Positions 1-63,473 of a stretch of 63,473 nt of DNA are shown here, piece by piece. Numbering within the stretch: position 1 is the stretch's first letter; each line of letters starts with the position of its first letter. The stretch spans positions 1-63,473 of the IMG/VR virus record IMGVR_UViG_3300049811_000819; one strand, written 5' to 3'. The translations under genes and the position numbers were made by a program. The stretch comes from a virus. Taxonomy: Duplodnaviria; Caudoviricetes. The notes under the pieces are model-generated. The model saw only the letters and a program-made list of their open reading frames with translations, was not told the origin of the DNA and did no database searches.

Positions 1-1107
1 ATGCGCCATAGTGCATCAAATAGTAGGGAAGATTTAGGGAAGCTTGACGAGAAAATTAGGGAAGCAAATCAAACGCTTAGGCGGGTATCGATCCGAAGAA
101 AGGGCGATCGTCTTTTTCTCAGGGCTACACTTCCAGACCAGAAAACAGGGAAAAACAAGCAACACGAAATAAAGACTGGCGCGCCAGCTACAATAACAGG
201 ATTGAGAGCCGCTAAGGCAAAGGCTGATCGATTATCAAGCGATCTGATTCTCGGATCGTTCCGATGGGAAGACTGGTTATCTCCTGAATCTGTTTCATCG
301 GGAAATAGCTGCGGGGAATGGATCGAGAAGCTGACAAGCGACCACTGGAGTCGAGTCGAGCGAACCAAAAGCCGCGAGCGAAGCTTTCGGGAAGACTATC
401 TGATTCCCTACTCGAAACTCCCATCAAACAAAGCTTTAACCGAGGATTTGTTGAGGGATACTCTCGTTCGAGAAACGAGTCCATCAATGGAAAAAACCCG
501 TAACCGATATTGCTTGGCTTACACGAGACTTGCTCGGTTTGCTGGATTAGGAATAGATTTTAACGGGTATCGAGTGAGATACGAGCCGAAAGATCGCTAT
601 CTACCATCAGACAAGGAAATCGAAACGGCGATCGACGCTGTGAAAAATCCTGCGTGGATATGGATTGCTGGCATAATGGCCGCCTATGGATTAAGACCTC
701 ACGAACTTTTTCACCTCGATATGTCGGGGATGGGCGGTGAATTGCCGATTTTACGAATTCTACCAAGCACAAAGACGAAAGAACGGACAGTGTTGCCATG
801 TCCTGCATCGTGGGTAGATCGATGGAACCTGCGGGAAAAGCATTGGCCAAGATTTATAGCCACACCAGAGACTCACGATAACAAAGACCTTGGGGCAAGG
901 ATAACGCCGGGGCTAAAGCGGAACGGAGTGAACTGGACAGCTTATGCTTTTCGAGATTGCTATGTTATCCGATTAGAAAAAGCAGGATGGCCGCCAAACC
1001 TTGCGGAGAAGATGGGCGGCCACAGTCGGGAAACAAGGAAAAAGTCTTATCTACGGCACGTCAACGATCGGGACTTAGTTGATGTGTTTCGTCGGTTAAA
1101 CTTTTGA
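1..1107 (+). CDS. int: Tyrosine recombinase / phage integrase
   Basis: YGLRPHE (catalytic R), TKT, YAFR (HxxR variant common in cyanobacterial integrases), MGGHS, C-terminal Y; N-terminal LFLRATLP arm-binding-like segment. Confidence 0.93.
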   Translation: MRHSASNSREDLGKLDEKIREANQTLRRVSIRRKGDRLFLRATLPDQKTGKNKQHEIKTGAPATITGLRAAKAKADRLSSDLILGSFRWEDWLSPESVSSGNSCGEWIEKLTSDHWSRVERTKSRERSFREDYLIPYSKLPSNKALTEDLLRDTLVRETSPSMEKTRNRYCLAYTRLARFAGLGIDFNGYRVRYEPKDRYLPSDKEIETAIDAVKNPAWIWIAGIMAAYGLRPHELFHLDMSGMGGELPILRILPSTKTKERTVLPCPASWVDRWNLREKHWPRFIATPETHDNKDLGARITPGLKRNGVNWTAYAFRDCYVIRLEKAGWPPNLAEKMGGHSRETRKKSYLRHVNDRDLVDVFRRLNF

Positions 1108-1329
1108 CACTTCTTTAACTTCCCATTCTTCAACCATTGCAGCATTGTCCTCTACTAATAATGTCTCGTATTCGGAACTATTGTCGACCTCTAATAGAGA
1201 TACGGAAATATTGCAAAATGCGTTTTCTGCCGCTTCAAGATTAGGAGCTTCAATAGTCACAATAACCTCGATTTGTATTGTTCCTTGAAACTGTTTGAGT
1301 TCAGGTTTAGATTGTTTTTTCTTAGGCAT
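1096..1329 (-). CDS. Small acidic hypothetical protein
   Basis: ORF translationally coupled to the upstream gene; end of the leftward early operon. Confidence 0.6.
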   Translation of the reverse strand: MPKKKQSKPELKQFQGTIQIEVIVTIEAPNLEAAENAFCNISVSLLEVDNSSEYETLLVEDNAAMVEEWEVKEVSKV

Positions 1330-1585
1330 GATTTCCTCTTAATAATTCTTGCATTTTTTGCCAATTGTAGCGATAGCCTCGCTCACCGTGGATTTTGTAG
1401 TGTACGCCCTCTTTCGCTTGTTTTCGGTAGCGTTCGAGGGTAGAGCGAGAAATTTTAAGCTTCTCGCAACATTCTCGACTATCTACCCATTGATCAGATT
1501 TGAGTTCTAGATAGATTTCGGTCAATAGATTGACTTGGTTTTCTAGATGGTATATGCGTCGTTTTAAGTCTTCAATTTCGCTCAT
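1322..1585 (-). CDS. Excisionase-like HTH protein
   Basis: WVDSRECCEKLKISRSTLERYR...EGVHY, a MerR/Xis-type winged HTH next to the integrase; likely start is ATG 1585. Confidence 0.75.
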   Translation of the reverse strand: MSEIEDLKRRIYHLENQVNLLTEIYLELKSDQWVDSRECCEKLKISRSTLERYRKQAKEGVHYKIHGERGYRYNWQKMQELLRGNHA

Positions 1586-1614
1586 TTTCGGGACTCCATA
1601 AATCCCGAAAACTA

Positions 1615-2694
1615 TTAAAAATAGCGGAACTTTAAAACGATCTCGATCACTTCCTGCGGACAAAGAACGCTACAAGTATTCCATCCTGAGCCGCCGACTG
1701 TAGCACGACCGCTCCATCCTTCTGCGTTCGGGTCACGAGCTTTTTCGGCTTCTGAAAGTGCGGAGTAAATTTCCTTTGTAAAGTCGATTCCTTCGGATTC
1801 AGGGTGATTAGGATTACAGGCGAGAGTGTACTTGTTGCCTACAAATTTGTTATCTACGATCACTTCTCGCTGGGTCAAAGTGTAGGGATAAATCTCGGAA
1901 TAGTCACTATCACCGAGTAGGCGATCAATCGCTCGATACGCACAACGGGGATCGATGTAGGTTCCGCCTAATCCCGACATTGTGACTACGGCACAATCTT
2001 TATAAAAGTTGATACGTTTTTCCTCGATTAGTAGGTTTGTGTACTTTTCAACTTTTTCCCAGTATTCGGAAACTTTCGGGTGATCGCACGGCCAGTTATC
2101 TTTCCCCTCGACTGCTCGAACAAGATTCCAGAAAGACTTTTCAAAGGCACGGGACATAAAGTATTCTTTGTCCTCAATTGTCCACTGTCGGCGGTCTTTT
2201 GGCATATCGAGATCGATTGTAAATTCATCGCTATCGCATTTCATTCCCGCAACGCACTTAGCAGCAAAATCGGCGTACTCGGATAGTTCGGAGGGGACAG
2301 CAAGGTGATCACAGTCGTAAGAGATAGCGCAGAGTTTTCGCTCAGTATCTTGATCTAACGCCTCTTGCGAAAAATACCCTTTGAATAAATACACTGCGCT
2401 GCATACGGCATCAGCGTCCAACAATGTCGTGACAAACAGGATATCATCGGTTTCTTGCGGGAACAAACCGATAATATCTATTCCTGCCTCATTTGCTTTT
2501 TCGATAGACTTCCAAATGTCTTCGATTTGGATTTTTGCCCCGTCAGGTCGGTGGTGGTCAAACAGGAAATCTCCCTTACGGAGATGCCAATCTGGAACAG
2601 TCCCGTCAACCATAACAACGGAGCATTCTCCGATTTCAGCGAGTCTAGTATTTAGAGTTTCTAGGTTAGTTGTGACAAGAAAATTAAGAGTCAT
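1615..2694 (-). CDS. DHH-like phosphoesterase-related protein
   Basis: VDGT, FDHH and DADA motifs, C-terminal GWSGRATVGGS; motif order is not canonical DHH. Confidence 0.5.
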   Translation of the reverse strand: MTLNFLVTTNLETLNTRLAEIGECSVVMVDGTVPDWHLRKGDFLFDHHRPDGAKIQIEDIWKSIEKANEAGIDIIGLFPQETDDILFVTTLLDADAVCSAVYLFKGYFSQEALDQDTERKLCAISYDCDHLAVPSELSEYADFAAKCVAGMKCDSDEFTIDLDMPKDRRQWTIEDKEYFMSRAFEKSFWNLVRAVEGKDNWPCDHPKVSEYWEKVEKYTNLLIEEKRINFYKDCAVVTMSGLGGTYIDPRCAYRAIDRLLGDSDYSEIYPYTLTQREVIVDNKFVGNKYTLACNPNHPESEGIDFTKEIYSALSEAEKARDPNAEGWSGRATVGGSGWNTCSVLCPQEVIEIVLKFRYF

Positions 2695-2720
2695 GATTTT
2701 TTCCCGATGATGATGTTGAA

Positions 2721-2984
2721 TTAATAGTTTTCGACAATTCCGAGAGCGTTCCGTATCTCGGTTTCTTTACTTGCGCGTCCTTGTCTCCATCCCCGACTAT
2801 AAAACCTGTTTGCAGTGTCACAGTAAAATTGTTTCAAGAAACGAGAGAGACTAAGACTATCGATATTAGCTGGGACAGTAAAGGCAAGTTCCCCATCTGC
2901 GTCGTAAAATTCAATATCTCCTGATTCGGGATTGTCGTAGCGATTTAAATCGTTGATCGTGATAATCGTGTGATTTTCTTGCAT
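2721..2984 (-). CDS. Hypothetical protein
   Basis: ORF within the leftward operon, with AGAAGGA SD. Confidence 0.6.
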   Translation of the reverse strand: MQENHTIITINDLNRYDNPESGDIEFYDADGELAFTVPANIDSLSLSRFLKQFYCDTANRFYSRGWRQGRASKETEIRNALGIVENY

Positions 2985-3043
2985 AATTTCCTTCTGATGA
3001 CATTAAAAGATACTCGGCGTTGTCAATGCCCCCTGACAAGCTT

Positions 3044-4009
3044 TTAGAAATCGGGCATTCCTGAAGGCAGTTCTTCTTCAAGCGCATCCTCTACTATTTC
3101 GCTAAGACTAACTTGCTCTTTAAGCAGGGAATTGATTGTGTCAAAATATTCCCTTTTTCCTGTACAGCGATCAGCTATCACAGTAGCCTCGATTATTGGC
3201 ATTCCTTGGCTAACTGCCCATTGAATGCCGTCTTTCTTTTTGGATGCCCAATCGCTAGATGGTAACGCTTTTTGTTGTTGAAAATGAGGCAGTTCGAGAC
3301 CGGAAGACTCACCAGTAAACTGCTGAAAAGCACGAGTTTCGATAATTTGCATCACTTTCGACGCACGATCTGGATGAACGCGGATCGAGAGAAGGTTAAA
3401 TATTTTGCGTCCTCGCTTTCCATCGGGAAGCGGATAAGATAGCTCTCGCGGTCTGCGCTCTAAAAGAAAGGGAATTCCGGTTAAAGTTCCTGCGGCGGTT
3501 TCTACTGCCAAAAGTTGCTCTGTTAGTCCAATAATGTCCCACTTTGAGTGAGTTTTAACCTCGAAGTAACCCATTTCTCCTAGCTGTGGTATAACAATGT
3601 GCAGTCTCCCGACTTGCTTACACTTGCACGCCCCAAAACTGCCATCTGGATTCTCTATTAGCTTTTTGCATGGCAGTGGGTGAGTAGCGACAATTTTCCC
3701 TTTTTCTTCGTATAGCACGCGAGTTTCCTCATCGCACCGAGTAAGAATCGAGGTTTTTCCCCATTCTTCCATCCAAGCAGGGAAAACCTGCTCGACAGAG
3801 GCAAAGGGAAGCAGGCAGGGAATTTGTATGGGCTTGTCACCAAAAATAGTTATGATTTTTTTGTTGATTCCATCAAAGTCCGAATCGAAGCGAAAATAGT
3901 CTAAGTCTGCGCCAGGGCGATCGCTCCCAGCTTTTTTCTCATCTCCCTTGCGGATTTTCCCAAGCATAGGAAAACGAGCTTGTCTTGTAGTTAGTGATTT
4001 GATAGGCAT
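3044..4009 (-). CDS. Gp3-like (RDF-like) phage recombination/replication protein
   Basis: MPIKSL...LGKIRKG, DYFRF, RCD, CxC..GRL, F..THS pattern typical of the family; AGGAG SD. Confidence 0.7.
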   Translation of the reverse strand: MPIKSLTTRQARFPMLGKIRKGDEKKAGSDRPGADLDYFRFDSDFDGINKKIITIFGDKPIQIPCLLPFASVEQVFPAWMEEWGKTSILTRCDEETRVLYEEKGKIVATHPLPCKKLIENPDGSFGACKCKQVGRLHIVIPQLGEMGYFEVKTHSKWDIIGLTEQLLAVETAAGTLTGIPFLLERRPRELSYPLPDGKRGRKIFNLLSIRVHPDRASKVMQIIETRAFQQFTGESSGLELPHFQQQKALPSSDWASKKKDGIQWAVSQGMPIIEATVIADRCTGKREYFDTINSLLKEQVSLSEIVEDALEEELPSGMPDF

Positions 4010-4025
4010 TGTAAACTCCTAAAAT

Positions 4026-4334
4026 TTAAAAAGGAATATCGTCAGAAGCTTTGAATCCCATTGTTTTGTTGCTAATAACTGAGGGGAATTCATCAACGGG
4101 TTTGCCATAGAAAAATTTTTCTACGGAAGGGCATAATATTTCATGTTCACTTGTTATTTGTTTGGCTTCTGTTAGCACTCGCTCTCGTGCTTGTGTCATA
4201 AGAAGCTCGGCGCAAACTTCGTGATCTTCTCCTATTTCTACTCTTGCGTGCATAAACACGCTTAATTCTAGGGATTCGTAATTGCCTAGATTGAATTTTT
4301 GTGTATAAGAAGCCGAAACACCTTGTATCTCCAC
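4026..4334 (-). CDS. Hypothetical protein
   Basis: KFNLGNYESL motif common in small phage proteins; DDIPF C-terminus; GGAGG SD; GTG start. Confidence 0.7.
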   Translation of the reverse strand: MEIQGVSASYTQKFNLGNYESLELSVFMHARVEIGEDHEVCAELLMTQARERVLTEAKQITSEHEILCPSVEKFFYGKPVDEFPSVISNKTMGFKASDDIPF

Positions 4335-4374
4335 TTACTTTTTCCTCCTATTAGAAAAAACTTGACTTTCTTAA

Positions 4375-4404
4375 ATCCTATCAATCCTTTCTTGAATTGT
4401 CAAG
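4375..4404 (-). promoter_or_regulatory. Sigma70-type promoter with operator-like palindrome (copy 1)
   Basis: TTGACA-17-TAGGAT; CTTGA-CAAT-TCAAG over the -35 box. Confidence 0.8.
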
Positions 4405-4490
4405 TAAATTCTCAAAATAAATTTGTGGATCGCAGGGACATAGGATCGAGGTAACTGATGAGATTGGTAGAGGGTGTAATCGGTGTTAAG

Positions 4491-4737
4491 CGATGTTAGG
4501 GGAGTAGATAACATAAGAAAAGTATTAATATATATAGTTTCTAACCTTTTGTTATTGTTGTTTCCTCGATCCTTGACTTTCGTTTTCCCTCTACGAAAAA
4601 CCTTCATCCTAGCGGTTGACCCCGCTTATCCCTGTCCCGATCTCTTTTTCCCCTAGGTTTGGCGAAACATCAATAACAAATCTCTAGAAAGCTCTCCCTG
4701 TAAGCGTTCCAGGATGTTATCTACTACCCTAACATCG
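4491..4737. repeat. Non-coding inverted-arm element A
   Basis: Two head-to-head arms of about 75 bp: ATGTTA-N10-TAACAT...TTTGTTATTG(T/A)TGTTTC. Confidence 0.8.
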
Positions 4738-4753
4738 AGAGGGTATCTGAAAC

Positions 4754-4778
4754 AAAAAAATCCCGCCGATTTGGCGGG
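4754..4778 (-). terminator. Intrinsic terminator after the tail operon
   Basis: CCCGCC-aaatc-GGCGGG followed by ATTTTTTT on the minus strand. Confidence 0.8.
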
Positions 4779-4797
4779 CGCACTAGAAATGGAGGTG

Positions 4798-7362
4798 TCA
4801 AACATTAACAGCGATCGCTTCTTTGAAAGCAACGGGGTAGCTCGAATTTTGAAATACTCGCACAGTGTATGCCAATTGGACTGACCCCCAATCGGTTATC
4901 TGTTGTGATGCGGTATAAACAATTGATCTTTCTCCTGTCTCAGTGATAAATTCCCGTTTTATTGCACTGCCATCGTAGATTCTGACCGTGTAGGTATTGA
5001 GTTCCCCCGGTGCAAACCCCACATCGATATAGTCTGTCCACCGCCCATTAATCCGCGTCCTGCGATACCACGAGATAATCACGTCTCCCCCAGCCCGTTC
5101 CGAGTCCACAACCGCAGAAAACGGCTTGACGCTTTCCAGTGTGACAGTGTGGATTGTCTCGGTATCTACTTCCGTTTCTGTCAATCCGTCTGGCACGATT
5201 TTAAAACGAACTTCCCGGTTGACATCGAACAATTCAACAGGCAAACGGACAAGGTAATCGGTAAGCAATACAAATCTTTCGCCGACAGCATGATTATCGA
5301 TAAAACCCTCAGTTCCTTTAGTACCACGAATCATATAGGAAATATCAAAAGTTAGCGGATTATTTGAGACAATTTCCGCATTTTTAAAAGCAAGAATCTC
5401 GCCTGTAGAAAACCACCCAAGTTGTTTTCCTGCTAAGAATTTCTCAAGCGTTACTGGCTCAATTTCGCCTGAATCCATTCTTATTCGGACTGTATTAAAA
5501 TCGTCAATAAAATTAGGAGAGGAATTATTAAAGTTTGCGCTAAAACTTAATACCGTACCCGTGACACTTTCACCAGTAATAGCAGTAGCAAGTTCGTAGC
5601 TTTCTCCGCCGTCCTCAGAATAAAATATTGTCCCAGTTCGATAGTCTTCATCGCCCTCGATTGCAAGGTAAAAACCAAGATCGGCATCCGATGAGTTGAC
5701 GGGCGGGCATTCAATAACAATCGCTGTAGCCGAGCCGTAGCTTGCTGGAATTTCGCTGGGAGGGGCAAAGGTTAGATTAGTAGTAATTTCGGGCAGGATA
5801 TCGCTTGTGAGTTGGTCTATGCCAGTACAGTCAGTTACAACTCCCCAGGTTGAATCTGCGGTTAGCCCATGGGCAGTATTTTGGGTGAAAATTAGATTGT
5901 CGTCCGCATCGTAAATCCTAAATTCAGTATTGGGCAGGGGCGAAATTTGACCGAGCGGTAATGTAGTCTCGAATCGCAGAGGCGCGCGGTAGGAGACAAC
6001 TGGGCTAAATACTGTCCCTCGTTGAGCGCGTGTAATCCATCGGTTAGCGTTCGGGGGGGGAGTTGGAGAGTTGTATATTCCCAAGTCATACACCGCTATA
6101 TGCGCGCATTCGTTCGAGTATCCCTGAAATCGAGTCGCTTCTAGCTCGATTAAATATCCTGCACCTCGAACTTTTTTTGTGATCTGCAAAACTTCTCGAT
6201 GAAATAGGCGATCACCGTCTGCCGATATTAAATCTCCTACGCCAAGATCGTCCCATGCGGGCAATAAAAACATCTTGGAAAAGGTTTTAGATTGCGAGCG
6301 GCCGAGAAAAAGAACGCGAGAGGCAAGGGTAATAAATAGGTTATCACTAGATATTAATTTGGTTTGAATTGATAGCTCGTTGGTATGCTTTGCAGCAGGG
6401 TCTTTGGCGACAACCGAAATAGCGTCCTGATCTTTGTTGATATTTAATCCGCTTACTGTTACAGCACTTGGTGTTTCTCGGAAATGTGTGAGTTTTATCT
6501 CGTATAAATCTATCGGGCGATCCCCAAATTTTTTTGCTCCTAATGCCAGCCTTGGAATATGGGTAACTTCTCCCGATGTTTGCTGTTTAAAAACAAGCTT
6601 GTCTTTTGTTTCTCGAACTATCAAGAAAAACGCCCTTAATAATTCCCCGATCTGATCAGCGAACGATGTTCCTTCAAATAGTAAGTCAAAACCTTCAATC
6701 TGCAAATTATCAGGAACACCGCTCACATCGATTTTATCTTCTGCTATTCGAGCTATTTCACAAACTTTTTTCAAAATATCTTTGACTCGTGGATTTTCGC
6801 CACTTTCCCCAACTATCTCGACATCGATCCGTGGAAATCCACTGCCTTCAAATTCAGCAATTGGGTAATTATTAAAAACCAGATAACTCCAGCCTTTGAA
6901 TGCGGGAACGGGGTTCGTTTCATTTGCTTGAATTACTGAGGACGACGTAGTTTGATTACCTGTGTAAATTGTGCAACACTCTAAAAACTTTTGACTTCTT
7001 TGGTCGTCCGATCCATCACCATAAACTAATACTGAATTCATCCAAACACGCCGAACAGAACCGATTTTTTGTGCAATCGGATAAGCGGCTGTCAAAAAAT
7101 AAGAAAACGTTTCTGTTTTCTGTCCCCCGCCTTTTCCGCCTGATACTTTTCGCCGCTCTTTTAGCTTCAAACTCCACATCATTGGCAAGCCTTCTTTTCT
7201 CACCCGCCCAAACGGGAGGGAAAGAGAAAAGCCGAATTCAGCATCAGGTACTCCCGTATCCTCGATTTTTCCCTTTTGTTGTCGCGGGCCAGACGGTGCG
7301 AGAAGTGATAGGAGTAAATTGGCTCCGAGTCCAATTGCGGTAGGAATTAGGAAATTAGCCAC
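4798..7362 (-). CDS. Tail tip / host-specificity protein (GTA gp15 / Phage-tail_3-like)
   Basis: LPFGRVR, VRRVWMN, PAFKGWSYLVF, GEILAF, IRGTKGTE..H..GERFVLL and ISWYRRTR motifs. Confidence 0.85.
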   Translation of the reverse strand: MANFLIPTAIGLGANLLLSLLAPSGPRQQKGKIEDTGVPDAEFGFSLSLPFGRVRKEGLPMMWSLKLKERRKVSGGKGGGQKTETFSYFLTAAYPIAQKIGSVRRVWMNSVLVYGDGSDDQRSQKFLECCTIYTGNQTTSSSVIQANETNPVPAFKGWSYLVFNNYPIAEFEGSGFPRIDVEIVGESGENPRVKDILKKVCEIARIAEDKIDVSGVPDNLQIEGFDLLFEGTSFADQIGELLRAFFLIVRETKDKLVFKQQTSGEVTHIPRLALGAKKFGDRPIDLYEIKLTHFRETPSAVTVSGLNINKDQDAISVVAKDPAAKHTNELSIQTKLISSDNLFITLASRVLFLGRSQSKTFSKMFLLPAWDDLGVGDLISADGDRLFHREVLQITKKVRGAGYLIELEATRFQGYSNECAHIAVYDLGIYNSPTPPPNANRWITRAQRGTVFSPVVSYRAPLRFETTLPLGQISPLPNTEFRIYDADDNLIFTQNTAHGLTADSTWGVVTDCTGIDQLTSDILPEITTNLTFAPPSEIPASYGSATAIVIECPPVNSSDADLGFYLAIEGDEDYRTGTIFYSEDGGESYELATAITGESVTGTVLSFSANFNNSSPNFIDDFNTVRIRMDSGEIEPVTLEKFLAGKQLGWFSTGEILAFKNAEIVSNNPLTFDISYMIRGTKGTEGFIDNHAVGERFVLLTDYLVRLPVELFDVNREVRFKIVPDGLTETEVDTETIHTVTLESVKPFSAVVDSERAGGDVIISWYRRTRINGRWTDYIDVGFAPGELNTYTVRIYDGSAIKREFITETGERSIVYTASQQITDWGSVQLAYTVRVFQNSSYPVAFKEAIAVNV

Positions 7363-7393
7363 GTTTTAAGTAAGAATTCTAAAGTTTCTGTTA

Positions 7394-7804
7394 TTATTCT
7401 ACTCGATAGATAAAAACAAGCGTTCTTATGACCTCGGCAAGGTACGAACAAATTACGCCTTTTTCTGTGTCAGCATGAAGATATACCTCCTCTCCCGCAT
7501 AAATGCCAACGTGGGTTATTACACCCGCCCGTTTGAACACTAGCACATCGCCAATATCAGGTTTTCCGTCAACACGGGTTAGGTAGCGATCGAGAGATTT
7601 TACGAGAAAATCATTTCGGGGAATTCGTTCGTAATTTTCGAGGGCAAAGTCTGACGGGAGAAACCCTACATTCACTCCTACGCCAGCAAGAAATCCGACG
7701 CAATCACAACCGATTCCTTTTTTACTCTGGCCATGATGCCATGGTGTCCCAATCCACTCGATTGCCTCGGCGACGATTTTATCTCCCAACGCATCTACAG
7801 TCAT
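7394..7804 (-). CDS. NlpC/P60 tail-associated peptidase
   Basis: WIGTPWHH, GCDCVGF, HVGIY, YLHA. Confidence 0.92.
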   Translation of the reverse strand: MTVDALGDKIVAEAIEWIGTPWHHGQSKKGIGCDCVGFLAGVGVNVGFLPSDFALENYERIPRNDFLVKSLDRYLTRVDGKPDIGDVLVFKRAGVITHVGIYAGEEVYLHADTEKGVICSYLAEVIRTLVFIYRVE

Positions 7805-7964
7805 GTTCTCTTTCCTCCGATCTTGGGCGAAATCCCATCTCTACCCCGTTTCGGTAAGTAGTACAAAGCGATTCTTTTAGTTCTCGATCGCCCCGACACG
7901 ATGGGAGAATTTCCCACGCAATCGCCGAAGCAAGTATTGCTCCTAATACTACTATTTTTTTCAC
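7779..7964 (-). CDS. Small Cys-rich protein with signal peptide
   Basis: MKKIVVLGAILASAIA; the GTG start overlaps the tape measure TGA (GTGA). Confidence 0.5.
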   Translation of the reverse strand: MKKIVVLGAILASAIAWEILPSCRGDRELKESLCTTYRNGVEMGFRPRSEEREHDCRCVGR

Positions 7965-10900
7965 CCGAAAAATCTCCTTTTAGTTCGCTCATTTTGGGCG
8001 TTCTCACGCTCTTTTAGCTGAGTTAGAGAATATCCCATGTCATTCCGTGATTCTATCGTAATATTGCTCACATTGGTGATTGCAAGAGAACGATCAGATG
8101 AGGAACTATTTGAGTTCGTGATATTGTAGCCAGTTCCCCCTACAAAGCCGCCCGTCGCATAGTTTTTGATTGGGGTATTTTTATATTCTAGATAAGCTTT
8201 TGTCTCGTTCGGAGTAAGCACATACTCGTCTTCGTTGGCCACAATCAGCCGGGGGTTTCTCCCGCCGCTCATGGACCGTTCGCGTCGGAAAGCAGAAATC
8301 ATATTTTTCTCTATCGGGGCATCGGCTCCGATTTTTCCACCAGAACTAAAGAGGCTGAATCCTGTTCCCAGTGAAAAACCGGAAGCGGACGTGAATGGAG
8401 TGAAGGCGACGGACGATCCGAGTCCACCGAGGGAACCAGTGAATAGGCTTAATGCTCCTCCTAGTAGTCCGCCTCCCCCATTGCTAAACGGAACTGGGGA
8501 AGATGCGCCTCCGCTCCCTCCAAAGATTTGCATGAGTAGCTGATTGGCTGCCATTTCGCCAATCTTCTGCAAAAAGCTAGTCAGTACATTCAGCATTTGC
8601 TGTAGAGTATCCCGCCCCCCGGTGAATGCGGCTCGGAGTAAGTCGCCAAAAGCCCCAACTGCGGGATTGGCTTCAATAAATGCAGAAGCCAAATTAGCCT
8701 GTTGCATTTTGTCGAGAGCATCTGACATTTCAGATAACTGGGTAGGAGACAAGGCACCCTCTTGAGCTTGTCGCTTGAGTTCGAGGCGACGACGGGCAAA
8801 ATCTGCTTCTATACGAAGTTTTTGAGATTCTCCTGTACTAAACAGCGTTCCGAGCGGATTTATCCGGTTTCCCGCATCGATCCCGTCTGCAAGCAGGTTG
8901 TTGTAGCGTTCGAGGGCGGCTACTCGTTCATCCTCGATCATTCGCATAGCGGCCGCTTCACCCCGAATCTGTCCATAAGTGGCGAGTTGATTATCGAGAG
9001 CTTTATAGCCTTCAAGAATAGCCGTGTTTCGCTTGTTTTCGGTTTTGAGTGCTTTGAATGCGTCATCGTTGCCTGTATCCTGAAATAGCCGCGCCTGTGT
9101 TTCTTCCGAGTTTTTAGCAAAGTCTGAAGTAAGCTGTTCGAGCGATCGAATCTGGGATTGGATTGACTCTCTTTGTTTTTCGATCTCCCGACTTCCGTTA
9201 CGTCGGGCTTGTTCAATTTTCTCCGAAAACGTGAGATAGCCTTTAGAAGAACGCATTAAGTCGGTCGAGGTATCTCCCGTGTCTCTCAGTCCAATTTCGG
9301 CTTGAATTCGGCTTTCTTGCGTTTGTCGGATTAGTCCCGCAATCCGATCAAGATTTTCCCGTCTTGCTCGTTCGAGTTTAAGCAGGTTTTCTTCTTGTTG
9401 GTTTTGTAGAGCTTTCTCGCGGGTGATCCTGATTTGCGTATTGAGTTCTTGCGCCCGGTCGTAATCAAAAGTCGGAAGCGGAGCAAGCGGGATGTTTGCC
9501 TGTGGCTGCCCTGTTAACACACCAGAATATCTCTCGACATTGCCCGTCGTGTAGTTGGCTCTTTCGACCGGCGTAAGAGGCTGAAGATTCGGGTTGAGAA
9601 CTTCCTGTGCAAAGCCTTCCCAGTTTTTGTAAAGTCCCGATCTCATTAACAAGCGGTCAAACTCTTCTGACCCCGAAGTCTCTACTTGCTGAACTACCGA
9701 TGGATGGCGAATGTCGTCGGCGTTGACCGTTGATCGGTAGCGCATCGTTTTGGGGTCATAGGACGGGGAGGGATCGTATTTGTAAATCTGTCCATTGCCG
9801 TAGTCGATGTAGTCCCCGCGCTGTAATGTTCGAGGATTGTTCGGAGTTCCCTGTCTGTAATGTTCGGAGCTTTCGCTATTGTTCGGAGCTTCCCCAATCG
9901 CCGGGGCTATTTTCGGAACTTTCCCGCCAGCAATCTCTCCCGATTTAGCGAGAAGTTTTTTGGAGTTTTCCAGAATGCCCGCCCAGACTTCGTTTAAGGA
10001 CTTAAATGTTAGTTGTTGCCGTGATAGCTCACGGGCTATCTGAACTTGCTGGTTCCAGAAGTCCCGTAGCTGTTTTAAGCGATTCCGCTCGGCATCATAG
10101 ATTTGCTCTTGAATGTTCCGCAGTTGTCGAGCGAACTGGATTGACTGATCCCGAATGTCGAGCGGTCGTGTTCTCAGGCTATCAGCCTCGCCTTGAATTG
10201 AGGCCACTTCGTCCTGGTATTGCAGTATGAGGTCGTCTAATTGCTTCTGTAGCGAGTTCATGCCAGGCGTGCGCCCAGAAATGAGAGATACTCGCAAGCG
10301 TTGGTTCTCAAGGGTTCTCTGACTTGTTCGGAACTCGTTTTCCGCTTCGATGAGCGATCGCTGTAGTCCTCGGATCATATCTCCGTAGGACTCTCGGAAG
10401 CCTCTTATCTCACGGGCTGATTGAATCTGGTAATCCTCGATTGATACTCGGAGATCGACTACTTGTCTTTGCAGTCCAGTGTAATAATCCTCAAGGTCAA
10501 TTGTCTGGCTACGCAGGGATAACTTAGCCTGTTCAATCTGAAGTTGAATCCGAGCGATATTAGCTTCAATTTCTAGGGGATCACCTTTGAGTGTTCCGAC
10601 AAGCTTTGATTGTTCAAAGGCTAATTGTTTATAGAGTTTCGAGATTTCAATCAGCGTTTGGTCGCGGGCAAAAGTTTTGACCTGACTCGATACGGTTCTA
10701 GCAGTCAGCTTAATTTGCTTGTTTGTTGCCTCGATCTCGATCGCTGTGGTTGCGTAGAATTCAGCGAGGTCGTTTTGTTGATCTCTTAAGGTTAATCGTG
10801 TTCGAGCGATGTTCGCTTTAATTCGGGCAATATTCGAGCGAATTGGTAAAGGATCATCGACATTCGCCGCAAGTCGCTCTTGTTCTACTGCTAACTGTTT

Positions 10901-13900
10901 ATAAAGTTCTTCTAGAGATATTTGTGTTTCGGCAGACTGGAACGAGCGGAGTCTGCTAGTCGGGGTGGCGTTATAGAGTTTTTCTTGTTGTCCCGCAACC
11001 AGAACTTCGTTAGCTGATTGTTTTTCGGCTATCTGGCGACGTTTCCGCTCGTTAATAATCTCGCGGTTGATAGTCTGAATTTCTTTTTCTGTAGCAAGAA
11101 TATCCTGACGAGTTGTGGCGTAAGTTTGTGCCATTTCCAGAATATTTTTAAGAGCCGCATTCGATTCGAGATCGGAGTTTTCGGACATGACTCGCTCGAT
11201 TGCTTCCCGGGAAAGTAAATTCTTGTCAATTGCTTCGGAGAAACTACCGACACCGAGCTTTTTAAGATCGTCCCCAAAGTAGGTAGATAGTGTTTTGTCA
11301 GCCGCTTCTGTGATTCGAGTATTTAGTTTCGCCCCAGTTTCCGATGCAGTTGTTTGAAGGGACGCAATTTTTTCTTTTGCTGTCTGTAACGACTCCTCAC
11401 GCACCTTAACATTAAACTCATACTCGTTAAGCTGTCCCGACGCAAATCCTTTTTCGTTACCGATTTGTCGGGTTAGGGACGCTCTTGCGTTAGCAAAAAT
11501 ACGATTGTCTTGAGCATTGAGCGATCGATTAAATGCGTACTGAAGTTTTTTGTACTGTTTTTCCTGATCCCTGAGAACATTAAGGTAGTTCTGTTGTTCG
11601 GTTTTAAGTCCAGCAATTAGTTCTTTCAATCGAGCCGATTCTGATGCGTAATTTTTAAGAGTGTTTCCGCTTTTTCGATACTCTTCGTCTAGTTGTGCAA
11701 GCGCATTTTCGGCTACCTGTAAATCCGCAGTAATACGAGAACCAACAGAGCCAAAGCGTTTATCGATCGCTTCCTGCTCCGTTTTCATTAACACTTGTTC
11801 TTGCTCATTTAAGCGTACTATCGATGCGGAATCCCCTTTACCTGAAGCAACTGCCCGTTCCGCTCGAATTAATGCAATCTGGTTCCGAACACCTTGCAGT
11901 GAATCGATAAACTTATCGATCCCGCTCGTATCCGAGAGTACAGTCTGATAACCTTTTAAGTTTGTTTCTAGCTCTCCTGCGCCTTCTCGAATGTTTTTAA
12001 GATTTTCTTGCCGATCACGAACGGCATTGTTTCTTTTAAAAGTGTAAACAGTTCCGACTGTTAAAACATTAAGAACTTTTTCGGTTCCCGATAAATTCAT
12101 GTCAGGGAAAAGATTATTCCAGAGATTTTTGTCTGGTTTAATTTTCCCTAAATCCTCTAAAACTTTTCTCGATTCCTTGAGAGTCTCAAGCGAATTTTTA
12201 AGTTCTGCATTCCCATTCTCGAAAATATCATAAAATGTTGTCAGCGCAAAGATTGTCGAGGCGGGAACAATCATCGCTCCGAGTGTTGCTTTTATTACTC
12301 CGCCCGCTACTTTTGCTGTAGCCGTGAGAGTTTGCATCTGGGTTGTTGTTTGCCCTGCTGTAACTCCCATTGCAAACAATGAGGCATTGTAAGAAGATAC
12401 AAGCATTGCTCCCAGTCGAGTAGCGGCAGAAAATTGCAATACTGCTTTTCCGAGTAGCCCGATTGCGCTTATCGCCGCAGATGCGCCTACTGTTACAACT
12501 AAACTGAGGTTGTCGCTTAGTCCCTTCAGGAGAGCGTTGAGTAGCTGTAGCGCAGGGTAAGCCACAACGCCAAGTTTTTCCCCGGCTCCCATCGATAGCT
12601 GTTCAACGTTGTTCTGGTAGCGATTGATTTCTGCTTGGAGAGTTTTGCTTGCCGCTCCGAGTCCTCCTGCGCTCATCCTTTCGTATTCGGACGATAATCG
12701 AGGGATCACATCATCAGTGAGTAATTGTCCTGCGCTGGCTTGTCGGTAGAATTCGGCAGTCGTAAGTCCCGACGCACGAGCGGCTACGATCAGTGCGTCG
12801 TAAAGTCCTCCCGACTCGGTTAATTGTTGAGTAAACTCCTCGACTGACAATACTGACCGAGATGCCATCTGATTAATCGCTCGGAATGTCTCGGCTTGTT
12901 GTTGTGGGCTAGTTTGCCGTACTGCAAGAGCAGACTGAAAACCTTGATAGATGTTGTCGCTTTGAGCTTGCAGTGGCGAATTCATTGTTACGATACGGAA
13001 CTGGGCGTACTGCTTGGCTGATTCTTTAAACGAGATACCGAGTTCGTTAGCCCGATCCTGTAGCCCGTCAATCGACGCATTAACGTCGCTAACGCCAGCG
13101 ACATTAAGGTTGATCTTGATTTGCTCTAATTCAGTAAAGGCGAGAAGCGAACTAGAAACTGCTTGTTGGAATTGAAATGGTAAGTTCTGAATTCCAAAGA
13201 ATAAAGGCTGTAATAGGAATTCGGCGGTTTTAAATAGAGCAAGTCCTCCAATAACTGCCAGCGATGCTTTACGAAGATTGAACATCCCCCCCGTAGCCGC
13301 ATCGAGTTCTTTGTCGAGGGTTCTGAGGGCTTTGCCGCCGACCGATAAGAAATTGATAAACCCATCCGCTTGAGCAATTGCAGCTTTTAGTCCACTTACG
13401 AAACTAGAGGTAAATCCGCTTGAAACGCCCGCTTCTTCAAAGCTGTCAAGAGTTTTGAAGATGTTATCTCTTTTTTGATTCCAGTCGCCAAGAATTTCTT
13501 CCCTTGTCGATTTTTGGGGATTCGATGTTTTTATAGTTTGATTTAAAAGCGATTCTCTTTTTTGTAGGATTGCTCTAGCTTTTATCAAGTCTTCTAGGTA
13601 GCGTTGTGGCGAATCTTTTAGCCCGCGAGACATCTCTGTATTCGTAGCCATCCGCTCCCCGTCGTTCGGGTCAGGAAAACCAGACGCAACACGAGGACGG
13701 CGGGGGGGCTGATTGCCACCTCCTCCCCCAGAAGCTAATCGAGCTTGCTCGGCACGTTGTTGCATCACGTCTGTTGCGTTTCTGGCTTGTTGAGCTAATC
13801 GAGCTTGCTCGGCACGTTGTTGCATCACGAGCGATGCCGCTTTTTGCATTGCTTGAATTTCGGATGCTAATGTTTTAGCTACCTTGCTTTTTGTCGTCTC

Positions 13901-16900
13901 AATTATGTTAATTGCATTTTCGATTCGTCTAGAAATTCTTTTCGCTTGCTTTTCAGTTTCAATAGCTTCTTTTTCGGGCTGATCAAGATTTTGTTTTTTA
14001 ACTGCTTGTTTAGGTTTTATTTTTTCTTCAATAACACTAAACTCAGCATCTATAATACGAGATGGATTAGCATTATTTGACTGTTTTGACTGTCTTGGTT
14101 GTGGTATATTTTCAACAACTGGAATAGCCGATAAAGGTTTTTGTTGTTGATTTGCTTTTTTGAGTTTAGATGCAACTTTTCCAGTTATTCCAAGCAAACT
14201 TAGTAAAGAAGCAACAGTTAACCCATAATTGCCTATAAATTTTAACAAATCGGTAGTTAATGCTTTCTCGGCAGATTCAACCTTTTTAGAAACATTTTTA
14301 ACTGGTAATATTTTGCTAGTTATTGATTGAGGACTGATAGACAATTCTTTATCAACAATAGAGTCAGAGACAATACTTGCTAAAAGATTTTTTTCTTTTT
14401 TAACAGGAGTAGGAGTAGTTACACTAGGAGGTTTAGATAGCTTCGCTTGTTTGTTTTCTATTTGAGGACGTTCAAAAAATCTTAATTGGTAAGGGGTAGA
14501 TTTGCCTGTCCCACCTAACGATTGCGGTAAAATGCGACTTAATGATTTACTTGGTACTGTTAACCTTGCCATATTCCCATGATCGGGAAGCATAACAGCA
14601 GTAAATCCCATAGAGCGAGCATATTTTTCTAACTGTTGTGGAGTCATATCTTTTTGACCTTCCATGGCAGTTAAATTACCTTCTTTTGTTTTACCAAAAA
14701 ATACTCTAGGACGAGGAACTTGGTAAGCTAACTGCTGTTTTACCGAGCTATGATAGCCTCCTTTGTAATTAGCTGGTCGTTGAACTTCGTCGTTGTATAA
14801 AACATGAAGACCGCCAATAAAAGTATCGTAATCGCTTAATCTATTCGATTTAGCTCCGCCATAGCCAAATTTTAAATTACCTTGTTTATTGATGCCAATA
14901 AAACCCCTTTCTTCTGCGGCGGCACGATTACGAGATAACTGCAAAACTTGTCCTCTTTGAACAACGTCTGCAATCATGTTTACTTTCTGATTTTTATTTT
15001 GCAAGAAAAATCTATCAAACATCGGGCCGGAACTATAAGCAATTGCCTGTTTATCCCGAAAAGCTTTTTTATCTACATCAACCTGCTTAACAACCTCTGC
15101 CCCAGTTGTAGCGGGGTTCATCGTGACCCCCTTAAAGGATTCTGTTTGGATAAATTGCTGTGCGTTGACAGGCATCCCACTAGAAGCTATGGCAAGAGTA
15201 GCCATAAGTCCCTTAACTGCCGGATTGGATAATCCTTTTTGTAATTCCTTGATAACTTTAGTGGTTAATTCTTTTACCTTAGTAGTTAATCTGCTTTCTT
15301 GTCTTTCAACGCCTATTCCTATTCCTTCAATTAGGTTTTTACCCGCTTTCTCTCCTTTTCGTGATGGCGATTGGTTTCCTAATCCCTTGTTAGTTGCGTT
15401 TACAATATCGATAGCATTTTGGTAAGCGATTTTTTCTGCTTTGTTATCTTTTAATCCTTTGGCTAAACCTTCGTTAAGGTTTTTGCCTGCCTCAATACCT
15501 TTTTTCCCGATCTCAGGGAGAAAAGTAGATTTCAATCCACCTGCTTCTGATGTTCGCTCCATCAATCCACCCATTTCTGGTGGAAGTGCTTTAAATCCGT
15601 ACCGTTCCCACAGTTTTTTTGATCGTGCGTCAGTTGGTAGAGTTACAAGGGGCGTATTGCCAACATGGGCAAATAGCTCTTTCATCCATCGGTTTAATAC
15701 CTCTCGGACTTTAGCTCGCGTTTCTGGATTAACAGGGGGAGTAAATGTGTTATTTACCATCAACGACGAAAGCATAAAGCGCCCGTCTTTTAGACCATGA
15801 CCATAAAGTCTAACTTTATGGTCATCGATAGTTTCTTCTCTAACGAAATCGCTAGTCTTGTTAGATAAGGGTTTTTCAGAAAGACTCACTGAGGGATTTT
15901 TCGATAGCTTTTTTGTTAATAATTTTTGTGTATTTTCAACAACGTCGCCACCTTCCCACTTGACCATTTTTGCTTCGGTTGCAAGGTCTTTTAACCCAGA
16001 GATTGGATCGGCAAAGCGAGATTGGATAATTTTTTCAATATCACCTAAAAACAGACCCACTTCAAAAGCTTTGACAATTTCTTCGGCTAACTCTTGAAAA
16101 TCGGATGATGCAAGCTCTTTTTCAATGCCTATCTCTACACCTTTGATTAAGTTTCTTCCTGCTTTTTCCCCTTTCCAAGATGGCGATCTATTACCTAATT
16201 CATTATTTAACCCATCAATAATATTTTTGGCATTTTTTCTAGCGATTTTGCCAGCTTTGTTATCTTTTAAGCCTTTAGTTAGACCTTCATTGAGGTTTTC
16301 AGCTGCTTTAATGCCCTCGTCGGTTAGATCGACTACGGTGAATTCAACATCAATTATTTGAGCTTTATCAAATAATTTTTTAACCTCATCGATTAAATGG
16401 CCAAGCATTCCCCCTAGTGATTGATTTATTTTCCCTCCCTTTAATTGAGGGTCTTCTATAAATCTTTTTATTTCAGCTGCCGATGCGACTGCAGATTTAT
16501 AAGCTTCTTTGATTTTGGCTAAACTTTTGGTATCATCTGGCATATTTAATGCCTCAGTTAGCAAATTTTTAGCCTGTTGGTATTGACCTGACTTTATCGT
16601 TTTTACATAATCTTTGGGAACCTTGACTGGTTCAAAGGGGGCTAGTTCTATTGGGTTAGGGAGTTTTGATGAAGCTAATCTTTGATAACTCTGTTTAAAC
16701 GTTTTAATAAGAGCGTCGGTTCTTCCTTGTAATGCTTTCTGGTCGTTGGCTCCTAGCCTCTGGGGAATGCTACCGGTGGCCGCTCCTAGAAGTTTTTTGA
16801 CCCCTTCCCCTGCCATTAACGACGATCCAGCAACCGCTCCCCCTTGCGCTAAGACACTGATAGTGCCGTTAGTTAGTTCGGTTACGAGGTTCATTACTGC

Positions 16901-19900
16901 TTCTGTTAGCTGTTGACCTACTCCGAACGGTAAGCCACTAAAAGCTTGTGTCATTTGCATTGACACTGCTTGAAGCATTTCCTGTCCACCAGCGCTCATC
17001 GCCCCTGACAGAATAGTTCGCATTTCGTTGATAACTGCGGCATCTAATCCGAGGGGGAGAGCGTGAAGGGCGGCCGCTCCTACTGCGGCAGTTCCCCCTA
17101 GCTGTAATGCTTTTTTACCTAAGCCCATCCCTGGTATAGCCATGACAGGGCGCTCGATCGCTTTCAATACCGTGAAAACAGTTTGACCGAATTTGATAAT
17201 ATCTAGAGAGGTATCCTTGAGAGCGTTTCTAAGTATTCTGCTCGCTTCTTTTACCTCTCTAATCAATACCTGATTTAATAGGTCTGAAATACTCTCATTA
17301 CCCGACAAAAGCTGTATTTCACCGCTACTATCAGGAGTCGATAATCTAGTAGTTAAACTGCTTTTTAAGCCTGCTTGGGTTTTGATAGCTATACTTTCTA
17401 AGACTTTTTCTAGCGGAGTATTTCCTCTGTCTGTTTCGCTAATACCAAAACCTTCAGGAGCGGGCGGCAAGAGCTTTTGTGAGGATGCTTTGTTAACTGC
17501 ATTTACGAAAGACTGCATTAATTCGGCATTAGATTTAGCCCACGGGTCGTTAGGTGTGCTATTTTGCCACGGATCGATTAAACGACTAGCATATTTGGCT
17601 AGAATAGCTTTTTCTATTCGGGATAGACTAGAAACTATTTGTTTTGTGGCACTGTGAATAGTTTTTTCAATTAAGTTTTCTTTTCCTGTTAAATCTTTTT
17701 GTTTGTTAACTACATCTGATACCTCTTGAGGCTTTATTTGTTGATTCTTGTTTAAAAGTGCCGCAAACTCGGAGATCGCTTTTTCGAGCCTATCAATGCT
17801 AATGATAGCGACTTCTCTGTTCTGGGAGTCTTTGCTTAATTGCCCCGATCTGCTACTTTTAGTTGGGGGACTAACAATGTCGCCTCCTACATTAAGGGTA
17901 TTTTGTTGTCTTCTCCGCAAAAAACGCGGATCATTAACCATTAATGAAGTGTCAGCATACCCCTCATCAAAAGCTTTTTGAAATATTTCCGTGGTTTTTT
18001 TATCGTATCCTTGAGTGCTTCGTCCTTTTGCCCCTTGAACATCTCTATTTATCTGTTCTTGGCGAGTTGTCTGATCTTTTGATAGCTTTGTTGCATTAGC
18101 AAAATCAATAGCTTTTAGTTCGTTTTCTGGACTAATTAAAACATTTTCTGTATTTAGATCAAAATGAGCATATCCAGATTCGTGTATATTTTTGAGTAAG
18201 CGTGCATAACGTTTTACATAATTTGTAAAAGCTTTAATATTTTCTTGGGTACTTAAATCGGCTTTTCGTAAAATATCGTTTAAAGAGCCAACTGTTTTAA
18301 TATATTCCTGAATAAAATACTCACCTTTTCTTGCGGTAATCGGGCGTGGTGCAAGTCCTTGTTTTGCCATTGCTAACTGAGCCTGGAACTCTTTTGGGGT
18401 TCCAAGTTTTCCTTGATTTAGTTCCGTGACTGGTGTTTTAATCGCTAAATTTCCAAGTCGATACACGGCTCCCGTAAAACCTTGTCCTACTTTTTCCGCT
18501 TTAAGTACATCAAGGTTTTCAGGGAGTATTTTTTGGGATTTCTGTAATGCTCGATTAACATTAATTAAGTCAAATGGCTGATACTGAATTGACTTGATAT
18601 TCTGTGATTCAGATGTTAGGGATTGCGATACATTTTCTAGCGCACTCTCGATTAATCCTGTATTTGTTCTTAAAGACGCTTCAAATCCAAGAATAGCGTT
18701 TGAGAGGTTAAAGAAAAAGTCGGTAATATTTTCTACGCTTTCGCCCATTGTGGCGATCTCTTTAATTACCTTGTTTTTCCCTATAAAAGTCGGAACTGAT
18801 GCGTTTGTGTCAACGTATTTATTAGCCGCATTTATCATTTCGCCAATACGCGAGAATGGGCTAGTTTTTAAGAGTTGAAGGTATTCTGATTGCGCTCCCT
18901 TGTCTCCCCCTGCGATTCTTTTTTGCAATTCGGAAACACGTCTTAAAAAGCCTTGATAAATCTGTGCTTCTTTCCGACGTATTTCAATCAAAGCCTGAAC
19001 GACTTTTTTGGCCGCCTTGTCTGCTTCCGTGTTCATGGGCATTTTGTCAACCCACTTTAATAAATCGGGCAGGGACTGGTCTTTGACTAGCGGCAATCCT
19101 TTTTGATTAGTTGTTTGCGAGAGTTTGTAGAGAATATCCCCAAATCGAGGATTAATGTTTTTACGAATATTGCTAGGCGCATCTTCTCTACGAGAAAACA
19201 TTTCTCCGTATGTTGCTGAGTCTGGAGCAGCATTGTCTGGCTCTGTAACGTAGTGATAAGGTTTTGCTCCAAACTGTTTTTCGTACCCTGCTTCAGCTAG
19301 GGTATCAATAGCATTGATAAAGTTAGTCCATTCTGTCTCAAATTCTTCTCCCATCGTGCGGAAAATATTTTTCCGTGTCTCCATCCAAAAGCGTAAAAGC
19401 GAGCCGAAGTTGCTTGGCTTAAGATCGATAGTATCGGTTCCTGAATTAACAAGTTTCTCGATTTCTTCTAGGTTCGAGAGAAGCGGGTCAAGGTAAGAAA
19501 AAGGAACACTTGCTCCCGTAAGAATTTCTGCAAGAGTATTCTGGTAGGCGGAAATTGTGCTTTGTAGTTCTTTTTGTTCTCCCCCAGATGTTTTGCTTGG
19601 ATTACCAAGAACTGGGATCGTTTTTAAAAACTCTGTCCGTTCAGCTATTTCTTGATCAACGGACGTAATCAACGCAAGTAATTCATCTAGTTTTTTAGTA
19701 TCGTTGACTGATAACCTTGATCGGTCAACACCTGACACAGATTGATCTAATTTTTCTTTGTATTTTTTTAATTCTGTAATTCGCTTAACAATTGGAGCAT
19801 AAAGATGCTTGAGCGACTCTCTGAGACTTTTATTAAATTGTTTTTGAGATGTAGCAAGATTGCTTACATAAAGTCCAATCTTGTGATCTTCCCCTGTTCT

Positions 19901-21712
19901 GTTAAGAGTTAATTGCTGTTTTGACGGAAAGAAAAGACGAGAAGGTAAAGCAACATCAGCAGTTTTGTAAATATCTTCGGCTGCTTTTTTCTTTTTGGCA
20001 TCTTTGCTGTTTATATCGGGAATAAACGACTTTCCAAACATCGTGATCCCAACCTTATCGTAGTTGCCCATTGCAGCAACATATTTAAGCGGGCTTTTCG
20101 GATCGACTACGGAAGTTAAACCTGCATTTGGTGTGCCTATCCCTAATCCATATTTGACATTTTTTAGCATTTCCCTAAGAGCGGGTGACATCTTCATTAG
20201 TTGCTGTAGGATAGCGACTGCCTCCTCAACAACGTAGCCACCACCAGAACCCCCGACTAACGCAATCTCCTTGTCGGGGTTTCCCATTGCAACATTTAAC
20301 GCTTTTGCTGCTAACGTAATTGCGTCTTTGTCAAATCCCTCAAAATTAGTTTGAGCTACTCGATCAATTGGCTGAACTGTTTTAAAAGCTGTTAAAATTC
20401 CTTGATAATCCGCTTCAGACATGAACTTTTGCAAAAGTTCTTTATTTTTCTCGACAATTGGTAGCAATTGCTCTCGAATAAATTGACTTGGACTATTTTT
20501 TAGTTCTTCTAGGCTATTTGATAGGACGTTCGGAACGGCAAGGACGGCTGTTTCTGGAAAAACCCCTTGTACTTGAGCAGCAAGGTCGTAGGTACTTTTT
20601 ACCTGCGGCTGTCCAGGGCGGGATTCACTTGGTTGAACACCACCGGTTACTAAAGTAATAGATTTTCTAGATTTAATAAAATCCTGCTCTTTTTGCGAGA
20701 GTTGTAAGATTTTCGCTATTTCTTCGGCTGCTCTTGCTGATTCCGAGAGTTGTATTCGTTTGCGAATTCTTAACGGTTGTACTGCAACTCGTGCGGCCGC
20801 TCCCAGTGATCGCACGAGATTTTCCTCGGCCACCATTGCAATTTTCGGAAAAGCCTCTTTTAGTTTTTCCCCAATCGGGTAAGCGGGTTCTGGTTCTGTT
20901 GAATTTTTGGGACGTTTTTTGACGTTTGCACGACTAAACTGTTGCGCCTCAACGTAAAGGTCTTCTAATTTTCGATAAGTCTCTGGGTTAAAAAGTGTAT
21001 CAGTTATTGCTCTGTAATTGATACGAAGCAACTGTTTTGCCCCTTTTAGTCCCCTAGGGAAGCCCAGTAAATCCTTAAAAGCAGCGTCAAGAAGATTGTT
21101 AAACTGCTTAACATTGCGGCGAATAGTTTTACCTACTGCCTCGCCTTGATCCTCGAAGTCAATTCCGACTGTTCTATTAAGTCCTTTGCCCGCTTTTAGC
21201 CCGCTATAAAGCCCTGCCCCCGTAAAGAATCCCTCGACTGCATTGCCCACAGTGAGATTAAATGCCTTTTGAAAAATATTTCCGCGAGGGTTAGAGTTTC
21301 GGACGGTTACAGACAGTCGCTCGATCGCTTTTTCTACTTTGTCCTGATAGCCTGAAAAACGATGCTCGACTACAAGCCGAGACGGAACCTTTATATCGAC
21401 ACTGACGCGCTTTAATTCCCGCAATTCCCGATTAAGCCTAACAAGTTCCCGATCCTCGACATAGACACGAACGGGGTTGCGCCGGTAATGAGCAACGGTT
21501 TTGTCGAGGTCATCTCGTTTGAGCTTCAAGTGATCGTTCAGTTGGTACAACCGGCGATCATCTACTTCTACCCCGATTTTTACCGTCACCCCAGAGCGAG
21601 CGGCCATGCGCTGTAGGGAGACAAGTTGACCTTTTGCCCGTGCGATACCAATATCGTACTGGTTAGTATTTAAGCCCAGTCCAATTTCTAGCGTGCCTAG
21701 CGAAACAGTCAT
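7961..21712 (-). CDS. Giant multidomain tape measure protein (4583 aa)
   Basis: Follows the tail chaperones; TMP-type N-terminus (LGTLEIGLGLN); tape-measure domain near 12550-13140 (FRAINQMASRSVLSVEEFTQQL); coiled coils; C-terminal FSSGG/EYVL/YATGGFV motifs. Confidence 0.92.
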   Translation of the reverse strand: MTVSLGTLEIGLGLNTNQYDIGIARAKGQLVSLQRMAARSGVTVKIGVEVDDRRLYQLNDHLKLKRDDLDKTVAHYRRNPVRVYVEDRELVRLNRELRELKRVSVDIKVPSRLVVEHRFSGYQDKVEKAIERLSVTVRNSNPRGNIFQKAFNLTVGNAVEGFFTGAGLYSGLKAGKGLNRTVGIDFEDQGEAVGKTIRRNVKQFNNLLDAAFKDLLGFPRGLKGAKQLLRINYRAITDTLFNPETYRKLEDLYVEAQQFSRANVKKRPKNSTEPEPAYPIGEKLKEAFPKIAMVAEENLVRSLGAAARVAVQPLRIRKRIQLSESARAAEEIAKILQLSQKEQDFIKSRKSITLVTGGVQPSESRPGQPQVKSTYDLAAQVQGVFPETAVLAVPNVLSNSLEELKNSPSQFIREQLLPIVEKNKELLQKFMSEADYQGILTAFKTVQPIDRVAQTNFEGFDKDAITLAAKALNVAMGNPDKEIALVGGSGGGYVVEEAVAILQQLMKMSPALREMLKNVKYGLGIGTPNAGLTSVVDPKSPLKYVAAMGNYDKVGITMFGKSFIPDINSKDAKKKKAAEDIYKTADVALPSRLFFPSKQQLTLNRTGEDHKIGLYVSNLATSQKQFNKSLRESLKHLYAPIVKRITELKKYKEKLDQSVSGVDRSRLSVNDTKKLDELLALITSVDQEIAERTEFLKTIPVLGNPSKTSGGEQKELQSTISAYQNTLAEILTGASVPFSYLDPLLSNLEEIEKLVNSGTDTIDLKPSNFGSLLRFWMETRKNIFRTMGEEFETEWTNFINAIDTLAEAGYEKQFGAKPYHYVTEPDNAAPDSATYGEMFSRREDAPSNIRKNINPRFGDILYKLSQTTNQKGLPLVKDQSLPDLLKWVDKMPMNTEADKAAKKVVQALIEIRRKEAQIYQGFLRRVSELQKRIAGGDKGAQSEYLQLLKTSPFSRIGEMINAANKYVDTNASVPTFIGKNKVIKEIATMGESVENITDFFFNLSNAILGFEASLRTNTGLIESALENVSQSLTSESQNIKSIQYQPFDLINVNRALQKSQKILPENLDVLKAEKVGQGFTGAVYRLGNLAIKTPVTELNQGKLGTPKEFQAQLAMAKQGLAPRPITARKGEYFIQEYIKTVGSLNDILRKADLSTQENIKAFTNYVKRYARLLKNIHESGYAHFDLNTENVLISPENELKAIDFANATKLSKDQTTRQEQINRDVQGAKGRSTQGYDKKTTEIFQKAFDEGYADTSLMVNDPRFLRRRQQNTLNVGGDIVSPPTKSSRSGQLSKDSQNREVAIISIDRLEKAISEFAALLNKNQQIKPQEVSDVVNKQKDLTGKENLIEKTIHSATKQIVSSLSRIEKAILAKYASRLIDPWQNSTPNDPWAKSNAELMQSFVNAVNKASSQKLLPPAPEGFGISETDRGNTPLEKVLESIAIKTQAGLKSSLTTRLSTPDSSGEIQLLSGNESISDLLNQVLIREVKEASRILRNALKDTSLDIIKFGQTVFTVLKAIERPVMAIPGMGLGKKALQLGGTAAVGAAALHALPLGLDAAVINEMRTILSGAMSAGGQEMLQAVSMQMTQAFSGLPFGVGQQLTEAVMNLVTELTNGTISVLAQGGAVAGSSLMAGEGVKKLLGAATGSIPQRLGANDQKALQGRTDALIKTFKQSYQRLASSKLPNPIELAPFEPVKVPKDYVKTIKSGQYQQAKNLLTEALNMPDDTKSLAKIKEAYKSAVASAAEIKRFIEDPQLKGGKINQSLGGMLGHLIDEVKKLFDKAQIIDVEFTVVDLTDEGIKAAENLNEGLTKGLKDNKAGKIARKNAKNIIDGLNNELGNRSPSWKGEKAGRNLIKGVEIGIEKELASSDFQELAEEIVKAFEVGLFLGDIEKIIQSRFADPISGLKDLATEAKMVKWEGGDVVENTQKLLTKKLSKNPSVSLSEKPLSNKTSDFVREETIDDHKVRLYGHGLKDGRFMLSSLMVNNTFTPPVNPETRAKVREVLNRWMKELFAHVGNTPLVTLPTDARSKKLWERYGFKALPPEMGGLMERTSEAGGLKSTFLPEIGKKGIEAGKNLNEGLAKGLKDNKAEKIAYQNAIDIVNATNKGLGNQSPSRKGEKAGKNLIEGIGIGVERQESRLTTKVKELTTKVIKELQKGLSNPAVKGLMATLAIASSGMPVNAQQFIQTESFKGVTMNPATTGAEVVKQVDVDKKAFRDKQAIAYSSGPMFDRFFLQNKNQKVNMIADVVQRGQVLQLSRNRAAAEERGFIGINKQGNLKFGYGGAKSNRLSDYDTFIGGLHVLYNDEVQRPANYKGGYHSSVKQQLAYQVPRPRVFFGKTKEGNLTAMEGQKDMTPQQLEKYARSMGFTAVMLPDHGNMARLTVPSKSLSRILPQSLGGTGKSTPYQLRFFERPQIENKQAKLSKPPSVTTPTPVKKEKNLLASIVSDSIVDKELSISPQSITSKILPVKNVSKKVESAEKALTTDLLKFIGNYGLTVASLLSLLGITGKVASKLKKANQQQKPLSAIPVVENIPQPRQSKQSNNANPSRIIDAEFSVIEEKIKPKQAVKKQNLDQPEKEAIETEKQAKRISRRIENAINIIETTKSKVAKTLASEIQAMQKAASLVMQQRAEQARLAQQARNATDVMQQRAEQARLASGGGGGNQPPRRPRVASGFPDPNDGERMATNTEMSRGLKDSPQRYLEDLIKARAILQKRESLLNQTIKTSNPQKSTREEILGDWNQKRDNIFKTLDSFEEAGVSSGFTSSFVSGLKAAIAQADGFINFLSVGGKALRTLDKELDAATGGMFNLRKASLAVIGGLALFKTAEFLLQPLFFGIQNLPFQFQQAVSSSLLAFTELEQIKINLNVAGVSDVNASIDGLQDRANELGISFKESAKQYAQFRIVTMNSPLQAQSDNIYQGFQSALAVRQTSPQQQAETFRAINQMASRSVLSVEEFTQQLTESGGLYDALIVAARASGLTTAEFYRQASAGQLLTDDVIPRLSSEYERMSAGGLGAASKTLQAEINRYQNNVEQLSMGAGEKLGVVAYPALQLLNALLKGLSDNLSLVVTVGASAAISAIGLLGKAVLQFSAATRLGAMLVSSYNASLFAMGVTAGQTTTQMQTLTATAKVAGGVIKATLGAMIVPASTIFALTTFYDIFENGNAELKNSLETLKESRKVLEDLGKIKPDKNLWNNLFPDMNLSGTEKVLNVLTVGTVYTFKRNNAVRDRQENLKNIREGAGELETNLKGYQTVLSDTSGIDKFIDSLQGVRNQIALIRAERAVASGKGDSASIVRLNEQEQVLMKTEQEAIDKRFGSVGSRITADLQVAENALAQLDEEYRKSGNTLKNYASESARLKELIAGLKTEQQNYLNVLRDQEKQYKKLQYAFNRSLNAQDNRIFANARASLTRQIGNEKGFASGQLNEYEFNVKVREESLQTAKEKIASLQTTASETGAKLNTRITEAADKTLSTYFGDDLKKLGVGSFSEAIDKNLLSREAIERVMSENSDLESNAALKNILEMAQTYATTRQDILATEKEIQTINREIINERKRRQIAEKQSANEVLVAGQQEKLYNATPTSRLRSFQSAETQISLEELYKQLAVEQERLAANVDDPLPIRSNIARIKANIARTRLTLRDQQNDLAEFYATTAIEIEATNKQIKLTARTVSSQVKTFARDQTLIEISKLYKQLAFEQSKLVGTLKGDPLEIEANIARIQLQIEQAKLSLRSQTIDLEDYYTGLQRQVVDLRVSIEDYQIQSAREIRGFRESYGDMIRGLQRSLIEAENEFRTSQRTLENQRLRVSLISGRTPGMNSLQKQLDDLILQYQDEVASIQGEADSLRTRPLDIRDQSIQFARQLRNIQEQIYDAERNRLKQLRDFWNQQVQIARELSRQQLTFKSLNEVWAGILENSKKLLAKSGEIAGGKVPKIAPAIGEAPNNSESSEHYRQGTPNNPRTLQRGDYIDYGNGQIYKYDPSPSYDPKTMRYRSTVNADDIRHPSVVQQVETSGSEEFDRLLMRSGLYKNWEGFAQEVLNPNLQPLTPVERANYTTGNVERYSGVLTGQPQANIPLAPLPTFDYDRAQELNTQIRITREKALQNQQEENLLKLERARRENLDRIAGLIRQTQESRIQAEIGLRDTGDTSTDLMRSSKGYLTFSEKIEQARRNGSREIEKQRESIQSQIRSLEQLTSDFAKNSEETQARLFQDTGNDDAFKALKTENKRNTAILEGYKALDNQLATYGQIRGEAAAMRMIEDERVAALERYNNLLADGIDAGNRINPLGTLFSTGESQKLRIEADFARRRLELKRQAQEGALSPTQLSEMSDALDKMQQANLASAFIEANPAVGAFGDLLRAAFTGGRDTLQQMLNVLTSFLQKIGEMAANQLLMQIFGGSGGASSPVPFSNGGGGLLGGALSLFTGSLGGLGSSVAFTPFTSASGFSLGTGFSLFSSGGKIGADAPIEKNMISAFRRERSMSGGRNPRLIVANEDEYVLTPNETKAYLEYKNTPIKNYATGGFVGGTGYNITNSNSSSSDRSLAITNVSNITIESRNDMGYSLTQLKERENAQNERTKRRFFG

Positions 21713-21713
21713 T

Positions 21714-22166
21714 TTACTTGTCTCCTAACTTTATCAATTCGTCGTATAGTCCACAGTCCACAATTATTTGTAGGGCGTAAACAGGGACTTCCCCAGCTTT
21801 TAATGCCTCTACTAATATCTCGGCTGTTTCGAGATCAAAGAAATATTCTTTATCTTTTTCCAGTCGGTACGGCAGAAAATCCCCTGGCGTGAGATCATTT
21901 ATTTTTCCGCTGTCTTTGGCTTGGGCTTTCATGTAGGAGTGAACCATTGCGGCTATTTGTGAAACGGTTCCCGATAGCGAGTTTATTTCTTCTGCCTTGA
22001 CCCGTTGCACTCCTGACCATTTTTTGAGGATCATCCAGTCAGGCCATTCGTGCCACTCCTCGGCTGGTAGTCCCCAAGCAAACCACTGAAAATAGATTTT
22101 TTCCCAGTCGATTGGGTTATTTATTGCCTCTAGACGAGCGACAATTGCCTCATCTATTCGTTTTTT
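21714..22166 (-). CDS. Tail assembly chaperone, frameshifted extension (gpT-like)
   Basis: The -1 frame is open from the slippery site into ORF 21714..22034. Confidence 0.8.
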   Translation of the reverse strand, partial: KKRIDEAIVARLEAINNPIDWEKIYFQWFAWGLPAEEWHEWPDWMILKKWSGVQRVKAEEINSLSGTVSQIAAMVHSYMKAQAKDSGKINDLTPGDFLPYRLEKDKEYFFDLETAEILVEALKAGEVPVYALQIIVDCGLYDELIKLGDK

Positions 22167-22915
22167 TCGGCTTCCTCATCTTCGGGTTTTTCGGGTTCTT
22201 TTTCGGATGTTTTGGGCGGCTCTGTCCACTGACTAATATCGACATAGACATAATCGTTATACAGGCGAACTAGCATTGATGGATGTAAAGCCTCGATGTC
22301 TTCACGGGTAAATTCTGCGCTTGCTTTTTTTGTCCGGCGCGGGCTGTTCAAGAACAATCGAATCAATTCCCGATTGTAATTATCGAATGTGTCTATTCTT
22401 TCTTGATAAAGCTTATTTAGTTCATCAAGGTAAGGAGTGATTAAATCAGCCGTTTCTTTGCTGAATTCTCGCCGACGCTTACGAGAGTTTACAATAGATT
22501 CTTGAGCTATTTTTGCTGACTCTATTTTTTTCTCAACGCTTTCTAACTCAACGGTTTCCGCCGCATTGACGATTATTTCCTCGACTTTTTCCATCAGCGA
22601 GTTATCGCTAATCACAATCGACTCGATTTCCCCAACGGACAGCCCCGTTTTTTGGCTAACTGCCTTAAGCTGTTCAAGATAAGCCTTGTCAACTTTTTCC
22701 CGTTTTTCTGAGGCATCGGGGATAGCTTTATTTTCCGAGGGATGAATCCCGTATCGTTTGTAAAACTCGATTCCAATTTCTTCATCTTTTTCTGATGCGA
22801 TCAAATCGAGTTTTTCTAACAATTCTTGGTCGTCAATGTATTGAACCCATTCTTTCCGCAAGGGGAAAAAGAAGGTTTCGTTAGTTTTGAGTTTGCCTAT
22901 TATACTTAATGCCAT
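22154..22915 (-). CDS. Tail assembly chaperone (gpG-like)
   Basis: Lies between the major tail protein and the tape measure gene; ends in a slippery heptamer. Confidence 0.78.
   Translation of the reverse strand: MALSIIGKLKTNETFFFPLRKEWVQYIDDQELLEKLDLIASEKDEEIGIEFYKRYGIHPSENKAIPDASEKREKVDKAYLEQLKAVSQKTGLSVGEIESIVISDNSLMEKVEEIIVNAAETVELESVEKKIESAKIAQESIVNSRKRRREFSKETADLITPYLDELNKLYQERIDTFDNYNRELIRLFLNSPRRTKKASAEFTREDIEALHPSMLVRLYNDYVYVDISQWTEPPKTSEKEPEKPEDEEAEKNE
22160..22166 (-). other. Programmed -1 ribosomal frameshift site A AAA AAC
   Basis: GAA AAA AAC GAA TAG at the end of the chaperone gene; X XXY YYZ heptamer in the correct frame. Confidence 0.82.
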
Positions 22916-23156
22916 TTATTTTTGCTCGCTTATTTTTTTTGACACGGGGAAGATCGTCAAGCCACAAGGAATCTAGCTCTATCTCTATTTCATCCCGATT
23001 CCCCCTCGGATCGGGATCGGAGCGAAGGGTTTTATTTTTTTGCTTTATTTCTCGGTCAAACACGCCAACACAAAAATACAGGTATTCCCCAAGAATCTCG
23101 CAATTCACAAGGAATACCTCCTGTTCTGCGTCCACTAAGTGCTTGAGCTTCATCAC
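22881..23156 (-). CDS. Hypothetical tail-module protein
   Basis: Translationally coupled to the major tail gene. Confidence 0.6.
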   Translation of the reverse strand: MMKLKHLVDAEQEVFLVNCEILGEYLYFCVGVFDREIKQKNKTLRSDPDPRGNRDEIEIELDSLWLDDLPRVKKNKRAKINGIKYNRQTQN

Positions 23157-23896
23157 AGAGTAGCGTCAGCCTCATCTACATCGCTATCAAACGGAGATGA
23201 TGCCATTCCCTTGATATAACCTGCTTTACCGGTGATAGTAAGGTTAATCGTGTTTTGAATGTAGGCTGCTTTGTCGCCGTTTTCGCCGCGAGAAACGTAG
23301 CACTGGGCGTTACGACCGCCGCGCTGTCCAGTTTTCAATATCTCAAGAAATAAATTAGCACCGTTGTCTTCGGCTGCCTGAATAACGGCTAAAGAAGGAT
23401 CGCCGTACACTTCCGGACCAGAAACGGAGCCTGTATAGTTCACTGACTCGATGAACTTCTCCATTGCTAAATCGTCAGAGAATACTGAATCCGAGCCTTC
23501 GTTATTGCTTGCGTCAATGTTGTAAGTCTTAGCCGAAATAACCGGAATCCAAGCCCGAATAGTGCAGGTTTGCGGCGTAGGAGTAGCGAGCGTTACGGCA
23601 AACTTTGCAGGTTCGATCTCGATCGCTACCTGCGTTGTCGTTGTGGTTTTTTTGCGAACAACCACATAATTTCCCGTAGTGCCAATCTCGATCTTAGTTC
23701 CCTCGTAGAGGATGCGCCCAAAACCACCAGCCGCAACAGTAAGCTCGTCGTCGCCAAGAGCGATAGACGCACTAAGAGCGCGGGTTCTAGTTGGGGCAGT
23801 ATTCCCATAGGCAAATACTGCCGAAACAAAAACTTTTGTATTGCGCGCCGGGGTTAGATTATCTGGTGCGGCAAGGTCGGTATAATTAGCAACCAT
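23153..23896 (-). CDS. Major tail (tube) protein
   Basis: Position, size and beta-rich composition; ends INLTITG. Confidence 0.72.
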   Translation of the reverse strand: MVANYTDLAAPDNLTPARNTKVFVSAVFAYGNTAPTRTRALSASIALGDDELTVAAGGFGRILYEGTKIEIGTTGNYVVVRKKTTTTTQVAIEIEPAKFAVTLATPTPQTCTIRAWIPVISAKTYNIDASNNEGSDSVFSDDLAMEKFIESVNYTGSVSGPEVYGDPSLAVIQAAEDNGANLFLEILKTGQRGGRNAQCYVSRGENGDKAAYIQNTINLTITGKAGYIKGMASSPFDSDVDEADATL

Positions 23897-23929
23897 TTTA
23901 TTTTTTACTCAAAAGTTTCAAGTAATATT

Positions 23930-24376
23930 TTAACTCAAAAGTTTAGCACTGGAGACTTTAATAGTAGCTTTTGGGCGGATTATGCCTTCGGCTGTTTTGG
24001 TGTAGGGAGTCACACGGGGTGATTCGAGGACATTCCAGTAATCGCTCACTTGAATTCTGCCAACTACGGGAGTCAGGGAACGAGATAGATTGTACTGCTT
24101 TAAGACGATTGTGTAGTGTGCTATCTCAATATAGTTGCCGAGCAGGGGATCGTAACGGGGATCGGGTTCCCGTTGAATGATTGCCTCAATCCCGCTATTT
24201 ATTTTCATCCGATAGTTAGCAGGCAGTTCAGGAGGCTCTACCCATATAGCGGGAACTTCTTTTATTTTTTGTCCAGTTGGATTAGTTATTTCATATTTTC
24301 CTAGATCGGTATCTAAGATTATTTCTAGGTTATTTCTAAGGGACTGAAGTGTTTCCCGTAGTTCGAGTTCATTCAA
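23930..24376 (-). CDS. Putative tail terminator/completion protein
   Basis: Immediately upstream of the tail tube gene; PAIWV motif. Confidence 0.55.
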   Translation of the reverse strand: MNELELRETLQSLRNNLEIILDTDLGKYEITNPTGQKIKEVPAIWVEPPELPANYRMKINSGIEAIIQREPDPRYDPLLGNYIEIAHYTIVLKQYNLSRSLTPVVGRIQVSDYWNVLESPRVTPYTKTAEGIIRPKATIKVSSAKLLS

Positions 24377-24768
24377 CCTATTTTTCCTCTCATAATATCG
24401 GCGTAACTTTCAAGCAAATTATAGTCTTCGACTGCTGTATCAATAAATGGGCGCGCAGGAACATCAGTTATTTCCCCGTCAGCCCGTTCTATTTCATATC
24501 CTTCATGAACATATGGTGCGTGAGGGGCTGCATAGCCAACGACTTTGTAAGTATCAGAAACGTCATTAACAAACTGGCTATTTTTTAACTCTTTAGTATC
24601 TACTATGTCACGGGGAGAGCCGACGATCATGCCGTTTTGTCGTCTCGTTTCCCGTGGCCACTGCCATTTAGGGTCTCGAATCTGGTAAGTTATTTCTTGA
24701 GCTAATTCGCTTACTACTTCCTCGAATCCCTCGATAACTAATTCCTTTCCGAGATTCCAGTTAATCAT
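24373..24768 (-). CDS. HK97 gp10-like tail completion protein
   Basis: VDTKELKNS, YAAPHAPYVHEG, PARPFI. Confidence 0.8.
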   Translation of the reverse strand: MINWNLGKELVIEGFEEVVSELAQEITYQIRDPKWQWPRETRRQNGMIVGSPRDIVDTKELKNSQFVNDVSDTYKVVGYAAPHAPYVHEGYEIERADGEITDVPARPFIDTAVEDYNLLESYADIMRGKIG

Positions 24769-25199
24769 TGTTTTATTTTATTTCTATCTTGCATTTTTTT
24801 ATTTCTATCTTGCATTTTTTTAGTATGCCGCGGAAACGAAGGGGTATCGGTTTTTTCCGAGAACATATTTTTATTTTTCCCTATGTAGTGCTTATTTTTC
24901 TGCATTACTCTAAGCACATTACGAGCCGAAGAATACCCGAACACTTCAGCAAGAATATGTAAATCACAATCGACTATATAATAATAATCAATCAGAAACA
25001 GTGCTACATTGAAAGCGTGCGGGTTGTTGTTTCTTTCTCGGTTAAACACTTTGAAAGTTATTTTTTCTGCTTGTGGCTGTAGCTGCTCTACAAGGTCACG
25101 GTATTTTATTTTTAGCTCATCTGCTATTTCAACAAACGACAAATAATTATTTTCGTGATACCTGTTAATTATTTCTTGAATTGTCTTTTTGTCTAACAT
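24765..25199 (-). CDS. Double-HTH DNA-binding protein
   Basis: LSFVEIADELKI and LHILAEVFGYSSARNV HTH-like segments; 21-bp duplication (KKMQDRN x2) at the 3' end. Confidence 0.55.
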   Translation of the reverse strand: MLDKKTIQEIINRYHENNYLSFVEIADELKIKYRDLVEQLQPQAEKITFKVFNRERNNNPHAFNVALFLIDYYYIVDCDLHILAEVFGYSSARNVLRVMQKNKHYIGKNKNMFSEKTDTPSFPRHTKKMQDRNKKMQDRNKIKQ

Positions 25200-25264
25200 G
25201 ATAAAAAGTCGCAAACTAATTGCGACTTAAAACTGTTATTTTATTTTACTCTCTTTTTTCTTTC

Positions 25265-26425
25265 TTACCAAGCACGGACAGCTTGGATCACATTCGAGGT
25301 TTTCAATTTCTCTCGTTTTGCCTTTTCATGAGCAAAACTAGAGATACTATTCAGGAAAGCTTGTGTGCTAGATTGTGTTTGCCCATTCCACAGGCTATTT
25401 ATGGAACGGTTGAGGTTTTTGCTTTCCTCTAAGCGGTTGTGACAGTAATACTCTGTCACACAGTTTAGTAATCCCCATGCTGTCTCACGGGAAGAAACAA
25501 GGTTGCTACCGATAAATGCACCACGGGTGTACATGGCGTGTACGGTTCGGAGTATCTCACTCTCATCGGTTAAATCAATAGAGTTAATGAGATTCTCTAG
25601 CTGAACAACGCTTATTTTTTCCTGCTCGATCCGCCGTAGCAGATCAGTGGCTAGTTGTTTATTTTCTTGACGGATGCCGTACTTTTGTACGAGCAAGACA
25701 AGGGATTCTGCGCCGGTGATCGTAGTTTGAGCCAGTAGGTTTACCCGTTGCTTGTAAGCCTGCCACCCATCACGAGCGGCTACGAGACAAGCCTGAATAT
25801 TTAGCGTGGCATTTGAGTTATGCCCGATAATTTGCACTCTATCCCTTACCTTCTGTAACATTCCGTTACTGCATACAACGCGGAAAGCCACGTTACTGAC
25901 ACTGTGGCCAGCCCCGTAGTAAAACGGGTGCTGAATTAACAGCTTACCAGAGTTAGGGTCATCGCCGCAGATCGAGAACCCTGATCCTGTAAGATCGGCG
26001 ACCATGAATAATCTTAACTCTAACTCACCTGATCGGTTGATAGTTTCGAGTTTGCCTATTTTTTCTAAGGGGAGGCTATTTTCCGAGCAAAACTCTCGGA
26101 AACTATTCACATAACTTGAAAACGGCACGAGACTATCCGCCCATTCTTTGCTAACCGTTCCCATATCCCGCCCATCGGGATCAGAGAGGGCGATTTTATT
26201 TGGGTTGCTACGTTCATAAAACATTCCGTAACGATACTCGCTTTTTTGGATTTGCCAATCGAGGCCGATACCTTGTAAAGCTTCGCTAGGGGTCATATCG
26301 GGATCGAGGTCGATCCCTAACCCGTAGGAGGGATCTAATCTTCCATAAACGATTTTGGCTTTTTCTTGGATTTTTCCGTTAAGATTCCACCCAGCGTTAC
26401 TGGGATCGGTGATGGTTAAACTCAT
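25265..26425 (-). CDS. DUF932 family protein
   Basis: GLDWQI, FRVVCSNG, TAWGLLNCVTEY; likely start is ATG 26425. Confidence 0.85.
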   Translation of the reverse strand: MSLTITDPSNAGWNLNGKIQEKAKIVYGRLDPSYGLGIDLDPDMTPSEALQGIGLDWQIQKSEYRYGMFYERSNPNKIALSDPDGRDMGTVSKEWADSLVPFSSYVNSFREFCSENSLPLEKIGKLETINRSGELELRLFMVADLTGSGFSICGDDPNSGKLLIQHPFYYGAGHSVSNVAFRVVCSNGMLQKVRDRVQIIGHNSNATLNIQACLVAARDGWQAYKQRVNLLAQTTITGAESLVLLVQKYGIRQENKQLATDLLRRIEQEKISVVQLENLINSIDLTDESEILRTVHAMYTRGAFIGSNLVSSRETAWGLLNCVTEYYCHNRLEESKNLNRSINSLWNGQTQSSTQAFLNSISSFAHEKAKREKLKTSNVIQAVRAW

Positions 26426-26468
26426 TTTTTTTCCTTGTAAATGTTTCTTGTTGCCTTGTTCAGGCAAA

Positions 26469-26517
26469 CTGATCGAGGGAATCGAACCCTCTAGGAGCCT
26501 ACCGATTAGGCGATCAG
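26469..26517 (-). ncRNA. tRNA-like three-way-junction element with a T-arm and no anticodon arm
   Basis: CTGATC-GCCTA(ATCGG)TAGGC-TCCTA-GAGGG(TTCGATT)CCCTC-GATCAG; all three stems pair perfectly. Confidence 0.65.
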
Positions 26518-26524
26518 AAAGGAA

Positions 26525-26746
26525 TTAGGTTTTATTGTAGGAGACGTACCAACCGTCTCCATCCATGTGGTTGTGCGCGATAGCGACTTTTTCACCGTTG
26601 CTGTTATACACAAAGGCTTTGTAGCCATCTGACGGCGAGCCTTTTATCTCCCTCAAAAAAAATTCTTCATTATTTGCAGATTCGGGAAAATCCCAAGCTT
26701 TTGCGATTGCAATGGGTTTGTTGTTATCGGGATGGGAAATAATCAT
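26525..26746 (-). CDS. Hypothetical protein
   Basis: First gene after promoter copy 2; AAGGA SD. Confidence 0.65.
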   Translation of the reverse strand: MIISHPDNNKPIAIAKAWDFPESANNEEFFLREIKGSPSDGYKAFVYNSNGEKVAIAHNHMDGDGWYVSYNKT

Positions 26747-26781
26747 TTTGTTTGTTTCCTTTGTTTTCTCTCGATGTAATC

Positions 26782-26812
26782 ACTATAACTCGCTATTTCT
26801 TGACTTGTCAAG
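26782..26812 (-). promoter_or_regulatory. Promoter/operator copy 2
   Basis: TTGACA-18-TATAGT; CTTGA-CAAG-TCAAG. Confidence 0.75.
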
Positions 26813-26898
26813 TAAAACTATAGAAGTTTTCTCTATAAGTTTCTGAATGATTACTATAGACTATCCTCTATATCTTCCCTGTTATCGAGACTGAGAAA

Positions 26899-27225
26899 AT
26901 GTTAGGAGCCAGATAACACCCCTAAATCCTCTCCCCGTCTAGAATACAAAGATTTGTTATTGATGTTTCGCCGAATCTAGGGGAAAGAAAAAAAAGACAC
27001 AAGTAATCAGACACAACCATAAGAATCGCCCTAGAGACACAAAACCTGATTAAGAGATAGATTCTATCAAGATGACAAGATGGATAGGGATAAAGACGAT
27101 TTTCGAGGAGATAGGTAAAATGAACGACGCAAAAAAGGAAACACGAAAATCACCACAACATCAATAACAAAAGTCTGGAACGTAAGCGAGGAAAGGACTA
27201 GGGAATGTTAGAGAGTAGATAACAT
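26899..27225. repeat. Non-coding inverted-arm element B, in opposite orientation to A
   Basis: GATTTGTTATTGATGTTTCGCCGAATCTAGGGGAAA matches the reverse complement of about 4647-4682. Confidence 0.78.
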
Positions 27226-27315
27226 TAAAGAAGATCAGATAACATTTTTCTTTCTCTCTCCCTTGTCTCCCTTACTGTCTTACGCCTTGCTACAGACATA
27301 CTACAAGGACGACAC

Positions 27316-27348
27316 AAAAAACCGCTAGAGCATATCTAGCGGTTTTTT
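27316..27348. terminator. Bidirectional intrinsic terminator
   Basis: AAAAAACCGCTAGA-gcata-TCTAGCGGTTTTTT. Confidence 0.85.
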
Positions 27349-27381
27349 GGTCAAGGGTTCCACTCGGAACCCCGTGAGAAT

Positions 27382-28353
27382 CTAGTCGATAATCTGATGA
27401 GTGCGAGTTTCGCCCTTACCCTCAGAAACAAGGGTTAATCCGTTCCATTTTATGTAACTTAAATGGTTACGGGCGTTGTGATAAGACCATCCCATCAATT
27501 CTTGCATCTCAGCGACAGTGCGGGGCTGTTCCCGCATGAAGTCGATCAACTTCTGTGGTACCTTCGGGGTTTTGGCGTTCGGGTTATTAACGCGAGACCC
27601 CGGCGCACCGCTACTGCCAGACTTGCGGGCTTTTTTCTCGATGCCTAGCCATAGATCCCATGGCTGAGACTTAAACCATTTAGGATTAAAAAATGCCGCG
27701 TCCATCGTGGACATAATCGCCCCATCTTTGTTGATGGCGTAGTATTTTTCGGTGTCGGTGAATATTCGACAGTCCATGTTTACGAGGTTAGTGTCAAACC
27801 ACAGATTTAATCCTTTCGACTCTAACCACTCCTCGGTAGTAGGGACGTGGATCGGGGTATTGAATTCGATCCATTCCCCATAAGAGATAGTTTTGGTTTT
27901 GACTCCCAACGACTCCCAGACGTTAGCAGGAATTGTCGCAATGGGATTGCACTCGGTATCCACAAGCCGAATCGTATCCGGGTCACACCGGTAAACCACG
28001 ACTTGATATTTTTTATCAGGTGTGACATTAACCTCCATATCCCCCATATCGATGGGGTGATCGACGGTCACCGTTCCCCGGTTAGTTGATTCGATTTCTA
28101 GTTCGCTATCAGTTTCAATTTCTTCCTCAATTTCTTCAGTTACTTCCAATTCTTTCACTTCCTCAATTTCTTCCTCAATTTCAGCCACATTGACTAGATT
28201 CGCTTCTATCCAATCAACAATAGAATTGCGAAGTTTGTCTTTAGAAATCCCTACTACCTTGATTCCCGCTTCATGAACAGTATTTAATTCTTTAGCTACA
28301 GACTGTAATTCGGCAAATACTTGACAGTTTTGGATGGTTTCGATAGTAATCAT
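27382..28353 (-). CDS. Acidic hypothetical protein with a C-terminal winged HTH
   Basis: PRTVAEMQELMGWSYHNARNHLS. Confidence 0.65.
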   Translation of the reverse strand: MITIETIQNCQVFAELQSVAKELNTVHEAGIKVVGISKDKLRNSIVDWIEANLVNVAEIEEEIEEVKELEVTEEIEEEIETDSELEIESTNRGTVTVDHPIDMGDMEVNVTPDKKYQVVVYRCDPDTIRLVDTECNPIATIPANVWESLGVKTKTISYGEWIEFNTPIHVPTTEEWLESKGLNLWFDTNLVNMDCRIFTDTEKYYAINKDGAIMSTMDAAFFNPKWFKSQPWDLWLGIEKKARKSGSSGAPGSRVNNPNAKTPKVPQKLIDFMREQPRTVAEMQELMGWSYHNARNHLSYIKWNGLTLVSEGKGETRTHQIID

Positions 28354-28410
28354 GGTCGTTTTCTTTTTTGTGATGTTTTATTCGGGGCTTGTTTCGTTCC
28401 CCATGACTTA

Positions 28411-28440
28411 AGAATGCCGCTCATTTCTTGAATTGTCAAC
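28411..28440 (-). promoter_or_regulatory. Promoter/operator copy 3
   Basis: TTGACA-17-CATTCT; GTTGA-CAAT-TCAAG. Confidence 0.68.
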
Positions 28441-28585
28441 TAATACAAGCGCACTCCCCCAAAATCTTAAAATACTTGCCTAGCAAGTATTCTGTCGATT
28501 CTCGCAAAAAACTCTCAGAAAAATTCTTGAAACTTTTTTCTGAGAGTTTTCTCAATGCCCATCATAGACAAGTATCAATGAAGGT

Positions 28586-29605
28586 CTATAGCTGATACCT
28601 CTGTACTAAGTCATCCCGTACTCCGATTAAGATCACTCGCTCCCGGGATTGAGGCACACCATAGTATTTAGCATTTAGGACTTGCCCCCTGACTTTGTAG
28701 CCACAGGATCGCAATTCGCTATATATATCGAGAGCGACTCGCTTCATGTGTCCTCGGATCATACCGGGTACATTCTCCGCCACGAACGCTTTTGGTTTGA
28801 ATCCTTGCAGAAAACGACAATACTCCCTAAATAGCTGATTGCGATCATCATGTAGGTTGCGTTTGCCTGCCACAGAAAATCCCTGACAGGGCGGGGACCC
28901 TGTAAGTAAATCGAGATCGCCGAGACTGATTCCCGATAAAGCGATCGCTTTTTCTAGGGAAAGTTTTGCTATATCCCCGTGATAGAGTGGTACCTCAGGG
29001 AAGTTTGCCCGGTAGGTTGTGGCAGATTGATCATTCCATTCCACAGCTAGGCGCTCATCGAACCCTGCTAGTTTTAATCCGAGAGATGAACCGCCACACC
29101 CCGAAAAAGTATCAATCACAGTCGGGCGATCGGTGTTTTCAAGGAATGGGGAATTTTTCAAGTTTTCAGCGATCGCTTTCATTAATAGGGGCGGGACTGA
29201 ATTCCCAATCCTCTCGATCACATTTTTAAATCCGAGTGATTCAGGAAACACGAAATCATCGGGGAAACTTCCGAGTCTTTTTAATTCCACCTCATTAATA
29301 AATCGCTCACCATTGGGGTGGATTATGCCGGTTGTTCCCCAATGAGAAGATTTAATAATAGTGCAGGATTCTCTGTTCCAAGATAGTCGGATTAGACTCA
29401 TAAAACCGCCCGTTTTGCCGTTGTTATACTTAGCGATTATTGGTTTTATCTTGTCACTAGCAAAATCCCCCGGCGTTATCTCTAGGGCGACTTTTTGGAC
29501 ATATTCACGCATGGCAATCGGACAAGGTTCGTTCTCGTCTAATCCCTTAAAGGCTTCTCGTACTGTGATCGGTTTTGTTTGCGGTTTTGGGTGAAAGTTC
29601 CACAT
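28586..29605 (-). CDS. Orphan C5-cytosine DNA methyltransferase, circularly permuted
   Basis: Order is TRD, IX (ELKRLGSFPD), X (IGNSVPP), I (FSGCGG), IV (SPPCQGFS), VI (ENV), VIII (PQSRER). Confidence 0.92.
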   Translation of the reverse strand: MWNFHPKPQTKPITVREAFKGLDENEPCPIAMREYVQKVALEITPGDFASDKIKPIIAKYNNGKTGGFMSLIRLSWNRESCTIIKSSHWGTTGIIHPNGERFINEVELKRLGSFPDDFVFPESLGFKNVIERIGNSVPPLLMKAIAENLKNSPFLENTDRPTVIDTFSGCGGSSLGLKLAGFDERLAVEWNDQSATTYRANFPEVPLYHGDIAKLSLEKAIALSGISLGDLDLLTGSPPCQGFSVAGKRNLHDDRNQLFREYCRFLQGFKPKAFVAENVPGMIRGHMKRVALDIYSELRSCGYKVRGQVLNAKYYGVPQSRERVILIGVRDDLVQRYQL

Positions 29606-29608
29606 AAA

Positions 29609-30214
29609 TCACCATTTAAACCCACAATTAGGACACTCGTGCTTAGTTTCTCCTAAACTTTCCTCATCTATATCTTGATTATCGCCGGGGATTCCTTCAT
29701 CACTTTCCTCTCCCATATTCAAGGCGGTAAGAATTGAACTTAAATCCCCGATCGCTCCTAAATCCTCACCCTCGCTATCGAGATATTCTGCTTGCTCTAA
29801 CAGTAAATCGTGATCAAATAATTTCAGTTCATCGATAAGCTCAAGCCCTGCGCCGTGAATCGTCGAATGATTGTGCAAAATAGAGTATTTTACAGCTTTT
29901 CCCTCACTTTCAGCCTCTACTCCTATCAAAACAGGTACCAGCCATTCGCCATCTTTATCGGTCAAAATTCCCCTTGGTGGTTTAATATTGCGATTTTTGA
30001 TTTTTAATAGAGCGGCACGTCGATCATGCCCTTCTGTAATTCCGCCTTTCCCTCTATTAAGGCTGGGGTCTATTCCAATCGGGTCTTTAAAGCCAAATTC
30101 TAGGATAAGAGCGATTGTGTTCTCAGTAGCGTGCTTTTTGGAATTACTTACAAGGGGAATAAGGTCAGAGAGGCGACGATACTCGATCGCTAATTTATCT
30201 GCTTTATCTGGCAT
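29609..30214 (-). CDS. ParB/Srx-like protein associated with the methyltransferase
   Basis: NSKKH, EFGFKDPI, ITEGHDR; C-terminal CPNCG. Confidence 0.75.
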   Translation of the reverse strand: MPDKADKLAIEYRRLSDLIPLVSNSKKHATENTIALILEFGFKDPIGIDPSLNRGKGGITEGHDRRAALLKIKNRNIKPPRGILTDKDGEWLVPVLIGVEAESEGKAVKYSILHNHSTIHGAGLELIDELKLFDHDLLLEQAEYLDSEGEDLGAIGDLSSILTALNMGEESDEGIPGDNQDIDEESLGETKHECPNCGFKW

Positions 30215-30261
30215 AATTGAATTGTCAAGATTGTAAATAGAAGCACCTATATATTAACCGA

Positions 30262-31020
30262 ATGGTAGTAGCAAAACGCGGCAGAAAAAGAACCTACACA
30301 ATCCATGAGGAAGTTATCGAATTCGTGAGTTATCCCATCTGGGAACAGCAACCCCTCGAAACACCAGACTGGTTTGAAAGATTTCAGACGTGGTATCTTA
30401 CGATTCCTAGCGGGTACAGAACCTTAAATCGAGCGTTTTCTAATTGCGGGGAGGCCGCTGGGGAAACAGTAGAGAAAACAAAATTTAAGCGAGCCAAAAC
30501 TGTTCCAGACGATTGGATACTTGCTTGCAAAAATTATCGATGGGAAGAACGCGCCCGTGCTTACTGGTTAAAAAAAATACAGGAACAAGATGGGCATATC
30601 GACCACGTTTTAACGGAAATTCGCGAGCGAACGCTCAAGATTGCTCTAAAAAGCCTAGACAAAATCGAGGCAATGACGAATTACCCAATTTCTCGCCGGA
30701 CTATAACATCAGTAGATGAACAGGGGAATCCTCTACAGGTTACAATTGAACCTAACGGCAATTGGTCGCATCGAGACGCTTTATCAATGAGCAAAACCTT
30801 GACTGATGTACTCGAAAAAGTCATGGGGTTAGATACTCTTGAATATGCGCTAAATATTGTTCAAAAAAATGGATTAGCAGTTATTGATCCTGACGGGAAA
30901 CTAATCGGCTCTGGAGCAATCGAACCAAGTATCGATGACTTAACGGCAATCATTCGTGATAGTGCAGTGATTGATGAAGATGTTTTAATTCCTACTAAAA
31001 TGGTTGAAGAAGAAGAATGA
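30262..31020 (+). CDS. Putative terminase small subunit
   Basis: WEQQPLET...F..Y and W....RWEERARAY motifs; upstream of terL. Confidence 0.65.
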   Translation: MVVAKRGRKRTYTIHEEVIEFVSYPIWEQQPLETPDWFERFQTWYLTIPSGYRTLNRAFSNCGEAAGETVEKTKFKRAKTVPDDWILACKNYRWEERARAYWLKKIQEQDGHIDHVLTEIRERTLKIALKSLDKIEAMTNYPISRRTITSVDEQGNPLQVTIEPNGNWSHRDALSMSKTLTDVLEKVMGLDTLEYALNIVQKNGLAVIDPDGKLIGSGAIEPSIDDLTAIIRDSAVIDEDVLIPTKMVEEEE

Positions 31021-31337
31021 CTACAGCATCAATAAACAGGTTGGAATTTTACGATGCTTTTCTTGCAGTAGAAATAGCAAGAATAGAAACCGAATTTAAT
31101 TATCAAAATCCTGGACTAGAGCAAGGTTTTGATACCTATGCTGATAATAGTTTTGACTGGCAATTTTTCCCTGTTTACGAAGTAATATTCACGCTAAAAT
31201 CCCGTCAAACACTTTACGAACGAACAAGAAAAGCGATTGAACCGAACCCAATCAAATTTGGAGGTTTTGCTGTTCCTTTGATGCGTTTTGAAACTCTTGA
31301 AAAACAATGGGGGTATCCTAATGCTCAACTCGATTAA
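31017..31337 (+). CDS. Hypothetical protein
   Basis: ATGA coupling to the upstream gene. Confidence 0.55.
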   Translation: MTTASINRLEFYDAFLAVEIARIETEFNYQNPGLEQGFDTYADNSFDWQFFPVYEVIFTLKSRQTLYERTRKAIEPNPIKFGGFAVPLMRFETLEKQWGYPNAQLD

Positions 31338-31590
31338 AGGTTTACTTGATCGCTGGCATGATCGTGATACATATTTCCCCGAAAGTCTTGTAATAACAAT
31401 ACTTAGAAATCGAGGACTATCTAGTCACCTTGAGATATTTAATAGGCTAAAAACTAGACAATGGCCAATACGCCGTCCCGAAACAGTCAAAAAACACCTT
31501 GATCGTATGGTGTTCGAGGGTAAACTACAATCAAGAAAAACAAACCGATTTACCTATTATGAAATTGTAAGAAATAATGAAATTTCGTAG
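31288..31590 (+). CDS. Small winged-HTH-like protein
   Basis: TVKKHLDRMVFEGKL...YYE. Confidence 0.5.
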   Translation: MKLLKNNGGILMLNSIKGLLDRWHDRDTYFPESLVITILRNRGLSSHLEIFNRLKTRQWPIRRPETVKKHLDRMVFEGKLQSRKTNRFTYYEIVRNNEIS

Positions 31591-31601
31591 CGAGTCAATT
31601 A

Positions 31602-33179
31602 ATGCTAAAAAACAGGCAAAGAATCAGTCCCAAAAATTTACAGCGCATACGGGAAAACAACTCTCGTTATTCGACTAATGTAGATTACAATTATCCTGAG
31701 CCTCAGATAGGAAAACAGACCTTGTTTTTTAATTCTGATGCGGATATTGTCTGGTTTGGCGGGGCGGCCGGAAGCGGGAAATCAAGAAACCTTCTCGCTT
31801 ATTGCGCGCGAGAAGAGTTTATTCGTAACCCTCTTTTTAATGCAGTAATTTTTAGACTTTCCTATAGTCAGATAACGAACCCCGGAGGTTTAGCTGATGA
31901 ATCGCAATTGCTTTATCGAGATTTAGGCGGGAAATTAATTACAAAACCGTTTGATTGGAAATTTCCATCGGGGGCAAAAATATCTTTTCGGTATCTACAG
32001 CATCGAAAAGATATGTTTGCTTGGCAGGGATCGCAGGTAAATTTAATCTGCTGGGATGAATTAACTCATTGGGATGATGGAGGTGAGGCATTTTGGTATT
32101 TACTATCCCGTAACCGATCAATGTCTGGGATTAAGCCAAGAATTCGAGCCACAATGAACCCTGACGCTGACTCTTGGGTAGCTGATATGATCCGATGGTG
32201 GATCAACCCACAAACTGGCTATCCAATCGAGGAAAGATGTGGAATAATTCGATATTTTGTTCGATCGGCGGGGCAATTAATATGGGGTGATAGTGAAGAA
32301 GAACTGATTGCCCGATTCCCAAAATCCAATCCAAAAAGTTTTACTTTTATTAATGCCACAATTTACGATAATCCGATCTTCTTAAAAGCTAACCCCGAAT
32401 ACATTGCGAACCTTGAAGCTCTACACCCGATTGAGCGAGAAAGACTATTACACGGAAATTGGAAGATTAAATATGAGACAGGAACCGTGTTCGATCGCAC
32501 ATGGTTTGAGATATTAGATAATATTCCCGATGACTGGAAATTAATCGGAAAAGTACGATTCTGGGATTTGGCCGCTACAGCAAAAGAAAACGCTGAAAAT
32601 TATCACTGCTACACATCGGGTACTCTTGTCTATAAATACGAGCGAGTTAAAAATACTTTATCCGATGGCACGATTGTCAAGGAATTTGCTTATGTAGTCG
32701 CTGATAATATATGCGAACAGAAAAAAGTCGGTGAAGTCGAATTAATGTTAAAAAACACTGCTGAAATAGACGGGAAAAGCGTAGCAGTTCGATGGGAGAA
32801 AGAAGGTGGGTCAAGCGGTAAGTTCGTAGAGAACACGATTACAAATGTAATACAGGAATATCACCCGAATCACGACGTAGCGGCGATCGCTCCACAAGGG
32901 GATAAATTAACAAGAGCGTTACCTGCGGCGACGGCAGCCAGTAGGGGGCAGGTTTTTATCCTTCGGGATGCTGTCTGGAATACTCGCTTTTTAAATGCTT
33001 GTCAGAGTTTCGATGGGAATAAAAAGCCACCACCGGTTAACGACCTTGTGGATAGTCTTTCTGGTGCGTTCTATTCCCTTGAAAATGAGTTTTTCGGAGG
33101 GGATGACGATGGTGTGATGCCAATTGTGTCACCAGCACCGATTAACGAGTTTAGGGGGGGATTGAAGGGAAGATATTAA
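31602..33179 (+). CDS. terL: Terminase large subunit
   Basis: Walker A GGAAGSGKS, Walker B ICWDE, ATMNP, LLHGNW; nuclease motifs WDLA and DLVDSLS. Confidence 0.95.
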   Translation: MLKNRQRISPKNLQRIRENNSRYSTNVDYNYPEPQIGKQTLFFNSDADIVWFGGAAGSGKSRNLLAYCAREEFIRNPLFNAVIFRLSYSQITNPGGLADESQLLYRDLGGKLITKPFDWKFPSGAKISFRYLQHRKDMFAWQGSQVNLICWDELTHWDDGGEAFWYLLSRNRSMSGIKPRIRATMNPDADSWVADMIRWWINPQTGYPIEERCGIIRYFVRSAGQLIWGDSEEELIARFPKSNPKSFTFINATIYDNPIFLKANPEYIANLEALHPIERERLLHGNWKIKYETGTVFDRTWFEILDNIPDDWKLIGKVRFWDLAATAKENAENYHCYTSGTLVYKYERVKNTLSDGTIVKEFAYVVADNICEQKKVGEVELMLKNTAEIDGKSVAVRWEKEGGSSGKFVENTITNVIQEYHPNHDVAAIAPQGDKLTRALPAATAASRGQVFILRDAVWNTRFLNACQSFDGNKKPPPVNDLVDSLSGAFYSLENEFFGGDDDGVMPIVSPAPINEFRGGLKGRY

Positions 33180-33312
33180 AAAAGGGACTAAAGAATTTCT
33201 CTAGTCCCTAATTTGTACAAATAGATCAACTTACCTAAGCTTTCTAGCCACAAGATAAGGTTTATCCCTTCATTGTAAGACAAGTCAGCCCCTTGACAAA
33301 AACTTCTAGGGC

Positions 33313-34212
33313 TTGACACTCCCGTCGTCTCGAAGGGGTTGCACCAGAGAACAAAAAATCGGCTTGCTAGTTGTAGATTCCCGTTTGATCGCCGGTGAGC
33401 TAGGGATCGAGCATCGTGGATTACGTCAGACAGTCGAGAAGTATTTGAACGAGTTACAAGAGTTCGGGACGATAACATTTCAAATGTCATCGTCACGGAT
33501 GCCGGATGGACGCATTAACCCGAAACCTGAGCGCTATTGTTTCCTCAACGAAGATCAGGCGACCTTCCTGATGACGCTTTCCCGCAACACTCCCCAAGTA
33601 GTCGCTTGTAAGCAAAACCTAGTCAAGGCGTTCTCAAAGGCTAAAGAGTTAATCAAAGAAGTCAACCCTGCAAAAAGCGATCGGGAATTAGAGATCGAAA
33701 AAATCCGGGCGATCACCGAAAACGTCTATGCGATAAGCAAAACCGACGTTGAGAAAATGCGGGAACTCAAAAATTTCTCCCCTCCTACCCAAGTCGAATA
33801 CTATCGCCTAGAACAAGAACGAGTAAAAGAGCAGGCGGAACGTGCCAAGACAGAGGCTGAACAGCTTCGGTTAGAGCGTTCCAAAATAGTCCACTCCCCG
33901 AAAAAAGAAACCCTGTACCCTGTAGGAACTACTCTACTCACCCCGGAACAGCTAAAAGACAAGCTAATTACCGACATGGCCGCCTACATCGACAAAATGG
34001 TCAACGAAAAAGGAATCAAGCCGAAAATACGGGATTTACAGCAGAAATTCCAGTCCCGCAAGGTTCCCGATGATAATGGCAAGCTTGTCAGAATTAATGC
34101 GAATATTTTGCGATCGCTCCTACCGGAAGCTTTAGAGCGATGCGAATGCGATCGAGAAAATGTTCTGTTGGGATTACCCCTAAACCGAGTCAGAGTCTCT
34201 CGAACCCACTAG
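33313..34212 (+). CDS. Rha-family antirepressor-like protein; start uncertain, possibly 5'-truncated
   Basis: VVDSRLIAGELGIEH...LNEDQATFLMTLSRN...KQNLVKAF. Confidence 0.8.
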   Translation: MTLPSSRRGCTREQKIGLLVVDSRLIAGELGIEHRGLRQTVEKYLNELQEFGTITFQMSSSRMPDGRINPKPERYCFLNEDQATFLMTLSRNTPQVVACKQNLVKAFSKAKELIKEVNPAKSDRELEIEKIRAITENVYAISKTDVEKMRELKNFSPPTQVEYYRLEQERVKEQAERAKTEAEQLRLERSKIVHSPKKETLYPVGTTLLTPEQLKDKLITDMAAYIDKMVNEKGIKPKIRDLQQKFQSRKVPDDNGKLVRINANILRSLLPEALERCECDRENVLLGLPLNRVRVSRTH

Positions 34213-34291
34213 AAACTTTCAGTTTAAAATAGTGATGCCCCCGATCGCTTCGGGGGACTAACCAATTCAACCTAAAAGGCAGGTCAAAATG
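34211..34291 (+). promoter_or_regulatory. Antirepressor promoter and two-hairpin leader (copy 1)
   Basis: GAAACTTT..TAAAAT; GCCCCCGA-TCGCT-TCGGGGG-ACTAACCA; ACCT-AAAAGGC-AGGT; ATG. Confidence 0.75.
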
Positions 34292-35053
34292 GCTAACTCA
34301 AGTTTAGCAGTTTTCGAGTTTCAGTCTAATTCCGTCCGAATTCTCTCAATCGATAATGAGCCGTGGTTTGTGGCGCGGGATGTTTGCAATGTACTTGGTA
34401 TTTTAAATGTTTCGCAAGCTCTTGCGCGATTAGATGGGGACGAAAAGCGTCTTGTGAATAGCGAAGGGGGTATCATTTCAAATGATGATCCAGACGTAAC
34501 AAGGCTTCTAGCTGTTAACGAGTCTGGTATGTACTCCCTTGTACTATCGTCCCGCAAGTCAGAAGCACGGGCTTTCAAAAAATGGATCACTTCAGAAGTC
34601 CTCCCCTCAATCCGAAAAACGGGAGGATATGTGCAACAGGAGTTGTCGGAAACTGAAAAACTGAGGATTAAGCTAGAAAACGCAAAAATCGAGCTAGAAA
34701 TTGCAAAACTGCGGCTAGAAACGACGAAAGTAGATGTAGAGCGAGAGCGTTTTGCGTTGGAATCGAAACAACTAAGTGAGCCAATCCCTCAATTTTCGGA
34801 GATTCCTGTCGCTAATGCGTATAGCTCCAATGCGGCTAATACTATCCAGCGAGCAAAGCTAATCAACGCAATCGCCGCATACATGGACAAATGCGAGCGA
34901 GAACACAAACGGATTCCTGATATTCGGAATTTGCACCAACGATTTCAGCGATGGATTTTGATAACCGACGATGGCAATCCAATTCGGGTCAATTCTGGCA
35001 TACTTAAAAATTTGATGCCAGAAGTCAACGCTTGTCGTGCCGAGCGTCATTAG
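34289..35053 (+). CDS. Bro-N domain antirepressor-like protein
   Basis: EPWFVARDVC, NESGMYSLVLSSRKSEARAFKKWITSEVLPSIRKTG. Confidence 0.92.
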   Translation: MANSSLAVFEFQSNSVRILSIDNEPWFVARDVCNVLGILNVSQALARLDGDEKRLVNSEGGIISNDDPDVTRLLAVNESGMYSLVLSSRKSEARAFKKWITSEVLPSIRKTGGYVQQELSETEKLRIKLENAKIELEIAKLRLETTKVDVERERFALESKQLSEPIPQFSEIPVANAYSSNAANTIQRAKLINAIAAYMDKCEREHKRIPDIRNLHQRFQRWILITDDGNPIRVNSGILKNLMPEVNACRAERH

Positions 35054-35126
35054 CGATCGCTCCTACCAGAAACTCTAGAACGCTCTAAAGTCTCTCGAAC
35101 CCACTAAAACGATTAATCCTACGTCC

Positions 35127-35158
35127 ATCCCCCTAGAGAAGCTTCTAGGGGGATTTTT
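35127..35158 (+). terminator. Intrinsic terminator
   Basis: ATCCCCCTAGA-gaagct-TCTAGGGGGAT followed by TTTT. Confidence 0.75.
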
Positions 35159-35249
35159 AGTGCGATGTAGGGGATGTGGAACCGGGGAGGGATTGGGGGG
35201 GGTAGGGACGGGATAGGGACAAGGATAGGGGGATGTTAAAACGTTAGAG

Positions 35250-35678
35250 CGATGTTAGGGAGTAAATAACGTAGGAAAAAGATATATATGTCAATACTTC
35301 TAACCTTTTTGTTAGTATGTTTCACTTTTTTACCCACTTACTCTTTTTTGGTTCAACCCCCCTACTTTTACTGCTGACCTTGCTAATTTTTCTAGCGAGT
35401 AGTACAAGTATTCTATGTTAAAGATTTTGACTCGATGTTAGGGAGTAAATAACATAGAGAAAAGATATATATATCAATACTTCTAACCTTTTTGTTAGTA
35501 TGTTTCACTTTTTTACCCACTTACTTTTTCCCGATCCAATTTCCTATCTTTCCACGGATGACCTTGCTCTATCCCCTCCCTTTTTTTCCTTCCCCTATGA
35601 TCCTTGAAACATTCATAACAAATTTCTACAGACTAGACAGGGTAAGCGTTTCAGGATGTTATCTGATACCCTAACATC
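35250..35678. repeat. Non-coding inverted-arm element C with a duplicated left arm
   Basis: Direct repeat of about 92 bp at 35250 and 35433; inverted arm at 35606-35678 closely matches 4664-4737. Confidence 0.85.
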
Positions 35679-35708
35679 CTCGAACACCTCGACATAGCGA
35701 TCGCAATT

Positions 35709-35793
35709 CTGATATATTACATATACTACGAATGTAACATATCTTATCGCTTATAGTAGAGTCTGATGTATTACATATACTACTTATGTAACA
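35709..35793. repeat. Two 31-bp direct repeats, each palindromic
   Basis: CTGAT(A/G)TATTACATATACTAC(GA/TT)ATGTAACA at 35709 and 35763. Confidence 0.8.
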
Positions 35794-36142
35794 CAACCCC
35801 CTTTTTTCGTCTGTTTTGACTAACTATATAGGTAGCCCTAACATCAATAACACTTTCTGAAAGTCTTACTGGGAGAGGATTTAGGTGTTGGATTTATCAA
35901 TGACACCCCTCGAACACCCTAACATCCCTCTAGCCCAAAACACAGCCCCCATCTAAATCCAAGAATTTAGATGGGGGCATCGGGAAACGCGGTTCTAAAG
36001 GTGGTGACAAAAATTTTGAAAACCCCTCTGAAACCGAGACACAGCAAGGATTAGAAGGTGTTCGTATCTCACTTTTTGAAAAATCGGCTGAAAAGGAAGG
36101 GGTACGTTATTGTCGTACCCCTTGAGGCATCGGGAAACGCGC

Positions 36143-36214
36143 TAGAATACTTGTATCGCCCTCTAGTTCTCGCTAGAGGGACTAAACAATAAGCCTAAAC
36201 AGGAGGCACTAATG
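36143..36214 (+). promoter_or_regulatory. Antirepressor promoter and two-hairpin leader (copy 2)
   Basis: TAGAAT; GCCCTCTAG-TTCTCG-CTAGAGGG-ACTAAACA; GCCT-AAACAGG-AGGC; ATG. Confidence 0.78.
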
Positions 36215-36988
36215 TCTGATACAAGTTTAGCAGTTTTCGAGTTTCAGTCTAATTCCGTTCGTATTGTGATGATCGACGGCGATCCGTGGTTTGTAGCGCG
36301 GGATTTGTGCGAAGCGTTAAACCTTCGCGATACCTCTAAAGCTTGCGCTCGATTGGATGTTGACGAAAAGCTGATACGAACATTAGTCGTATCAGGTCAA
36401 AACCGTGAAGTAGTAATAATTTCAGAATCGGGGATGTATCGTTTGGTTTTTAGATCGCGCAAACCTGAAGCGCAAGCGTTCAGAAAATGGGTAACATCTG
36501 AAGTTCTCCCCTCGATCCGAAAAACAGGACGCTACTCGCTTCCCTCCCCCTCCCCCTCCCCCCTATCCCTCCCCGAACAATTAGCTGCGGCCGGACTACC
36601 CGAAGATTGGCCAGTCAAAAAATATCCCCTAGGAGTTCCCACGGGAGAAAAGCCACCTCTGCCAAGCGATCGCCCTGGGAGTTTAGAACGACAAGAAATC
36701 GAATTGACAATTTTGCTGTGCGAGGCTTTTGGAGGGCGGCTAGTCACGCCGGAGGAAGCGGCGATCGTTGCACCCGAATTAAAGTCAGCGATCCGAATGC
36801 ACTTTCGGAGCCATGGCCGTGGATGGAGTTGGGCAACCATCGTCAAGGCATACACTTTTGACAACTGCTGGTGGGAACGATTTTTTAAGGAACCGGTGAT
36901 CAGGTATTTCAAGTTCAACCCCCTTGCACCTCGCCAACCCCAATTTGCGGATCAGAAATTTTTGCTTGAAACTTCAAGCAAAAATTAG
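36212..36988 (+). CDS. Bro-N domain antirepressor-like protein
   Basis: DPWFVARDLC, SESGMYRLVFRSRKPEAQAFRKWVTSEVLPSIRKTG. Confidence 0.92.
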   Translation: MSDTSLAVFEFQSNSVRIVMIDGDPWFVARDLCEALNLRDTSKACARLDVDEKLIRTLVVSGQNREVVIISESGMYRLVFRSRKPEAQAFRKWVTSEVLPSIRKTGRYSLPSPSPSPLSLPEQLAAAGLPEDWPVKKYPLGVPTGEKPPLPSDRPGSLERQEIELTILLCEAFGGRLVTPEEAAIVAPELKSAIRMHFRSHGRGWSWATIVKAYTFDNCWWERFFKEPVIRYFKFNPLAPRQPQFADQKFLLETSSKN

Positions 36989-37088
36989 AGTAAAATACGG
37001 GAAGATGCCTCCTTCTCCTGGCATCTGATTAAATTAATCCTTTTGAAAACCGCAAAAGGATTAATTACTCGAAAATCGGGTACCAAGC

Positions 37089-37514
37089 GTGATAGAAGCA
37101 AATATAGTAGTCAATCTAATAGACGATCTACGGATCGAGCGGGGCTGTTTTTGGTCGCCGCTCACAATCTTGCTGTTTGGTGACTACACAGACTGGGAAT
37201 TGTTCGGGCAAATTCGTGATCAAACCGGTAGTGAATCACTGTATGCCGATTTTCAGTTTGAGCCAATCGTGTTAGTGGATAGGGTAGAAGATGAAGTCAC
37301 TAAAACCTATTCACGAATAGTTCCTTTTCTGGGTGCTTCTCAATCTTTGGCAATCCCCCCGACTAAAATAATCAGTGCTACTACCCCAATCGCCATCGGA
37401 AAAAACCGATGGGCTTTTGATATTAGGATTCGCAATCCAGATGATCTTGAGATAGTTCTACCGATTTGCGAGGGAGCGGTTGAAGTTAGCGATCGAGTAA
37501 CGGTGATAGTCTAA
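37089..37514 (+). CDS. Putative virion fibre-attachment protein
   Basis: Beta-rich; IERG...GQIR...WAFDI...EGAVEV; first gene of a structural-like operon. Confidence 0.5.
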   Translation: MIEANIVVNLIDDLRIERGCFWSPLTILLFGDYTDWELFGQIRDQTGSESLYADFQFEPIVLVDRVEDEVTKTYSRIVPFLGASQSLAIPPTKIISATTPIAIGKNRWAFDIRIRNPDDLEIVLPICEGAVEVSDRVTVIV

Positions 37515-37735
37515 TGCAAACAATAGTTATCGAAAATGGCGAGGTTATTAGGGTTGAAAATCAGCTAAGTACAACGCTGGTTTTAAATCGTGATCCAAGT
37601 ATTTATATCAGAGGTGAAAGAGGATTTTCAGCCTATCAGGTAGCTGTTGCCAACGGTTTTGTTGGCACAGAAGAAGACTGGCTAGAAAGTTTAAGAATCC
37701 AAACAGAATTAAATTGGAATAGTACAAATTGGTAA
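37514..37735 (+). CDS. Small fibre-associated protein
   Basis: GFSAYQVAVANGFVGTEEDWLESL motif typical of phage fibre/collagen-like proteins. Confidence 0.75.
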   Translation: MQTIVIENGEVIRVENQLSTTLVLNRDPSIYIRGERGFSAYQVAVANGFVGTEEDWLESLRIQTELNWNSTNW

Positions 37736-37739
37736 ATTT

Positions 37740-38303
37740 ATGACAACTTTTAAAATATTTCGAGAAACCGCACTGCCTGGGTTGTTACAGCCTTACGCAA
37801 TGTATGTAGTCGCCCCAACAGCAAAACCTGATTACATTGAAATTTATGTTACCAACTCGACCGGAAGTGCTGCTAGAAGGGTTCTAACAGATACCGATGT
37901 TCAAGGGATGATTAATTCATCCCTTAGCGGAATGTCGGGGCTACAGGTAGTAGCCGATATTACAGCAAGAAACGCTTTAAATCCCACTACAAATCAGTTA
38001 GTTTTAGTGCTAAATGCCACGGGTGATAATACAGTATCCAGTGGGGCGGCAACTTACGTTTATCGGCTTTCCACAACAAGTTGGATTAAGATTAGTGAAG
38101 CCGAATCCTTAGACGCAGTGGTAAATTGGACAAATATACAAGGTAAGCCTACCAGTTCTGCTAGTGCGATCGATACTGCGGTGGCTAATTCCCACACTCA
38201 CGCCAACAAAACTCAGCTAGACAAAATAGGAGAAAATGAAGATGGTCTCTTAACCTATAATAATAATTTGCCAGTAATTGCTTGGAACAGCGTCGGATGG
38301 TAG
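37740..38303 (+). CDS. Virion fibre/decoration-like protein
   Basis: VVADITARNAL, WTNIQGKP and HTHANK motifs. Confidence 0.7.
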   Translation: MTTFKIFRETALPGLLQPYAMYVVAPTAKPDYIEIYVTNSTGSAARRVLTDTDVQGMINSSLSGMSGLQVVADITARNALNPTTNQLVLVLNATGDNTVSSGAATYVYRLSTTSWIKISEAESLDAVVNWTNIQGKPTSSASAIDTAVANSHTHANKTQLDKIGENEDGLLTYNNNLPVIAWNSVGW

Positions 38304-38304
38304 C

Positions 38305-38832
38305 GTGAGTAATTTTAGGACACATAAAGTAGTTAGTTCTTTACCTGTCACTCTCGAACCGAATGCAGTTTATTTTGTTAGAGCGGGGGCTGGGTTTGAT
38401 TTGTATTGTACTGATCAAACAGGAAATATCGCCCACCAAATAAATGGTGGGGGTACTATTACGGCAGTTAGTCAATTAACTAACGATAGCGGCTATATAA
38501 CAGCTAGTAGCACTGCTATTACTGACTCTGATGTAGTTTTTAATATTGCCGTCTTTAACGAGACTTTTATTTTATTCAACAATGGGGTTTTTGAGCTATT
38601 ATCGGTTGCAGCAATTCAAAATTTAACTAATAGCAATAGTGGTAGCATTACTTTTAGAAATAACGGAACTGCAATAGCTGGATTATCTAGTTTGTCGATT
38701 AGTGGAACAAGGTCAGGAACTTTTACGCCTAGTGCCACGCAAAATATATCTACTGGTACAAATCTAGATATTGTGATCACAGGATTAAGTCAAAGTATTC
38801 AATTAGCTTTTACCTTGAGGATAAGAAAATGA
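38305..38832 (+). CDS. Fibre-like structural protein
   Basis: N-terminus resembles the preceding gene; SQLTNDSGYIT motif; likely GTG start at 38305. Confidence 0.65.
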   Translation: MSNFRTHKVVSSLPVTLEPNAVYFVRAGAGFDLYCTDQTGNIAHQINGGGTITAVSQLTNDSGYITASSTAITDSDVVFNIAVFNETFILFNNGVFELLSVAAIQNLTNSNSGSITFRNNGTAIAGLSSLSISGTRSGTFTPSATQNISTGTNLDIVITGLSQSIQLAFTLRIRK

Positions 38833-39353
38833 CGATTTTATCTGTTTACGAAACCGCTCCCAATACCTTTAGGGAGGTTACTTTAAAAGCCGCAAATGTA
38901 GCTTTTAACAGTGGAGAATTACGAGAACGAATTACTACTGCAATTATTAATAATGCCCAACAAGGTTCGGCACTCTTAAATGATCCCGCTTACTTTGCTA
39001 AGGTTAAAAGTGAATTTATGCCAGATATAAATTCAGTTGTGATTTTAGCTAAAAAAGTGGCAATAGGAGAAATATTAATTTACAACAGGGACGCAGCTTT
39101 TCAGTTGACTCTAAAAGCTATCCCCATTGCTTGCGCTGGTGTAGCATCTTTCGTCCTCACACAGGAACAAAGATCGTCTTTGAATTTTAACCTATTAACT
39201 GCTCCCCAAGTGTCTAGATCGTTGTTGCCCGCCTTCTTGGCGCCCGACGGGCAGTTAGAGCCTATTAGCGATGCGGCTATTTTATCAATGGTTACAGAAT
39301 TTAGTAATAGTCCTGTTTACTTCCAGATTTTAGATAATCAAGGGTTTGTCTAA
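38829..39353 (+). CDS. Hypothetical protein in the fibre operon
   Basis: ATGA coupling. Confidence 0.6.
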   Translation: MTILSVYETAPNTFREVTLKAANVAFNSGELRERITTAIINNAQQGSALLNDPAYFAKVKSEFMPDINSVVILAKKVAIGEILIYNRDAAFQLTLKAIPIACAGVASFVLTQEQRSSLNFNLLTAPQVSRSLLPAFLAPDGQLEPISDAAILSMVTEFSNSPVYFQILDNQGFV

Positions 39354-40123
39354 TGCAGGTTATTATTAAGCGGCGGGCTATTAGAATCGAACAAGTTCCT
39401 AATTTAGCCCATATTTACGACTTCACAAATCCTAGCAATTTAACCTTAAGTGGATCAGAAATCTCTGCAATTAGTGACAGAGGACTGTTTAATACTGCAT
39501 TATCACAGCCTACGGCATCAGCTAGACCCTTGATCGTCACTAATCAATTAAACGGTTTATCTGTTGCAAATTTTAACGGGACAAGTCACGTTTTATTCAA
39601 TAATAACTCTACTTTAGGATTATCAAGTTTTGGCTTGTTTGTATTAGCAAATCCTTCTGATAATAATAATGTCAACAAAGATACCTTTGTTAGGAGATTG
39701 TCATCAAATGGTATCAACTGGGCTGTGCGGTATAACAGTACCGAACAATTTAATTTAATTGCACAAAATAGTTCAGGTACAGCATTTACTGGTTTAGTAT
39801 TAAGTCAAGGTGCTGGCAATTGGGGTCTTGCGTTTGTTGGGTATAATTCGGGCTTTTATTATCGAAGTATAAATGGAAACACTGTTAACTCTCAAAGTAG
39901 TAGTGTGGTTCCACGATCTGACGGAACTCAGCGTTTAACTATAGGGTTTAATAGTGGCGTTGCTAATAGTTTTTTTGGAAGCATTGCTACGATAGTAGCT
40001 TTAGATGGCTACCCAACTAATGACGAAAAACAAATCATCGAAGGAATACTTTTACACAAGACAGGATTGCAGTCCTTATTACCCTCAAATCACCCCTATC
40101 GATTTTTCCCTCCTTTTGTTTAA
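39353..40123 (+). CDS. LamG/ConA-like putative receptor-binding protein
   Basis: SQPTASARP..LNG...FNG; IEGILLHK.GL...LPSNHPY. Confidence 0.7.
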   Translation: MQVIIKRRAIRIEQVPNLAHIYDFTNPSNLTLSGSEISAISDRGLFNTALSQPTASARPLIVTNQLNGLSVANFNGTSHVLFNNNSTLGLSSFGLFVLANPSDNNNVNKDTFVRRLSSNGINWAVRYNSTEQFNLIAQNSSGTAFTGLVLSQGAGNWGLAFVGYNSGFYYRSINGNTVNSQSSSVVPRSDGTQRLTIGFNSGVANSFFGSIATIVALDGYPTNDEKQIIEGILLHKTGLQSLLPSNHPYRFFPPFV

Positions 40124-40860
40124 TATTTTGCCGCAGATAATTGCTGGTTAAACGGAAGGCTTTGGATTAACTCCCGATGTTTCTGCTCTAACCTTGCTTT
40201 TTCATCTTTTAATTTCTCAATCTCTTGTCTTTGGCGGGCGATGATGGTTTCGGTTAGGCTCGTAGGCTTAATCTTTGCAATTTGCCGTTTTAGCTCGTAA
40301 TTCTCAGCTTGTAGTACGTTGTACTTCTCTAGTAATTCTTGATCGTTTTTTGGAGTATCGGACTTAGCGGGATCGGGTTTCCGGATACTAATACGATTAG
40401 CTATTGCCTTGATTTGTGATGGGGTTGGGGTATTGGTTCCCGCTTCGCTCGTAATTTTCTGCCAGAGAGATCGGATTTCCGTGACCCGTTCGAGATTACA
40501 AGCAAGTCCTACAGCGGATGCTCCCCCGTGCGCTTCTTTTGTAGCAAGAATAATAGCTCGATCCCGAAAAGGAGCGAGAGCTTTATAGGAGTATGTGCTA
40601 ATTGGAACTCCTAAAATCATCTCGATCATCCGAGCCGAATTTTCTTCCTTAATCCGTCGGAACATATAGGGTGAAAGATAAGCATCCGAGAATCCCTGAA
40701 ATGTTTTGTAGCCAATTGCTATGTATCCTCCGTTTTCCTCGAACTTGTGCAGGACATGACGCAAGCGATTGTTGATCTGTCGGATTCCCTCGAAACATTC
40801 GTTAATTTCCCCAACAAAGTTTTGAAAGATAGACGGTAATTCTTTAGTAGATTGTGTCAT
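40120..40860 (-). CDS. Hypothetical protein with a C-terminal coiled coil
   Basis: GYIAIGYKTF motif; third gene of the nblA operon. Confidence 0.65.
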   Translation of the reverse strand: MTQSTKELPSIFQNFVGEINECFEGIRQINNRLRHVLHKFEENGGYIAIGYKTFQGFSDAYLSPYMFRRIKEENSARMIEMILGVPISTYSYKALAPFRDRAIILATKEAHGGASAVGLACNLERVTEIRSLWQKITSEAGTNTPTPSQIKAIANRISIRKPDPAKSDTPKNDQELLEKYNVLQAENYELKRQIAKIKPTSLTETIIARQRQEIEKLKDEKARLEQKHRELIQSLPFNQQLSAAKY

Positions 40861-41180
40861 GATTTTTTCCAAAATACTCGGTTTGTCGGGGTGGGATGGT
40901 AGAAAATCTCACCGTTGGTTTTCTTCTGAAGCTTCAAGATTAATTGCCCTTGAGACGGGGCTTCGATACCTAAGACTATCGATATAGAAGCGTTAAGCTG
41001 AGAACTGAACTTGATCAGGTCGTCTTCTTTGAGGTTTGCGGCAATATCGGGGAGATAGGTATTTTCGTGTTTGTAATGTTTGGTGACGTTATTGGCGTTT
41101 TTGCGCTTAATCGCTCGTTTTAGCCCAAGCACCCAATCAGATGCTTTTTTTTGTAACTCAGGAACAACAGTTTGCTTCAA
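40857..41180 (-). CDS. Hypothetical protein
   Basis: Abuts the nblA stop (TTG start) and is coupled to the next gene. Confidence 0.55.
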   Translation of the reverse strand: MKQTVVPELQKKASDWVLGLKRAIKRKNANNVTKHYKHENTYLPDIAANLKEDDLIKFSSQLNASISIVLGIEAPSQGQLILKLQKKTNGEIFYHPTPTNRVFWKKS

Positions 41181-41387
41181 TTATTTATTCTCCAGTTTTA
41201 AAGAACTATCTTCTAGATTCCATTCATGTTTCAAAATATTTTTGTACATTGCTTCTCGAACCAAAATCGTTTCGTAAAGCTTAATTAAAAGTTCTTGTGA
41301 TTGCTCGTGATTCAACTGTTGAACCTGCAAACTAAACGAGCATAGGTCAAATTGTTGTTCTAGAGTTAGTTCTGTTTCGTCCATCAC
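41181..41387 (-). CDS. nblA: Phycobilisome degradation protein NblA
   Basis: LTLEQQFDLCSFSLQVQQLNHEQSQELLIKLYE...YKNILKHEW matches the NblA consensus. Confidence 0.93.
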   Translation of the reverse strand: MMDETELTLEQQFDLCSFSLQVQQLNHEQSQELLIKLYETILVREAMYKNILKHEWNLEDSSLKLENK

Positions 41388-41417
41388 TTTACCTCTTGAT
41401 TTCTAATTTATACTTAA

Positions 41418-41447
41418 AGCTTAAAGTAAGTCTCTTGAATTGTCAAG
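41418..41447 (-). promoter_or_regulatory. Promoter/operator copy 4, upstream of nblA
   Basis: TTGACA-17-TAAGCT; CTTGA-CAAT-TCAAG. Confidence 0.78.
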
Positions 41448-41488
41448 CGAATTCTGTTACACTTTATAAAAAGTCCAAGAAAAACAAA

Positions 41489-41929
41489 ATGGTTGATTCA
41501 GTGATAGGAATAGCAGGGCAATTTTTATCAAATCCGACAATAAAGGCGAATGCGTCTCTCGTGTTTAGTATTGCTACGGGTGCGCCTACGATAGTCGCTG
41601 ATGAAGTGGGAAATCCGATTCTTGCAACATCTGTTACAGCCACAGTCACACTTTCTTGTTGGCTTCAACAGAAAAAGCCTCCCTACGCTGATGTGCAAGA
41701 GGGGAGTTACCTTGACTCTGAATATTTTGAGGGAAGGCTAGTAAACCCTAAAAACTATCCTTTCCCAGTCCCGGCTACGGGAGATATTCGGATCACGATT
41801 AACGGGCGATCTGGGCTTATTCGGCAGTTAAATGTTTTCGAGTCCCCAACAAGCCAGCAATTAAATATTTCAGACAAACTAGGACGGAGAATTAAGCTTT
41901 ATGCGAGATTCGATCAGGGAGGGGGTTGA
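41489..41929 (+). CDS. Putative head-closure/neck protein, isolated from the head operon
   Basis: DEVGNPI motif, beta-rich, about 146 aa. Confidence 0.45.
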   Translation: MVDSVIGIAGQFLSNPTIKANASLVFSIATGAPTIVADEVGNPILATSVTATVTLSCWLQQKKPPYADVQEGSYLDSEYFEGRLVNPKNYPFPVPATGDIRITINGRSGLIRQLNVFESPTSQQLNISDKLGRRIKLYARFDQGGG

Positions 41930-42145
41930 TTAGTTTGATTCGTCCCTAGAATCACCTGCCAAAAATAAACCAATAGCGATTAGTTTTCCCTGCCAATTAT
42001 CTGAGGCAATGTAATGAGCAAATAGCGCAATACCCGAAAATTCAGGGTGTTGCGCTGAGTAAGTAATAAAATCACTTAGAACATAAATAGCGGCAATTAA
42101 TGAAGTTTTCCAGTCTTTAAACAATGCTCGATTTAATATTTTCAT
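41930..42145 (-). CDS. Putative holin
   Basis: 71 aa; DWKTSL plus hydrophobic segments; GLFLAGD ending. Confidence 0.55.
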   Translation of the reverse strand: MKILNRALFKDWKTSLIAAIYVLSDFITYSAQHPEFSGIALFAHYIASDNWQGKLIAIGLFLAGDSRDESN

Positions 42146-42521
42146 AAACCCTCCTAAAAATTGGCTTGTCGCTGATTGTTAAAATTAGCTTATCTTCGTG
42201 CCATTTTGTAAATGTGTGGTCGTATCCTCGAATAATCTTTAGGTTGTCTTCGATAATAATTCCTGCGTATTTTAGCCCATCGTTAATATACTTTGCCCCA
42301 GCAGAAGTGTTATCAGGGTCACGGGCAAAATTAACGATTTTCCATTCATAGTGTAACCAAACCTCGCCTAAGAACCGTGGGATTTTTTGCTCTTTTACAA
42401 GGCTTGCAATATAAAAATTCCACTTTTTTTTGATGCTCGCACTTTTGAATTTGTTGCTTCGAGCTACTCGAATCTGATCGTTTAGTGTGGGAGGGAGGGG
42501 ACAGGTAAAAGTAGTGATCAT
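42117..42521 (-). CDS. rusA: RusA-like Holliday junction resolvase
   Basis: PPTLN, RDPDN, K..NDGL..AGII.EDN; likely start is ATG 42521. Confidence 0.8.
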   Translation of the reverse strand: MITTFTCPLPPTLNDQIRVARSNKFKSASIKKKWNFYIASLVKEQKIPRFLGEVWLHYEWKIVNFARDPDNTSAGAKYINDGLKYAGIIIEDNLKIIRGYDHTFTKWHEDKLILTISDKPIFRRVYENIKSSIV

Positions 42522-42547
42522 TTTTAGTCCCCCGTTTACGCGGGGGC
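42519..42547 (-). promoter_or_regulatory. Truncated leader hairpin (copy 6) before rusA
   Basis: GCCCCCG-CGTAAA-CGGGGG-ACTAAAA-ATG. Confidence 0.65.
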
Positions 42548-42558
42548 ATACAATTATT

Positions 42559-43311
42559 TTATTCGCCCAATAACAGTTGTCTTTGCCCTTCCGACAAAAT
42601 CCGAACAGCTTTGTCGATATTTTCTTGGTGTACAAAAGACTGAGTGATCGGGCGCTGGATCAAATCCAATAAATCAGGTGCTATTTTTTGCAATCGACGT
42701 TCTAACTCCGCCCCCGATTTAAATGTAACTCCCGTCATTTTTTTTATATGATCTTTTAATTGTGCAGTAGTCATTCCCTTGCGGCGATCACCACAACGCT
42801 GATCTATTACTTCTAATACGACTTTTTCGGTTTCGACAATTTGATCAGCCATGCCACGCAATGCGAGGACAGTCTCTTTGCCGTGTAAGACTAGCATCGT
42901 ATGGTCTAATTGTCTCAGTTCAAGTTGCTTGGACAATACTTCGTTTTGTAGTTCTAACTCTCGAATGCGATCGCTTTGCTGTGGGATAACTTCTTTGATT
43001 AGTTTTTTGGCTTCTGAAAAAGCTCTAACTAGGTTGCGCTTGCATTGACGCACTTGCTCACTATTCCGAGAAAGTGTCATCGTATAAGTTGCTTGATCTT
43101 CGTTTAAGTAACAATAAATTTCTGTAGAAGTATTACCCTGACTTGTTTTGAACTCTCGCATTTTAAATTCTAGAGTTCCAAATTGTTCAATTTCTGTTAA
43201 ATACTTTTTGATTGTTTGCAAAAAGCCTTTATGGGTAATCCCTAATTCATCAGCGATTAAACGGGAATCAACAACTAAAGACTCGTTAACTGTTAAAATC
43301 TGAATAGACAT
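42559..43311 (-). CDS. Rha-family antirepressor-like protein
   Basis: LVVDSRLIADELGITH...YLNEDQATYTMTLSRN. Confidence 0.88.
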   Translation of the reverse strand: MSIQILTVNESLVVDSRLIADELGITHKGFLQTIKKYLTEIEQFGTLEFKMREFKTSQGNTSTEIYCYLNEDQATYTMTLSRNSEQVRQCKRNLVRAFSEAKKLIKEVIPQQSDRIRELELQNEVLSKQLELRQLDHTMLVLHGKETVLALRGMADQIVETEKVVLEVIDQRCGDRRKGMTTAQLKDHIKKMTGVTFKSGAELERRLQKIAPDLLDLIQRPITQSFVHQENIDKAVRILSEGQRQLLLGE

Positions 43312-43399
43312 AGTGGCTCCTATTAGCCTAAATGTTTAGTCCCCCGATCGCATCGGGGGCAATAATAATATTATAATCTGAAAGTTTCTGTTAAGATGC
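43309..43399 (-). promoter_or_regulatory. Antirepressor promoter and leader (copy 3)
   Basis: TAACAGAAACTTT..TATAAT; GCCCCCGAT-GCG-ATCGGGGG-ACTAAACA; GGCT-AATAGG-AGCC. Confidence 0.85.
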
Positions 43400-43402
43400 T
43401 AA

Positions 43403-44125
43403 CTAAGCGCGCTTAATCGTTAACGTCGTCGTTTCGGGCAATCGATATTCGGGATAAGCTAATCGCCATGCCTGATGATGATAAAGATTTTGGAATTCAA
43501 ATCGGGGAGACGGCACTTTTTTGATCTCTAGCCCTAGTTTATTACTTGCCGCTTTCAGTAGTCGCCAGTTAAACGAGGTTTCCCGTACATCGTTAAACTT
43601 GGCAACACGGATAATCGAACTATACTCAAAAAGCTCATCAACCGCTTCAGAAAGAGCATAATTTTCGGCTTCTAGTAGTTGTTTTTGTTCCTCTAGAAGT
43701 TCCATTTTCTCCAATAAGGCGACCTGCTGTTCTGCTAGTTTTAAGTTTTCACGAGCAAGCTCAATCGCTGTTTTGGGTTTAGCGATCGAGTAGCTTCCCG
43801 TTTGACGAATAGAAGGAAGTATCTCGGAGTGCATCCATCGGTTTAGTTGTTTACCCATCTCAGTTCGCGATCGAGATAACAAGAATGTGATCGCCGCATC
43901 ATTGACGATTAGTACACGCTGAACTCCTCCGTTAGTTTCAAGGGAGTAGTCGGCGACTACATCCTTTCCTAAATCCTCTTGTAGTACCGCTTTTGCGTCA
44001 GCCGGGCGCGTTTTGCTTCCCATAGCTTTAAGGACATCGGCTAGTACAAACCACGGATCACCGTCGATCACTACTACCCGGATCGCGTTTCCACTAAAAT
44101 CGAATGGTACAATATTGTTAGACAT
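43403..44125 (-). CDS. Bro-N domain antirepressor-like protein
   Basis: FDFSGNAIRVV..DPWFVLADV...WMHSEILPSIRQTGSY. Confidence 0.9.
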   Translation of the reverse strand: MSNNIVPFDFSGNAIRVVVIDGDPWFVLADVLKAMGSKTRPADAKAVLQEDLGKDVVADYSLETNGGVQRVLIVNDAAITFLLSRSRTEMGKQLNRWMHSEILPSIRQTGSYSIAKPKTAIELARENLKLAEQQVALLEKMELLEEQKQLLEAENYALSEAVDELFEYSSIIRVAKFNDVRETSFNWRLLKAASNKLGLEIKKVPSPRFEFQNLYHHQAWRLAYPEYRLPETTTLTIKRA

Positions 44126-44213
44126 AGTGGCTCCTATTAGCCTAAATGTTTAGTCCCCCGATGCGATCGGGGGCAATAATAATATTACAATCTGAAAGTT
44201 TCTGTTAAGATGC
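44123..44213 (-). promoter_or_regulatory. Antirepressor promoter and leader (copy 4)
   Basis: Near-identical direct repeat of copy 3 over about 90 bp, with the hairpin loop inverted. Confidence 0.85.
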
Positions 44214-44242
44214 AACTTGTTTCCCGTGCTGACCAAAAACTT

Positions 44243-44965
44243 TTAGACTGTGATAGGTTTATACTTCCGAAAAGCCAGTAATAAATCATCGGGAACCATT
44301 CCTAACTGTCCCGATCCGTAACTAATTTTTAACTCTTCAAACGGCAATTCTACGCTTGTAACACCCTTAAAGCTTCCCGTATTACATACCCAGTCGAGAA
44401 CTCGTCCAAAAGCGGCTTTTAGTTGTCTTACTTGCCTAGTATCTTCCGAGAAGTCGATCCCCGCAGAATACTCCACATCAGCCTCGGAAAACTCAGGGAA
44501 TGGCTCACGGCTGTTCCATGATTGATTGTATCCCCATGATCGCCCGTAAACAGTTGATAGATTAATCTGTCCATCTACATCGATCATGTACTCATCAGGA
44601 GTCAGTACCTTCCAATTATCTGGGGCGATTGCCCGGTTAAATCCGTCTGTTACGTTTCCGAGGCGAACCTTGATAATTGGTTCGGGGTCTTCTGCGATCG
44701 GTGTGCTTGGCGAGACATAGGTAAGTCTAAAGTTTTGGAATTTTAGATTGACCCGTAGCTTTTCTCGGTACTGGACAATCCCTAGTGGGCGATCAGCCCC
44801 CCGATCCCCCTCGACAATAGTTTCGACAAAAGAAATTGCGCCTTCTAGTGCGTCATCCACTAGGGTAACGCTAGGCGCAAATAGTGACAGGTCATCGGGA
44901 GTGAAAATCATACAATTTTGAGCATCGGACAATATTTCTGGTTTTCTTTTGTCCGTTGCGGGCAA
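44243..44965 (-). CDS. Head-tail connector/adaptor protein
   Basis: Downstream of the capsid gene; VEYSAG and LLLAFRKY patterns. Confidence 0.65.
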   Translation of the reverse strand: MPATDKRKPEILSDAQNCMIFTPDDLSLFAPSVTLVDDALEGAISFVETIVEGDRGADRPLGIVQYREKLRVNLKFQNFRLTYVSPSTPIAEDPEPIIKVRLGNVTDGFNRAIAPDNWKVLTPDEYMIDVDGQINLSTVYGRSWGYNQSWNSREPFPEFSEADVEYSAGIDFSEDTRQVRQLKAAFGRVLDWVCNTGSFKGVTSVELPFEELKISYGSGQLGMVPDDLLLAFRKYKPITV

Positions 44966-45132
44966 AACGAAGCTCTTTCTTCGTCGTCATACTGTAATCG
45001 TCCGCCGCAGTCACTACAAAGCTTTATACCTTGACTTCTCAGGTTGACAAGCTGATATTCGCTTTCGGCAGGCGGAAAGTCAGGCGAGGGGATTTCGCCC
45101 GCTATTTCGGTTTTTGTTCTTGTTTCAGCCAT
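44908..45132 (-). CDS. Small Cys4 zinc-ribbon protein
   Basis: CSDCGG...FCP...CP. Confidence 0.6.
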   Translation of the reverse strand: MAETRTKTEIAGEIPSPDFPPAESEYQLVNLRSQGIKLCSDCGGRLQYDDEERASFCPQRTKENQKYCPMLKIV

Positions 45133-45138
45133 AGTTTA

Positions 45139-47052
45139 TTAGGTTAATCCAGAAAGTGCATTGTCAGTAGTGCGGAACTTGGCTACCCGTAACTGTTGAC
45201 TGGCGTTACTTGAACCAGTGGGGTCAACGTCAAGGGTATCAACTCCTTCCCACGAAAGCCATGTCAAGCGGGACTCGCGGTCAAAGTTGGTTACAGAATC
45301 GGTGCGAACCTCGACAGGCATTGCAATTCCACGTCCTACTGCTCCATGTCCAAAGAAATAGGAGTCCCGGAATAGTGCAGTAGTAGAGGGAGTGCGGACG
45401 GTAACATTGCTTACTCCGTCCGCCCCAGCGTTGCCTACCCCAAAAGCATTCGATTCAAAACAGTGAACGCCCTCGACAACACCCATGTAGCCGTTAACTC
45501 GCGGTTCGGACTCATCAGGAACGTAAGCCGGAAGCATGGCATTGAGGAAATCAAGAAGGTTGGCTGGTGTCGGGGCTTCCCAGTCGTCGTCTAAGTCTTC
45601 TCGCAATTGTTTCCAAGCAGTAGGATTTAGGACTGCCATAAAGTTTCCGTCTGGCAGGGGTTCCCACGGGCTAGTAGATGAGTGAGCGCGGTGACGCATC
45701 TCCCGGAGAAATTGTTGACTCATCCGTCCATCGCCGTTTTGTAGAGCAGTCGGAGTAGTAGTGATTGTGTTGCCCCGGTTATACCAGATTACCGAGGTCA
45801 CATCGTAGCGAGACCGGATTAAACGATCCTCGAATTGAGCGTAGTCATAGCCAAATTTTTGATTGAGTTCTGCCGCTAGTTCGTAAGCAGAAAAATACTC
45901 AACGAAACTCACAATCCGGATTGGATTAATTTGCGTAGAAGCACTTTCTTTACCACGTCCATACTCACGAATTTCCACATCGACTTTAGACGTGGACATG
46001 GAATCGCTACGGGTCGTGATCGAACTGTAGGTACTGCCCGCCGATAATTCGTAGTCAGCAAGAGCAGGAGAAACAGAAAGATAATTGAATCTTCCAATTT
46101 GAATTGTGTTTCCCCGCGATTTTGCAAAATCGTATCGCACTAAGGGCATCATGTGAAATACAAAGCCAGGGCGATGGGTGACACGCATAATCGCCGAGAG
46201 CGTAGGTAAAAAGCCACCGGGAAGATCAGAGATGATCGTGTTAGTCACGCTTTCACCAGGATCGATCATCTGAATATCAGTTCCCCGAAAAAGACCCGCT
46301 TTTTTACCCCACGAATCGAGATCGCTTAAAACGTGCCGATAGTTTGCCTTGACATAGCGATCAAGCTCGGTTTTGTCAAAGTCTAGAACACGCTCTTTAG
46401 CTCCTGTAAATTTTATAGCTTTTGGGAGCGAGTCGATATGATGCTGAATTTCCCGAAAAGTACCGGGTAACTTATCGTTGTACCCGATTGAGATATTCGT
46501 GTTAAAGTTTACTGTTTTGAATTTCGGGGCATTGTTTTGTACTTTCACTTCGTCTGTTTCTGCCTTTTTTGCAGGCTGACTAGAGCCGTGGAGTTTTCCT
46601 AGTTCTTGAAAGTTATTAATGAGTCGTTCCGACTCGGACGTTTTAGCTTCGAGTGCAGCGATTTTTTCGTTTGCTTGCTTGATAGCGACCGATGCGCTAT
46701 CAAGAGAGGATTTAATTTCGTTTTTTTCGGCTTCTGCCTGTTGCTTTTGCGCTTCTAACGCAGATTGTTTCTCGGCTTCAGCCACTACCTTAACTTCTGC
46801 AATTGCAGAAGTTACAGCATTTGTGATCATTAACTCGATTGCTTTTAGATCGACCGCAGGAGCGGTGAGAGCTTCAAGGGTTTCGGCTTCAAAATTTTTG
46901 ATAGGAGTAGCTGGCATAGCGTTTTTAATTACGCCGCGTTCCACAGCCTTAGATTTCATCTCAAATAATTCTTTCTCGTCAACAGGTTCCCCATCGGAAT
47001 CTTTCACGACTACGGGGGTAACTCGTTTGATTTCTTGTAATGTTTTAGGCAT
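45139..47052 (-). CDS. Major capsid protein with an N-terminal scaffold (coiled-coil) domain
   Basis: RGNTIQI, REYG, AVLNP...QLRED, YMGVVEGVHCFES; follows the protease gene. Confidence 0.85.
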   Translation of the reverse strand: MPKTLQEIKRVTPVVVKDSDGEPVDEKELFEMKSKAVERGVIKNAMPATPIKNFEAETLEALTAPAVDLKAIELMITNAVTSAIAEVKVVAEAEKQSALEAQKQQAEAEKNEIKSSLDSASVAIKQANEKIAALEAKTSESERLINNFQELGKLHGSSQPAKKAETDEVKVQNNAPKFKTVNFNTNISIGYNDKLPGTFREIQHHIDSLPKAIKFTGAKERVLDFDKTELDRYVKANYRHVLSDLDSWGKKAGLFRGTDIQMIDPGESVTNTIISDLPGGFLPTLSAIMRVTHRPGFVFHMMPLVRYDFAKSRGNTIQIGRFNYLSVSPALADYELSAGSTYSSITTRSDSMSTSKVDVEIREYGRGKESASTQINPIRIVSFVEYFSAYELAAELNQKFGYDYAQFEDRLIRSRYDVTSVIWYNRGNTITTTPTALQNGDGRMSQQFLREMRHRAHSSTSPWEPLPDGNFMAVLNPTAWKQLREDLDDDWEAPTPANLLDFLNAMLPAYVPDESEPRVNGYMGVVEGVHCFESNAFGVGNAGADGVSNVTVRTPSTTALFRDSYFFGHGAVGRGIAMPVEVRTDSVTNFDRESRLTWLSWEGVDTLDVDPTGSSNASQQLRVAKFRTTDNALSGLT

Positions 47053-47098
47053 GGTGTTTTTCACGATCGCTAAGAAAATTATACTTGAAGTTTTGCTA

Positions 47099-47812
47099 TC
47101 ACGCCATAACAAAAGCGTTCAGGTTTTTATCAAGAATTCTAGCCTGTCGGCAATTTCCCGCAAATACAAAAGAGCATTCTAGGGAGTCACATATTCCGAC
47201 GCGACGGTAGTAAGGCGTTAACAGTTCTTGCTCTACCCATACTGCCATGAACGGGGGGTAATGCTCACAGTGCTTGTCTTCGTAAGGAGTGTTGCAGATC
47301 GGACAGTAGGATTTTCCGTAAAAGTTTCCGCCAATTGAAACATTCGCCCGCCGACCATAGAGAATATCCGAGGCTCCGGGGTGGGACTGTTCAATAAAAG
47401 CAAATACTAAAACCTGATGATAACCGTCTTGCTCAATAATTGCTCTGTCTTCGCTTGGGTTCGGGGACTTAGAAAGTATCTTTCGCATCCCTTCCTCGCT
47501 TACTCGTGGTAACGAATAAAGCAAAGCATCGTAAATCATCCCGAAAGTTTTTTCTGCCCGTTCCCATTCGTGATCCAACATCAAAGGACAGCCAGGATAG
47601 CTCGCTACCATAGTTGTTAAGGCGCTTTCATCCCACGCCATCAGTGAGCCGTGAATCAGGTTGTTGCTGGCCATCATTGGGAATCGCAAAAGTTCGGACG
47701 CTTCCCACGGGTCAGACCCCATCGGGGAGTAAGCATTAATTGCTAATAGTTCCTCGGCTGTCGGTTCGCGCGTTTCTAGTAATTTTTCAAAATCTGAGCG
47801 AGTTAGTAGCAT
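47099..47812 (-). CDS. Prohead protease-like protein
   Basis: PLMLDHEW, VSIG, CPIC...CEH.P, ECSFV. Confidence 0.75.
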   Translation of the reverse strand: MLLTRSDFEKLLETREPTAEELLAINAYSPMGSDPWEASELLRFPMMASNNLIHGSLMAWDESALTTMVASYPGCPLMLDHEWERAEKTFGMIYDALLYSLPRVSEEGMRKILSKSPNPSEDRAIIEQDGYHQVLVFAFIEQSHPGASDILYGRRANVSIGGNFYGKSYCPICNTPYEDKHCEHYPPFMAVWVEQELLTPYYRRVGICDSLECSFVFAGNCRQARILDKNLNAFVMA

Positions 47813-47954
47813 GGCTATAAAAAATCCTAATAATAATTCTACTTGTAAAACAGAAGTTTATGGTAAGATGAGCGCAATAAATACAAAATATAAATCAAAA
47901 ATTTACTTCAGGGAGTACGAGTTACGGGGCAGGAAGCAGCCTCGTTTTTTTTGT

Positions 47955-48593
47955 CTATAGCCAGCCTGAGCCAGCAAGGAGGTTTGTCGTCGGGCGCGTG
48001 CGAGAATTGGAAAAAACAAAATAACATCCGCAATTATCTCGGCAGGAACAGCGATCGGTGGGACGGGGGAGGGTTCCAATTGTCTGCCATCCCGCCGCTT
48101 CGTACACTATGCACTCACGGCAGGATTCGGTTTTTGTCCTGATTCGGCGTTCCCATCGGTTTACTAAAGCGTTTCCCCGGCGATTTCCCTCCTCGAAAGC
48201 TTCACGAGCTTTAGTGATGTAACGTTTTGAGCGGTTTAGAATTTGTTTTTCTGTTTGAGTTCCAAGTATAATGTCCCGGCTAAACTTTCGGAGTCTAGCG
48301 TACTGTGAGCGAAGCATTGCCCCGATCCTTCCGTAGTCGGATTGGGTCATATCTGGCTTCCCGACTCGATACAGTTGGATCGTCAACATCTTAATTTCCT
48401 CGCTCATGCGAGACTCCCATTCTCGAACGGTGATTCGTTCAGAAAGCATATCCCGTGTAAGTCGATCAGTCCGATTAATCCTTTCGTTGATCGCCGTAGC
48501 GACAAGCTCACGAACACGGGCGGCCGAAATAAATTTCTTGGTTCGGTTGTCGTGATAGCGTCGAGTTAGGGGATTAAATGAAAAATCAAACAT
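47955..48593 (-). CDS. Minor head morphogenesis protein (Mu F-like)
   Basis: ESCREC...CRDNCGC. Confidence 0.75.
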   Translation of the reverse strand: MFDFSFNPLTRRYHDNRTKKFISAARVRELVATAINERINRTDRLTRDMLSERITVREWESRMSEEIKMLTIQLYRVGKPDMTQSDYGRIGAMLRSQYARLRKFSRDIILGTQTEKQILNRSKRYITKAREAFEEGNRRGNALVNRWERRIRTKTESCRECIVYEAAGWQTIGTLPRPTDRCSCRDNCGCYFVFSNSRTRPTTNLLAGSGWL

Positions 48594-48595
48594 AG

Positions 48596-48769
48596 TCAAA
48601 GCTGTTCATCGATCTCTGGTTCAAGAAAGTTTTCAAAATCAGGATCGGGAGGTTTTTTCTTCCAGTCTGAGATTGCTAAATTTATGTCTTCAGAATTTAC
48701 GTTTGCCTTTGATAATAAGCGTGTTACTGGATCAAGAGTTTTTTCTTTTGGGTTAAATTTGCTTCGCAT
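48596..48769 (-). CDS. Small hypothetical protein (57 aa, not in the ORF track)
   Basis: MRSKFNP...EIDEQL fills the gap between the EAL and minor head genes. Confidence 0.6.
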   Translation of the reverse strand: MRSKFNPKEKTLDPVTRLLSKANVNSEDINLAISDWKKKPPDPDFENFLEPEIDEQL

Positions 48770-48772
48770 GAT

Positions 48773-49477
48773 TTACTCAATACAAAGGTCTTCGGGATGA
48801 ACAGGACAATGAAAAGCGTAACCTTGAAAATATTCTAACCCTAAACTGCTTAAAAGATTAAATTGCAACAAAGACTCAACTCCTTCAGCAACTAAAACTG
48901 TTCCTTGTTCTTGACAGAATTTTGCAAAATACTTAATAAAACTAGCTTTTTCTGAATTGTCAGCGTCAACCAAAAATAGGCGATCAAGTTTGATGATCGA
49001 GGGAGAAATAGAGAATAGTCTATCAAGCCCTGCGTGATTGCAAGGAAAATCGTCAATAGCAATTCTATAGCCTAAGTCTTTTAAAAAACAAATTTCGTTT
49101 AATCCGTTTGGGGAAATAGGATCGCTTTCTGTTATCTCAATAATTACCTTGTCAGGATTTAAAAAAGTCGTCAACTGCTTTATGTGAGTTTTGTTTGCTA
49201 ATTGAATAGGCGAAACATTTACGCAAACTGACGAGATATTGTACCTATTAATATCCTCACTAACAATTTTTGCGATTAATAAATAAAGAGAGAGAAGCTG
49301 ATTAGCTTCAGCCGCAACCTCAAAAATATGTCCTGCGCCCTCTGTTTCAAAACCTTTCCAGCGAAGTAAAGCCTCGCAAGAAAACGGAATCTTTTCTGAA
49401 TTGACAATTGCCTGATAATACGGGCGAATATCGCCTCTGTCTAATGCTTTAAGCAGGTCTGCTGGATTCTTTCTCAC
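48773..49477 (-). CDS. Stand-alone EAL-domain (c-di-GMP phosphodiesterase-like) protein
   Basis: YYQ, EALLRW, VNVS, EITE, IDDF, IKLDR, AEGVE, QGY; likely GTG start at 49477. Confidence 0.92.
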   Translation of the reverse strand: MRKNPADLLKALDRGDIRPYYQAIVNSEKIPFSCEALLRWKGFETEGAGHIFEVAAEANQLLSLYLLIAKIVSEDINRYNISSVCVNVSPIQLANKTHIKQLTTFLNPDKVIIEITESDPISPNGLNEICFLKDLGYRIAIDDFPCNHAGLDRLFSISPSIIKLDRLFLVDADNSEKASFIKYFAKFCQEQGTVLVAEGVESLLQFNLLSSLGLEYFQGYAFHCPVHPEDLCIE

Positions 49478-50732
49478 TTTTTTCTTTCTCACTTTTTGGT
49501 GTACTTTCTTCTGTGGCGGTGTCGTCAGTTTCGTCGCTCGACATTCCATCAATTGACTCTGACCATTCTGGCCAAAGTATCCGATACTTATTTTGAGCAT
49601 TCTCGGTGTACCAATCAAAGCCTTTGCGTAATACTATCTCTGTGTCGATTGCTTGTTTAATTGCGCTCGTCAGTAGTTGACACCATCCGTACCTCATCCG
49701 AGAGTAGCGGCGATCAGGCGATCGAGATAGCTCTTTAGTTCCCCCCTTTGATTCGAGTCCGGGAAAAAAGTACGAGGGAAAGCCAGGGATAATTAGCCTA
49801 TATCGGCATTGCAAAAGATGATTAATTAATCCCGATAGTTCAGGATTAAGGTTTGCCATTTTGCGAATATCGTGTTTATCGCTAGTTAGTACAAAATCGG
49901 TGATCGTCCCTGATTGTCGCCGTAGCTGTATTTCTTGTTCAAATTTTCGCTTGTTTTCTTCGCTTATGCCCGGGAAGATGTACAAGGTCGGATCACTCGC
50001 AATGTCATCGGCTTTTCTTTGGAGATTGTCGGCCGCTCGTTTTACGTCTGTCCATGCTTCAAGCGATGGTAGCCAAAGCGAACGCCCATAAAGGAATTCG
50101 GGAGAATGCCGGAGATGGATAAGTTTTTCTGGCTCGAAAAAATAATCGGGATCGGAATCGGATAAATACTTTCTTTGTTCAAATCCGATCAGTTGTCCTT
50201 GGTCTGTTTCTTTTCGGAACATCTCGAATGTAGGCAGATAAAGACTCTTGTTTACTCCAAAATCCTTGCTTTTGTTCGGAGATAATCCTTCACGCTCAAT
50301 CCCTAGTTCGATAAAACAATCGCCTTTTCCTAATGTCCATCGCAAGGCTTTTTTAAGCTTGTCCCCTCCGATCACGTGAGAATCTAAAGATTGCTTTCTT
50401 TGGCGTAATTCTTCAGCAATTGCAAAAACTTCAGCGTTTATGGGTGTTTCTTCGTCATCGAGCGTATCGGCAATCGCCCAACCTTGATCGTCCCCGTCGC
50501 TACTAGCGAAAGTATCATCGGCGGCCATTTCGAGGGAATGGAACACCTCATAGCACCATTGGTTAAGTTCGATTAGCTCACGGGAAATTCGAGGGTTACG
50601 AATCGGATTTTCCTCGATTTCTAGGTCGTATCTCCGCGTCATCGATAGAATTCCCGATGAAGCAAGCGATCGCTGTGAACCTCTTAGCGATCCGTCTTGT
50701 TTTTTGTCTTTTTTCTTTTTTGTTTTGGCCAT
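49449..50732 (-). CDS. Portal protein
   Basis: GDCFIE, LIHLR, YGRSL motifs; first gene of the head operon. Confidence 0.85.
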   Translation of the reverse strand: MAKTKKKKDKKQDGSLRGSQRSLASSGILSMTRRYDLEIEENPIRNPRISRELIELNQWCYEVFHSLEMAADDTFASSDGDDQGWAIADTLDDEETPINAEVFAIAEELRQRKQSLDSHVIGGDKLKKALRWTLGKGDCFIELGIEREGLSPNKSKDFGVNKSLYLPTFEMFRKETDQGQLIGFEQRKYLSDSDPDYFFEPEKLIHLRHSPEFLYGRSLWLPSLEAWTDVKRAADNLQRKADDIASDPTLYIFPGISEENKRKFEQEIQLRRQSGTITDFVLTSDKHDIRKMANLNPELSGLINHLLQCRYRLIIPGFPSYFFPGLESKGGTKELSRSPDRRYSRMRYGWCQLLTSAIKQAIDTEIVLRKGFDWYTENAQNKYRILWPEWSESIDGMSSDETDDTATEESTPKSEKEKSEKESSRPA

Positions 50733-50823
50733 CGGGAGCTACAATTCTTTCCCTATTCTAAGGGAAAAAGACGACTTTGTTAGCCGTCTTTCTTGAAACA
50801 TCACACAAGGAAAGGAAAAAATT

Positions 50824-51153
50824 TTAAAACTCGTGCCACTCTAGCAATTCGTCTGGCACATCATTGTACTTTTGCCAGATAATACTAGGATCATCGTTGG
50901 GATCACCTTCATTGCTAGGAACTTCATAGCTCATCCCGAAGCATTCTATAACATTAGCATAGTTTCTAGTGAGAATAGGAGCAGGGACAACTTCCGATGG
51001 ACGCAACCAGAGGTTTTCTGGTTCGGGGTTTTGGAAGTTCACCGATAGGTATGGGCCATCGGGAATAACTTCTACGATCCGACCTACTCCACGATCAATA
51101 TCTTCCTTGATTTCTTCCGTGTTTATCTTGACAAATTCATCTATTTTAAACAT
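50824..51153 (-). CDS. Hypothetical protein with an SH3-like N-terminus
   Basis: FKIDEFVKI...GVGRIVEV; GAGGAG SD. Confidence 0.65.
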   Translation of the reverse strand: MFKIDEFVKINTEEIKEDIDRGVGRIVEVIPDGPYLSVNFQNPEPENLWLRPSEVVPAPILTRNYANVIECFGMSYEVPSNEGDPNDDPSIIWQKYNDVPDELLEWHEF

Positions 51154-51157
51154 TGTT

Positions 51158-51412
51158 TTACTCCTCTGGTTGATTCAGGATTGCTTTTTCTTGTTCGATA
51201 GAAATAGCGGAGTAAAACAATTCATCGGTAAGCCGATCTTGCAAAATCTTAGCTACAGCATTAGTAACAAAAAAGAATTTCCCTTGCGCTAAATTTACGG
51301 ATGATACGTTTGGCATTACGTCGTATTCGATAAAAAATACTTCGTAACAGTTGACAAAGTGTTGTCTTCCTTTAGCGTCTTCAATTACTAAAGGACTGAA
51401 TTTATCACTCAT
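51158..51412 (-). CDS. Hypothetical protein
   Basis: First gene after promoter copy 5; GGGAG SD. Confidence 0.65.
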   Translation of the reverse strand: MSDKFSPLVIEDAKGRQHFVNCYEVFFIEYDVMPNVSSVNLAQGKFFFVTNAVAKILQDRLTDELFYSAISIEQEKAILNQPEE

Positions 51413-51443
51413 GATGACTCCCTTAATTTCTTGACTTAATTAA

Positions 51444-51473
51444 ATCATACATAGTCTTTCTTGAATTGTCAAG
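51444..51473 (-). promoter_or_regulatory. Promoter/operator copy 5
   Basis: TTGACA-17-TATGAT; CTTGA-CAAT-TCAAG. Confidence 0.82.
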
Positions 51474-51491
51474 TAAACCAGGAGAACAATT

Positions 51492-52247
51492 TTAGATAAC
51501 CTGTAAAGCTTTCTCGTAGTACCGAATTCTGTCTTCCAATGCATTAAACCCCCCGTTGACTCGTCGAGTAACTTGTTTTACTGTTGCACCTCGATCAATT
51601 AGTGCGTTCATTTTATTGCGATACCACCAAAACCCAGAGGGGAGAAAAAGGTAATTATCCCGAACGTATTGCCACCCCTCCATCACTCTCTGATCGCCAA
51701 CAAAGTCAGCAAAAGCTTGGTAGTTTGCTCTGCCAGTCATTTGAAGAGCGTCCACGCCACGAAACCGTCGCCCGTCACCAGCAAAGATATTGCCGAGGTC
51801 ACGCCGTCCTTCGTAGGCAGTTCCTGACGCTAATTCAACCATCCAGCGAAGTCCGCCACTTTCGTGGGCAATTTGAGCTAAAAAGTGGCGGACACGGGGG
51901 ATAGTAGTAATATCGAAGCGCTTGAGACAGCGATCGAGAGCTTGGAATTGGCGATCTGTAATTGCTCTCCCAAAAACCGCCTCGCACTGGTCTTTACGGA
52001 CAACAGGAGACTCTATCCCTGTCCCGTCAAAGTGTCCTCGAAAAGCATACCAGTTAAAGCGTCCATCAATCGGAGAATCGACTTCTATTAGGTAGTGACT
52101 TCCTTTGAGCTTTAGCCACTTGTAAATCACTTTTTGCCCCTTAGTAATCGGAACAGACTTAAAATCTGTGGGCAAATTCGGAGCGGAGGAGTCAAGGGGG
52201 TGAGACTTTAAGAGTGTAGGAGCAGTAGCGAGCAGGGTGTTAATCAT
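51492..52247 (-). CDS. GH19 (chitinase-like) endolysin
   Basis: HFLAQIAHESGGL, YEGRRDLGN, LQMTGRANY, TRRVNGG.N...R. Confidence 0.92.
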   Translation of the reverse strand: MINTLLATAPTLLKSHPLDSSAPNLPTDFKSVPITKGQKVIYKWLKLKGSHYLIEVDSPIDGRFNWYAFRGHFDGTGIESPVVRKDQCEAVFGRAITDRQFQALDRCLKRFDITTIPRVRHFLAQIAHESGGLRWMVELASGTAYEGRRDLGNIFAGDGRRFRGVDALQMTGRANYQAFADFVGDQRVMEGWQYVRDNYLFLPSGFWWYRNKMNALIDRGATVKQVTRRVNGGFNALEDRIRYYEKALQVI

Positions 52248-52269
52248 TTTGTTAAGTTTCCGTTTTCAC

Positions 52270-53025
52270 TTATTCGCCAATTAACATCTGTCGGCTTACA
52301 CTTTTTCGTTTTTGAGCAAACAAATCTTTAACTGTTTTAATATTTTCTTCTGGAATATAGGGAGCCTGTACTGCTCGCATTCCTTGACAAATTAGGTGAT
52401 CCTGTTTTTGTCGTTTTAGCCAAATTTCTAATTCCCGCCCTGTTTTGAATCCTAATTGTTTGGCCATATCAGCTAGACTTCGCCCAACAAAAGATACGTT
52501 ACGCCCATCTTTGCAAACTACTGTCTCGGTGATAACTTCTTTGACCGGAACGATGGCATTGGGTACACCTTTAATTAAAGCCAGTATCTCAACTCCGTGG
52601 AGCGACGCAATTGCTTCTGATTTGTCTAAGATGTATCGATTATTTTGAGAGATTTCTAACTGCATCTCCAATTCTCGAATGCGATCATTCTGTGCTGGAA
52701 TTACTTCTTTGATTAGTTGTTTCGCTTTCTCAAATCCTTCAACTAATTTTTCTTTGCAGTCTAGAACCTGTTCGGTATTGCGAGAAAACGTCATCAACAA
52801 AGTAGCTTGGTACTCATTTAAGTAACAGTAAGAAATTTCGTAAGTCCCTCCCTGTGGTCGTTTCACCACGTCGATTTCAAATTTTACTGGTTCTTTTCGC
52901 CCCAAACGGTCAAGATATTTCTTAATTGTTTTAAGTAAACTTGCGTGTTCAATCCCTAATTCTTGTGCAATTAAACGGGAATCAACAACTAAAGACTCGT
53001 TAACTGTTACAATCTGAATAGACAT
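52270..53025 (-). CDS. Rha-family antirepressor-like protein
   Basis: LVVDSRLIAQELGIEH...YLNEYQATLLMTFSRN; paralogue of 42559..43311. Confidence 0.88.
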   Translation of the reverse strand: MSIQIVTVNESLVVDSRLIAQELGIEHASLLKTIKKYLDRLGRKEPVKFEIDVVKRPQGGTYEISYCYLNEYQATLLMTFSRNTEQVLDCKEKLVEGFEKAKQLIKEVIPAQNDRIRELEMQLEISQNNRYILDKSEAIASLHGVEILALIKGVPNAIVPVKEVITETVVCKDGRNVSFVGRSLADMAKQLGFKTGRELEIWLKRQKQDHLICQGMRAVQAPYIPEENIKTVKDLFAQKRKSVSRQMLIGE

Positions 53026-53108
53026 AGTGGCTCCTATTAGCCTAAATGTTTAGTCCCCTAGCTTTAACTAGGGGCGATACCAATATTATACCGAAAGTTT
53101 TTGTTAAG
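53023..53108 (-). promoter_or_regulatory. Antirepressor promoter and leader (copy 5)
   Basis: TAACAAAAACTTT..TATAAT; GCCCCTAG-TTAAAG-CTAGGGG-ACTAAACA; GGCT-AATAGG-AGCC. Confidence 0.85.
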
Positions 53109-53121
53109 AGGCTGAATTGTC

Positions 53122-53622
53122 TTACTTTGTTAAGTTTCCGATAGTTTCTGTTAAGGATTTAAGGTACGCAGATATTTTCGTTTGCTGTTGACGAATTTCC
53201 AGTAAATGACGATCATGAGCATCTTGTCGTGATCGTAGTTCGTTAAACTGACGGTCGTAACTGGGCAAGACTAGATCGGCTACCTGTTGTTTTGTTTCGA
53301 CAACTGCAATGCGTTCGGTCAATCCCGTGATTTTGTCACCTAGAGTTTTAACTGAACTATCGAGACTCCCCACACTTTTATCGAGGCGTTCCATCATTTT
53401 TTCAAGCTTACTAGACTGAGTATCGGTAAACTCTGTAGCTTTTTCGATAGTAAGGCGATCTAACTCTTCTGCCTGTGATTTGGATCTGCTCAAAAAATAC
53501 GATACGACTACTGAGCCTATCGCTAACGTAACACTAAAGATTACGCCCCAGTCTTGCACTGTCCAGTCGGATGGGCGATTAATAACTGTTGCGGGCGGCA
53601 CAAGGATAGAGGTGGTTTCCAT
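53122..53622 (-). CDS. Single-TM coiled-coil membrane protein, possibly a lysis accessory
   Basis: WGVIFSVTLAIGSVVVSYFL followed by heptad repeats; near the endolysin. Confidence 0.6.
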   Translation of the reverse strand: METTSILVPPATVINRPSDWTVQDWGVIFSVTLAIGSVVVSYFLSRSKSQAEELDRLTIEKATEFTDTQSSKLEKMMERLDKSVGSLDSSVKTLGDKITGLTERIAVVETKQQVADLVLPSYDRQFNELRSRQDAHDRHLLEIRQQQTKISAYLKSLTETIGNLTK

Positions 53623-53652
53623 GATGTTTTTTACATTGCTCTATCCGTAATT

Positions 53653-55998
53653 TTACCCCCGAGGTGAGGAAAATAGGAAGTCATTACCAGGCATAAAGTT
53701 CCCAAAAGTAGGAATACCGCCAAAGTTATTCGTATTTACCCAGAGCGTTCGGCACGTCTCGTAAGTACGATCACATCCTGCCGTGAGTCGCACTGAATCG
53801 TGAGTAGCGATCGAGTCGGCCGCCCCAGTAAACAACTCGATCCGTGTGGTTCCCGCAAAGGGAAAAAATTGGGACGTATAAATTGCGTAGGATGCGTTTT
53901 TGTTCTTGCCATCGAGGAATCTGAGCGTTCCCCACGCAAGGTCATTAAAAACTCCGTAAACCTCGACAATACGACGATCAGCGGCACTTTTGATAGAAGT
54001 TGTGTAAGTTGGGACGCTTTTCTGGCACCCCGTCCCGTCACCGTTGTCCTGCCCAAAAAACCACTGGCACAGGGGTGTTACTTTCTCGTCTCGTGATTGC
54101 CGGAGCTTGATACTGGCTTCAGTAAGATTTTCGAGGGTGTAGGTTTCGCCGCTTTTCGAGTTAATTTCCCCGACAAAGCCAATTTGTACCCGCTCGTCAG
54201 GCAAATCTAAGAGCGAGTCGGGAAGATTTCGCCAATCTATAATCGCCGTGATGATCTTGGCCTCTTGGAAACGGGGCGAAAGAATTAGCGGCTCGGTTAG
54301 GTCGTCAATGAATGCACCCCGAAACTCTTCGTTATCTGAATTTAATCCGATAGAGCGATCGAGCGCAGTCGGGTCAAGTGCGCGACGGGACTGATACGTC
54401 ACCCCGTCGATCCTAATATCCCGCGAGTGATTGGTATATCCAAGCTTTTCCCCGTCCGTGAGTTCGATTAGGATAGCTCTACAAAGCGTCAAAACGGGAT
54501 CGGAGAAATCCCCACCTGTTCCCCCATCCCCTCGAATTCCGTCCGTAAAGCGTCGGATTTGGAGTTCTCCTAGTGAATAGACTCTTTGATTAGTTTGGTT
54601 GGAATAATTGAGGGATTTTGAGTTAAATCGAGAGATAACGTTCCCACCGTTCAGGAGATCGGGGAATCGAAAAGTTGCGCCGGTTCCCTTGTGGGAAAGC
54701 CACAAGCAAATTAAATACTCTAGCTCGTTCTGACGCAAGTTTTTTCGTTGCTGTAGAGAATTAGTATCGGCCGCTTTTTGCCGGCGAGCGAACCGTTTCC
54801 GCTCGCCACTGGAAAGCTCGATGATGCTGCTCTGAAATTCGGGGGATAGTGTCGAGGCTTTGTAAAGATTGAGCCTGAATTCGTGAGTAGTGCCGTTCTC
54901 GAATACTTCGATAGGAACAATTGCTGGTTCGATTCTTGACTCACGCAGAACGAGCGAGGGTATCTCGAATACGCCTTGTACCTTAACTGGGTTCCCGTCA
55001 ATAACTTTGACAAGCGGCCGATAGTCAAGGCGATCAGACTCAAACGAACAGAGAATCTTAAAAGTCCCTTCCCATGTCAAAATTCCCGTAGTAGGCGGAC
55101 TGTCGAAAACTACTCGATCAGGAGCTAGAACGTAGCCTGTTAGCTCAGTGTCGCCCTGATAGATTTTCAGCCCAGTATCGGGGAACAAGATCGGGCGATA
55201 GTGAGTGTTTCCCCCGCACGAGTAAGCTTTAGTCAGAATAAACTCGGTTAAAATCCCGTCAGCGCCAGGATAAAGAACGCCTTGTGATGTTGCTCCGTTG
55301 CCAAGGTCTATCTGGTTTCTCGTAGCTTGATCGTCTGATATGTCCTGATAGAGAAAATCTCCCTTTGCTCCTTGCCTTGCTTCGTGGAAATCCAGAAGAC
55401 TATCAAGGTCGTCGGTTCGCAGAGCAGACCGGGAGAGATTGAAGATACGGATCGGGTCTGCCCACTCTACGATCCTCTGTTCGGCATCACCAGTGTTGTC
55501 GTATTCGTAATTCTGAAACTGGATTTCTACACTAAAATCTTTGTCAGGCAGGATTGGAAAATTGGGAAAATCTACGGGGTAGGGACTTGTCGGTTTATGG
55601 GTTGGTTCGACAATTTCCACAATATCGACTATTTCTACATCAAAAGCTGCCAAGCCAAACCCGGCTCCAGACCCCTGAGTAAACCAGTTGGCAGAACCTC
55701 TATTCAGTCCACTAGCGTTAAATCCTACTCCAATTACACCAGTAAAGCGATCGCTGTACTGGGAATCAGAAATAACCCAAATATTTTGTTTTTGCCCGTA
55801 TTTACTAGCTAAAGCCCAGAACTGACTTTGTGTAGAACCGTTTGAAGTGCCGTCAGTATTCTCTATAATTAGCTTGGGATTCTTGTCCCATGAAATGGGC
55901 TGAATAGTACGCCACACCGCAGGGCTACTACTGCCGCCAAATATCCCTTGACTTCTGCAAGTTCCAAAGACGTGATAATAAATACCGGGTACCGACAT
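53653..55998 (-). CDS. Fused tail-tip protein: DUF2460-like x2 plus DUF2163-like (GTA gp12/gp13-like)
   Basis: EQR..W...FHEARQG..F.Y.D; second SGERKR...FRFPD..RF; LGYTNHSRDI; AGCDRTYETC...NFGGIP..PG. Confidence 0.82.
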   Translation of the reverse strand: MSVPGIYYHVFGTCRSQGIFGGSSSPAVWRTIQPISWDKNPKLIIENTDGTSNGSTQSQFWALASKYGQKQNIWVISDSQYSDRFTGVIGVGFNASGLNRGSANWFTQGSGAGFGLAAFDVEIVDIVEIVEPTHKPTSPYPVDFPNFPILPDKDFSVEIQFQNYEYDNTGDAEQRIVEWADPIRIFNLSRSALRTDDLDSLLDFHEARQGAKGDFLYQDISDDQATRNQIDLGNGATSQGVLYPGADGILTEFILTKAYSCGGNTHYRPILFPDTGLKIYQGDTELTGYVLAPDRVVFDSPPTTGILTWEGTFKILCSFESDRLDYRPLVKVIDGNPVKVQGVFEIPSLVLRESRIEPAIVPIEVFENGTTHEFRLNLYKASTLSPEFQSSIIELSSGERKRFARRQKAADTNSLQQRKNLRQNELEYLICLWLSHKGTGATFRFPDLLNGGNVISRFNSKSLNYSNQTNQRVYSLGELQIRRFTDGIRGDGGTGGDFSDPVLTLCRAILIELTDGEKLGYTNHSRDIRIDGVTYQSRRALDPTALDRSIGLNSDNEEFRGAFIDDLTEPLILSPRFQEAKIITAIIDWRNLPDSLLDLPDERVQIGFVGEINSKSGETYTLENLTEASIKLRQSRDEKVTPLCQWFFGQDNGDGTGCQKSVPTYTTSIKSAADRRIVEVYGVFNDLAWGTLRFLDGKNKNASYAIYTSQFFPFAGTTRIELFTGAADSIATHDSVRLTAGCDRTYETCRTLWVNTNNFGGIPTFGNFMPGNDFLFSSPRG

Positions 55999-56132
55999 AC
56001 TTTTTCTGCCTTTCAGTAATTACAAGGAAAGTTTTCTTAAGGATTTTTTTACAATTAGGGATATCTAGGTTTTTAATAAAAAGTCTAGACCGCATAATGT
56101 AAATGTCGAGCCTAGACACGGATTAATTTCAC

Positions 56133-56294
56133 ATGAAAACTATTTTAGCATCTGTTTTACTCTTTTCTGCTTTTACTGCCCCTGTTTTTGCAACTCCCGA
56201 AGCTAACGGTAAAGAAACTATCACTAACGAAGCTTCTGGATTGTGCTTACCAGGGCGACTTCGTTGCTCTAGCGAGGGTAGTCCCCGTTTTTAA
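56133..56294 (+). CDS. 53-aa secreted peptide (not in the ORF track)
   Basis: MKTILASVLLFSAFTAPVFA signal peptide; mature part TPEANG...CLPGRLRCSSEGSPRF; has its own terminator. Confidence 0.78.
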   Translation: MKTILASVLLFSAFTAPVFATPEANGKETITNEASGLCLPGRLRCSSEGSPRF

Positions 56295-56341
56295 TTTTGT
56301 TTTTCTGGTTCCTAGTTTCCTTGGATGGTGATATAGTCTAG

Positions 56342-56367
56342 AAAGCGAGTATAATACTCGCTTTTTT
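56342..56367 (+). terminator. Intrinsic terminator
   Basis: AAAGCGAGTA-taa-TACTCGCTTTTTT. Confidence 0.8.
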
Positions 56368-56462
56368 GTTTTTTAAAAGGATTGACACCCATGGGTATTG
56401 TTGGATGTTTTAAACTTTTTTGGGCTTTGATTAAAGAATCTCCTTTGTGGTTTCAGGTGTTT

Positions 56463-56672
56463 CTATTTAACCTGCAAGTCTATGTCATCGCAGGGCTTTT
56501 CTTCTGGGGAGTCTTCAAGATTGCCGTATTCTTTTTTCATTTGATTTTTAATTAATTCTTCCAGCACAGAAGTAATACTCCGAGTACCTTTGTGACTCCT
56601 GAGCCACTCCAAACACTCTGGGGCAATTCGTGCCGAAAATGGGACTCGATCTATTTTTCTATGCTGTTTCAT
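56463..56672 (-). CDS. Ribbon-helix-helix-like DNA-binding protein
   Basis: VPFSARIAPECLEWL...SITSVLEELI. Confidence 0.6.
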   Translation of the reverse strand: MKQHRKIDRVPFSARIAPECLEWLRSHKGTRSITSVLEELIKNQMKKEYGNLEDSPEEKPCDDIDLQVK

Positions 56673-56898
56673 TATAATAATTCCGTTCGCTACATTCTAA
56701 ACAAGGAATAGACGGATTGACAGCACACTTTAAAACAGGTTCCTTGGAAAAGTAAGGACAGTTGAACATTTTTAGCTGTTCTTCTGTTGATAATTTTCCC
56801 CATGTTGTAGGCTCAGGATTGTTATTAGACTTAAAAATACTTACTAAAAACATTGCCGTTAGGTAGCCGATGTGAAATAGACCATGGAGTAGTTTCAT
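56659..56898 (-). CDS. Small Cys-rich protein with an N-terminal hydrophobic segment
   Basis: CPYF...LKCAVNP..PC..C. Confidence 0.6.
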   Translation of the reverse strand: MKLLHGLFHIGYLTAMFLVSIFKSNNNPEPTTWGKLSTEEQLKMFNCPYFSKEPVLKCAVNPSIPCLECSERNYYNETA

Positions 56899-57046
56899 AT
56901 TTAATTACTTGTTCTAAGTTTAATTACTTGTTCTAAGGTTTCTATCGCCTCATCGAGACCAGAAGCGGGTACTTGCTTAACCAATCCAATAAGCTTTAGG
57001 AACTTTTGGATGTTAGGGTGATTGATGTCTTGGTTTTGAAATTTCA

Positions 57047-57961
57047 TTAAGTCAATCCTTGCGTCCATACTCTCATTAAAATTCTCTCACTGCCAAATTC
57101 TCCTACGCATATCCAGAATTGATTGTTACTACCATCAGGATCAGTACCTGTATTGCGATAAATCTGACCAACAGGAATAGCAAGAGATGTTTTTAATAGG
57201 TTTGATGCTACACCAATTGCACGATTAGGACTAGCATCATCTCTAATTACTAAATCGGTTGTGTTTGCTCCTGGTGTTGAGGTTTGACAAGTAATCGAAT
57301 AGTTAGCGATAGAATCAGCACTTGAAGCTGTAGGCACCCTTAAAGCTGTTCTTGTGTTGCTGTTTATTGACGCTATTCTAGCTCCCGTGCGAAATGTATT
57401 GGTTTCGCCCAAAATAAGATAAACAAAATTTAAAGGAGCAAAACTACCAGAATACAACGGATTCTTTAACCAACCATAATAAAAAAAACGGTAGCTACTA
57501 CTATTAAAAGTGTTTCCGTTCCTTCCGATAGAAAACATTGCTAAAGATTCAGTGTTTAAACACCAATATTGTAATTGGGTTGAATCTGGAATATCAAAAA
57601 ACCAGGACTGATTGGCGGCTGGTGAGTTATAACTAACTGTCGCAACCTCTTGACTACTAGCAGTATTACTAGAAGAAAGACTGCTTCCTATTCTAAACCT
57701 ATTCCCAGTAGTAGAAGGGTTATTATTACTACCAATTAAAGCAGGTCTGGCTATAGTTTCCGATAGAGATGGGAGTAATAAGCCCATGGTGTTACTAGAA
57801 GAAATAACCGCACAGGTTTGTCCCAAGCTTGTGTTTATCCAATCACGCAAAGTAGTTTGAGAAATATTTTCGGCACGAGAGTCATTAACAAATAAATTAC
57901 TTCGCCATCCAAAATAATAATTCCCTACATTGTCTTGATTAGTTAAATTAGGTGTACTCAT
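57047..57961 (-). CDS. Putative tail fibre/receptor-binding protein
   Basis: Ser/Asn/Thr-rich, beta-type; in an operon with the fibre gene. Confidence 0.55.
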   Translation of the reverse strand: MSTPNLTNQDNVGNYYFGWRSNLFVNDSRAENISQTTLRDWINTSLGQTCAVISSSNTMGLLLPSLSETIARPALIGSNNNPSTTGNRFRIGSSLSSSNTASSQEVATVSYNSPAANQSWFFDIPDSTQLQYWCLNTESLAMFSIGRNGNTFNSSSYRFFYYGWLKNPLYSGSFAPLNFVYLILGETNTFRTGARIASINSNTRTALRVPTASSADSIANYSITCQTSTPGANTTDLVIRDDASPNRAIGVASNLLKTSLAIPVGQIYRNTGTDPDGSNNQFWICVGEFGSERILMRVWTQGLT

Positions 57962-58203
57962 GGTGTTCTGTCAAATTGATTAATATCTTGTGAACAATAG
58001 AGAAAAGTACCGTCACTTGCAGATGTAGCCGGTCGCCAATTATCTATTTGTGAATTAGCTAATTGGCAATAGAGAAAAGTACCGTCACTTGCAGATGTAG
58101 CCGGTCGCCAATTATCTATTTGTGAATTAGCTAATTGGCAATATAAGAAAGTTCCATCAGCAGGGATTCCTTGATCTCCCCATAGAACTAAGTGAGAAAA
58201 CAT
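57958..58203 (-). CDS. Small repeat protein (DGTFLYC x3)
   Basis: Translationally coupled on both sides; 24-aa repeat. Confidence 0.65.
   Translation of the reverse strand: MFSHLVLWGDQGIPADGTFLYCQLANSQIDNWRPATSASDGTFLYCQLANSQIDNWRPATSASDGTFLYCSQDINQFDRTP
57995..58143. repeat. 72-bp perfect tandem repeat, two copies plus a degenerate third start
   Basis: Units begin CAATAGAGAAAAGTACC at 57995 and 58067. Confidence 0.92.
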
Positions 58204-59168
58204 TAAATATAGCCTCTAGAAACTGAGCCAAAAAGATTTGTCCCGTCGCTAACAAAACTAAATATATCAACAGCATTAGGTGATGTTGATAATATAGGAG
58301 TTAGCGAAAATTTATAAGCAGAATTAAACGTTAATGTTCTGTTTCCTGTGCTATCTTGTTTAACAATCAAAATATAAGTTCCTCCTGCCTGAATATTAGT
58401 AGGGGCGGCTAAAGTTCTGTTACCTCCAAGTGTTACAGTAGCTACTTGCTGAGTATTTAAATTCCAGTTAATGGTTGCTCCATCGGTTAAACTAGCAAGG
58501 GGAAATCTTTGCTGTCTGGTGAAATCGTTGACGGCAGAAATTCTAGCTCGATCACTAATTTGTGCCTGTAGTTTTTGCAAGGCTGTCAACAAAGTATCGG
58601 TAGCAGCAATTGCTGTATTAGTGCCTGTAGTCAAGCCTGTTAAAACAGTTGCTCTAACCTTGTCAAAGAAATCAAAAAATCCTTTATCCCCTGATTCTTT
58701 TCCGTAAAAAGTGTCGTCAGCAGGATCGCCAGCGATACTTTCTGCTGCGTCAACAATGCCATCGTTGTCTGTGTCGTAAACTGAGCGATTCATGTCACCG
58801 ATGGCAGCGACCCATGCAGTCCCATCAAATACAAGGTCTGAGCCAGAAAGGAGCGACACTTTTAGCCCTGCAAAAGGTGCGTAAAATTTCCACGATCCTG
58901 ATACAGGTTGTCCGTTTGCACTGATTACTGGGCAAGCGATCTGGTTAGTTTTTCCTGCCCATGCACCTGATGCGCCCGTGGGAACAAGGTAAAAAGAATC
59001 GGGAGTTAGTCCGCTTGTCGGGGGCGTAGTTAAGGTTCGAGAAATAATCGGAGCGCGTCCAACGCTCACAAGACGGAATAACTCGTTAGCGACTTGCTCC
59101 TTAAATTCTTGGGAAGAATTTAGTAAAAGCCCGTTATCTCCCAGTATTCTCGCTGTAGTCATCTCCAA
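58203..59168 (-). CDS. Tail fibre-like protein with an N-terminal DUF2793-like domain
   Basis: YLVPTGASGAWAGK.NQIA...WKF; GDM..SVYDTDNDG; TL.GNRTL, QDSTGNRTL. Confidence 0.8.
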   Translation of the reverse strand: MEMTTARILGDNGLLLNSSQEFKEQVANELFRLVSVGRAPIISRTLTTPPTSGLTPDSFYLVPTGASGAWAGKTNQIACPVISANGQPVSGSWKFYAPFAGLKVSLLSGSDLVFDGTAWVAAIGDMNRSVYDTDNDGIVDAAESIAGDPADDTFYGKESGDKGFFDFFDKVRATVLTGLTTGTNTAIAATDTLLTALQKLQAQISDRARISAVNDFTRQQRFPLASLTDGATINWNLNTQQVATVTLGGNRTLAAPTNIQAGGTYILIVKQDSTGNRTLTFNSAYKFSLTPILSTSPNAVDIFSFVSDGTNLFGSVSRGYI

Positions 59169-60957
59169 ACTCCTCGCGCATACACTTTTCTATCCAATCG
59201 GGATTACTACAGCAACGGTTCAAGTAATCCTGATAACTTTTCACGTCATCTTTAGTATAATTCGATCCGAACACTGCGTATAATTTCCAGAATGTTTTAG
59301 GCCACCATTGAGACAGCTTATAGATCCTGACGATTTCATATCGCGCCCATTCTGGTTTTTTGTTCTTATTGTACGCTTCTCGCCTTGCCTGCCGATAAGC
59401 GTAGTACAGTTTTTTGTCTTCGTCTGGAAGTATTTGCTGAAGCTTTTCGTTGGCGATCCGTTTTTCTGTTTTTCCAGAAACAAACTCGAATCCACACCCT
59501 GGACAGATACGAGCGGAGGCGTGAACTATACATCCACAATTCTCGCATTCCTTGATAGGAGCCTCACCTTTTTCAAGGTTACTAGAATTTCTTAGCGCAG
59601 GATAGGTCACGTCCTCGATAAACCCGTGTCGTTTGACATTGCCTGCCTGATCTAGGACAAGGCAATCGGTTTTTTTAAGCCGTGGGCAAAGTCGCTGGCC
59701 GCGCCCTGTCATCTGAATATAAAGCGTGACGCTTTTAGTTGGGCGGGAATGAATAATACAGCTAATTTCAGGTAGATTAAAGCCGATTCCGCAAGTATTA
59801 ATGTTTATAATCCCTCGTGTTTTTAGTTCTGCTACACTTTTAAAAATCTCCCGTCTTTCCTCGGATGGGGTTTCGGCGGTAATCACAGAGACAGGGATTC
59901 CCTGATCAGTAAATTCTTTCGCAAGCGAGGCGGCGTGAACTTTTCCTGCTGCAAAACAAACAAACTGACGATTTTGCCCAAGCCGCTTGTATTCCGAGAC
60001 AATCGACTGTACCGCCTCTAAGCATCGGGTTTCTAGTTCTGCTGCATCAAAATCGCCACCTGTGCTTTTAACTCCTTTTGTGTCGATCTGGTCTTTTGTA
60101 GAGAAATAAACGCATCCTACGAGCGCGCCGCGTTCGATCATCTCTTTCGGGGTCGGGCCGGTTACTTGTGTCTCGAAAATGTCTCCTAGTTCTTCGCGCT
60201 TTGATAATCGCCATGGGGTCGCTGTTAGTCCGATGACGATTCGATTATCCGATGATAGTTTTTTCCCTGCGAATAAATGTTCTTGTTTCCGCAAAATTTC
60301 CCACGCAGAATTTAATTCTTGCATCTTCTCTTTACTTCCCCCGTGATCGGGGGGATGGAGAAGCGCAAGAGATTTATATTTTTGCTTTGCCTCCTCAAAA
60401 GTGACTCGATACTCAAATTCTAAGTCTTCTCTTTCGACAGCGATCCCTAAAGTAGCTAATTCGCTAGAAATCTCTTTTATCGAGGTTGTCTGTTTTCCAC
60501 CTTTAAGATTGTTGAAATTGCCTCGAAACCACTGACAATATCCAGACAAATGTACCTCGTCAAGCAGAATAACTTCGGGATTGAACCACGAAATATCTCG
60601 CCTTGCTAAGGTTTGAGTTGTGGCAATCTGTACTTTTTGTAGGCGGTCTTCTTTGTATTCCCCAGCGATTACTCCTGCGGTTAATCCGAATTTTTTAAGT
60701 ACCTCTATGGTCTGGTCGATTAAACAGGTAAACGGCACAACAATTAAAGTACGGCGTTGTCTTTTAATTGCTGCATCATAGATGATTTGGCAGAATAAAA
60801 TAGTTTTTCCGTATGAGCAAGGTGCAATAACTAGAACTCGCTTAAATCCTGCTTTAAGCTGATCATAAATCTCTTTTTTAAGAGCTTTTTGATCAGGGCG
60901 AAGTTGAATTGTCGGAGTTGGGATTACAGGAGTTTCTTTAAGTAGTGCTAGAGCCAT
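59134..60957 (-). CDS. SF2 DEAD/DEAH-box helicase with a J-domain-like insertion and a zinc ribbon
   Basis: APCSYGKT, DEVH, TATP, QMTGRGQR, CENC..CPGCG; likely start is ATG 60957. Confidence 0.92.
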   Translation of the reverse strand: MALALLKETPVIPTPTIQLRPDQKALKKEIYDQLKAGFKRVLVIAPCSYGKTILFCQIIYDAAIKRQRRTLIVVPFTCLIDQTIEVLKKFGLTAGVIAGEYKEDRLQKVQIATTQTLARRDISWFNPEVILLDEVHLSGYCQWFRGNFNNLKGGKQTTSIKEISSELATLGIAVEREDLEFEYRVTFEEAKQKYKSLALLHPPDHGGSKEKMQELNSAWEILRKQEHLFAGKKLSSDNRIVIGLTATPWRLSKREELGDIFETQVTGPTPKEMIERGALVGCVYFSTKDQIDTKGVKSTGGDFDAAELETRCLEAVQSIVSEYKRLGQNRQFVCFAAGKVHAASLAKEFTDQGIPVSVITAETPSEERREIFKSVAELKTRGIININTCGIGFNLPEISCIIHSRPTKSVTLYIQMTGRGQRLCPRLKKTDCLVLDQAGNVKRHGFIEDVTYPALRNSSNLEKGEAPIKECENCGCIVHASARICPGCGFEFVSGKTEKRIANEKLQQILPDEDKKLYYAYRQARREAYNKNKKPEWARYEIVRIYKLSQWWPKTFWKLYAVFGSNYTKDDVKSYQDYLNRCCSNPDWIEKCMREEFGDDYSENTGR

Positions 60958-60993
60958 GTTTTTTCTCTCCTTGTTTTTTTTTTGTGAAAGCAA

Positions 60994-61419
60994 TTAGCAA
61001 TTTCTATTAAGATTAGAATCTAGCCACAACTTTTCTAAGCTTTTGGTCTCCCATTTTTCAAAACCGTAGGGATAACCCATTAACTCTAGCAAGGAGGAGA
61101 GATTATTCCAACGAGCATAAAGAGGAGATGCAATTATTGCTTTTTTTACGGCTTTTTGGGGTAGCTGAAGATATACTTTTAATTGTCTAGGGTCATCGCA
61201 AAATTTACGCCCGTTCCAGAATTGCTTGACTTGCGAATCTTCTACTGATACTATGCCATACAATTTTTGCAAGATAGTATCAGGACAACGTACTGACAAG
61301 CCTTGAAAGCTTGCTAGTATTTCTTCTATTGACTGATTCAATGACTGATTTTTTGATTCAGCAAAAGACTTTAGATGCTGAATCAAATCATTGTTTAGGT
61401 AAATTTCGATTTTTTCCAT
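60994..61419 (-). CDS. Hypothetical protein with an RHH-like N-terminus
   Basis: IEIYL...LKSFAESKNQSLNQSIEEIL. Confidence 0.55.
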   Translation of the reverse strand: MEKIEIYLNNDLIQHLKSFAESKNQSLNQSIEEILASFQGLSVRCPDTILQKLYGIVSVEDSQVKQFWNGRKFCDDPRQLKVYLQLPQKAVKKAIIASPLYARWNNLSSLLELMGYPYGFEKWETKSLEKLWLDSNLNRNC

Positions 61420-61568
61420 GTCACTTACAGAAAAACTTCAAACAACATATCGTGATATATTTTGGCTAAAAACATATCTTTTTCTGTTATTAAAAGATGC
61501 CAATTTTTTATTGACAACCAAAAAAGTTTCCAACCAAAAAACCAATACTTTAGTTTAATCATTATCTT

Positions 61569-61838
61569 TCATTTACTTTTTACTTCTTCTTGCAGTGCGA
61601 TTGCGCTATGAATTGACAAAGGTATATCGTTGTCTAACAGTTCGAGGGTTTTGTCGTCTTCCTTGACGTTTGTTCGTGCGTCAAGTAAGCTGTTTTGATA
61701 TTTACCTGTTAGCTTGATTTGCAAAAGGCTTCTTTTTCCTACTGGCGATATGGATTCTATCTCTCCTGCTAAAAATAAAGGGCTAACATCGTATAACAGG
61801 ACTTTATCGCCGCACTTTAGGTCTTTTACTGTTTTCAT
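61569..61838 (-). CDS. Hypothetical protein
   Basis: MKTVKDLKCGDKV; ATGA coupling to the upstream small ORF. Confidence 0.55.
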   Translation of the reverse strand: MKTVKDLKCGDKVLLYDVSPLFLAGEIESISPVGKRSLLQIKLTGKYQNSLLDARTNVKEDDKTLELLDNDIPLSIHSAIALQEEVKSK

Positions 61839-61993
61839 AGTTTTCTCCATTCCTTTAAATTGGCTTTGCAAGTTAACAGATGGGCTTTAAATCGTTCAAC
61901 GGACTCTCTTTCTTCGATTTGCTTAACAATTCCTTTGGAGTTTTCGGGATCGTGTTCGCTTACGGCTTTCCAAGAAATAGCTTTTTCTCTCAT
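61835..61993 (-). CDS. Small hypothetical protein (52 aa, not in the ORF track)
   Basis: MREKAISWK...EWRKL; AAGG SD; coupled to the next gene. Confidence 0.5.
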   Translation of the reverse strand: MREKAISWKAVSEHDPENSKGIVKQIEERESVERFKAHLLTCKANLKEWRKL

Positions 61994-62002
61994 GCTGTCA
62001 CC

Positions 62003-62209
62003 TTACTTTTTAGCTGACTTTAACTTGACTGGGAGCATTCCATGCTTTTTTAGCTGTGCATTTATCTCGTTGATTTTGTTAGTCAAAATTTCTCTTTTGA
62101 GTTTGCCTGTTGGATCAATAGTTCCTGTTGCCTTAGAGTGCAATTGTCCTTTATACCAACAAGCTAAAGAGACGAGGGTTTGTCCGTTTTCGTGCAACAA
62201 AGGGTTCAT
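62003..62209 (-). CDS. Hypothetical protein
   Basis: First gene after promoter copy 6; AAGGA SD. Confidence 0.6.
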   Translation of the reverse strand: MNPLLHENGQTLVSLACWYKGQLHSKATGTIDPTGKLKREILTNKINEINAQLKKHGMLPVKLKSAKK

Positions 62210-62239
62210 CCGATATTCCTTGTTTTTGTCGTTGATTGA

Positions 62240-62269
62240 ATCATATCAATTCTTTCTTGAATTGTCAAG
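62240..62269 (-). promoter_or_regulatory. Promoter/operator copy 6
   Basis: TTGACA-17-TATGAT; CTTGA-CAAT-TCAAG; overlaps the stop codon of the CoiA-like gene. Confidence 0.82.
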
Positions 62270-63473
62270 TAAGTTCTGTAAAATCTTCTTTCCGAAAACA
62301 GAAAAACTTGTATCCCTTCCACTCAGGGAATTCGGGATCGGTTGATTCAAAGTGATAATAAGTTCCGAGTGCAGTTTTTATCGTTCCAAGGGGTTTACAA
62401 ATATTAAAAATATGCCCGAAAGAAGTCACTTGGTAACGGCGATCAGGATAGCGTGATTCTTGGTACTCTCCGACAAAAATAGGAGCAATAGTCTCTTTTT
62501 CTTTTGGCGACTTGGCTGACTTGCTTTTTCGGCGGTATTGATAGCTAGAAAGTGGGAAAGGAGCTACAGGAGTAAATCGGTCGTCGTCTTTACAGGTAAT
62601 TACTGTTGTTAGTCTGTAGTTGTCTTTGTAATATTTTTCAAGCTTCGATTGGTATCTTTCTATGTCTGCTTTTTTGATACATCGTCTATATTCTTTGTAA
62701 TCTGGAAGCTTCGATGTGTCTCCGCTCAAAAAAACTTCAAAAACTTTGTTAGGACAAGGCAAATCTGGATCAAGAATTTCTTGTTCTTTTGTGTAGTCTT
62801 CTGTTGACCAATCAACAAACTTATAGTGATTCCAATAGCGGGGACGATTTTTCTCCCCAATTCTTTCATTCCACAAGAGTTCTATATCATCAAGACTTAA
62901 AGCGATTAGCTCATCGTCATTTTTCGTAAAAGGAGCATAAAAATAACCGAATTTTCTTTCACATAATAATTTTAGTCGAGCAGTCGCTCTGTTCTCTTTT
63001 TTAAAAAGCCAAATGCAGTCTATCCCTTTTCGATGATAAAACTCAGTTCGAGCAAGGAATTCTCTATCATCCATCCTTGAAAGTTGTACCTCGAAAACAA
63101 TAAGTGGCTTACCAGTTTGATCTGTTAAACAGAGGTCTGCACGGCGTTCATTCCCGAATCTTCTTTCGGGTATTAATTGATTTTCGGAAATTCCTCTTTT
63201 TACCAGTTCTCCTAGCAGAAGAATAACGCACTCGCTATGTTCTGCGGTTGAGCGGAGTCCATAAGTACAGGAAATTTCTCGATCACCGAGATGGGAGAAA
63301 AAAACTCGTTCCCCTTGAGATTTTTTAATACAGAATTTTGATCCACAATCGGGGCAGGAAAAAGTGTGTTCCTTAAACCTATTGATTAATTCTAATCTTG
63401 ACTTGAAATGAAGGGAAACTACCCTGGTAGGCGTTTGATCGGCTTCCCGAACAGCAATACTTGTAAAAGGCAT
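62265..63473 (-). CDS. CoiA-like PD-(D/E)XK nuclease
   Basis: CPDCG...FFSH, EH, RRAD, FEVQLS, RT..Y...GI..IW. Confidence 0.82.
   Translation of the reverse strand: MPFTSIAVREADQTPTRVVSLHFKSRLELINRFKEHTFSCPDCGSKFCIKKSQGERVFFSHLGDREISCTYGLRSTAEHSECVILLLGELVKRGISENQLIPERRFGNERRADLCLTDQTGKPLIVFEVQLSRMDDREFLARTEFYHRKGIDCIWLFKKENRATARLKLLCERKFGYFYAPFTKNDDELIALSLDDIELLWNERIGEKNRPRYWNHYKFVDWSTEDYTKEQEILDPDLPCPNKVFEVFLSGDTSKLPDYKEYRRCIKKADIERYQSKLEKYYKDNYRLTTVITCKDDDRFTPVAPFPLSSYQYRRKSKSAKSPKEKETIAPIFVGEYQESRYPDRRYQVTSFGHIFNICKPLGTIKTALGTYYHFESTDPEFPEWKGYKFFCFRKEDFTELT

Follow-up and report, generated by a model that had tools for sequence, protein, structure and literature searches.

What are three homologous non-coding elements, built from one short repeat at fixed spacing, doing in the genome of a temperate phage? 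The question is raised by elements A, B and C of a 63,473-nt phage sequence (the window, that is, the whole stretch of DNA analysed), which a first-pass annotation took for iteron-like replication origins or for multi-subsite recombination/inversion sites that could have scrambled the gene order. The parts of the elements, all three of which are kept in two sister phage lineages (G001 and G003), are the following.

4484..4562, plus strand: type-1 arm of A, with an outer TGTTA at 4484, the palindrome TGTTA-N10-TAACA at 4494-4513 and the inner TGTTA-N4-TGTT at 4550-4562; its spacer of 36 nt holds an AT-rich 16-mer at 4522-4537
4563..4665, minus strand: core of A, purine-rich on the minus strand, kept in G001 and G003 and homologous to the core of C
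4666..4737, minus strand: type-2 arm of A, with the inner pair at 4666-4678 and the palindrome at 4715-4734
26880..26967, plus strand: left arm of B (type 2); the palindrome spans 26900-26918 and the inner pair 26955-26967, and a further TGTTA stands outside at 26880
26968..27156, plus strand: core of B, with the plus strand purine-rich; its sequence has no relation to the A/C core but is kept in G001 and G003
27157..27245, minus strand: right arm of B; its inner pair occupies 27157-27169 and its palindrome 27206-27224, and one more TAACA follows at about 27237-27241
35233..35529, plus strand: two tandem type-1 arms of C with a partial core between them
35530..35607, minus strand: core of C, purine-rich on the minus strand and homologous to the core of A
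35608..35678, minus strand: type-2 arm of C, with the inner pair at 35608-35620 and the palindrome at 35657-35676
35836..35925, minus strand: degenerate extra (fourth) arm of C, of type 2, beyond two 32-nt repeats

Elements A, B and C are made up of seven homologous arms of about 85 nt each, arranged as TGTTA-N9/10-TAACA, a spacer of 36-38 nt and TGTTA-N3/4-TGTT, with an extra TGTTA 10-21 bp outside the palindrome in most arms. The initial description of three homologous non-coding elements with head-to-head arms holds in both coordinates and offsets: a position check places TAACA and TGTTA 41 bp apart in five arms (4509/4550, 4674/4715, 26914/26955, 27165/27206 and 35616/35657) and 43 bp apart in the two duplicated arms (35267/35310 and 35450/35493), the spacers differing. 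The latter two belong to a 183-bp duplication (35250-35346 and 35433-35529) that is 95% identical. As seen in a MAFFT alignment of the seven arms, the pentamers are invariant at a mean column identity of 60%, and the spacer sequences diverge. The palindrome TGTTA-N8-11-TAACA has six matches in the window, all inside arms (4494, 4715, 26900, 27206, 35436 and 35657), and the seventh arm, at 35253, carries TAACG in place of TAACA. When the arm architecture was scanned for with any pentamer, six arms were found, all with TGTTA; the layout was absent from the rest of the window and from each of five shuffles. Meanwhile, the density of TGTTA/TAACA reaches 7 per 300 bp at A and C only, against 0.81 expected in the window.

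Regarding the cores, the purine/pyrimidine skew noticed at first sight is confirmed, with the minus strand purine-rich in A and C and the plus strand in B. The core of A is strand-skewed at 35-60% AT; an AT-rich centre between the iteron sets was not found there, and the only stretch of 90% AT (20 nt) lies within the spacer of the type-1 arm. GC skew along the window tracks gene orientation, with no signal at A, B or C, and DnaA-box clusters were not found, the 25 matches to a box consensus comparing with 24.4 expected.

Conservation in relatives had been set beforehand as the test that could refute a function, and it was observed: A, B and C all lie at syntenic places and in the same orientation in both sister lineages, with elements at 33, 43 and 67 kb in G001 and at 28, 49 and 63.5 kb in G003. 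DNA identity is only about 69-78%, yet each lineage carries the three elements, cores included. Orthologous elements are more alike than paralogous ones, B having its own core.

The same motif and geometry also occur elsewhere. A search pattern derived from the window only was applied to IMG/VR and metagenome contigs, with family sequences set apart. In IMG/VR, 7 of 34 distinct non-family sequences with the 36-38 nt gap passed an objective iteron test, against 1 of 18 at a control gap of 26-28 nt and 2 of 16 at 46-48 nt, an enrichment that is one of small counts (7 vs 1 and 2). Four of these seven arrays (L082, L095, L134 and L138) directly follow the 3' end of D5_N/DUF5906/Pox_D5 or DUF927 genes; another (L064) is near a Cch HTH domain. 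Among the metagenome matches listed, 19 iteron-like loci were picked by eye, and in eight of them (L152, L182, L155, L162, L164, L176, L198 and L216) the array is inside or just after the 3' end of a gene for an AAA_25, DUF3987, D5, Prim-Pol or VapE protein. Arrays with this motif and geometry, unrelated to the phage family, are found where primase/helicase genes end, at the 3' end itself or a short way beyond it. The plan is complete in L164: immediately behind a DUF3987 stop codon come outer repeats, a palindrome, a gap of 36 nt and a direct pair, followed by a centre and the same arm in mirror image. The two-armed blueprint is found in L164, L095 and L134, with DUF3987 or D5-type genes beside it.

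As described in PMC9371898, the Rep proteins of SaPIs recognise iterons of five or six nucleotides by a winged helix at the C-terminus; the 6-12 iterons are located downstream of rep and flank an AT-rich region, with two or more per side and the two sides pointing in opposite directions. Elements A, B and C resemble these SaPI/PICI origins, with their penta/hexanucleotide iterons on both sides in opposite directions, which in SaPIs are read by the winged helix of a self-loading helicase (same source): with about five TGTTA sites per arm and the arms inverted, short iterons, at least two on each side, stand here in opposite orientation. According to PMC4234260, the alpha protein of P4 binds origin repeats by a winged helix and has a Toprim primase; the P4 system (ori plus crr) is comparable in its initiator, which combines Toprim-type primase, helicase and winged-helix origin binder. 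There are also departures from the known type. The SaPI origin is single, immediately downstream of rep and AT-rich in its centre, whereas here three copies are dispersed, none is beside a helicase or initiator gene, the centre is strand-skewed, and the window has no primase-helicase gene.

More than one iteron cluster per genome is known from P4, whose clusters lie kilobases apart and consist of octamer iterons starting with TGTT; P4 has two clusters versus three here, and the helicase family here is DUF3987, in the sister phages only. Several origin copies per viral genome, with initiator-binding repeats around a melting region, also occur in Bacillus phage SPP1 (oriL/oriR) and herpes simplex (oriL/oriS); however, their initiator families and site layouts are unrelated to A, B and C.

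The reading that we favour, with about even confidence, is that a winged-helix replication initiator is loaded at A, B and C, which would comprise an origin with auxiliary sites by analogy to P4 ori/crr or SaPI ori. The initial proposal of iteron-like origins is supported in this respect by likeness, through the arrays at primase/helicase 3' ends and the DUF3987 primase-helicase-like protein of the sister phages; the conservation of the elements counts in its favour too. Each element would be a multi-site platform for one sequence-specific DNA-binding protein reading the pentamer TGTTA, most likely the winged-helix domain of the phage replication initiator. Each arm would present about five sites in fixed register: an outer one, two in inverted orientation with 15 bp between them and, 41 bp further, two in direct orientation. 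Two such arms face one another over a strand-skewed core of 100-190 bp, and each of them, as suggested by the SaPI and P4 origins, would position one initiator or helicase oligomer. The 90% AT stretch of 16-20 nt in the type-1 arms would be the candidate melting site. A and C are proposed to be equivalent origins, because arm types and core are common to both, and B, with its different core and two type-2-like arms, may serve as another origin or assist in cis as P4 crr does.

The probable binder is a zinc-finger/Toprim-like/DUF3987 protein of about 950 amino acids encoded by the sister phages. G001 (L057:2311-5196) has a 962-aa protein and G003 (L141:1775-4597) one of 941 aa, 79% identical to each other, with a DUF3987 match at E 1e-25 and a weak Toprim match; several homologues are named Toprim enzyme by JGI. 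Their genes, at 2311-5196 in G001 and 21.8-24.6 kb in G003, are tens of kilobases from every element and adjoin none; an array directly 3' of the initiator gene, as in known origins, is not the case in the window, G001 or G003. DUF3987 is also encoded by five more distant TerL relatives, and in two of these, read whole, the arm architecture occurs 0 and 1 times, the single match having another pentamer. In the window, neither a DUF5906, Pox_D5 or DUF3987 match in six frames nor a tblastn match to the G001 protein was found, and the only helicase Walker A motif is that of an SF2 RadD-like protein. The record ends where the DUF3987 gene would lie, and the place is taken by another gene:

62265..63473, minus strand: CoiA-like gene, occupying the place of the DUF3987 primase-helicase gene of G003; the record ends at its start codon

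Among the homologues of the DUF3987 protein listed, none is on a 70,903-base contig.

Alternatively, the elements could be regulatory or architectural arrays, coated by a phage DNA-binding protein that controls adjacent promoters or loops the three sites, which we regard as unlikely. The neighbourhood of the elements holds the following:

4375..4403, minus strand: promoter-like site about 80 bp below A, with the repeated motif CTTGA-N4-TCAAG
4778-4762, minus strand: terminator-like hairpin beside A, with the promoter-like site (4403-4375) on A's other side
26782..26811, minus strand: promoter-like site some 70 bp below B that carries the CTTGA-N4-TCAAG motif seen at A
27382..28353, minus strand: gene for a 323-aa orphan protein with a winged-helix-like C-terminus, ending 157 bp before B; a candidate binder, as a lead only

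A and B end about 70-90 bp upstream of promoter-like sites with a common operator-like motif, but no promoter-like site of this type was found beside C. The placement of A and B between a terminator and a promoter is correct for A and, on the promoter side, for B; the hairpin and T-run near B (about 27318-27346) comes from reading the sequence and is absent from the scan's list. The coating protein would be the 323-aa protein or one of the six Rha/Bro paralogues, C being located between two Bro-N genes, and the lack of a primase-helicase gene in the window also favours regulation. The C-terminus of the 323-aa protein matches DUF3489 (unrelated to DUF3987) at E 0.11, and Atlas structure rows relate it to HTH clusters at TM below 0.5, both as leads only. 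However, its family is an orphan one (among 1.84 billion proteins, 7 members at E up to 0.001), its structure model is poor (pLDDT 54), and in G001 another gene lies between its orthologue and B. Moreover, the geometry is that of the arrays beside helicase genes.

It is very improbable that the elements are multi-subsite recombination or inversion sites, with crossover at the inverted pair and the direct repeats in an accessory role, like transposon resolution sites or invertible switches. Internal resolution sites of the Tn4430/Tn5401 type do have an inverted pair of recombinase-binding motifs and an adjacent direct pair of accessory motifs, and each arm here combines an inverted and a direct pair, the two arms being inverted around the core; unlike those sites, A, B and C lack a recombinase gene next to them, and the copies show no sign of having recombined, either internally or with one another. 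A tyrosine integrase gene is present at 1-1107, but it is the sole recombinase found in the window and lies 3.4 kb from A, not beside a site, and the att repeats of G001 have no pentamer cluster near them. Small in-place flips are seen in type-1 arms, where they affect the 16-mer, and in the right arm of B, whose palindrome spacer is flipped in G001 relative to the window and G003. On the other hand, the gene order of the window, G001 and G003 is collinear over the whole length, the orientation of each element is fixed across the three, and 9 of 9 further contigs spanning an element are collinear through it, with no inversion in these assemblies, in which a minor inverted population would be missed. 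Rearrangement is therefore without support, and the suggestion that the elements scrambled the gene order is not supported either.

There is little to recommend packaging recognition, in which a small terminase would bind repeat clusters flanking the cut region. C follows the large terminase gene at a distance of 2 kb, a 100-aa ORF just before that gene has weak winged-helix matches (E 0.06), and the two-cluster layout recalls the pac sites of P1 and SPP1. Against this, two of the three copies are far from terminase genes, and among the similar arrays elsewhere, found beside helicase genes, only one (L092) is near a terminase. Contig ends fall near elements because of repeat-induced assembly breaks, and L108 bridges the G003 ends.

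An equally slim chance is given to miniature inverted-repeat mobile elements inserted in intergenic DNA. The size (250-430 bp), the non-coding nature, the long inverted arms, the several copies and the folding of A as a long DNA hairpin (z -6.5) would suit them, but B folds poorly (z -1.7), the arms have in common only the pentamers and a few blocks, no flanking target-site duplication is visible at A, B or C, and all three stand at orthologous sites in three lineages, orthologues being closer than paralogues. Genes for structured non-coding RNAs, to which the conserved, strand-skewed cores might point, are scarcely credible, as no Rfam family is matched at gathering thresholds and neither a tRNA nor a tmRNA is present, and the consensus structure computed by RNAalifold from 8 units has -10.1 kcal/mol, with -0.2 as its covariation term, and pairs merely the pentamers.

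Returning to initiator loading, a bolder and rather doubtful extension is that this temperate phage clade has uncoupled its loading sites from the initiator gene, with three conserved copies at module boundaries, and that the copies of the window are orphan origins. On this view the window prophage would have kept all three arrays intact while lacking its primase-helicase gene, a CoiA-like nuclease gene having replaced it at the syntenic place; its origins might then depend for firing on a related phage that provides the primase-helicase in trans, a replication hitch-hiking between prophages, or the arrays might instead titrate a rival's initiator. If the prophage truly lacks an initiator, it would be a natural case of origin use in trans.

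To our knowledge, origins of replication have hardly been mapped in cyanobacterial temperate phages. If the arrays are initiator-loading sites, one cyanobacterial-type prophage genome would offer three precise candidate origins, and a triplicated origin unlinked from its initiator gene and kept across lineages would be unusual for a phage of 60-70 kb, and one would have to ask whether the copies fire simultaneously or one after another, or whether they act as helpers. Their signature would be an inverted pair, a 36-38 nt gap and a direct pair of TGTTA-type iterons, a combination of motif and geometry that also points to candidate origins next to genes of several unrelated primase/helicase families, in contigs from phages and metagenomes. 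As a minor observation, the counterpart in G001 of the degenerate fourth arm of C is intact, at 33188.

The best-supported reading of elements A, B and C is that, together, they would serve as platforms for loading an initiator, of the kind known from SaPI and P4, a function that we infer. They are not plain members of that kind, because two of its defining features were sought in A, B and C and neither was found: the centre is not AT-rich, and the elements do not adjoin the initiator gene. Two points are unusual: the triplication itself, which is conserved across lineages, and the absence of the initiator gene from the window.

The coordinates that the first-pass annotation had assigned to the three elements were all confirmed, as was the offset of 41 or 43 to the inner TGTTA-N3/4-TGTT at the arms. 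The positions are as follows, with those in the sister phage lineages G001 and G003.

Elements A, B and C and an associated arm
4491-4737: element A (66.75 kb in G001, 28.13 kb in G003)
26899-27225: element B (43.14 kb in G001, 49.07 kb in G003)
35250-35678: element C (33.19 kb in G001, 63.5 kb in G003)
35836-35925: degenerate fourth arm of C

In a scan of the window, TGTTA-N8-11-TAACA was confined to the arms, and alignment of the seven arms gave invariant pentamers and divergent spacers. When the arm architecture was searched with any pentamer, six arms were returned from the window, all with TGTTA, and none from five shuffles, and only the elements (A and C) attained a pentamer density of 7 per 300 bp, with 0.81 expected. 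The architecture is real and beyond chance. Type 1 arms (A left and both C left) have a spacer with a stretch of 16-20 nt that is 90% AT, and type 2 arms (A right, B left and C right) have a GC-richer spacer and a conserved block after the arm, the right arm of B being type-2-like. Most arms carry an additional TGTTA 10-21 bp outside the palindrome. Regarding nucleic acid structure, neither RNA structure nor covariation was found at the elements, and a long DNA hairpin can form from A (z -6.5) and cannot from B (z -1.7), so the likeness of the arms reflects sites and not pairing.

Some minor features were noticed within and around the elements. The AT-rich 16-mer of the type 1 arms (4522-4537, 35281-35297 and 35464-35480) is reverse-complemented in place between copies, having one orientation in A of the window and in A and C of G001, and the opposite one in C of the window and in A and C of G003; its flanks, which form a short inverted repeat, are unmoved. 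The palindrome spacer of the right arm of B is likewise flipped in G001 relative to the window and G003, and these in-place changes look like hairpin-loop flips. Between the right arm of C and the degenerate arm lie two 32-nt near-palindromic repeats (35708-35739 and 35762-35793), possibly operators, and similar repeats occur at the matching place of C in G001 and G003. A BlaI-like winged-helix ORF is located at 40857-41180. Directly outside the left arm of C, a G-run-rich tract (35170-35232) has a G-quadruplex-like spacing, as judged by eye, and similar tracts adjoin B in G001 and C in G003.

For the comparison with relatives, the IMG/VR contigs G001 and G002 were reached via a neighbouring gene, and the third lineage, G003, together with its many fragments, via the arm pattern. 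G001 and G002 share 100% identity and represent one phage: an exact direct repeat of 111 bp at both ends of G001 (1499-1609 and 73090-73200), whose joined form is spanned by G002, is read as the att site, and the two contigs are the integrated and excised copies. No pentamer cluster was found around the att repeats. The flank of G001 also carries an IS605-type TnpB gene (L057:44-1408).

Collinearity among the window, G001 and G003 extends from end to end, at ~66-79% DNA identity, and each of them has exactly three elements at matching syntenic places, with unchanged orientation relative to the flanks. The cores are also conserved, one being common to A and C and another present in B, and all further element-spanning contigs (9/9) are collinear with G003 through the element. 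These shared places, orientations, cores and collinearity indicate that the elements are old and inherited parts of the phage clade. It had been suggested earlier that they could invert or reshuffle the genome and so contribute to a scrambled gene order; no sign of this was seen in the three collinear lineages or the 9/9 further contigs, and the order itself is conserved among lineages.

Outside this clade, element A had no blastn match among the INPHARED named phages, and no palindrome of the arm kind was found in 41 loci of TerL relatives (475,751 bases). A search with the core pattern of A returned seven loci, all from already known lineages, and a scan of genome contigs returned one, in a MAG. 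A k-mer cluster scan was insensitive, as the window's own elements were not ranked first; the clusters that it detected in the distant relatives G008 and G009 (84 and 88 kb) were CRISPR-like arrays (~70,550-71,000 and ~83,310-83,700, respectively), not iteron arrays, with repeats of ~36-37 nt separated by spacers about as long.

The same layout was then sought in unrelated contigs with a pattern for which only the window served as the source: TGTTA, 9-10 nt, TAACA, 36-38 nt, TGTTA, 4 nt, TGTT. A stricter first pattern had no match in IMG/VR, and this one matched 76 loci, 18 of them from the window's clade. An objective iteron test, requiring a direct pair at least 7/9 identical and an extended palindrome, was passed by 7 of the 34 distinct non-clade sequences, and control gaps of 26-28 and 46-48 nt gave 23 loci each in the whole scan, with one and two passing sequences. 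Helicase genes of the D5_N/DUF5906/Pox_D5 or DUF927 type directly precede four of the seven passing sequences; a fifth has a Cch HTH domain nearby, and the neighbours of the other two are uninformative. In metagenomes, the pattern matched at least 118 loci, and 19 were chosen by eye as iteron-like among the matches listed; in eight of these the array overlaps or closely follows the 3' end of AAA_25, DUF3987, D5, Prim-Pol or VapE genes, and in two it is among SSB or nuclease genes, the remainder being too short or uninformative. Locus L164 has a complete two-armed plan immediately 3' of a DUF3987 stop codon: the outer repeats come first, then the palindrome, a 36-nt gap and the direct pair, and beyond an AT-rich centre the series is mirrored; L095 and L134 resemble it.

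This arrangement beside helicase genes agrees with published descriptions of SaPI and P4 alpha (PMC9371898, PMC4234260). SaPI Reps recognise penta- or hexanucleotide iterons through a C-terminal winged helix, and the iterons are located downstream of rep, flanking an AT-rich region on both sides (PMC9371898), while P4 alpha, which has a Toprim primase, binds the origin repeats via a winged helix (PMC4234260). PMC9942202 gives no detail on the crr of P4. As for other signs of an origin, GC skew tracks only the gene strand and no DnaA-box enrichment was found.

Regarding the initiator, searches of the window for DUF5906, Pox_D5 and DUF3987 gave no match. Both G001 and G003 have a gene for a 941-962-aa protein (79% identity between the two) that begins with a zinc-finger-like part, matches Toprim weakly and contains DUF3987. 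In G003, its gene adjoins the end of homology to the window, at window base 62,474; the corresponding place in the window is occupied by a CoiA-like gene, and the record ends at the start codon of this gene. As no homologue was among the matches listed on the 70,903-base contig, the size recorded for the window proteins, the window's copy is absent or cut short by the contig end. DUF3987 is also encoded by five more distant TerL relatives, and the TGTTA architecture was not found in the two of these five that were scanned over their whole sequence. A weak resemblance of the G001 DUF3987 C-terminus to the Rha N-terminal domain (E 0.35) was set aside, lacking Pfam support, and the C-terminal parts of 13 iteron-locus helicases compared with 42 chosen window proteins gave noise only.

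Another candidate for the binder is the 323-aa product of the gene that precedes B, a protein whose C-terminus weakly resembles a winged helix. It belongs to an orphan family by profile search, whose members have no informative Pfam domain; PDB sequence searches gave no match, its AlphaFold model has a pLDDT of 54, and VIA-align returned helical N-terminal matches only (Z up to 5.4).

The window is a complete provirus entry in IMG/VR (63,473 bases), with phage tail, terminase, lysis and Rha/Bro genes, and neither tRNA genes nor Rfam matches were found across it. PDB sequence searches with the 359-aa, Gp3-like, DUF932-like and 657-aa proteins gave no match, and the DUF932-like protein had only distant Sinorhizobium phage matches among named phages. 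Its other features are listed below.

Other features of the window
1-1107: tyrosine-type integrase gene
1615-2694 (-): member of a large unnamed family of cyanobacteria and metagenomes (151 hits), after the Gp3-like gene
7961-21712 (-): single ORF of 4,583 aa in the tail module, with a protein-kinase-like domain at residues 1128-1221 and an exact 37-nt repeat at 13733/13793, 60 bp apart
33313-35053, 36212-36988, 42559-44125, 52270-53025: Rha or Bro-N genes, six in all, arranged as cassettes with upstream repeats and hairpins in common
48773-49618 (-): EAL-domain gene (cyclic-di-GMP phosphodiesterase type) among head genes
57958-58203: small ORF containing an exact 72-bp tandem duplication (57995-58138)
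59134-60993: SF2 helicase without intein
4388-4413, 26796-26815, 28424-28443, 41430-41449, 51457-51476, 62253-62272: CTTGA-N4-TCAAG motif sites

Invariant DHH-like and DxD-like motifs in the family of the 1615-2694 product make a phosphoesterase or nuclease of DHH type its probable identity. The SF2 helicase orthologues of G001 (L057:7557-10421) and G003 (L140:16746-19724) carry an intein (Hint and LAGLIDADG). The CTTGA-N4-TCAAG promoter/operator motif, which overlaps the -35 box and is repeated ahead of several operons, looks like a phage regulon signal.

Follow-up and report, generated by a model that had tools for sequence, protein, structure and literature searches.

The modular architecture of a giant tape measure protein suggests a second role of this tail protein in delivering enzymes to the host during infection

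Introduction

Why should a tape measure protein (TMP) carry about 2700 amino acids of enzyme-like sequence in front of its tape-measure domain? This question is raised by a gene on a 63,473-nt stretch of viral DNA, which was analyzed as a whole and is referred to below as the window. The original prediction described alpha/beta-hydrolase-like, protein-kinase-like, GNAT-like, and NAGPA-like domains in this region, joined by low-complexity and TMP-type linkers, and proposed that the protein doubles as a delivery vehicle for early host-takeover effectors. How siphoviruses deliver proteins, as opposed to DNA, into the cell is poorly known.

Results

The gene (7961..21712) is a single open reading frame without internal stop that encodes the modular TMP P0001 of 4583 aa. 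All coordinates given here refer to the window, and all listed features of this gene and its downstream neighbors lie on the minus strand. P0001 matches PHROG 2335, tail length tape measure protein (E 2.1e-16). A Pfam scan of 30 overlapping 300-aa pieces, with matches listed to E<=0.5, placed TMP_3 (PF20155) at aa 2861-3039 with 56.9 bits versus a cut-off of 41, and the solved TMP 9cuy_W aligns with aa 2878-3027 (E 5.7e-5). The cargo had been predicted to span positions 13140-21300, which correspond to aa 137-2857, and TMP_3 indeed begins at aa 2861. The proposed TMP with a long enzyme-bearing insertion is therefore what this single 4583-aa reading frame encodes, with a TMP_3 core and cargo domains upstream of it. 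NCBIfam searches with 18 pieces yielded nothing but kinase families, all below cut-off, and most linker stretches have no recognizable family in Pfam. No peptidase or processing domain was found at E<=0.5 in the 30 overlapping pieces; a divergent one is possible.

The neighborhood of the gene is that of a phage tail module. A Neck1/tail-completion PHROG lies upstream, and the downstream neighbors encode an NlpC/P60 minor tail protein (7394..7804; PF00877, 39.6 bits; PHROG 329) and a host-specificity (gpJ/GTA g15-like) tail protein (4798..7362; PHROG 4271, E 6.6e-86; Phage-tail_3, Rcc01698_C). Hence, the TMP gene occupies the position expected in a non-contractile tail module, upstream of the tail tip genes, and no sheath family was detected among the window ORFs scanned. 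Genes for a terminase, an integrase, and an RDF are also present within the window. The distal-tail/hub (Dit) gene is located at 53653-55998, apart from the TMP gene, and since the two do not adjoin, the tail module is non-canonical. Overall, we consider it fairly probable that the gene encodes the TMP of a temperate siphovirus-type prophage and that this TMP combines a chassis with cargo. The host of the prophage is probably a cyanobacterium. The one locus recovered from a genome collection is a 10.6-kb contig in a Methylomonas MAG bin, with little on it besides the gene. Among GenBank phages, no relative beyond the TMP_3 domain was found (133 records, all <60% identity); the 25 matches listed cover 8-12% of P0001, and aa 1945-2475 have no match.

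We identified 16 homologous giant proteins and 26 viral loci, with TMP lengths ranging from 3400 to 5600 aa. The family shares its N-terminal anchor, core, and C-terminus along with a hydrophobic block; the intervening sequence varies. The anchor (aa 1-130; 21323..21712; GC 0.49) shows 36-89% identity across homologues, namely 63-89% in the 22 closer homologues with an N-terminal match and 36-45% in L002, P0014, P0015, and P0016. Homologues that are alike in this anchor differ in the sequence following it. The conserved Gly/Ala-rich hydrophobic block (aa 1440-1700; 16613..17395; GC 0.46) was found in 23 of the 34 other sequences of the comparison table, at 54-73% identity. Eight of the 11 sequences without a match are loci truncated upstream of the block, but L006, P0015, and P0016 begin at the N-terminal anchor and yet lack it. 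The initial part of the core covers aa 2735-3040 (12593..13510); it includes TMP_3 and is 63-80% identical in homologues. It is followed by the ruler part (aa 3041-4447; 8372..12592), with hydrophobic helices at aa 3068-3164, then long charged-residue-rich stretches, and a Gly/Pro-richer stretch at aa 3901-4100, and by the conserved C-terminal domain (aa 4448-4583; 7964..8371; 70-88% identity). Some relatives carry SLT and Beta-lactamase2 domains in their ruler/C-terminal part, which are absent from P0001 according to Pfam. The hydrophobic segments had been predicted near 16800-17130 and 14180-14230. Kyte-Doolittle analysis (19-residue mean) located both, one as a peak of at least 1.4 within the block at aa 1538-1561 (17030-17101) and the other as a helix-like segment with values of 1.40-1.48 at aa 2489-2515 (14168..14248).

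The first cargo domain (aa 321-640; 19793..20752) resembles alpha/beta hydrolases of the esterase/cutinase/LysB type. Its putative catalytic triad consists of Ser489 (within GGSGG), Asp552, and His610, which are invariant in all six aligned sequences and follow the order of a GxSxG nucleophile elbow, an acid, and a histidine. In the structural model, strand E162-168 enters the serine and helix H172-188 comes after it. The VIA fold search returned LysB of phage D29 (3hc7) as best match (Z 10.3, rmsd 3.2, 137 residues aligned), and 26 of the best 30 rows are, by title, esterases, lipases, cutinases, thioesterases, or alpha/beta hydrolases. The confidence of the model is poor, however (pLDDT 49), a Foldseek search with this low-confidence model gave nothing at E<=1e-3, and Lipase_2 remained below the Pfam cut-off (E 0.046). 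We regard the support for the predicted hydrolase-like identity, and for its fold, as moderate. A profile comparison with PDB sequences was discarded as a means of identification, as it recovered no hydrolase and its best row was an unrelated repeat protein.

The second cargo domain is a minimal protein kinase without C-lobe (aa ~1061-1230; 18023..18532). Pkinase (PF00069), with a cut-off of 31.7, reached 41.8 bits for a 300-aa piece and 35.3 bits for the full-length sequence; RIO1, Kdo, and PK_Tyr_Ser-Thr also exceeded their own Pfam cut-offs. Together with the solved kinases that align over aa 1069-1223, these scores bear out the kinase-like domain of the original prediction. The motifs comprise a G-loop (G1076/G1078/G1081), the catalytic Lys K1092, H1183-D1185, N1190, and the DFG-type Asp D1203. 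As read by eye, the catalytic His and Asp (HFD) are not separated by an insert, and the Pkinase match stops at profile position 156 of 263, with no C-lobe matched.

The domain at aa ~2180-2420 (14453..15175) has a NAGPA/DUF2233 fold (phosphodiester glycosidase-like), and its AF2 model reaches pLDDT 87-97. Foldseek retrieved 13 PDB matches at E<=1e-3, the best being 6u11 (E 4e-9), with values of 4e-9 to 1.8e-6 to NAGPA, 3ohg, and 5h3k. In VIA, NAGPA/DUF2233 structures aligned over 215-231 residues with Z 16.1-19.9 (19.9 for 5h3k, 18.2 for 6pkg), and the next row dropped to Z 7.4. The NAGPA set accounts for 23 of the 30 Atlas matches, and BFVD contributed 25 matches at E<=1e-3, with viral neighbors named endolysin, cell wall hydrolase, or CHAP. 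The fold thus confirms the predicted NAGPA-like domain without a PF09992 match, which P0001 lacks in Pfam at E<=0.5; among 24 members of the NAGPA-like family scanned, two gave sub-threshold NAGPA scores (E 0.008 and 0.097). LPDH(G/A) and GGLH motifs are conserved in the alignment of this family. Many family members, stand-alone relatives among them, show N-terminal hydrophobic, signal-like segments (by eye, in the alignment); one stand-alone relative, P0018, was recovered in a word-based search (37% identity), and P0033, P0034, and P0035 are fused to SLT or M23.

A small alpha/beta domain (aa 1955-2044; 15581..15850) occupies a slot (aa 1867-2067) between two linker repeats. AF2 predicts a beta-beta-beta-alpha-beta-alpha fold (pLDDT 62-87). 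The domain has no Pfam match (E<=0.5), no PDB sequence match, and no homologue in the word-based search, and it is unique among the homologues examined. In the wide VIA search, Crl (3rpj, Z 7.4) ranks first, and no GNAT appears among the 50 rows listed. A second fold look gave GNATs in 12 of the 14 rows covering the domain, representing six distinct proteins at Z just 3.7-4.8, and Atlas provided a weak GNAT lead. In GNATs, the pyrophosphate-binding loop Q/R-x-x-G-x-G/A sits between the central strand and the next helix. Inspection of the translation and of the AF2 secondary structure by eye revealed no Gly between strand 25-32 and helix 42-63, where the acetyl-CoA loop would lie, and the R-x-x-G-x-G string of the domain falls earlier, in strand 2 (also by eye). 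Support for the originally proposed GNAT label of this predicted alpha/beta domain is weak.

The slot of the small domain is flanked by repeats that we termed SPS linkers. Repeat 1 (aa 1796-1866; 16115..16327) and repeat 2 (aa 2068-2150; 15263..15511) are 51% identical over 95 aa (E 6e-30), and underlying them is a DNA direct repeat, D1, of 196 nt with 72% identity. Repeat 2 is also 67% identical to the matching repeat of L008, and the homologues contain one to three copies. A low-complexity hinge (aa ~2622-2690; 13643..13849) precedes the core and combines a duplicated MQQRAEQARLA unit with a Gly5/Pro-rich stretch; its DNA repeat, D3, is a perfect 37-nt tandem duplication, 60 nt apart. A Gly/Pro-rich junction before the core is also present in L002, L003, L004, L008, L009, L010, L019, and L027. 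The two SPS repeats and the hinge with its tandem duplication agree with the low-complexity and TMP-type linkers originally described.

Comparison of the family revealed a mosaic. At least 10 cargo types, ART-PolyVal among them, occur between SPS linkers. After trimming the shared linker, the slots following SPS repeats fell into 11 clusters, one of which is an empty spacer of 62-85 aa. One slot "type", in P0014 (2456 aa), was an artifact of a missing core anchor and was not counted. ART-PolyVal (PF18760) was detected in L008 and L009 with 68-72 bits, and in L008 it lies between homologous repeats (71.9 bits), in the slot that holds the small domain in P0001; P0001 itself has no ART-PolyVal match in Pfam. 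No recognizable Pfam family was found for 15 of the 22 cargo pieces from relatives. The N-terminal anchor of P0001 is 89% identical to that of L003/L004 and 64-65% to that of L021; L003/L004 lack the hydrolase-kinase block, which in L021 is 86-89% identical to that of P0001. In the clade of P0001, L003, L004, P0004, and L006, the distance from core to end is 1849-1867 aa and the part before the core measures 2075-2734 aa. The original prediction that homologues would share the ends and the tape-measure part and vary in cargo was confirmed by this alignment. The GC content is 0.34-0.43 in cargo and linkers of the P0001 gene versus 0.46-0.49 in the anchors, which points to a foreign origin of the cargo. 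Values of dN/dS are 0.06 for the hydrolase-like domain (versus L021), 0.06 for the NAGPA-like domain (versus L004), and 0.11 for the kinase, which is present in 12 of the 13 aligned family members; the range of the cargo (0.06-0.11) compares with 0.08-0.09 for core and ruler. Judged from these ratios, the cargo is under purifying selection and its function maintained.

Discussion

In our best reading, P0001 is a TMP built like a polyvalent protein, and its cassette-like cargo would be co-ejected at infection. The chassis would consist of the N-terminal anchor, the hydrophobic block, the TMP_3 core followed by a long ruler, and the conserved C-terminus. Enzyme modules are placed between these parts, several of them flanked by SPS linkers that would serve as cassette borders. 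The full-length protein would be assembled into the tail and expelled before the DNA. The hydrophobic segments would enter the envelope, whose polymers would be the targets of the NAGPA-like and esterase-like modules, and host proteins would be modified by the kinase (in relatives, by the ART). We infer virion incorporation and ejection of the N-terminal half, as well as the compartment and the substrates of each module. A more specific version, in which the TMP is a delivery chassis, the SPS linkers are recombination borders at which related phages exchange modules (kinase, ART, NAGPA-like, and other types), and the cargo threads behind the ruler to refold in periplasm and cytoplasm, is put forward tentatively. 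The lumen of a siphovirus tail is about 4 nm wide. Folded domains of 20-35 kDa, in three copies, should not fit into it, and the cargo would therefore be unfolded or located outside the tube. If the conserved N-terminal anchor upstream of the cargo is the stop for tube growth, the cargo counts toward tail length.

Some of the cargo probably has its targets in the envelope and some in the cell interior. The NAGPA-like and esterase-like domains look more like envelope-acting enzymes, a known theme in TMPs. For the NAGPA-like module, this role is suggested by the SLT/M23 fusions, the hydrophobic N-termini, and the names of its viral fold neighbors; the esterase-like domain is counted here because its fold is closest to phage LysB and cutinases. 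Cytoplasmic takeover fits the kinase only, plus the ART of relatives. The original interpretation is partly supported: two of the four domains look envelope-acting, and only the kinase would be a candidate for the proposed early host-takeover role. The same associations would also suit a cargo that serves envelope penetration alone, with P0001 as an exaggerated muralytic TMP for the thick cyanobacterial envelope and without any role in host takeover, as would the SLT plus Beta-lactamase2/Peptidase_S11-like domains that relatives have toward their C-terminus. The kinase would then be regulatory or act on envelope precursors. However, a protein kinase requires ATP, which is unavailable outside the cytoplasm, and ART-PolyVal of the relatives requires NAD+. 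Moreover, the kinase is retained in all but one of the aligned members at its dN/dS of 0.11, and we consider a purely envelope-directed cargo unlikely.

The N-terminal half could also stay outside the virion, being either cleaved off or active in the producing cell (in assembly, lysis, or superinfection exclusion), so that the C-terminal ~1850-1900 aa alone would measure the tail. The near-constant distance from core to end in the P0001 clade next to a variable N-terminal part would be explained in this way, and the Gly/Pro-rich hinge directly before the core in P0001 and eight relatives would fit it as well, as would an SD-like GGAG located four bases upstream of the ATG of Met2688 in the window. 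But there is no conserved internal start: one of the 19 genes examined has an SD-like start no more than 110 codons from the core, and three of the 19 have no Met at all in this range. Furthermore, Pfam found no protease domain in P0001, and the conservation of an N-terminal anchor beyond the cargo is difficult to reconcile with the loss of that end. Such a fate of the N-terminal half therefore seems rather improbable to us. Internal translation initiation yielding a TMP of normal length was rejected as a family feature, the SD-like ATG of Met2688 being confined, among the 19 genes, to the gene of the window.

Tape measures scale with about 0.15 nm per residue. If all 4583 aa acted as the ruler, the tail would be extremely long (~690 nm), and its lumen would hold the enzyme domains in an unfolded state. 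The TMP-type anchor that precedes the cargo would agree with this, as would the TMP-type SPS linkers and the second hydrophobic block inside the cargo region. Yet close relatives with near-equal core-to-end distances differ by up to ~660 aa in their N-terminal part, which would translate into a difference in tail length of ~100 nm, and we regard a whole-protein ruler as very unlikely. Such a ruler is compatible with cargo delivery and competes on tail length alone.

Returning to the TMP as a carrier of co-ejected cargo, its modular architecture suggests that the protein brings enzymes into the infected host in addition to its tail function. If the tentative delivery-chassis version is true, siphoviruses would gain an effector-injection route equivalent to that of head-packaged polyvalent proteins. 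The family is a testable system for asking whether a tail ruler can at the same time carry effectors, in what way a narrow tail tube could store folded enzymes inside or behind it, and by what means tail length is kept independent of cargo length. In addition, the family is a source of unexplored enzyme modules; most cargo types of the relatives have no Pfam match. Literature searches found no description of a TMP with such an enzyme-cargo architecture, consistent with the original prediction, which had not recognized it as described for cyanophage TMPs.

TMPs with embedded muralytic domains, such as T5 Pb2 and the motifs in Tmp of mycobacteriophage TM4, presumably use these domains on the envelope while the DNA enters. 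Like these proteins, the P0001 family holds enzyme domains within the TMP, and relatives contain SLT, M23, and beta-lactamase-like domains. It differs in scale, as P0001 has at least four modules in the ~2700 aa that precede its core, in its repeat-flanked cassette slots, and in the presence of a kinase, an ART, and a NAGPA fold, for which our literature searches found no linkage to TMPs. Polymorphic toxin systems combine a conserved delivery part with exchangeable enzymatic modules, which recombine between conserved borders. The P0001 family shares the conserved delivery part and the exchangeable enzymatic modules, but the modules of P0001 are internal and not C-terminal tips. Polymorphic toxin systems are also mentioned in the paper on polyvalent proteins (PMC5512222). 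The Sle1 effectors of actinobacterial contractile injection systems (PMC13277306) resemble P0001 in their TMP-derived helical platform and exchangeable variable domain. They belong to contractile non-phage particles of Actinobacteria and have one variable C-terminal domain, whereas P0001 is a prophage TMP in which several modules precede the ruler.

A close parallel is provided by the polyvalent proteins themselves, in that several unrelated catalytic-type domains (kinase, NAGPA fold, hydrolase-like) are combined in one prophage protein. The defining paper (Iyer et al. 2017, PMC5512222) proposes that polyvalent proteins, whose domains include ARTs, GNATs, and kinases without C-lobe, enter the cell along with the injected DNA, and it notes their paucity in cyanobacteria. 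As described there, they share with P0001 a giant polypeptide, unrelated enzymes, and a kinase without C-terminal subdomain, and with its family ARTs (L008, L009), peptidoglycan hydrolases, and cassette-like variation. In contrast to P0001, classical polyvalent proteins contain a peptidase (MPTase) for the release of their modules, and the P0001 kinase lacks an insert between the catalytic His and Asp. The chassis differs as well, being a TMP in P0001. The term "tape measure" has no occurrence in the main text of PMC5512222, and polyvalent effectors are not tied to this protein in that text. If the delivery-chassis version put forward tentatively above is true, P0001 and its relatives would fill the reported gap of polyvalent proteins in cyanobacterial phages.

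The giant tape measure protein and its prophage setting

The giant gene (7961..21712, minus strand) is a single open reading frame of 4583 codons without an internal stop, and no plus-strand ORF within it exceeds 119 aa. Its product is a tape measure protein (TMP): Pfam TMP_3 matches aa 2861-3039 with 56.9 bits (cut-off 41 bits), aa 2563-3545 align with PHROG 2335 ("tail length tape measure protein", E 2.1e-16), and the solved putative tape measure protein 9cuy_W aligns with aa 2878-3027 (E 5.7e-5). Hydrophobic helices of the TMP part lie at aa 2816-2834, 3068-3097, and 3137-3164; charged residues abound in the rest. Immediately before the Gly/Pro hinge, a 37-nt stretch of the gene is perfectly duplicated in tandem, the copies lying 60 nt apart (13733-13829); this resembles a scar left by recent slippage or recombination. 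In one relative (L019:2-8773, protein aa ~430-500), a Gly/Pro hinge unit of ~25 aa stands before the core in three tandem copies. In other viral loci (L008, L010, L012, L013, L017, L018, L021, L022, L025, L027), the TMP frame extends, open and conserved, over the 42 codons before the ATG, which may represent the overlapping end of an upstream gene or a frameshift-chaperone arrangement.

The record is a provirus of 63,473 bases, rated complete in IMG/VR, with an integrase fragment, an RDF-like gene, a large terminase, Rha and Bro/Ant regulators, and a C5 methylase. The next genes downstream of the giant gene encode a minor tail protein of the NlpC/P60 type (7394-7804) and a tail protein resembling gpJ/GTA g15 (4798-7362), and a Neck1/tail-completion family is found upstream. 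The gene at 53653-55998 (minus strand), near that of a DUF2793 protein (58203-59168), encodes a 781-aa protein in which distal-tail (DUF2460) and hub (Phage_phiJL001_Gp84_N plus Phage_BR0599) domains of the GTA/lambda-like tail tip are fused. Since this gene is located ~32 kb from the TMP gene, and not between the TMP and NlpC/P60 genes, the tail module is split. The prophage also harbors six regulator paralogues, three each of the Rha and Bro-N/Ant types (33313-34212, 34289-35053, 36212-36988, 42559-43311, 43403-44125, 52270-53025), an EAL-domain protein of the c-di-GMP phosphodiesterase type (48773-49618, minus strand; 130.8 bits), and a ResIII/DEAD/Helicase_C helicase (59134-60993, minus strand) with a weak DnaJ-domain match between its two helicase lobes (21.4 bits, below the cut-off).

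The octamer GCGATCGC (HIP1) occurs 13 times in the window (e.g., at 3917, 4811, 10354, 28941, and 55747), compared to 0.87 expected, and this number was reached in 0 of 100 shuffles. Only one copy falls within the TMP gene and none in its cargo part. Nine copies are present in each of the closest relatives, L006 and L007, and 20 of 28 loci contain none. Because this octamer is typical of many cyanobacteria, the host of this clade is likely a cyanobacterium.

Enzyme-like modules upstream of the core

The original prediction described a TMP with hydrolase-, kinase-, GNAT-, and NAGPA-like domains upstream of its core. This multi-enzyme architecture is real and well supported, and the individual labels fared differently. 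The NAGPA-like domain has no Pfam match in the protein, but was confirmed by its fold. In the protein atlas, the NAGPA set holds 23 of the 30 nearest clusters. A three-sequence profile retrieved only 58 relatives (E<=1e-3) among 1.84 billion representatives, and an AlphaFold model based on an alignment of 34 of them reached a pLDDT of 87-97 over the domain. With this model, Foldseek matched 13 PDB chains (E<=1e-3; lowest 4e-9), every one of them NAGPA, DUF2233, or a similar protein, and VIA listed 5h3k from Synechocystis (Z 19.9), NAGPA (18.2, 18.1), 3ohg (17.2), and 6ozd (16.1), the next row dropping to 7.4. The relatives are mostly proteins of 200-600 aa. Many start with a hydrophobic segment (judged by eye from the alignment), 3 of 24 scanned carry a fusion to SLT or M23 (one of these being a 3628-aa protein), and viral proteins of this fold have names such as phosphodiester glycosidase, PlyB-like endolysin, cell wall hydrolase, and CHAP. 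These features point to a probable action of the module at the envelope. Cyanobacterial peptidoglycan has polysaccharide attached via phosphodiester linkages, a plausible candidate substrate.

The kinase-like domain likewise held up. A 300-aa piece scored 41.8 bits with Pkinase (cut-off 31.7), the scores for RIO1, PK_Tyr_Ser-Thr, and Kdo were above their own cut-offs as well, and kinases of solved structure align with aa 1069-1223. The Gly-loop, K1092, H1183-x-D1185, N1190, and D1203 are all in place. The C-lobe is missing, since the Pkinase match ends at profile position 156 of 263 and is followed by low-complexity sequence. The N-lobe could be aligned in 12 of 13 family members; L003 and L022 gave weak kinase-family matches. 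As they need ATP or NAD+, this kinase and the ART of relatives point to the cytoplasm.

For the remaining two domains, the prediction stood in part. The domain at aa 321-640 likely adopts an alpha/beta-hydrolase fold: GGS489GG, D552, and H610 are invariant across six homologues, and the predicted model places the Ser between a strand and a helix. This model is poor (pLDDT 49) and Foldseek found nothing with it at E<=1e-3, but the top VIA row was mycobacteriophage D29 LysB (Z 10.3, rmsd 3.2, 137 aligned), and 26 of the top 30 were, by title, esterases, lipases, cutinases, thioesterases, or alpha/beta hydrolases. The predicted esterase-like domain thus resembles LysB and cutinases, that is, envelope-type enzymes. 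The small domain at aa 1955-2044 is predicted to be folded (pLDDT 62-87 even without homologues), but its GNAT label is tentative. GNATs made up 12 of the 14 rows covering it (six distinct proteins) at low Z (3.7-4.8), whereas a wide fold search favored Crl (Z 7.4), with no GNAT among the rows listed. Sequence searches (Pfam, homologues, GenBank phages, PDB sequences) found nothing, and the protein atlas offered a weak lead at most.

Conserved ends and variable cargo

Protein searches yielded 16 relatives (2701-5481 aa), the viral collection 26 loci, and the genome collection one locus. In a comparison with 34 other sequences, which include several truncated loci, identity to our protein was 63-89% for the N anchor (aa 1-130) in 22 sequences and 36-45% in four distant ones, 54-73% for the hydrophobic block (aa 1440-1700) in 23 sequences, 63-80% for the core, and 70-88% for the C-terminus. 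The block is absent from L006, P0015, and P0016, though all three begin at the N anchor. The content between these parts varies, in agreement with the expectation of conserved ends and variable cargo.

The hydrolase-kinase block is shared with P0003/L021/L025 (about 79-89%) and P0007 (55%). L006 matches only aa 1-1018 (35%), without the kinase, and the remaining members have a different sequence in its place. Downstream of the hydrophobic block, "SPS" linker repeats occur in one to three copies per family member; clustering of the slots that follow them gave 11 groups, including an empty spacer of 62-85 aa. Our protein has two such repeats (51% protein identity; 72% DNA identity over 196 nt) with the small domain between them. 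Between homologous repeats (54-67% identical to ours), L008 instead carries ART-PolyVal (71.9 bits). L004, L008, and L027 share the NAGPA-like slot. In the C-terminal part, L022 has SLT plus Beta-lactamase2/Peptidase_S11-like domains and L021 Beta-lactamase2/Peptidase_S11 without SLT; P0013 has M23 (precomputed annotation). No Pfam family was found at E<=0.01 for 15 of 22 cargo pieces from relatives.

Identity of the N anchor is 89% to L003/L004, but 64-65% to L021. L021 matches the hydrolase-kinase block next to it with 86-89% identity, and L003/L004 lack this block. Over the C-terminal 1930 aa, the protein again follows L003/L004 (84%). These switches of identity are probable signs of exchange. 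GC content is 0.46-0.49 in the anchors and 0.34-0.43 in cargo and linkers. The dN/dS values of the cargo (hydrolase 0.06, helical stretch 0.10, kinase 0.11, NAGPA-like domain 0.06) are low, indicating that it is maintained as working protein; core, ruler, and C-terminus gave 0.08-0.09, and dS was saturated in the comparison of the N anchor with L021.

Proposed delivery of the cargo

Within the clade of our protein, the distance from core to end is 1849-1867 aa, whereas the length upstream of the core varies between 2075 and 2734 aa. This pattern suggests that a length constraint may act on the C-terminal part only, and it favors a model in which the C-terminal part would serve as the ruler and the N-terminal part as a carried load that would exit the tail together with it. 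A conserved internal start as explanation of the length pattern was ruled out by a survey of starts near the core in relatives. Two points speak against an N-terminal load: the conserved N anchor stands ahead of the cargo, and phage tail tubes are narrow. Rival explanations therefore stay alive. Delivery of the cargo by the TMP, as originally proposed, is a reasonable reading of these data.

In the full-text literature outside subscription journals, we found no phage TMP described as carrying a kinase, ART, or NAGPA-type module, and no co-occurrence of "tape measure protein" and "protein kinase domain". According to Iyer et al. 2017 (PMC5512222), polyvalent proteins contain ARTs, kinases without the C-terminal subdomain, GNATs, and lysozymes, are proposed to be injected together with DNA, and are scarce in cyanobacteria; the term "tape measure" is absent from the main text. 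A 2026 paper (PMC13277306) reports effectors related to TMPs in actinobacterial contractile injection systems, with C-terminal domains that vary. The protein studied here merges two known kinds in one, enzyme-bearing tape measure proteins and polyvalent proteins.

Follow-up and report, generated by a model that had tools for sequence, protein, structure and literature searches.

A predicted minimal kinase-fold domain inside a giant phage tape measure protein

We found a minimal protein-kinase-like domain within the giant tape measure protein (P0001) of a virus that is probably a prophage of a cyanobacterial host. The window, meaning the whole stretch of DNA analysed here, is 63,473 nucleotides long. 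We regard it as nearly certain that P0001 is a real tape measure protein and that it contains a real, selected, and catalytically intact kinase-fold domain. Based on the sequence and the structural model, the best explanation is that this domain would be a catalytically competent minimal kinase-fold enzyme in which a two-helix stump replaces the usual C-lobe. At the level of the whole protein, the domain is best explained as cargo carried in the long extension at the N-terminus of a "polyvalent" tape measure protein.

The carrier gene and its neighborhood include the following features.

7961..21712, minus strand: giant tape measure protein ORF (P0001), 4583 aa, a single open frame with tape measure matches
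12596..13132, minus strand: TMP_3 (PF20155) tape-measure core, aa 2861-3039, from Pfam on a cut segment
11078..14026, minus strand: wider tape-measure match, aa 2563-3545, to phrog_2335 "tail length tape measure protein" (E 2.1e-16)
22154..22915, minus strand: probable tail assembly chaperone (G-like), 253 aa, the ORF immediately preceding the tape measure gene
21714..22175, minus strand: -1 frame extension (T-like), open stop-to-stop, its end 2 bases short of the tape measure start codon
22160..22166, minus strand: zero-frame slippery heptamer A_AAA_AAC, within the 22-base overlap, read from the sequence
7394..7804, minus strand: NlpC/P60 minor tail protein (PF00877, E 5.6e-10; phrog_329 "minor tail protein"), lying just downstream of the tape measure gene
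4798..7362, minus strand: tail or host-specificity protein (Rcc01698_C, Phage-tail_3; phrog_4271 "tail protein," E 6.6e-86)

P0001 is a genuine tape measure protein, as the profiles, the upstream chaperone pair, and the downstream tail genes agree. TMP_3 scored 54.1 bits on a cut segment of the protein (cut-off, 41) and alone rose above weak noise when 15 cut segments were run against Pfam; TIGR02675 fell slightly under its cut-off (19.4 versus 21.35 bits). A tblastn search with aa 2680-3100 matched 122 phage records, of which the 12 listed all carry tape measure annotations, except for one BcepGomr copy that bears a gene label only. The 3' end of the G-like ORF is overlapped by the T-like frame, which coordinate arithmetic places in its -1 frame. 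Heptamers such as A_AAA_AAC drive G/GT frameshifting upstream of tape measure genes.

P0001 contains no cysteine in its 4583 residues, the kinase region included, and the 48 other ORFs of the window hold 174 cysteines in 13563 aa (1.28%). Counts for four giant tape measure proteins were 0/4583, 0/5481, 0/4821, and 0/5767, and P0002 has 4 cysteines in 3494 aa. We take the absence of cysteine from P0001 as an indirect clue to translocation.

The domain and its catalytic elements map as follows.

17945..18577, minus strand: minimal protein-kinase-like domain, aa 1046-1256 (Pkinase profile, AlphaFold2, structural matches)
18461..18490, minus strand: Gly-rich loop VGQGFTGAVY (G-x-G-x-x-G), aa 1075-1084, read in the translation
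18437..18439, minus strand: K1092 of A-I-K, putative ATP-anchoring lysine, from a profile alignment to twitchin
18389..18391, minus strand: E1108 (PKEFQAQ), helix-C glutamate, from conservation and a model helix
18137..18166, minus strand: catalytic loop HFDLNTENVL, aa 1183-1192 (H1183, D1185, N1190), with invariant residues
18098..18106, minus strand: D-F-A, the DFG equivalent, aa 1203-1205 (D1203), with an invariant metal-binding Asp

The first-pass annotation had placed six kinase motifs, in a given order, within 17960..18520, an interval that corresponds to aa 1065-1251 of P0001. All six are indeed present in that order and in one minus-strand frame (aa 1075-1205), jointly covering positions 18098..18490 of the window. 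The IQEYI motif lies at aa 1134-1138, and the motif given as IDF reads D-F-A in place of D-F-G. A plus-strand reading of 17960..18520 was discarded, its translation being riddled with stops; the feature is on the minus strand.

The profile search that the same annotation proposed bore out the assignment, with the whole of P0001 matching Pfam Pkinase (PF00069) at 35.3 bits (E 1.1e-8; cut-off, 31.7). On the cut segment aa 1031-1300 the score was 42 bits (E 9.9e-11; cut-off, 31.7), for a match that spans only profile positions 70-156 of 263. Pfam RIO1 also passed on this segment (31.6 bits versus a cut-off of 22), with Pkinase scoring higher on the same residues; within the clan, the assignment to Pkinase or RIO1 appears ambiguous from these scores. 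The PHROG model phrog_2361, "serine-threonine kinase," matched at E 3.5e-9. Pfam OspG_kinase reached 19.9 bits (E 8e-4) over the C-terminal half, under its 27-bit cut-off, so the domain is not a member of that family. The APE motif was absent from the domain sequence, and the activation segment and subdomains VIII-XI were not found there. In the profile alignment, the lysine of L-A-I-K in the window family pairs with that of F-A-A-K in twitchin kinase, which we take to be the ATP-anchoring lysine; a single-sequence alignment to Lck placed K1092 four residues off. Judged by sequence, the core of the domain seems nearest to Hanks-type protein kinases.

Failure to predict a kinase fold had been named beforehand as grounds for refuting the claim, and this did not happen: AlphaFold2 modeled aa 1031-1300 as a two-lobed kinase, with a mean pLDDT of 82.2, a pTM of 0.75, and 159 of 270 residues at a pLDDT of ≥90. 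Block means were 83-98 over segment residues 41-220 (aa 1071-1250), and residues 228-270 (aa 1258-1300) were mostly below 50. Two further assignments were upheld by the model: E1108, claimed as helix-C-like, falls within the sole N-lobe helix (model helix 76-87), and the proposed hinge IQEYI lies in the last N-lobe strand. After D1203 the model has two helices only and then disorder, with no Hanks substrate-binding C-lobe. The domain is thus predicted to adopt the two-lobed fold of the protein-kinase-like (PKL) superfamily.

Structural comparisons pointed to the smallest kinases of that superfamily. The top Foldseek match was PRPK 7szc_A (E 7e-10), which VIA-align superposed at Z 18.0 with 191 of 229 residues aligned and an rmsd of 3.8. 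Bud32 structures followed at Z 17.2-17.4, with 185-191 residues aligned across the PRPK/Bud32 matches, and an independent all-against-representatives search again placed Bud32 first (4ww5_A, Z 17.2). All 1000 of the 1000 re-aligned chains had a Z of ≥5. Lower matches included APH(2'') (Z 14.9), Rio1 (Z 14.6-14.7), Rio2 (Z 14.3), WaaP (Z 13.8), a choline-kinase family protein (Z 13.5-13.9), and the RNA kinase Ark1 (Z 11.6). The top viral match was a "RIO-like putative serine/threonine kinase" of Synechococcus phage S-CBWM1 (E 1.3e-10). Together, profiles and structural matches favor a small RIO/Bud32/APH-like kinase over a full Hanks kinase, in line with the RIO/APH-like kind that the first-pass annotation had suggested.

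Like Bud32/PRPK, the domain is small (∼210 residues) and two-lobed, lacks an activation segment, and has only a short helical C-lobe, and its D-L-x-T-x-N catalytic loop is similar; the Bud32 catalytic-loop motif resembles D-L-x-T-x-N. The two differ in that sequence identity is only 16-21%, the Gly loop of P0001 is the classical G-x-G-x-x-G, and the P0001 domain is embedded in a phage structural protein with no Kae1/Cgi121 partner context. Similarly, the domain passes the RIO1 profile, but it has no ribosome-maturation context of the kind expected of RIO1/RIO2.

Bud32/PRPK (in the KEOPS complex) and RIO proteins are mainly ATPases acting on partner complexes. The P0001 domain might likewise work for the tape measure itself, as a Bud32/RIO-like ATPase or an autophosphorylating switch, with ATP hydrolysis driving a conformational step such as chaperone release in tail assembly or, after the N-terminus has encountered ATP in the cytoplasm, a step in membrane insertion or DNA entry. 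We consider this unlikely. It would account for the best structural matches (PRPK/Bud32 at Z 17-18, RIO at Z 14-15), for the lack of a substrate-binding lobe in the model, and for the position of the kinase within an N-terminal block conserved among the close relatives P0104 and P0105. Yet the NCBIfam Bud32 models stayed at or below 26 bits against cut-offs of at least 125 (TIGR03724, 26.2 versus 125; NF011460, 25.3 versus 199), there is no Kae1-like or ribosomal partner context, and the existence of related giant tape measure proteins without any kinase (P0116-P0119) implies that the kinase is unneeded for the basic tape measure role.

The fold alone does not say "protein kinase," and two points weigh against phosphorylation of proteins: in the model the domain appears to have neither an activation segment nor a peptide-binding lobe, and APH-type small-molecule kinases come next among its predicted structural neighbors (Z 14.9). 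A kinase of small molecules, lipids, sugars, or nucleic acids (APH, choline kinase, WaaP-KdoK, or RNA-kinase type), with a nucleotide signal, an envelope precursor, or an antibiotic-like compound as its substrate, seems improbable to us. The best NCBIfam match is the Kdo kinase PRK01723 (36.1 bits, E 3.3e-9), but the cut-off of that model is 142 bits. Pfam Kdo scored above its cut-off on aa 1031-1300 (24.3 versus 21.3 bits), the structural matches include APH(2''), WaaP, the choline-kinase family, and Ark1, and the neighboring domains of giant tape measure proteins are envelope directed. Against this, the substrate pocket of APH and choline kinases is built from a larger helical C-lobe, whereas the P0001 model has only two helices after the Asp, and the core sequence is nearest to Hanks-type protein kinases.

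The catalytic residues are strongly conserved. Pkinase was matched by 24 of 24 aligned sequences, in all of which H1183, D1185, N1190, and D1203 (segment H153, D155, N160, and D173) are invariant; E1108 (segment E78) is nearly so, at ≥90% of the 24. The Gly-loop residues (segment G46, G48, and G51) do not vary among six aligned tape-measure kinases, and by inspection the A-I-K equivalents in relatives read AIK, VLK, VVK, and AYK. Between the window and L006, dN/dS was 0.082 at a dS of 0.62 over aa 1075-1205, 0.35-0.78 across aa 1201-1400, and 0.29 in the linker region that follows the domain (aa 1261-1695). Strong purifying selection on a kinase domain whose ATP-binding and phosphotransfer residues appear intact is well supported by these comparisons.

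That the domain is instead a degenerate or purely structural remnant (a pseudokinase), or a product of chance or misassembly, is very improbable and largely refuted. Such an origin would fit D-F-A in place of D-F-G, the N that replaces K in H-F-D-L-N-T-E-N, and the missing C-lobe, but the ATP/metal-binding and phosphotransfer residues are all present and invariant, dN/dS is 0.08, the Pfam E is 1e-10, and the fusion recurs across independent contigs and across lineages that share about 30% identity. The fusion of kinase with tape measure is, to judge from these sequences, not accidental.

Among 1.84 billion representatives, the best 3 of 102 matches were P0002, P0003, and P0004, each a giant tape measure protein or a fragment of one, and P0003 carries two kinase domains of this type. 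The fusion is kept in P0104 (82% identity) and in P0105 (60%; whole-protein Pkinase score of 26.4 bits, under the cut-off). The domain lies in an N-terminal block that these close relatives share (79% over aa 1-1695 against P0104; 55% over aa 1-1866 against P0105), with variable cassettes further downstream. All of the motifs are also retained, within a single long frame, in five viral contigs at 83-84% identity.

The architecture is rare, with three lineages seen in the collections searched. A first single-domain scan of genome contigs gave 106 pattern matches, none of which was confirmed, and an alignment-based rescan of these contigs returned one locus, L007. The metagenome scan gave at least 599 pattern matches, with 83 confirmed and 80 kept; among the matches listed, L020 (E 6e-19) was the only tape-measure-type locus, and the others had E values of 4e-9 or weaker and were ordinary-kinase-like in appearance. 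A viral rescan returned 15 loci, comprising five close relatives, L008, L012, L013, L014, and six others, four of which are on contigs named GVMAG; the frames around the match in L012, L013, and L014 are ORFs of 351-1111 aa. In a class survey that scored at most six candidates per genome, 1 of 401 sampled genomes matched at an E of ≤1e-15, and this was the seed genome itself. Among phage records, only two from S-CBWM1 matched, both for a stand-alone kinase and weakly (27.7% identity over 51% of the query).

P0001 contains a second putative enzyme module.

19853..20665, minus strand: lipase-like region with G-G-S-G-G, aa about 350-620, with invariant Ser, Asp, and His residues

S489, D552, and H610 of this region are invariant in 4 of 4 aligned sequences, and aa 449-557 align with the part of P0116 assigned to Lipase_3 by Pfam. 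We treat the putative lipase-like module as a lead, since AlphaFold2 modeled aa 330-640 poorly (mean pLDDT, 53). A phmmer search against PDB with aa 1866-2064, 340-700, and 2150-2400 gave no match below an E of 0.1, and an ESM Atlas search with aa 1866-2064 gave scores of ≤0.86, leads at best. P0001 may also contain an internal repeat, since both copies match the same segments of P0104 and the two stretches read alike; self-BLAST of P0001 did not return it.

Domains of other kinds occur in related giant tape measure proteins, with M23 and phage tail lysozyme in P0118, a DPBB lytic transglycosylase in P0119, SLT in P0117, Lipase_3 in P0116, and Beta-lactamase2 in P0105. The non-kinase enzyme domains seen in these giant tape measure proteins are all envelope acting, and an ATP-dependent cytoplasmic domain is the odd one out among them, which counts against delivery. 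Classical tape measure proteins with envelope-degrading domains, those of T5 (pb2) and mycobacteriophage TM4, illustrate the principle proposed for P0001, an enzyme domain carried inside and expelled at infection. Their domains, however, act in the periplasm or cell wall with no cofactor, whereas a kinase needs ATP and must therefore act in a cytoplasm. The type III effector kinases OspG and NleH are also stripped-down kinases delivered by an injection machine, as we propose for P0001, but the machine and the target kingdom are different.

P0001 is best read as what may be a tape-measure version of the "polyvalent proteins" of Iyer and Aravind. In the available part of their account (Iyer, Burroughs, Anand, de Souza, and Aravind 2017; PMC5512222), injected multi-enzyme polyvalent proteins of phages and conjugative elements include kinases that have lost the C-terminal subdomain and kept the active site. 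The likeness to that portion of the account is threefold: P0001 too would be a very large multidomain (pro)phage protein whose gene lies among those for the virion and for which injection along with the DNA is proposed; its kinase has likewise lost the C-terminal subdomain with the active site intact; and other effector-type domains stand beside the kinase in both (PMC5512222). As described there, the polyvalent kinase clade comes from Verrucomicrobia-Chlamydia and Bacteroidetes and has an insert between the conserved His and Asp, a conserved Gln in the last N-lobe strand, and a Glu before strand 2 (PMC5512222). P0001 differs from the clade so described in its contiguous H-F-D, with no His-Asp insert, and in its probably cyanobacterial host. 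The catalytic-loop His-x-Asp also lacks an insert in P0105 (H-L-D), P0002 (H-N-D), and P0003 (H-G-D/H-T-D), and in the last N-lobe strand the window lineage has a Gln (F-I-Q-E-Y) and P0002 has none (L-L-M-D-F). The phage carriers that this source describes are capsid packaged (MuF, portal), and "tape measure" occurs 0 times in its main text as available (PMC5512222).

Other systems share single elements with P0001. The T7 gp0.7 protein kinase phosphorylates host proteins early in infection, according to the same portion of that source (PMC5512222); T7 gp0.7 and the stand-alone Ser/Thr kinases of phrog_2361 are separately expressed early products outside the virion, whereas the P0001 kinase lies in the tape measure ORF. 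Sle1-type effectors of actinobacterial contractile injection systems are described, in the accessible part of the source, as having a tape-measure-derived modular scaffold with exchangeable domains that is ejected from a tail-like machine (PMC13277306). They differ in belonging to a nonphage nanomachine of Actinobacteria, and a kinase module goes unmentioned in that part (PMC13277306). In the available portions of PMC8876498 and PMC7824862, kinase and tape measure appear as different genes or are treated as unconnected topics. A literature search outside subscription journals found no title or abstract with a kinase inside a tape measure protein.

We propose that the polyvalent tape measure protein carries the minimal kinase into the host cytoplasm, where it would phosphorylate before phage gene expression; for this full chain the balance tips slightly toward doubt. 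Its first two steps are well supported: a true tape measure gene whose late product would be incorporated in the tail, and a kinase domain that appears to be held by strong purifying selection with its catalytic residues intact. The later steps are conditional. Within the virion, the cysteine-free polypeptide would occupy the tail lumen in an unfolded or loosely folded state. The tape measure protein would be expelled at infection ahead of the DNA, its hydrophobic segments entering the inner membrane, and the N-terminal extension, last out beside the DNA end, would reach the cytoplasm and fold. There the kinase would use host ATP before phage gene expression, with a host protein, a co-injected phage protein, or the kinase itself as target. 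Delivery to the host, phosphorylation of proteins, and the disabling of defences suggested in the first-pass annotation are inferred by analogy with polyvalent proteins and the T7 kinase, and we assume that the N-terminal 2500 aa of P0001 are in the mature tail. The lumen of a siphophage tail is about 4 nm across, and three folded kinase domains would be too big for it; the model therefore requires unfolded storage and later refolding. The more specific version, in which the tape measure is an injection vehicle and the unfolded kinase threads the tail, precedes the DNA, and phosphorylates host targets within seconds, before phage transcription, is possible but rather doubtful. Under this version, the targets are likely to be defence, translation, or transcription proteins.

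The kinase might instead act in the producer cell, either late in infection during synthesis of the tape measure protein or as a free late enzyme cleaved from a precursor before tail assembly, which we think quite unlikely. ATP would certainly be available there, the flanking linker is of low confidence and fast evolving (aa 1258-1300 mostly at a pLDDT of <50) and could hold a processing site, and tape measure proteins undergo known proteolytic trimming, as does lambda gpH. However, no peptidase domain was detected by Pfam in the whole of P0001 or in its cut segments, and the absence of cysteine, also from the kinase region, fits export better than a purely cytoplasmic life. Tape measure proteins are present in few copies per tail, and there is no obvious advantage in fusing a late cytoplasmic enzyme to a low-copy structural protein.

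The enzyme domains known in tape measure proteins attack the cell envelope, and P0001 adds a conserved, catalytically complete, ATP-dependent type, which would imply that part of the tape measure protein enters the cytoplasm and acts there. The 210-residue, cysteine-free kinase with its obvious catalytic-dead controls is a compact case. General importance is limited by the rarity of the architecture, unless the principle extends to other cargo. If delivery is true, the domain would offer a handle on the fate and topology of tape measure proteins after ejection and on how temperate siphophages act on the host before the first gene expression. Siphophage tails would then inject effectors in the manner of type III or type VI secretion systems, and delivery of polyvalent proteins would extend from the capsid to the tail lumen, giving the idea a new carrier and probably a new host phylum, the cyanobacteria.

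The interval 17960..18520, in which the first-pass annotation had placed an intact protein-kinase-like domain inside a tape measure protein, lies within a minus-strand ORF of 4583 aa (7961..21712; here P0001) on a 63,473-base IMG/VR provirus record rated complete. All six kinase motifs that had been claimed are present, each once and in the claimed order, over aa 1075 to 1205 (window 18098..18490, minus strand). A plus-strand reading of the interval was rejected, as its translation is riddled with stops. The carrier is indeed a tape measure protein: it matches phrog_2335 (aa 2563 to 3545) and, as a cut-out segment, TMP_3 (aa 2861 to 3039, 54.1 bits against a cut-off of 41), and tail genes adjoin it. 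A tblastn search with the TMP_3 region matched 122 phage records, and the 12 of these matches that were listed are annotated as tape measure proteins, bar one BcepGomr copy that carries a gene label only. The genes downstream encode a minor tail protein of the NlpC/P60 type and a large tail protein. Overlapping chaperone ORFs with a -1 frameshift are the classical arrangement ahead of tape measure genes, and a candidate for such a site was found directly upstream.

Features of the tape measure region
22154..22915, minus strand: 253-aa ORF directly upstream of the tape measure gene, overlapped by the -1 frame
22175 to 21714, minus strand: open -1 frame, overlapping the 253-aa ORF by 22 bases
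22160..22166, minus strand: zero-frame A_AAA_AAC within the 22-base ORF overlap, a candidate site of programmed -1 frameshifting
17945..18577, minus strand: predicted minimal kinase fold (aa ~1046-1256)

Elsewhere in the window, ∼32 kb away from the tape measure and other tail genes, a single 781-aa ORF (53653..55998, minus strand) joins three components of distal tails and hubs of the gene transfer agent (GTA) type: DUF2460, the N-terminal hub domain of phiJL001 Gp84, and BR0599. A C-5 cytosine DNA methylase gene (28586..30214, minus strand) adjoins one for a ParB-like protein and is divergent from the terminase region. The window also encodes a protein with an EAL domain, putatively a c-di-GMP phosphodiesterase (48773..49618, minus strand; PF00563, E 6.8e-38), and a helicase (59134..60993, minus strand; ResIII, DEAD, and Helicase_C) whose aa 196 to 238 weakly resemble DnaJ (E 2.8e-4; 21.4 bits, under the cut-off of 27.8). 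There are three Rha-domain paralogues (33313..34212, plus strand; 42559..43311 and 52270..53025, minus strand) and three Bro-N-domain paralogues (34289..35053 and 36212..36988, plus strand; 43403..44125, minus strand).

The profile search against kinase families proposed in the first-pass annotation placed Pkinase above the Pfam cut-off for both the whole protein (35.3 bits, E 1.1e-8; cut-off 31.7) and the segment spanning aa 1031 to 1300 (42 bits, E 9.9e-11). RIO1 (31.6 bits), PK_Tyr_Ser-Thr (30.7), and Kdo (24.3) also exceeded their Pfam cut-offs on this segment; OspG_kinase fell under its own (19.9 bits). The PHROGs match was “serine-threonine kinase” (E 3.5e-9), and NCBIfam returned sub-threshold matches only, to Kdo kinase, LanKC/LanL kinase domains, and Bud32. 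Sequence searches of the PDB aligned Lck, Src, and PAK from the Gly loop to the DFG position and no further, and a tape-measure-kinase profile set the L-A-I-K lysine of the family opposite the F-A-A-K lysine of twitchin, which we take to be the ATP-anchoring residue.

An AlphaFold2 model of the segment, built from an alignment of 24 sequences, predicted a kinase fold (mean pLDDT, 82.2; pTM, 0.75; block means of 83 to 98 over segment residues 41 to 220). A helix precedes an N-lobe of five strands and one helix. Helices D and E, both long, come next, then the catalytic hairpin and the DFG hairpin, and just two more helices before disorder. The top Foldseek match in the PDB was human PRPK (E 7e-10), which VIA-align superimposed over 191 of 229 residues (Z 18.0, rmsd 3.8), ahead of yeast Bud32 (Z 17.4), Rio1 (Z 14.7), WaaP (Z 13.8), and Hanks kinases (Z ∼12). 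An independent search of 48,161 representative structures ranked Bud32 first (Z 17.2), then APH(2'') (14.9) and Rio1 (14.6); the rows shown were kinase-fold proteins throughout, most of them by title. Among predicted viral structures, the top match was the RIO-like kinase of Synechococcus phage S-CBWM1. Based on the profile matches, the model, and the structural matches, we conclude that aa ∼1046 to 1256 form a predicted minimal kinase with a complete nucleotide and phosphotransfer apparatus; the modeled domain is without an activation segment and without a substrate-binding C-lobe. The fold by itself does not discriminate between a kinase delivered into the host and four rival readings. One of these, in which the domain is an ATPase switch in the style of Bud32 or RIO and works for its own tape measure protein, we consider unlikely, and a kinase acting on small molecules, sugars, or RNA is less probable still.

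Across the 24-sequence alignment, every member matched Pkinase; H1183, D1185, N1190, and the DFG-equivalent D1203 were invariant, and the helix-C glutamate E1108 and H1177 were at least 90% conserved. The domain recurs at 83 to 84% identity in five viral contigs, with all motifs intact and inside long open frames. In a comparison with one of the five, L006, dN/dS was 0.082 over aa 1075 to 1205 (dS 0.62), 0.10 over aa 1 to 1030, and 0.29 over aa 1261 to 1695. That the domain is a structural remnant or an artefact seems highly improbable.

Scored against 1.84 billion representatives, the domain gave 102 matches at E ≤ 0.001. The best, P0002 (3494 aa, E 2.3e-15), carries TMP_3 and many tape-measure PHROGs and has an N-terminal block in common with P0001 (aa 5 to 620 and 717 to 1252 of the latter) at 27 to 34% identity. 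Next came P0003 (5767 aa; ORF 247..17559 of the 122-kb viral contig L008), which NCBI names “tape measure domain-containing protein,” and then P0004, a cysteine-free fragment in which a kinase C terminus precedes a tape measure core. P0003 has a match to the tape measure core of P0002 and contains a pair of kinase-like domains. The P0003 catalytic loops lie near aa 2052 and 3232, both with H-x-D…N and an Asp at the DFG position. Closer relatives of P0001 are P0104 (5481 aa, 82% identity) and P0105 (4821 aa, 60%), the latter with the catalytic loop H-L-D-Y-N-T-E-N. A genome contig titled as a Crinalium sp. MAG encodes a P0002-type fusion in a 5657-aa open frame, and the metagenome scan added one further locus, L020, among the matches listed. 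Of 401 sampled genomes of the seed genome's class, the fusion was found only in the seed itself, and it was not found in 50,697 cultured phage records, where the sole weak match was to the stand-alone S-CBWM1 kinase.

Four other giant tape measure proteins (P0116 to P0119), found via the N-terminal region, all lack the kinase domain. Enzyme domains in relatives include Lipase_3 (P0116 and P0117) and SLT (P0117), and further domains are M23 and phage lysozyme (P0118), DPBB (P0119), and Beta-lactamase2 (P0105). Given this variety and the kinase-free members, the giant proteins are “polyvalent,” and a kinase is one of the modules that they may or may not carry.

Further features of the tape measure protein
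19853..20665, minus strand: putative lipase-like module (aa ~350-620) containing the nucleophile-elbow motif G-G-S-G-G
16115..16375, minus strand: ~90-residue repeat, first copy (aa 1780-1866)
15251..15523, minus strand: ~90-residue repeat, second copy (aa 2064-2154)

In the lipase-like module, aa 449 to 557 align to the Pfam Lipase_3 stretch of P0116, and a Ser-Asp-His set (S489, D552, and H610) is invariant in four of four aligned relatives; the AlphaFold2 model of this region was too poor for fold confirmation. The repeats (…NLNEGL.KGLKDNKA.KIA…LGN.SPS.KGEKAG.NLI…) flank a segment that varies among relatives, and P0104 has at least three copies flanking other inserts. P0001 aa 2162 to 2685 are mostly without counterpart in P0104 or P0105. 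The arrangement looks like a scaffold for cassette exchange.

Cysteine is absent from P0001 (0/4583), P0104 (0/5481), P0105 (0/4821), and P0003 (0/5767), and P0002 has 4 in 3494 residues. Other ORFs in the window average 1.28% cysteine, a rate at which none in 4583 would occur with a probability of ∼2e-26. This absence, we infer, is a sign that the proteins pass the tail and an oxidising periplasm in an unfolded state. The palindromic octamer GCGATCGC, a cyanobacterial hallmark, occurs 13 times in the window (e.g., at 3917, 10354, and 55747) versus 0.87 expected, a count reached in 0 of 100 shuffles. Together with the Crinalium sp. record title and a Cyanothece homologue, this excess points to a cyanobacterial host.

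Under the reading we tentatively favor, the P0001 kinase would be ejected at infection and then act in the host cytoplasm, along the lines of Iyer et al. 2017. The main text of that study (PMC5512222) describes injected polyvalent proteins with kinases that, like the P0001 domain, are without a C-lobe, offers the T7 kinase as precedent, and never mentions tape measure proteins. Delivery faces one main physical objection: a tail lumen should be too narrow for kinase domains in their folded form, and the reading therefore has to assume that they are stored unfolded. A rather doubtful alternative is that the domain works in the producer cell or is removed before assembly.

PF00069 and PF20155 are already co-listed for these giant tape measure proteins in database domain lists, and the literature searched yielded no account of a tape measure protein that contains a kinase. 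The carrier principle has precedent in tape-measure-related modular effectors of a contractile injection system, as described in a 2026 paper (PMC13277306). We see in the P0001 kinase fusion a variation on two known themes, namely polyvalent proteins and tape measure proteins that carry enzyme domains.
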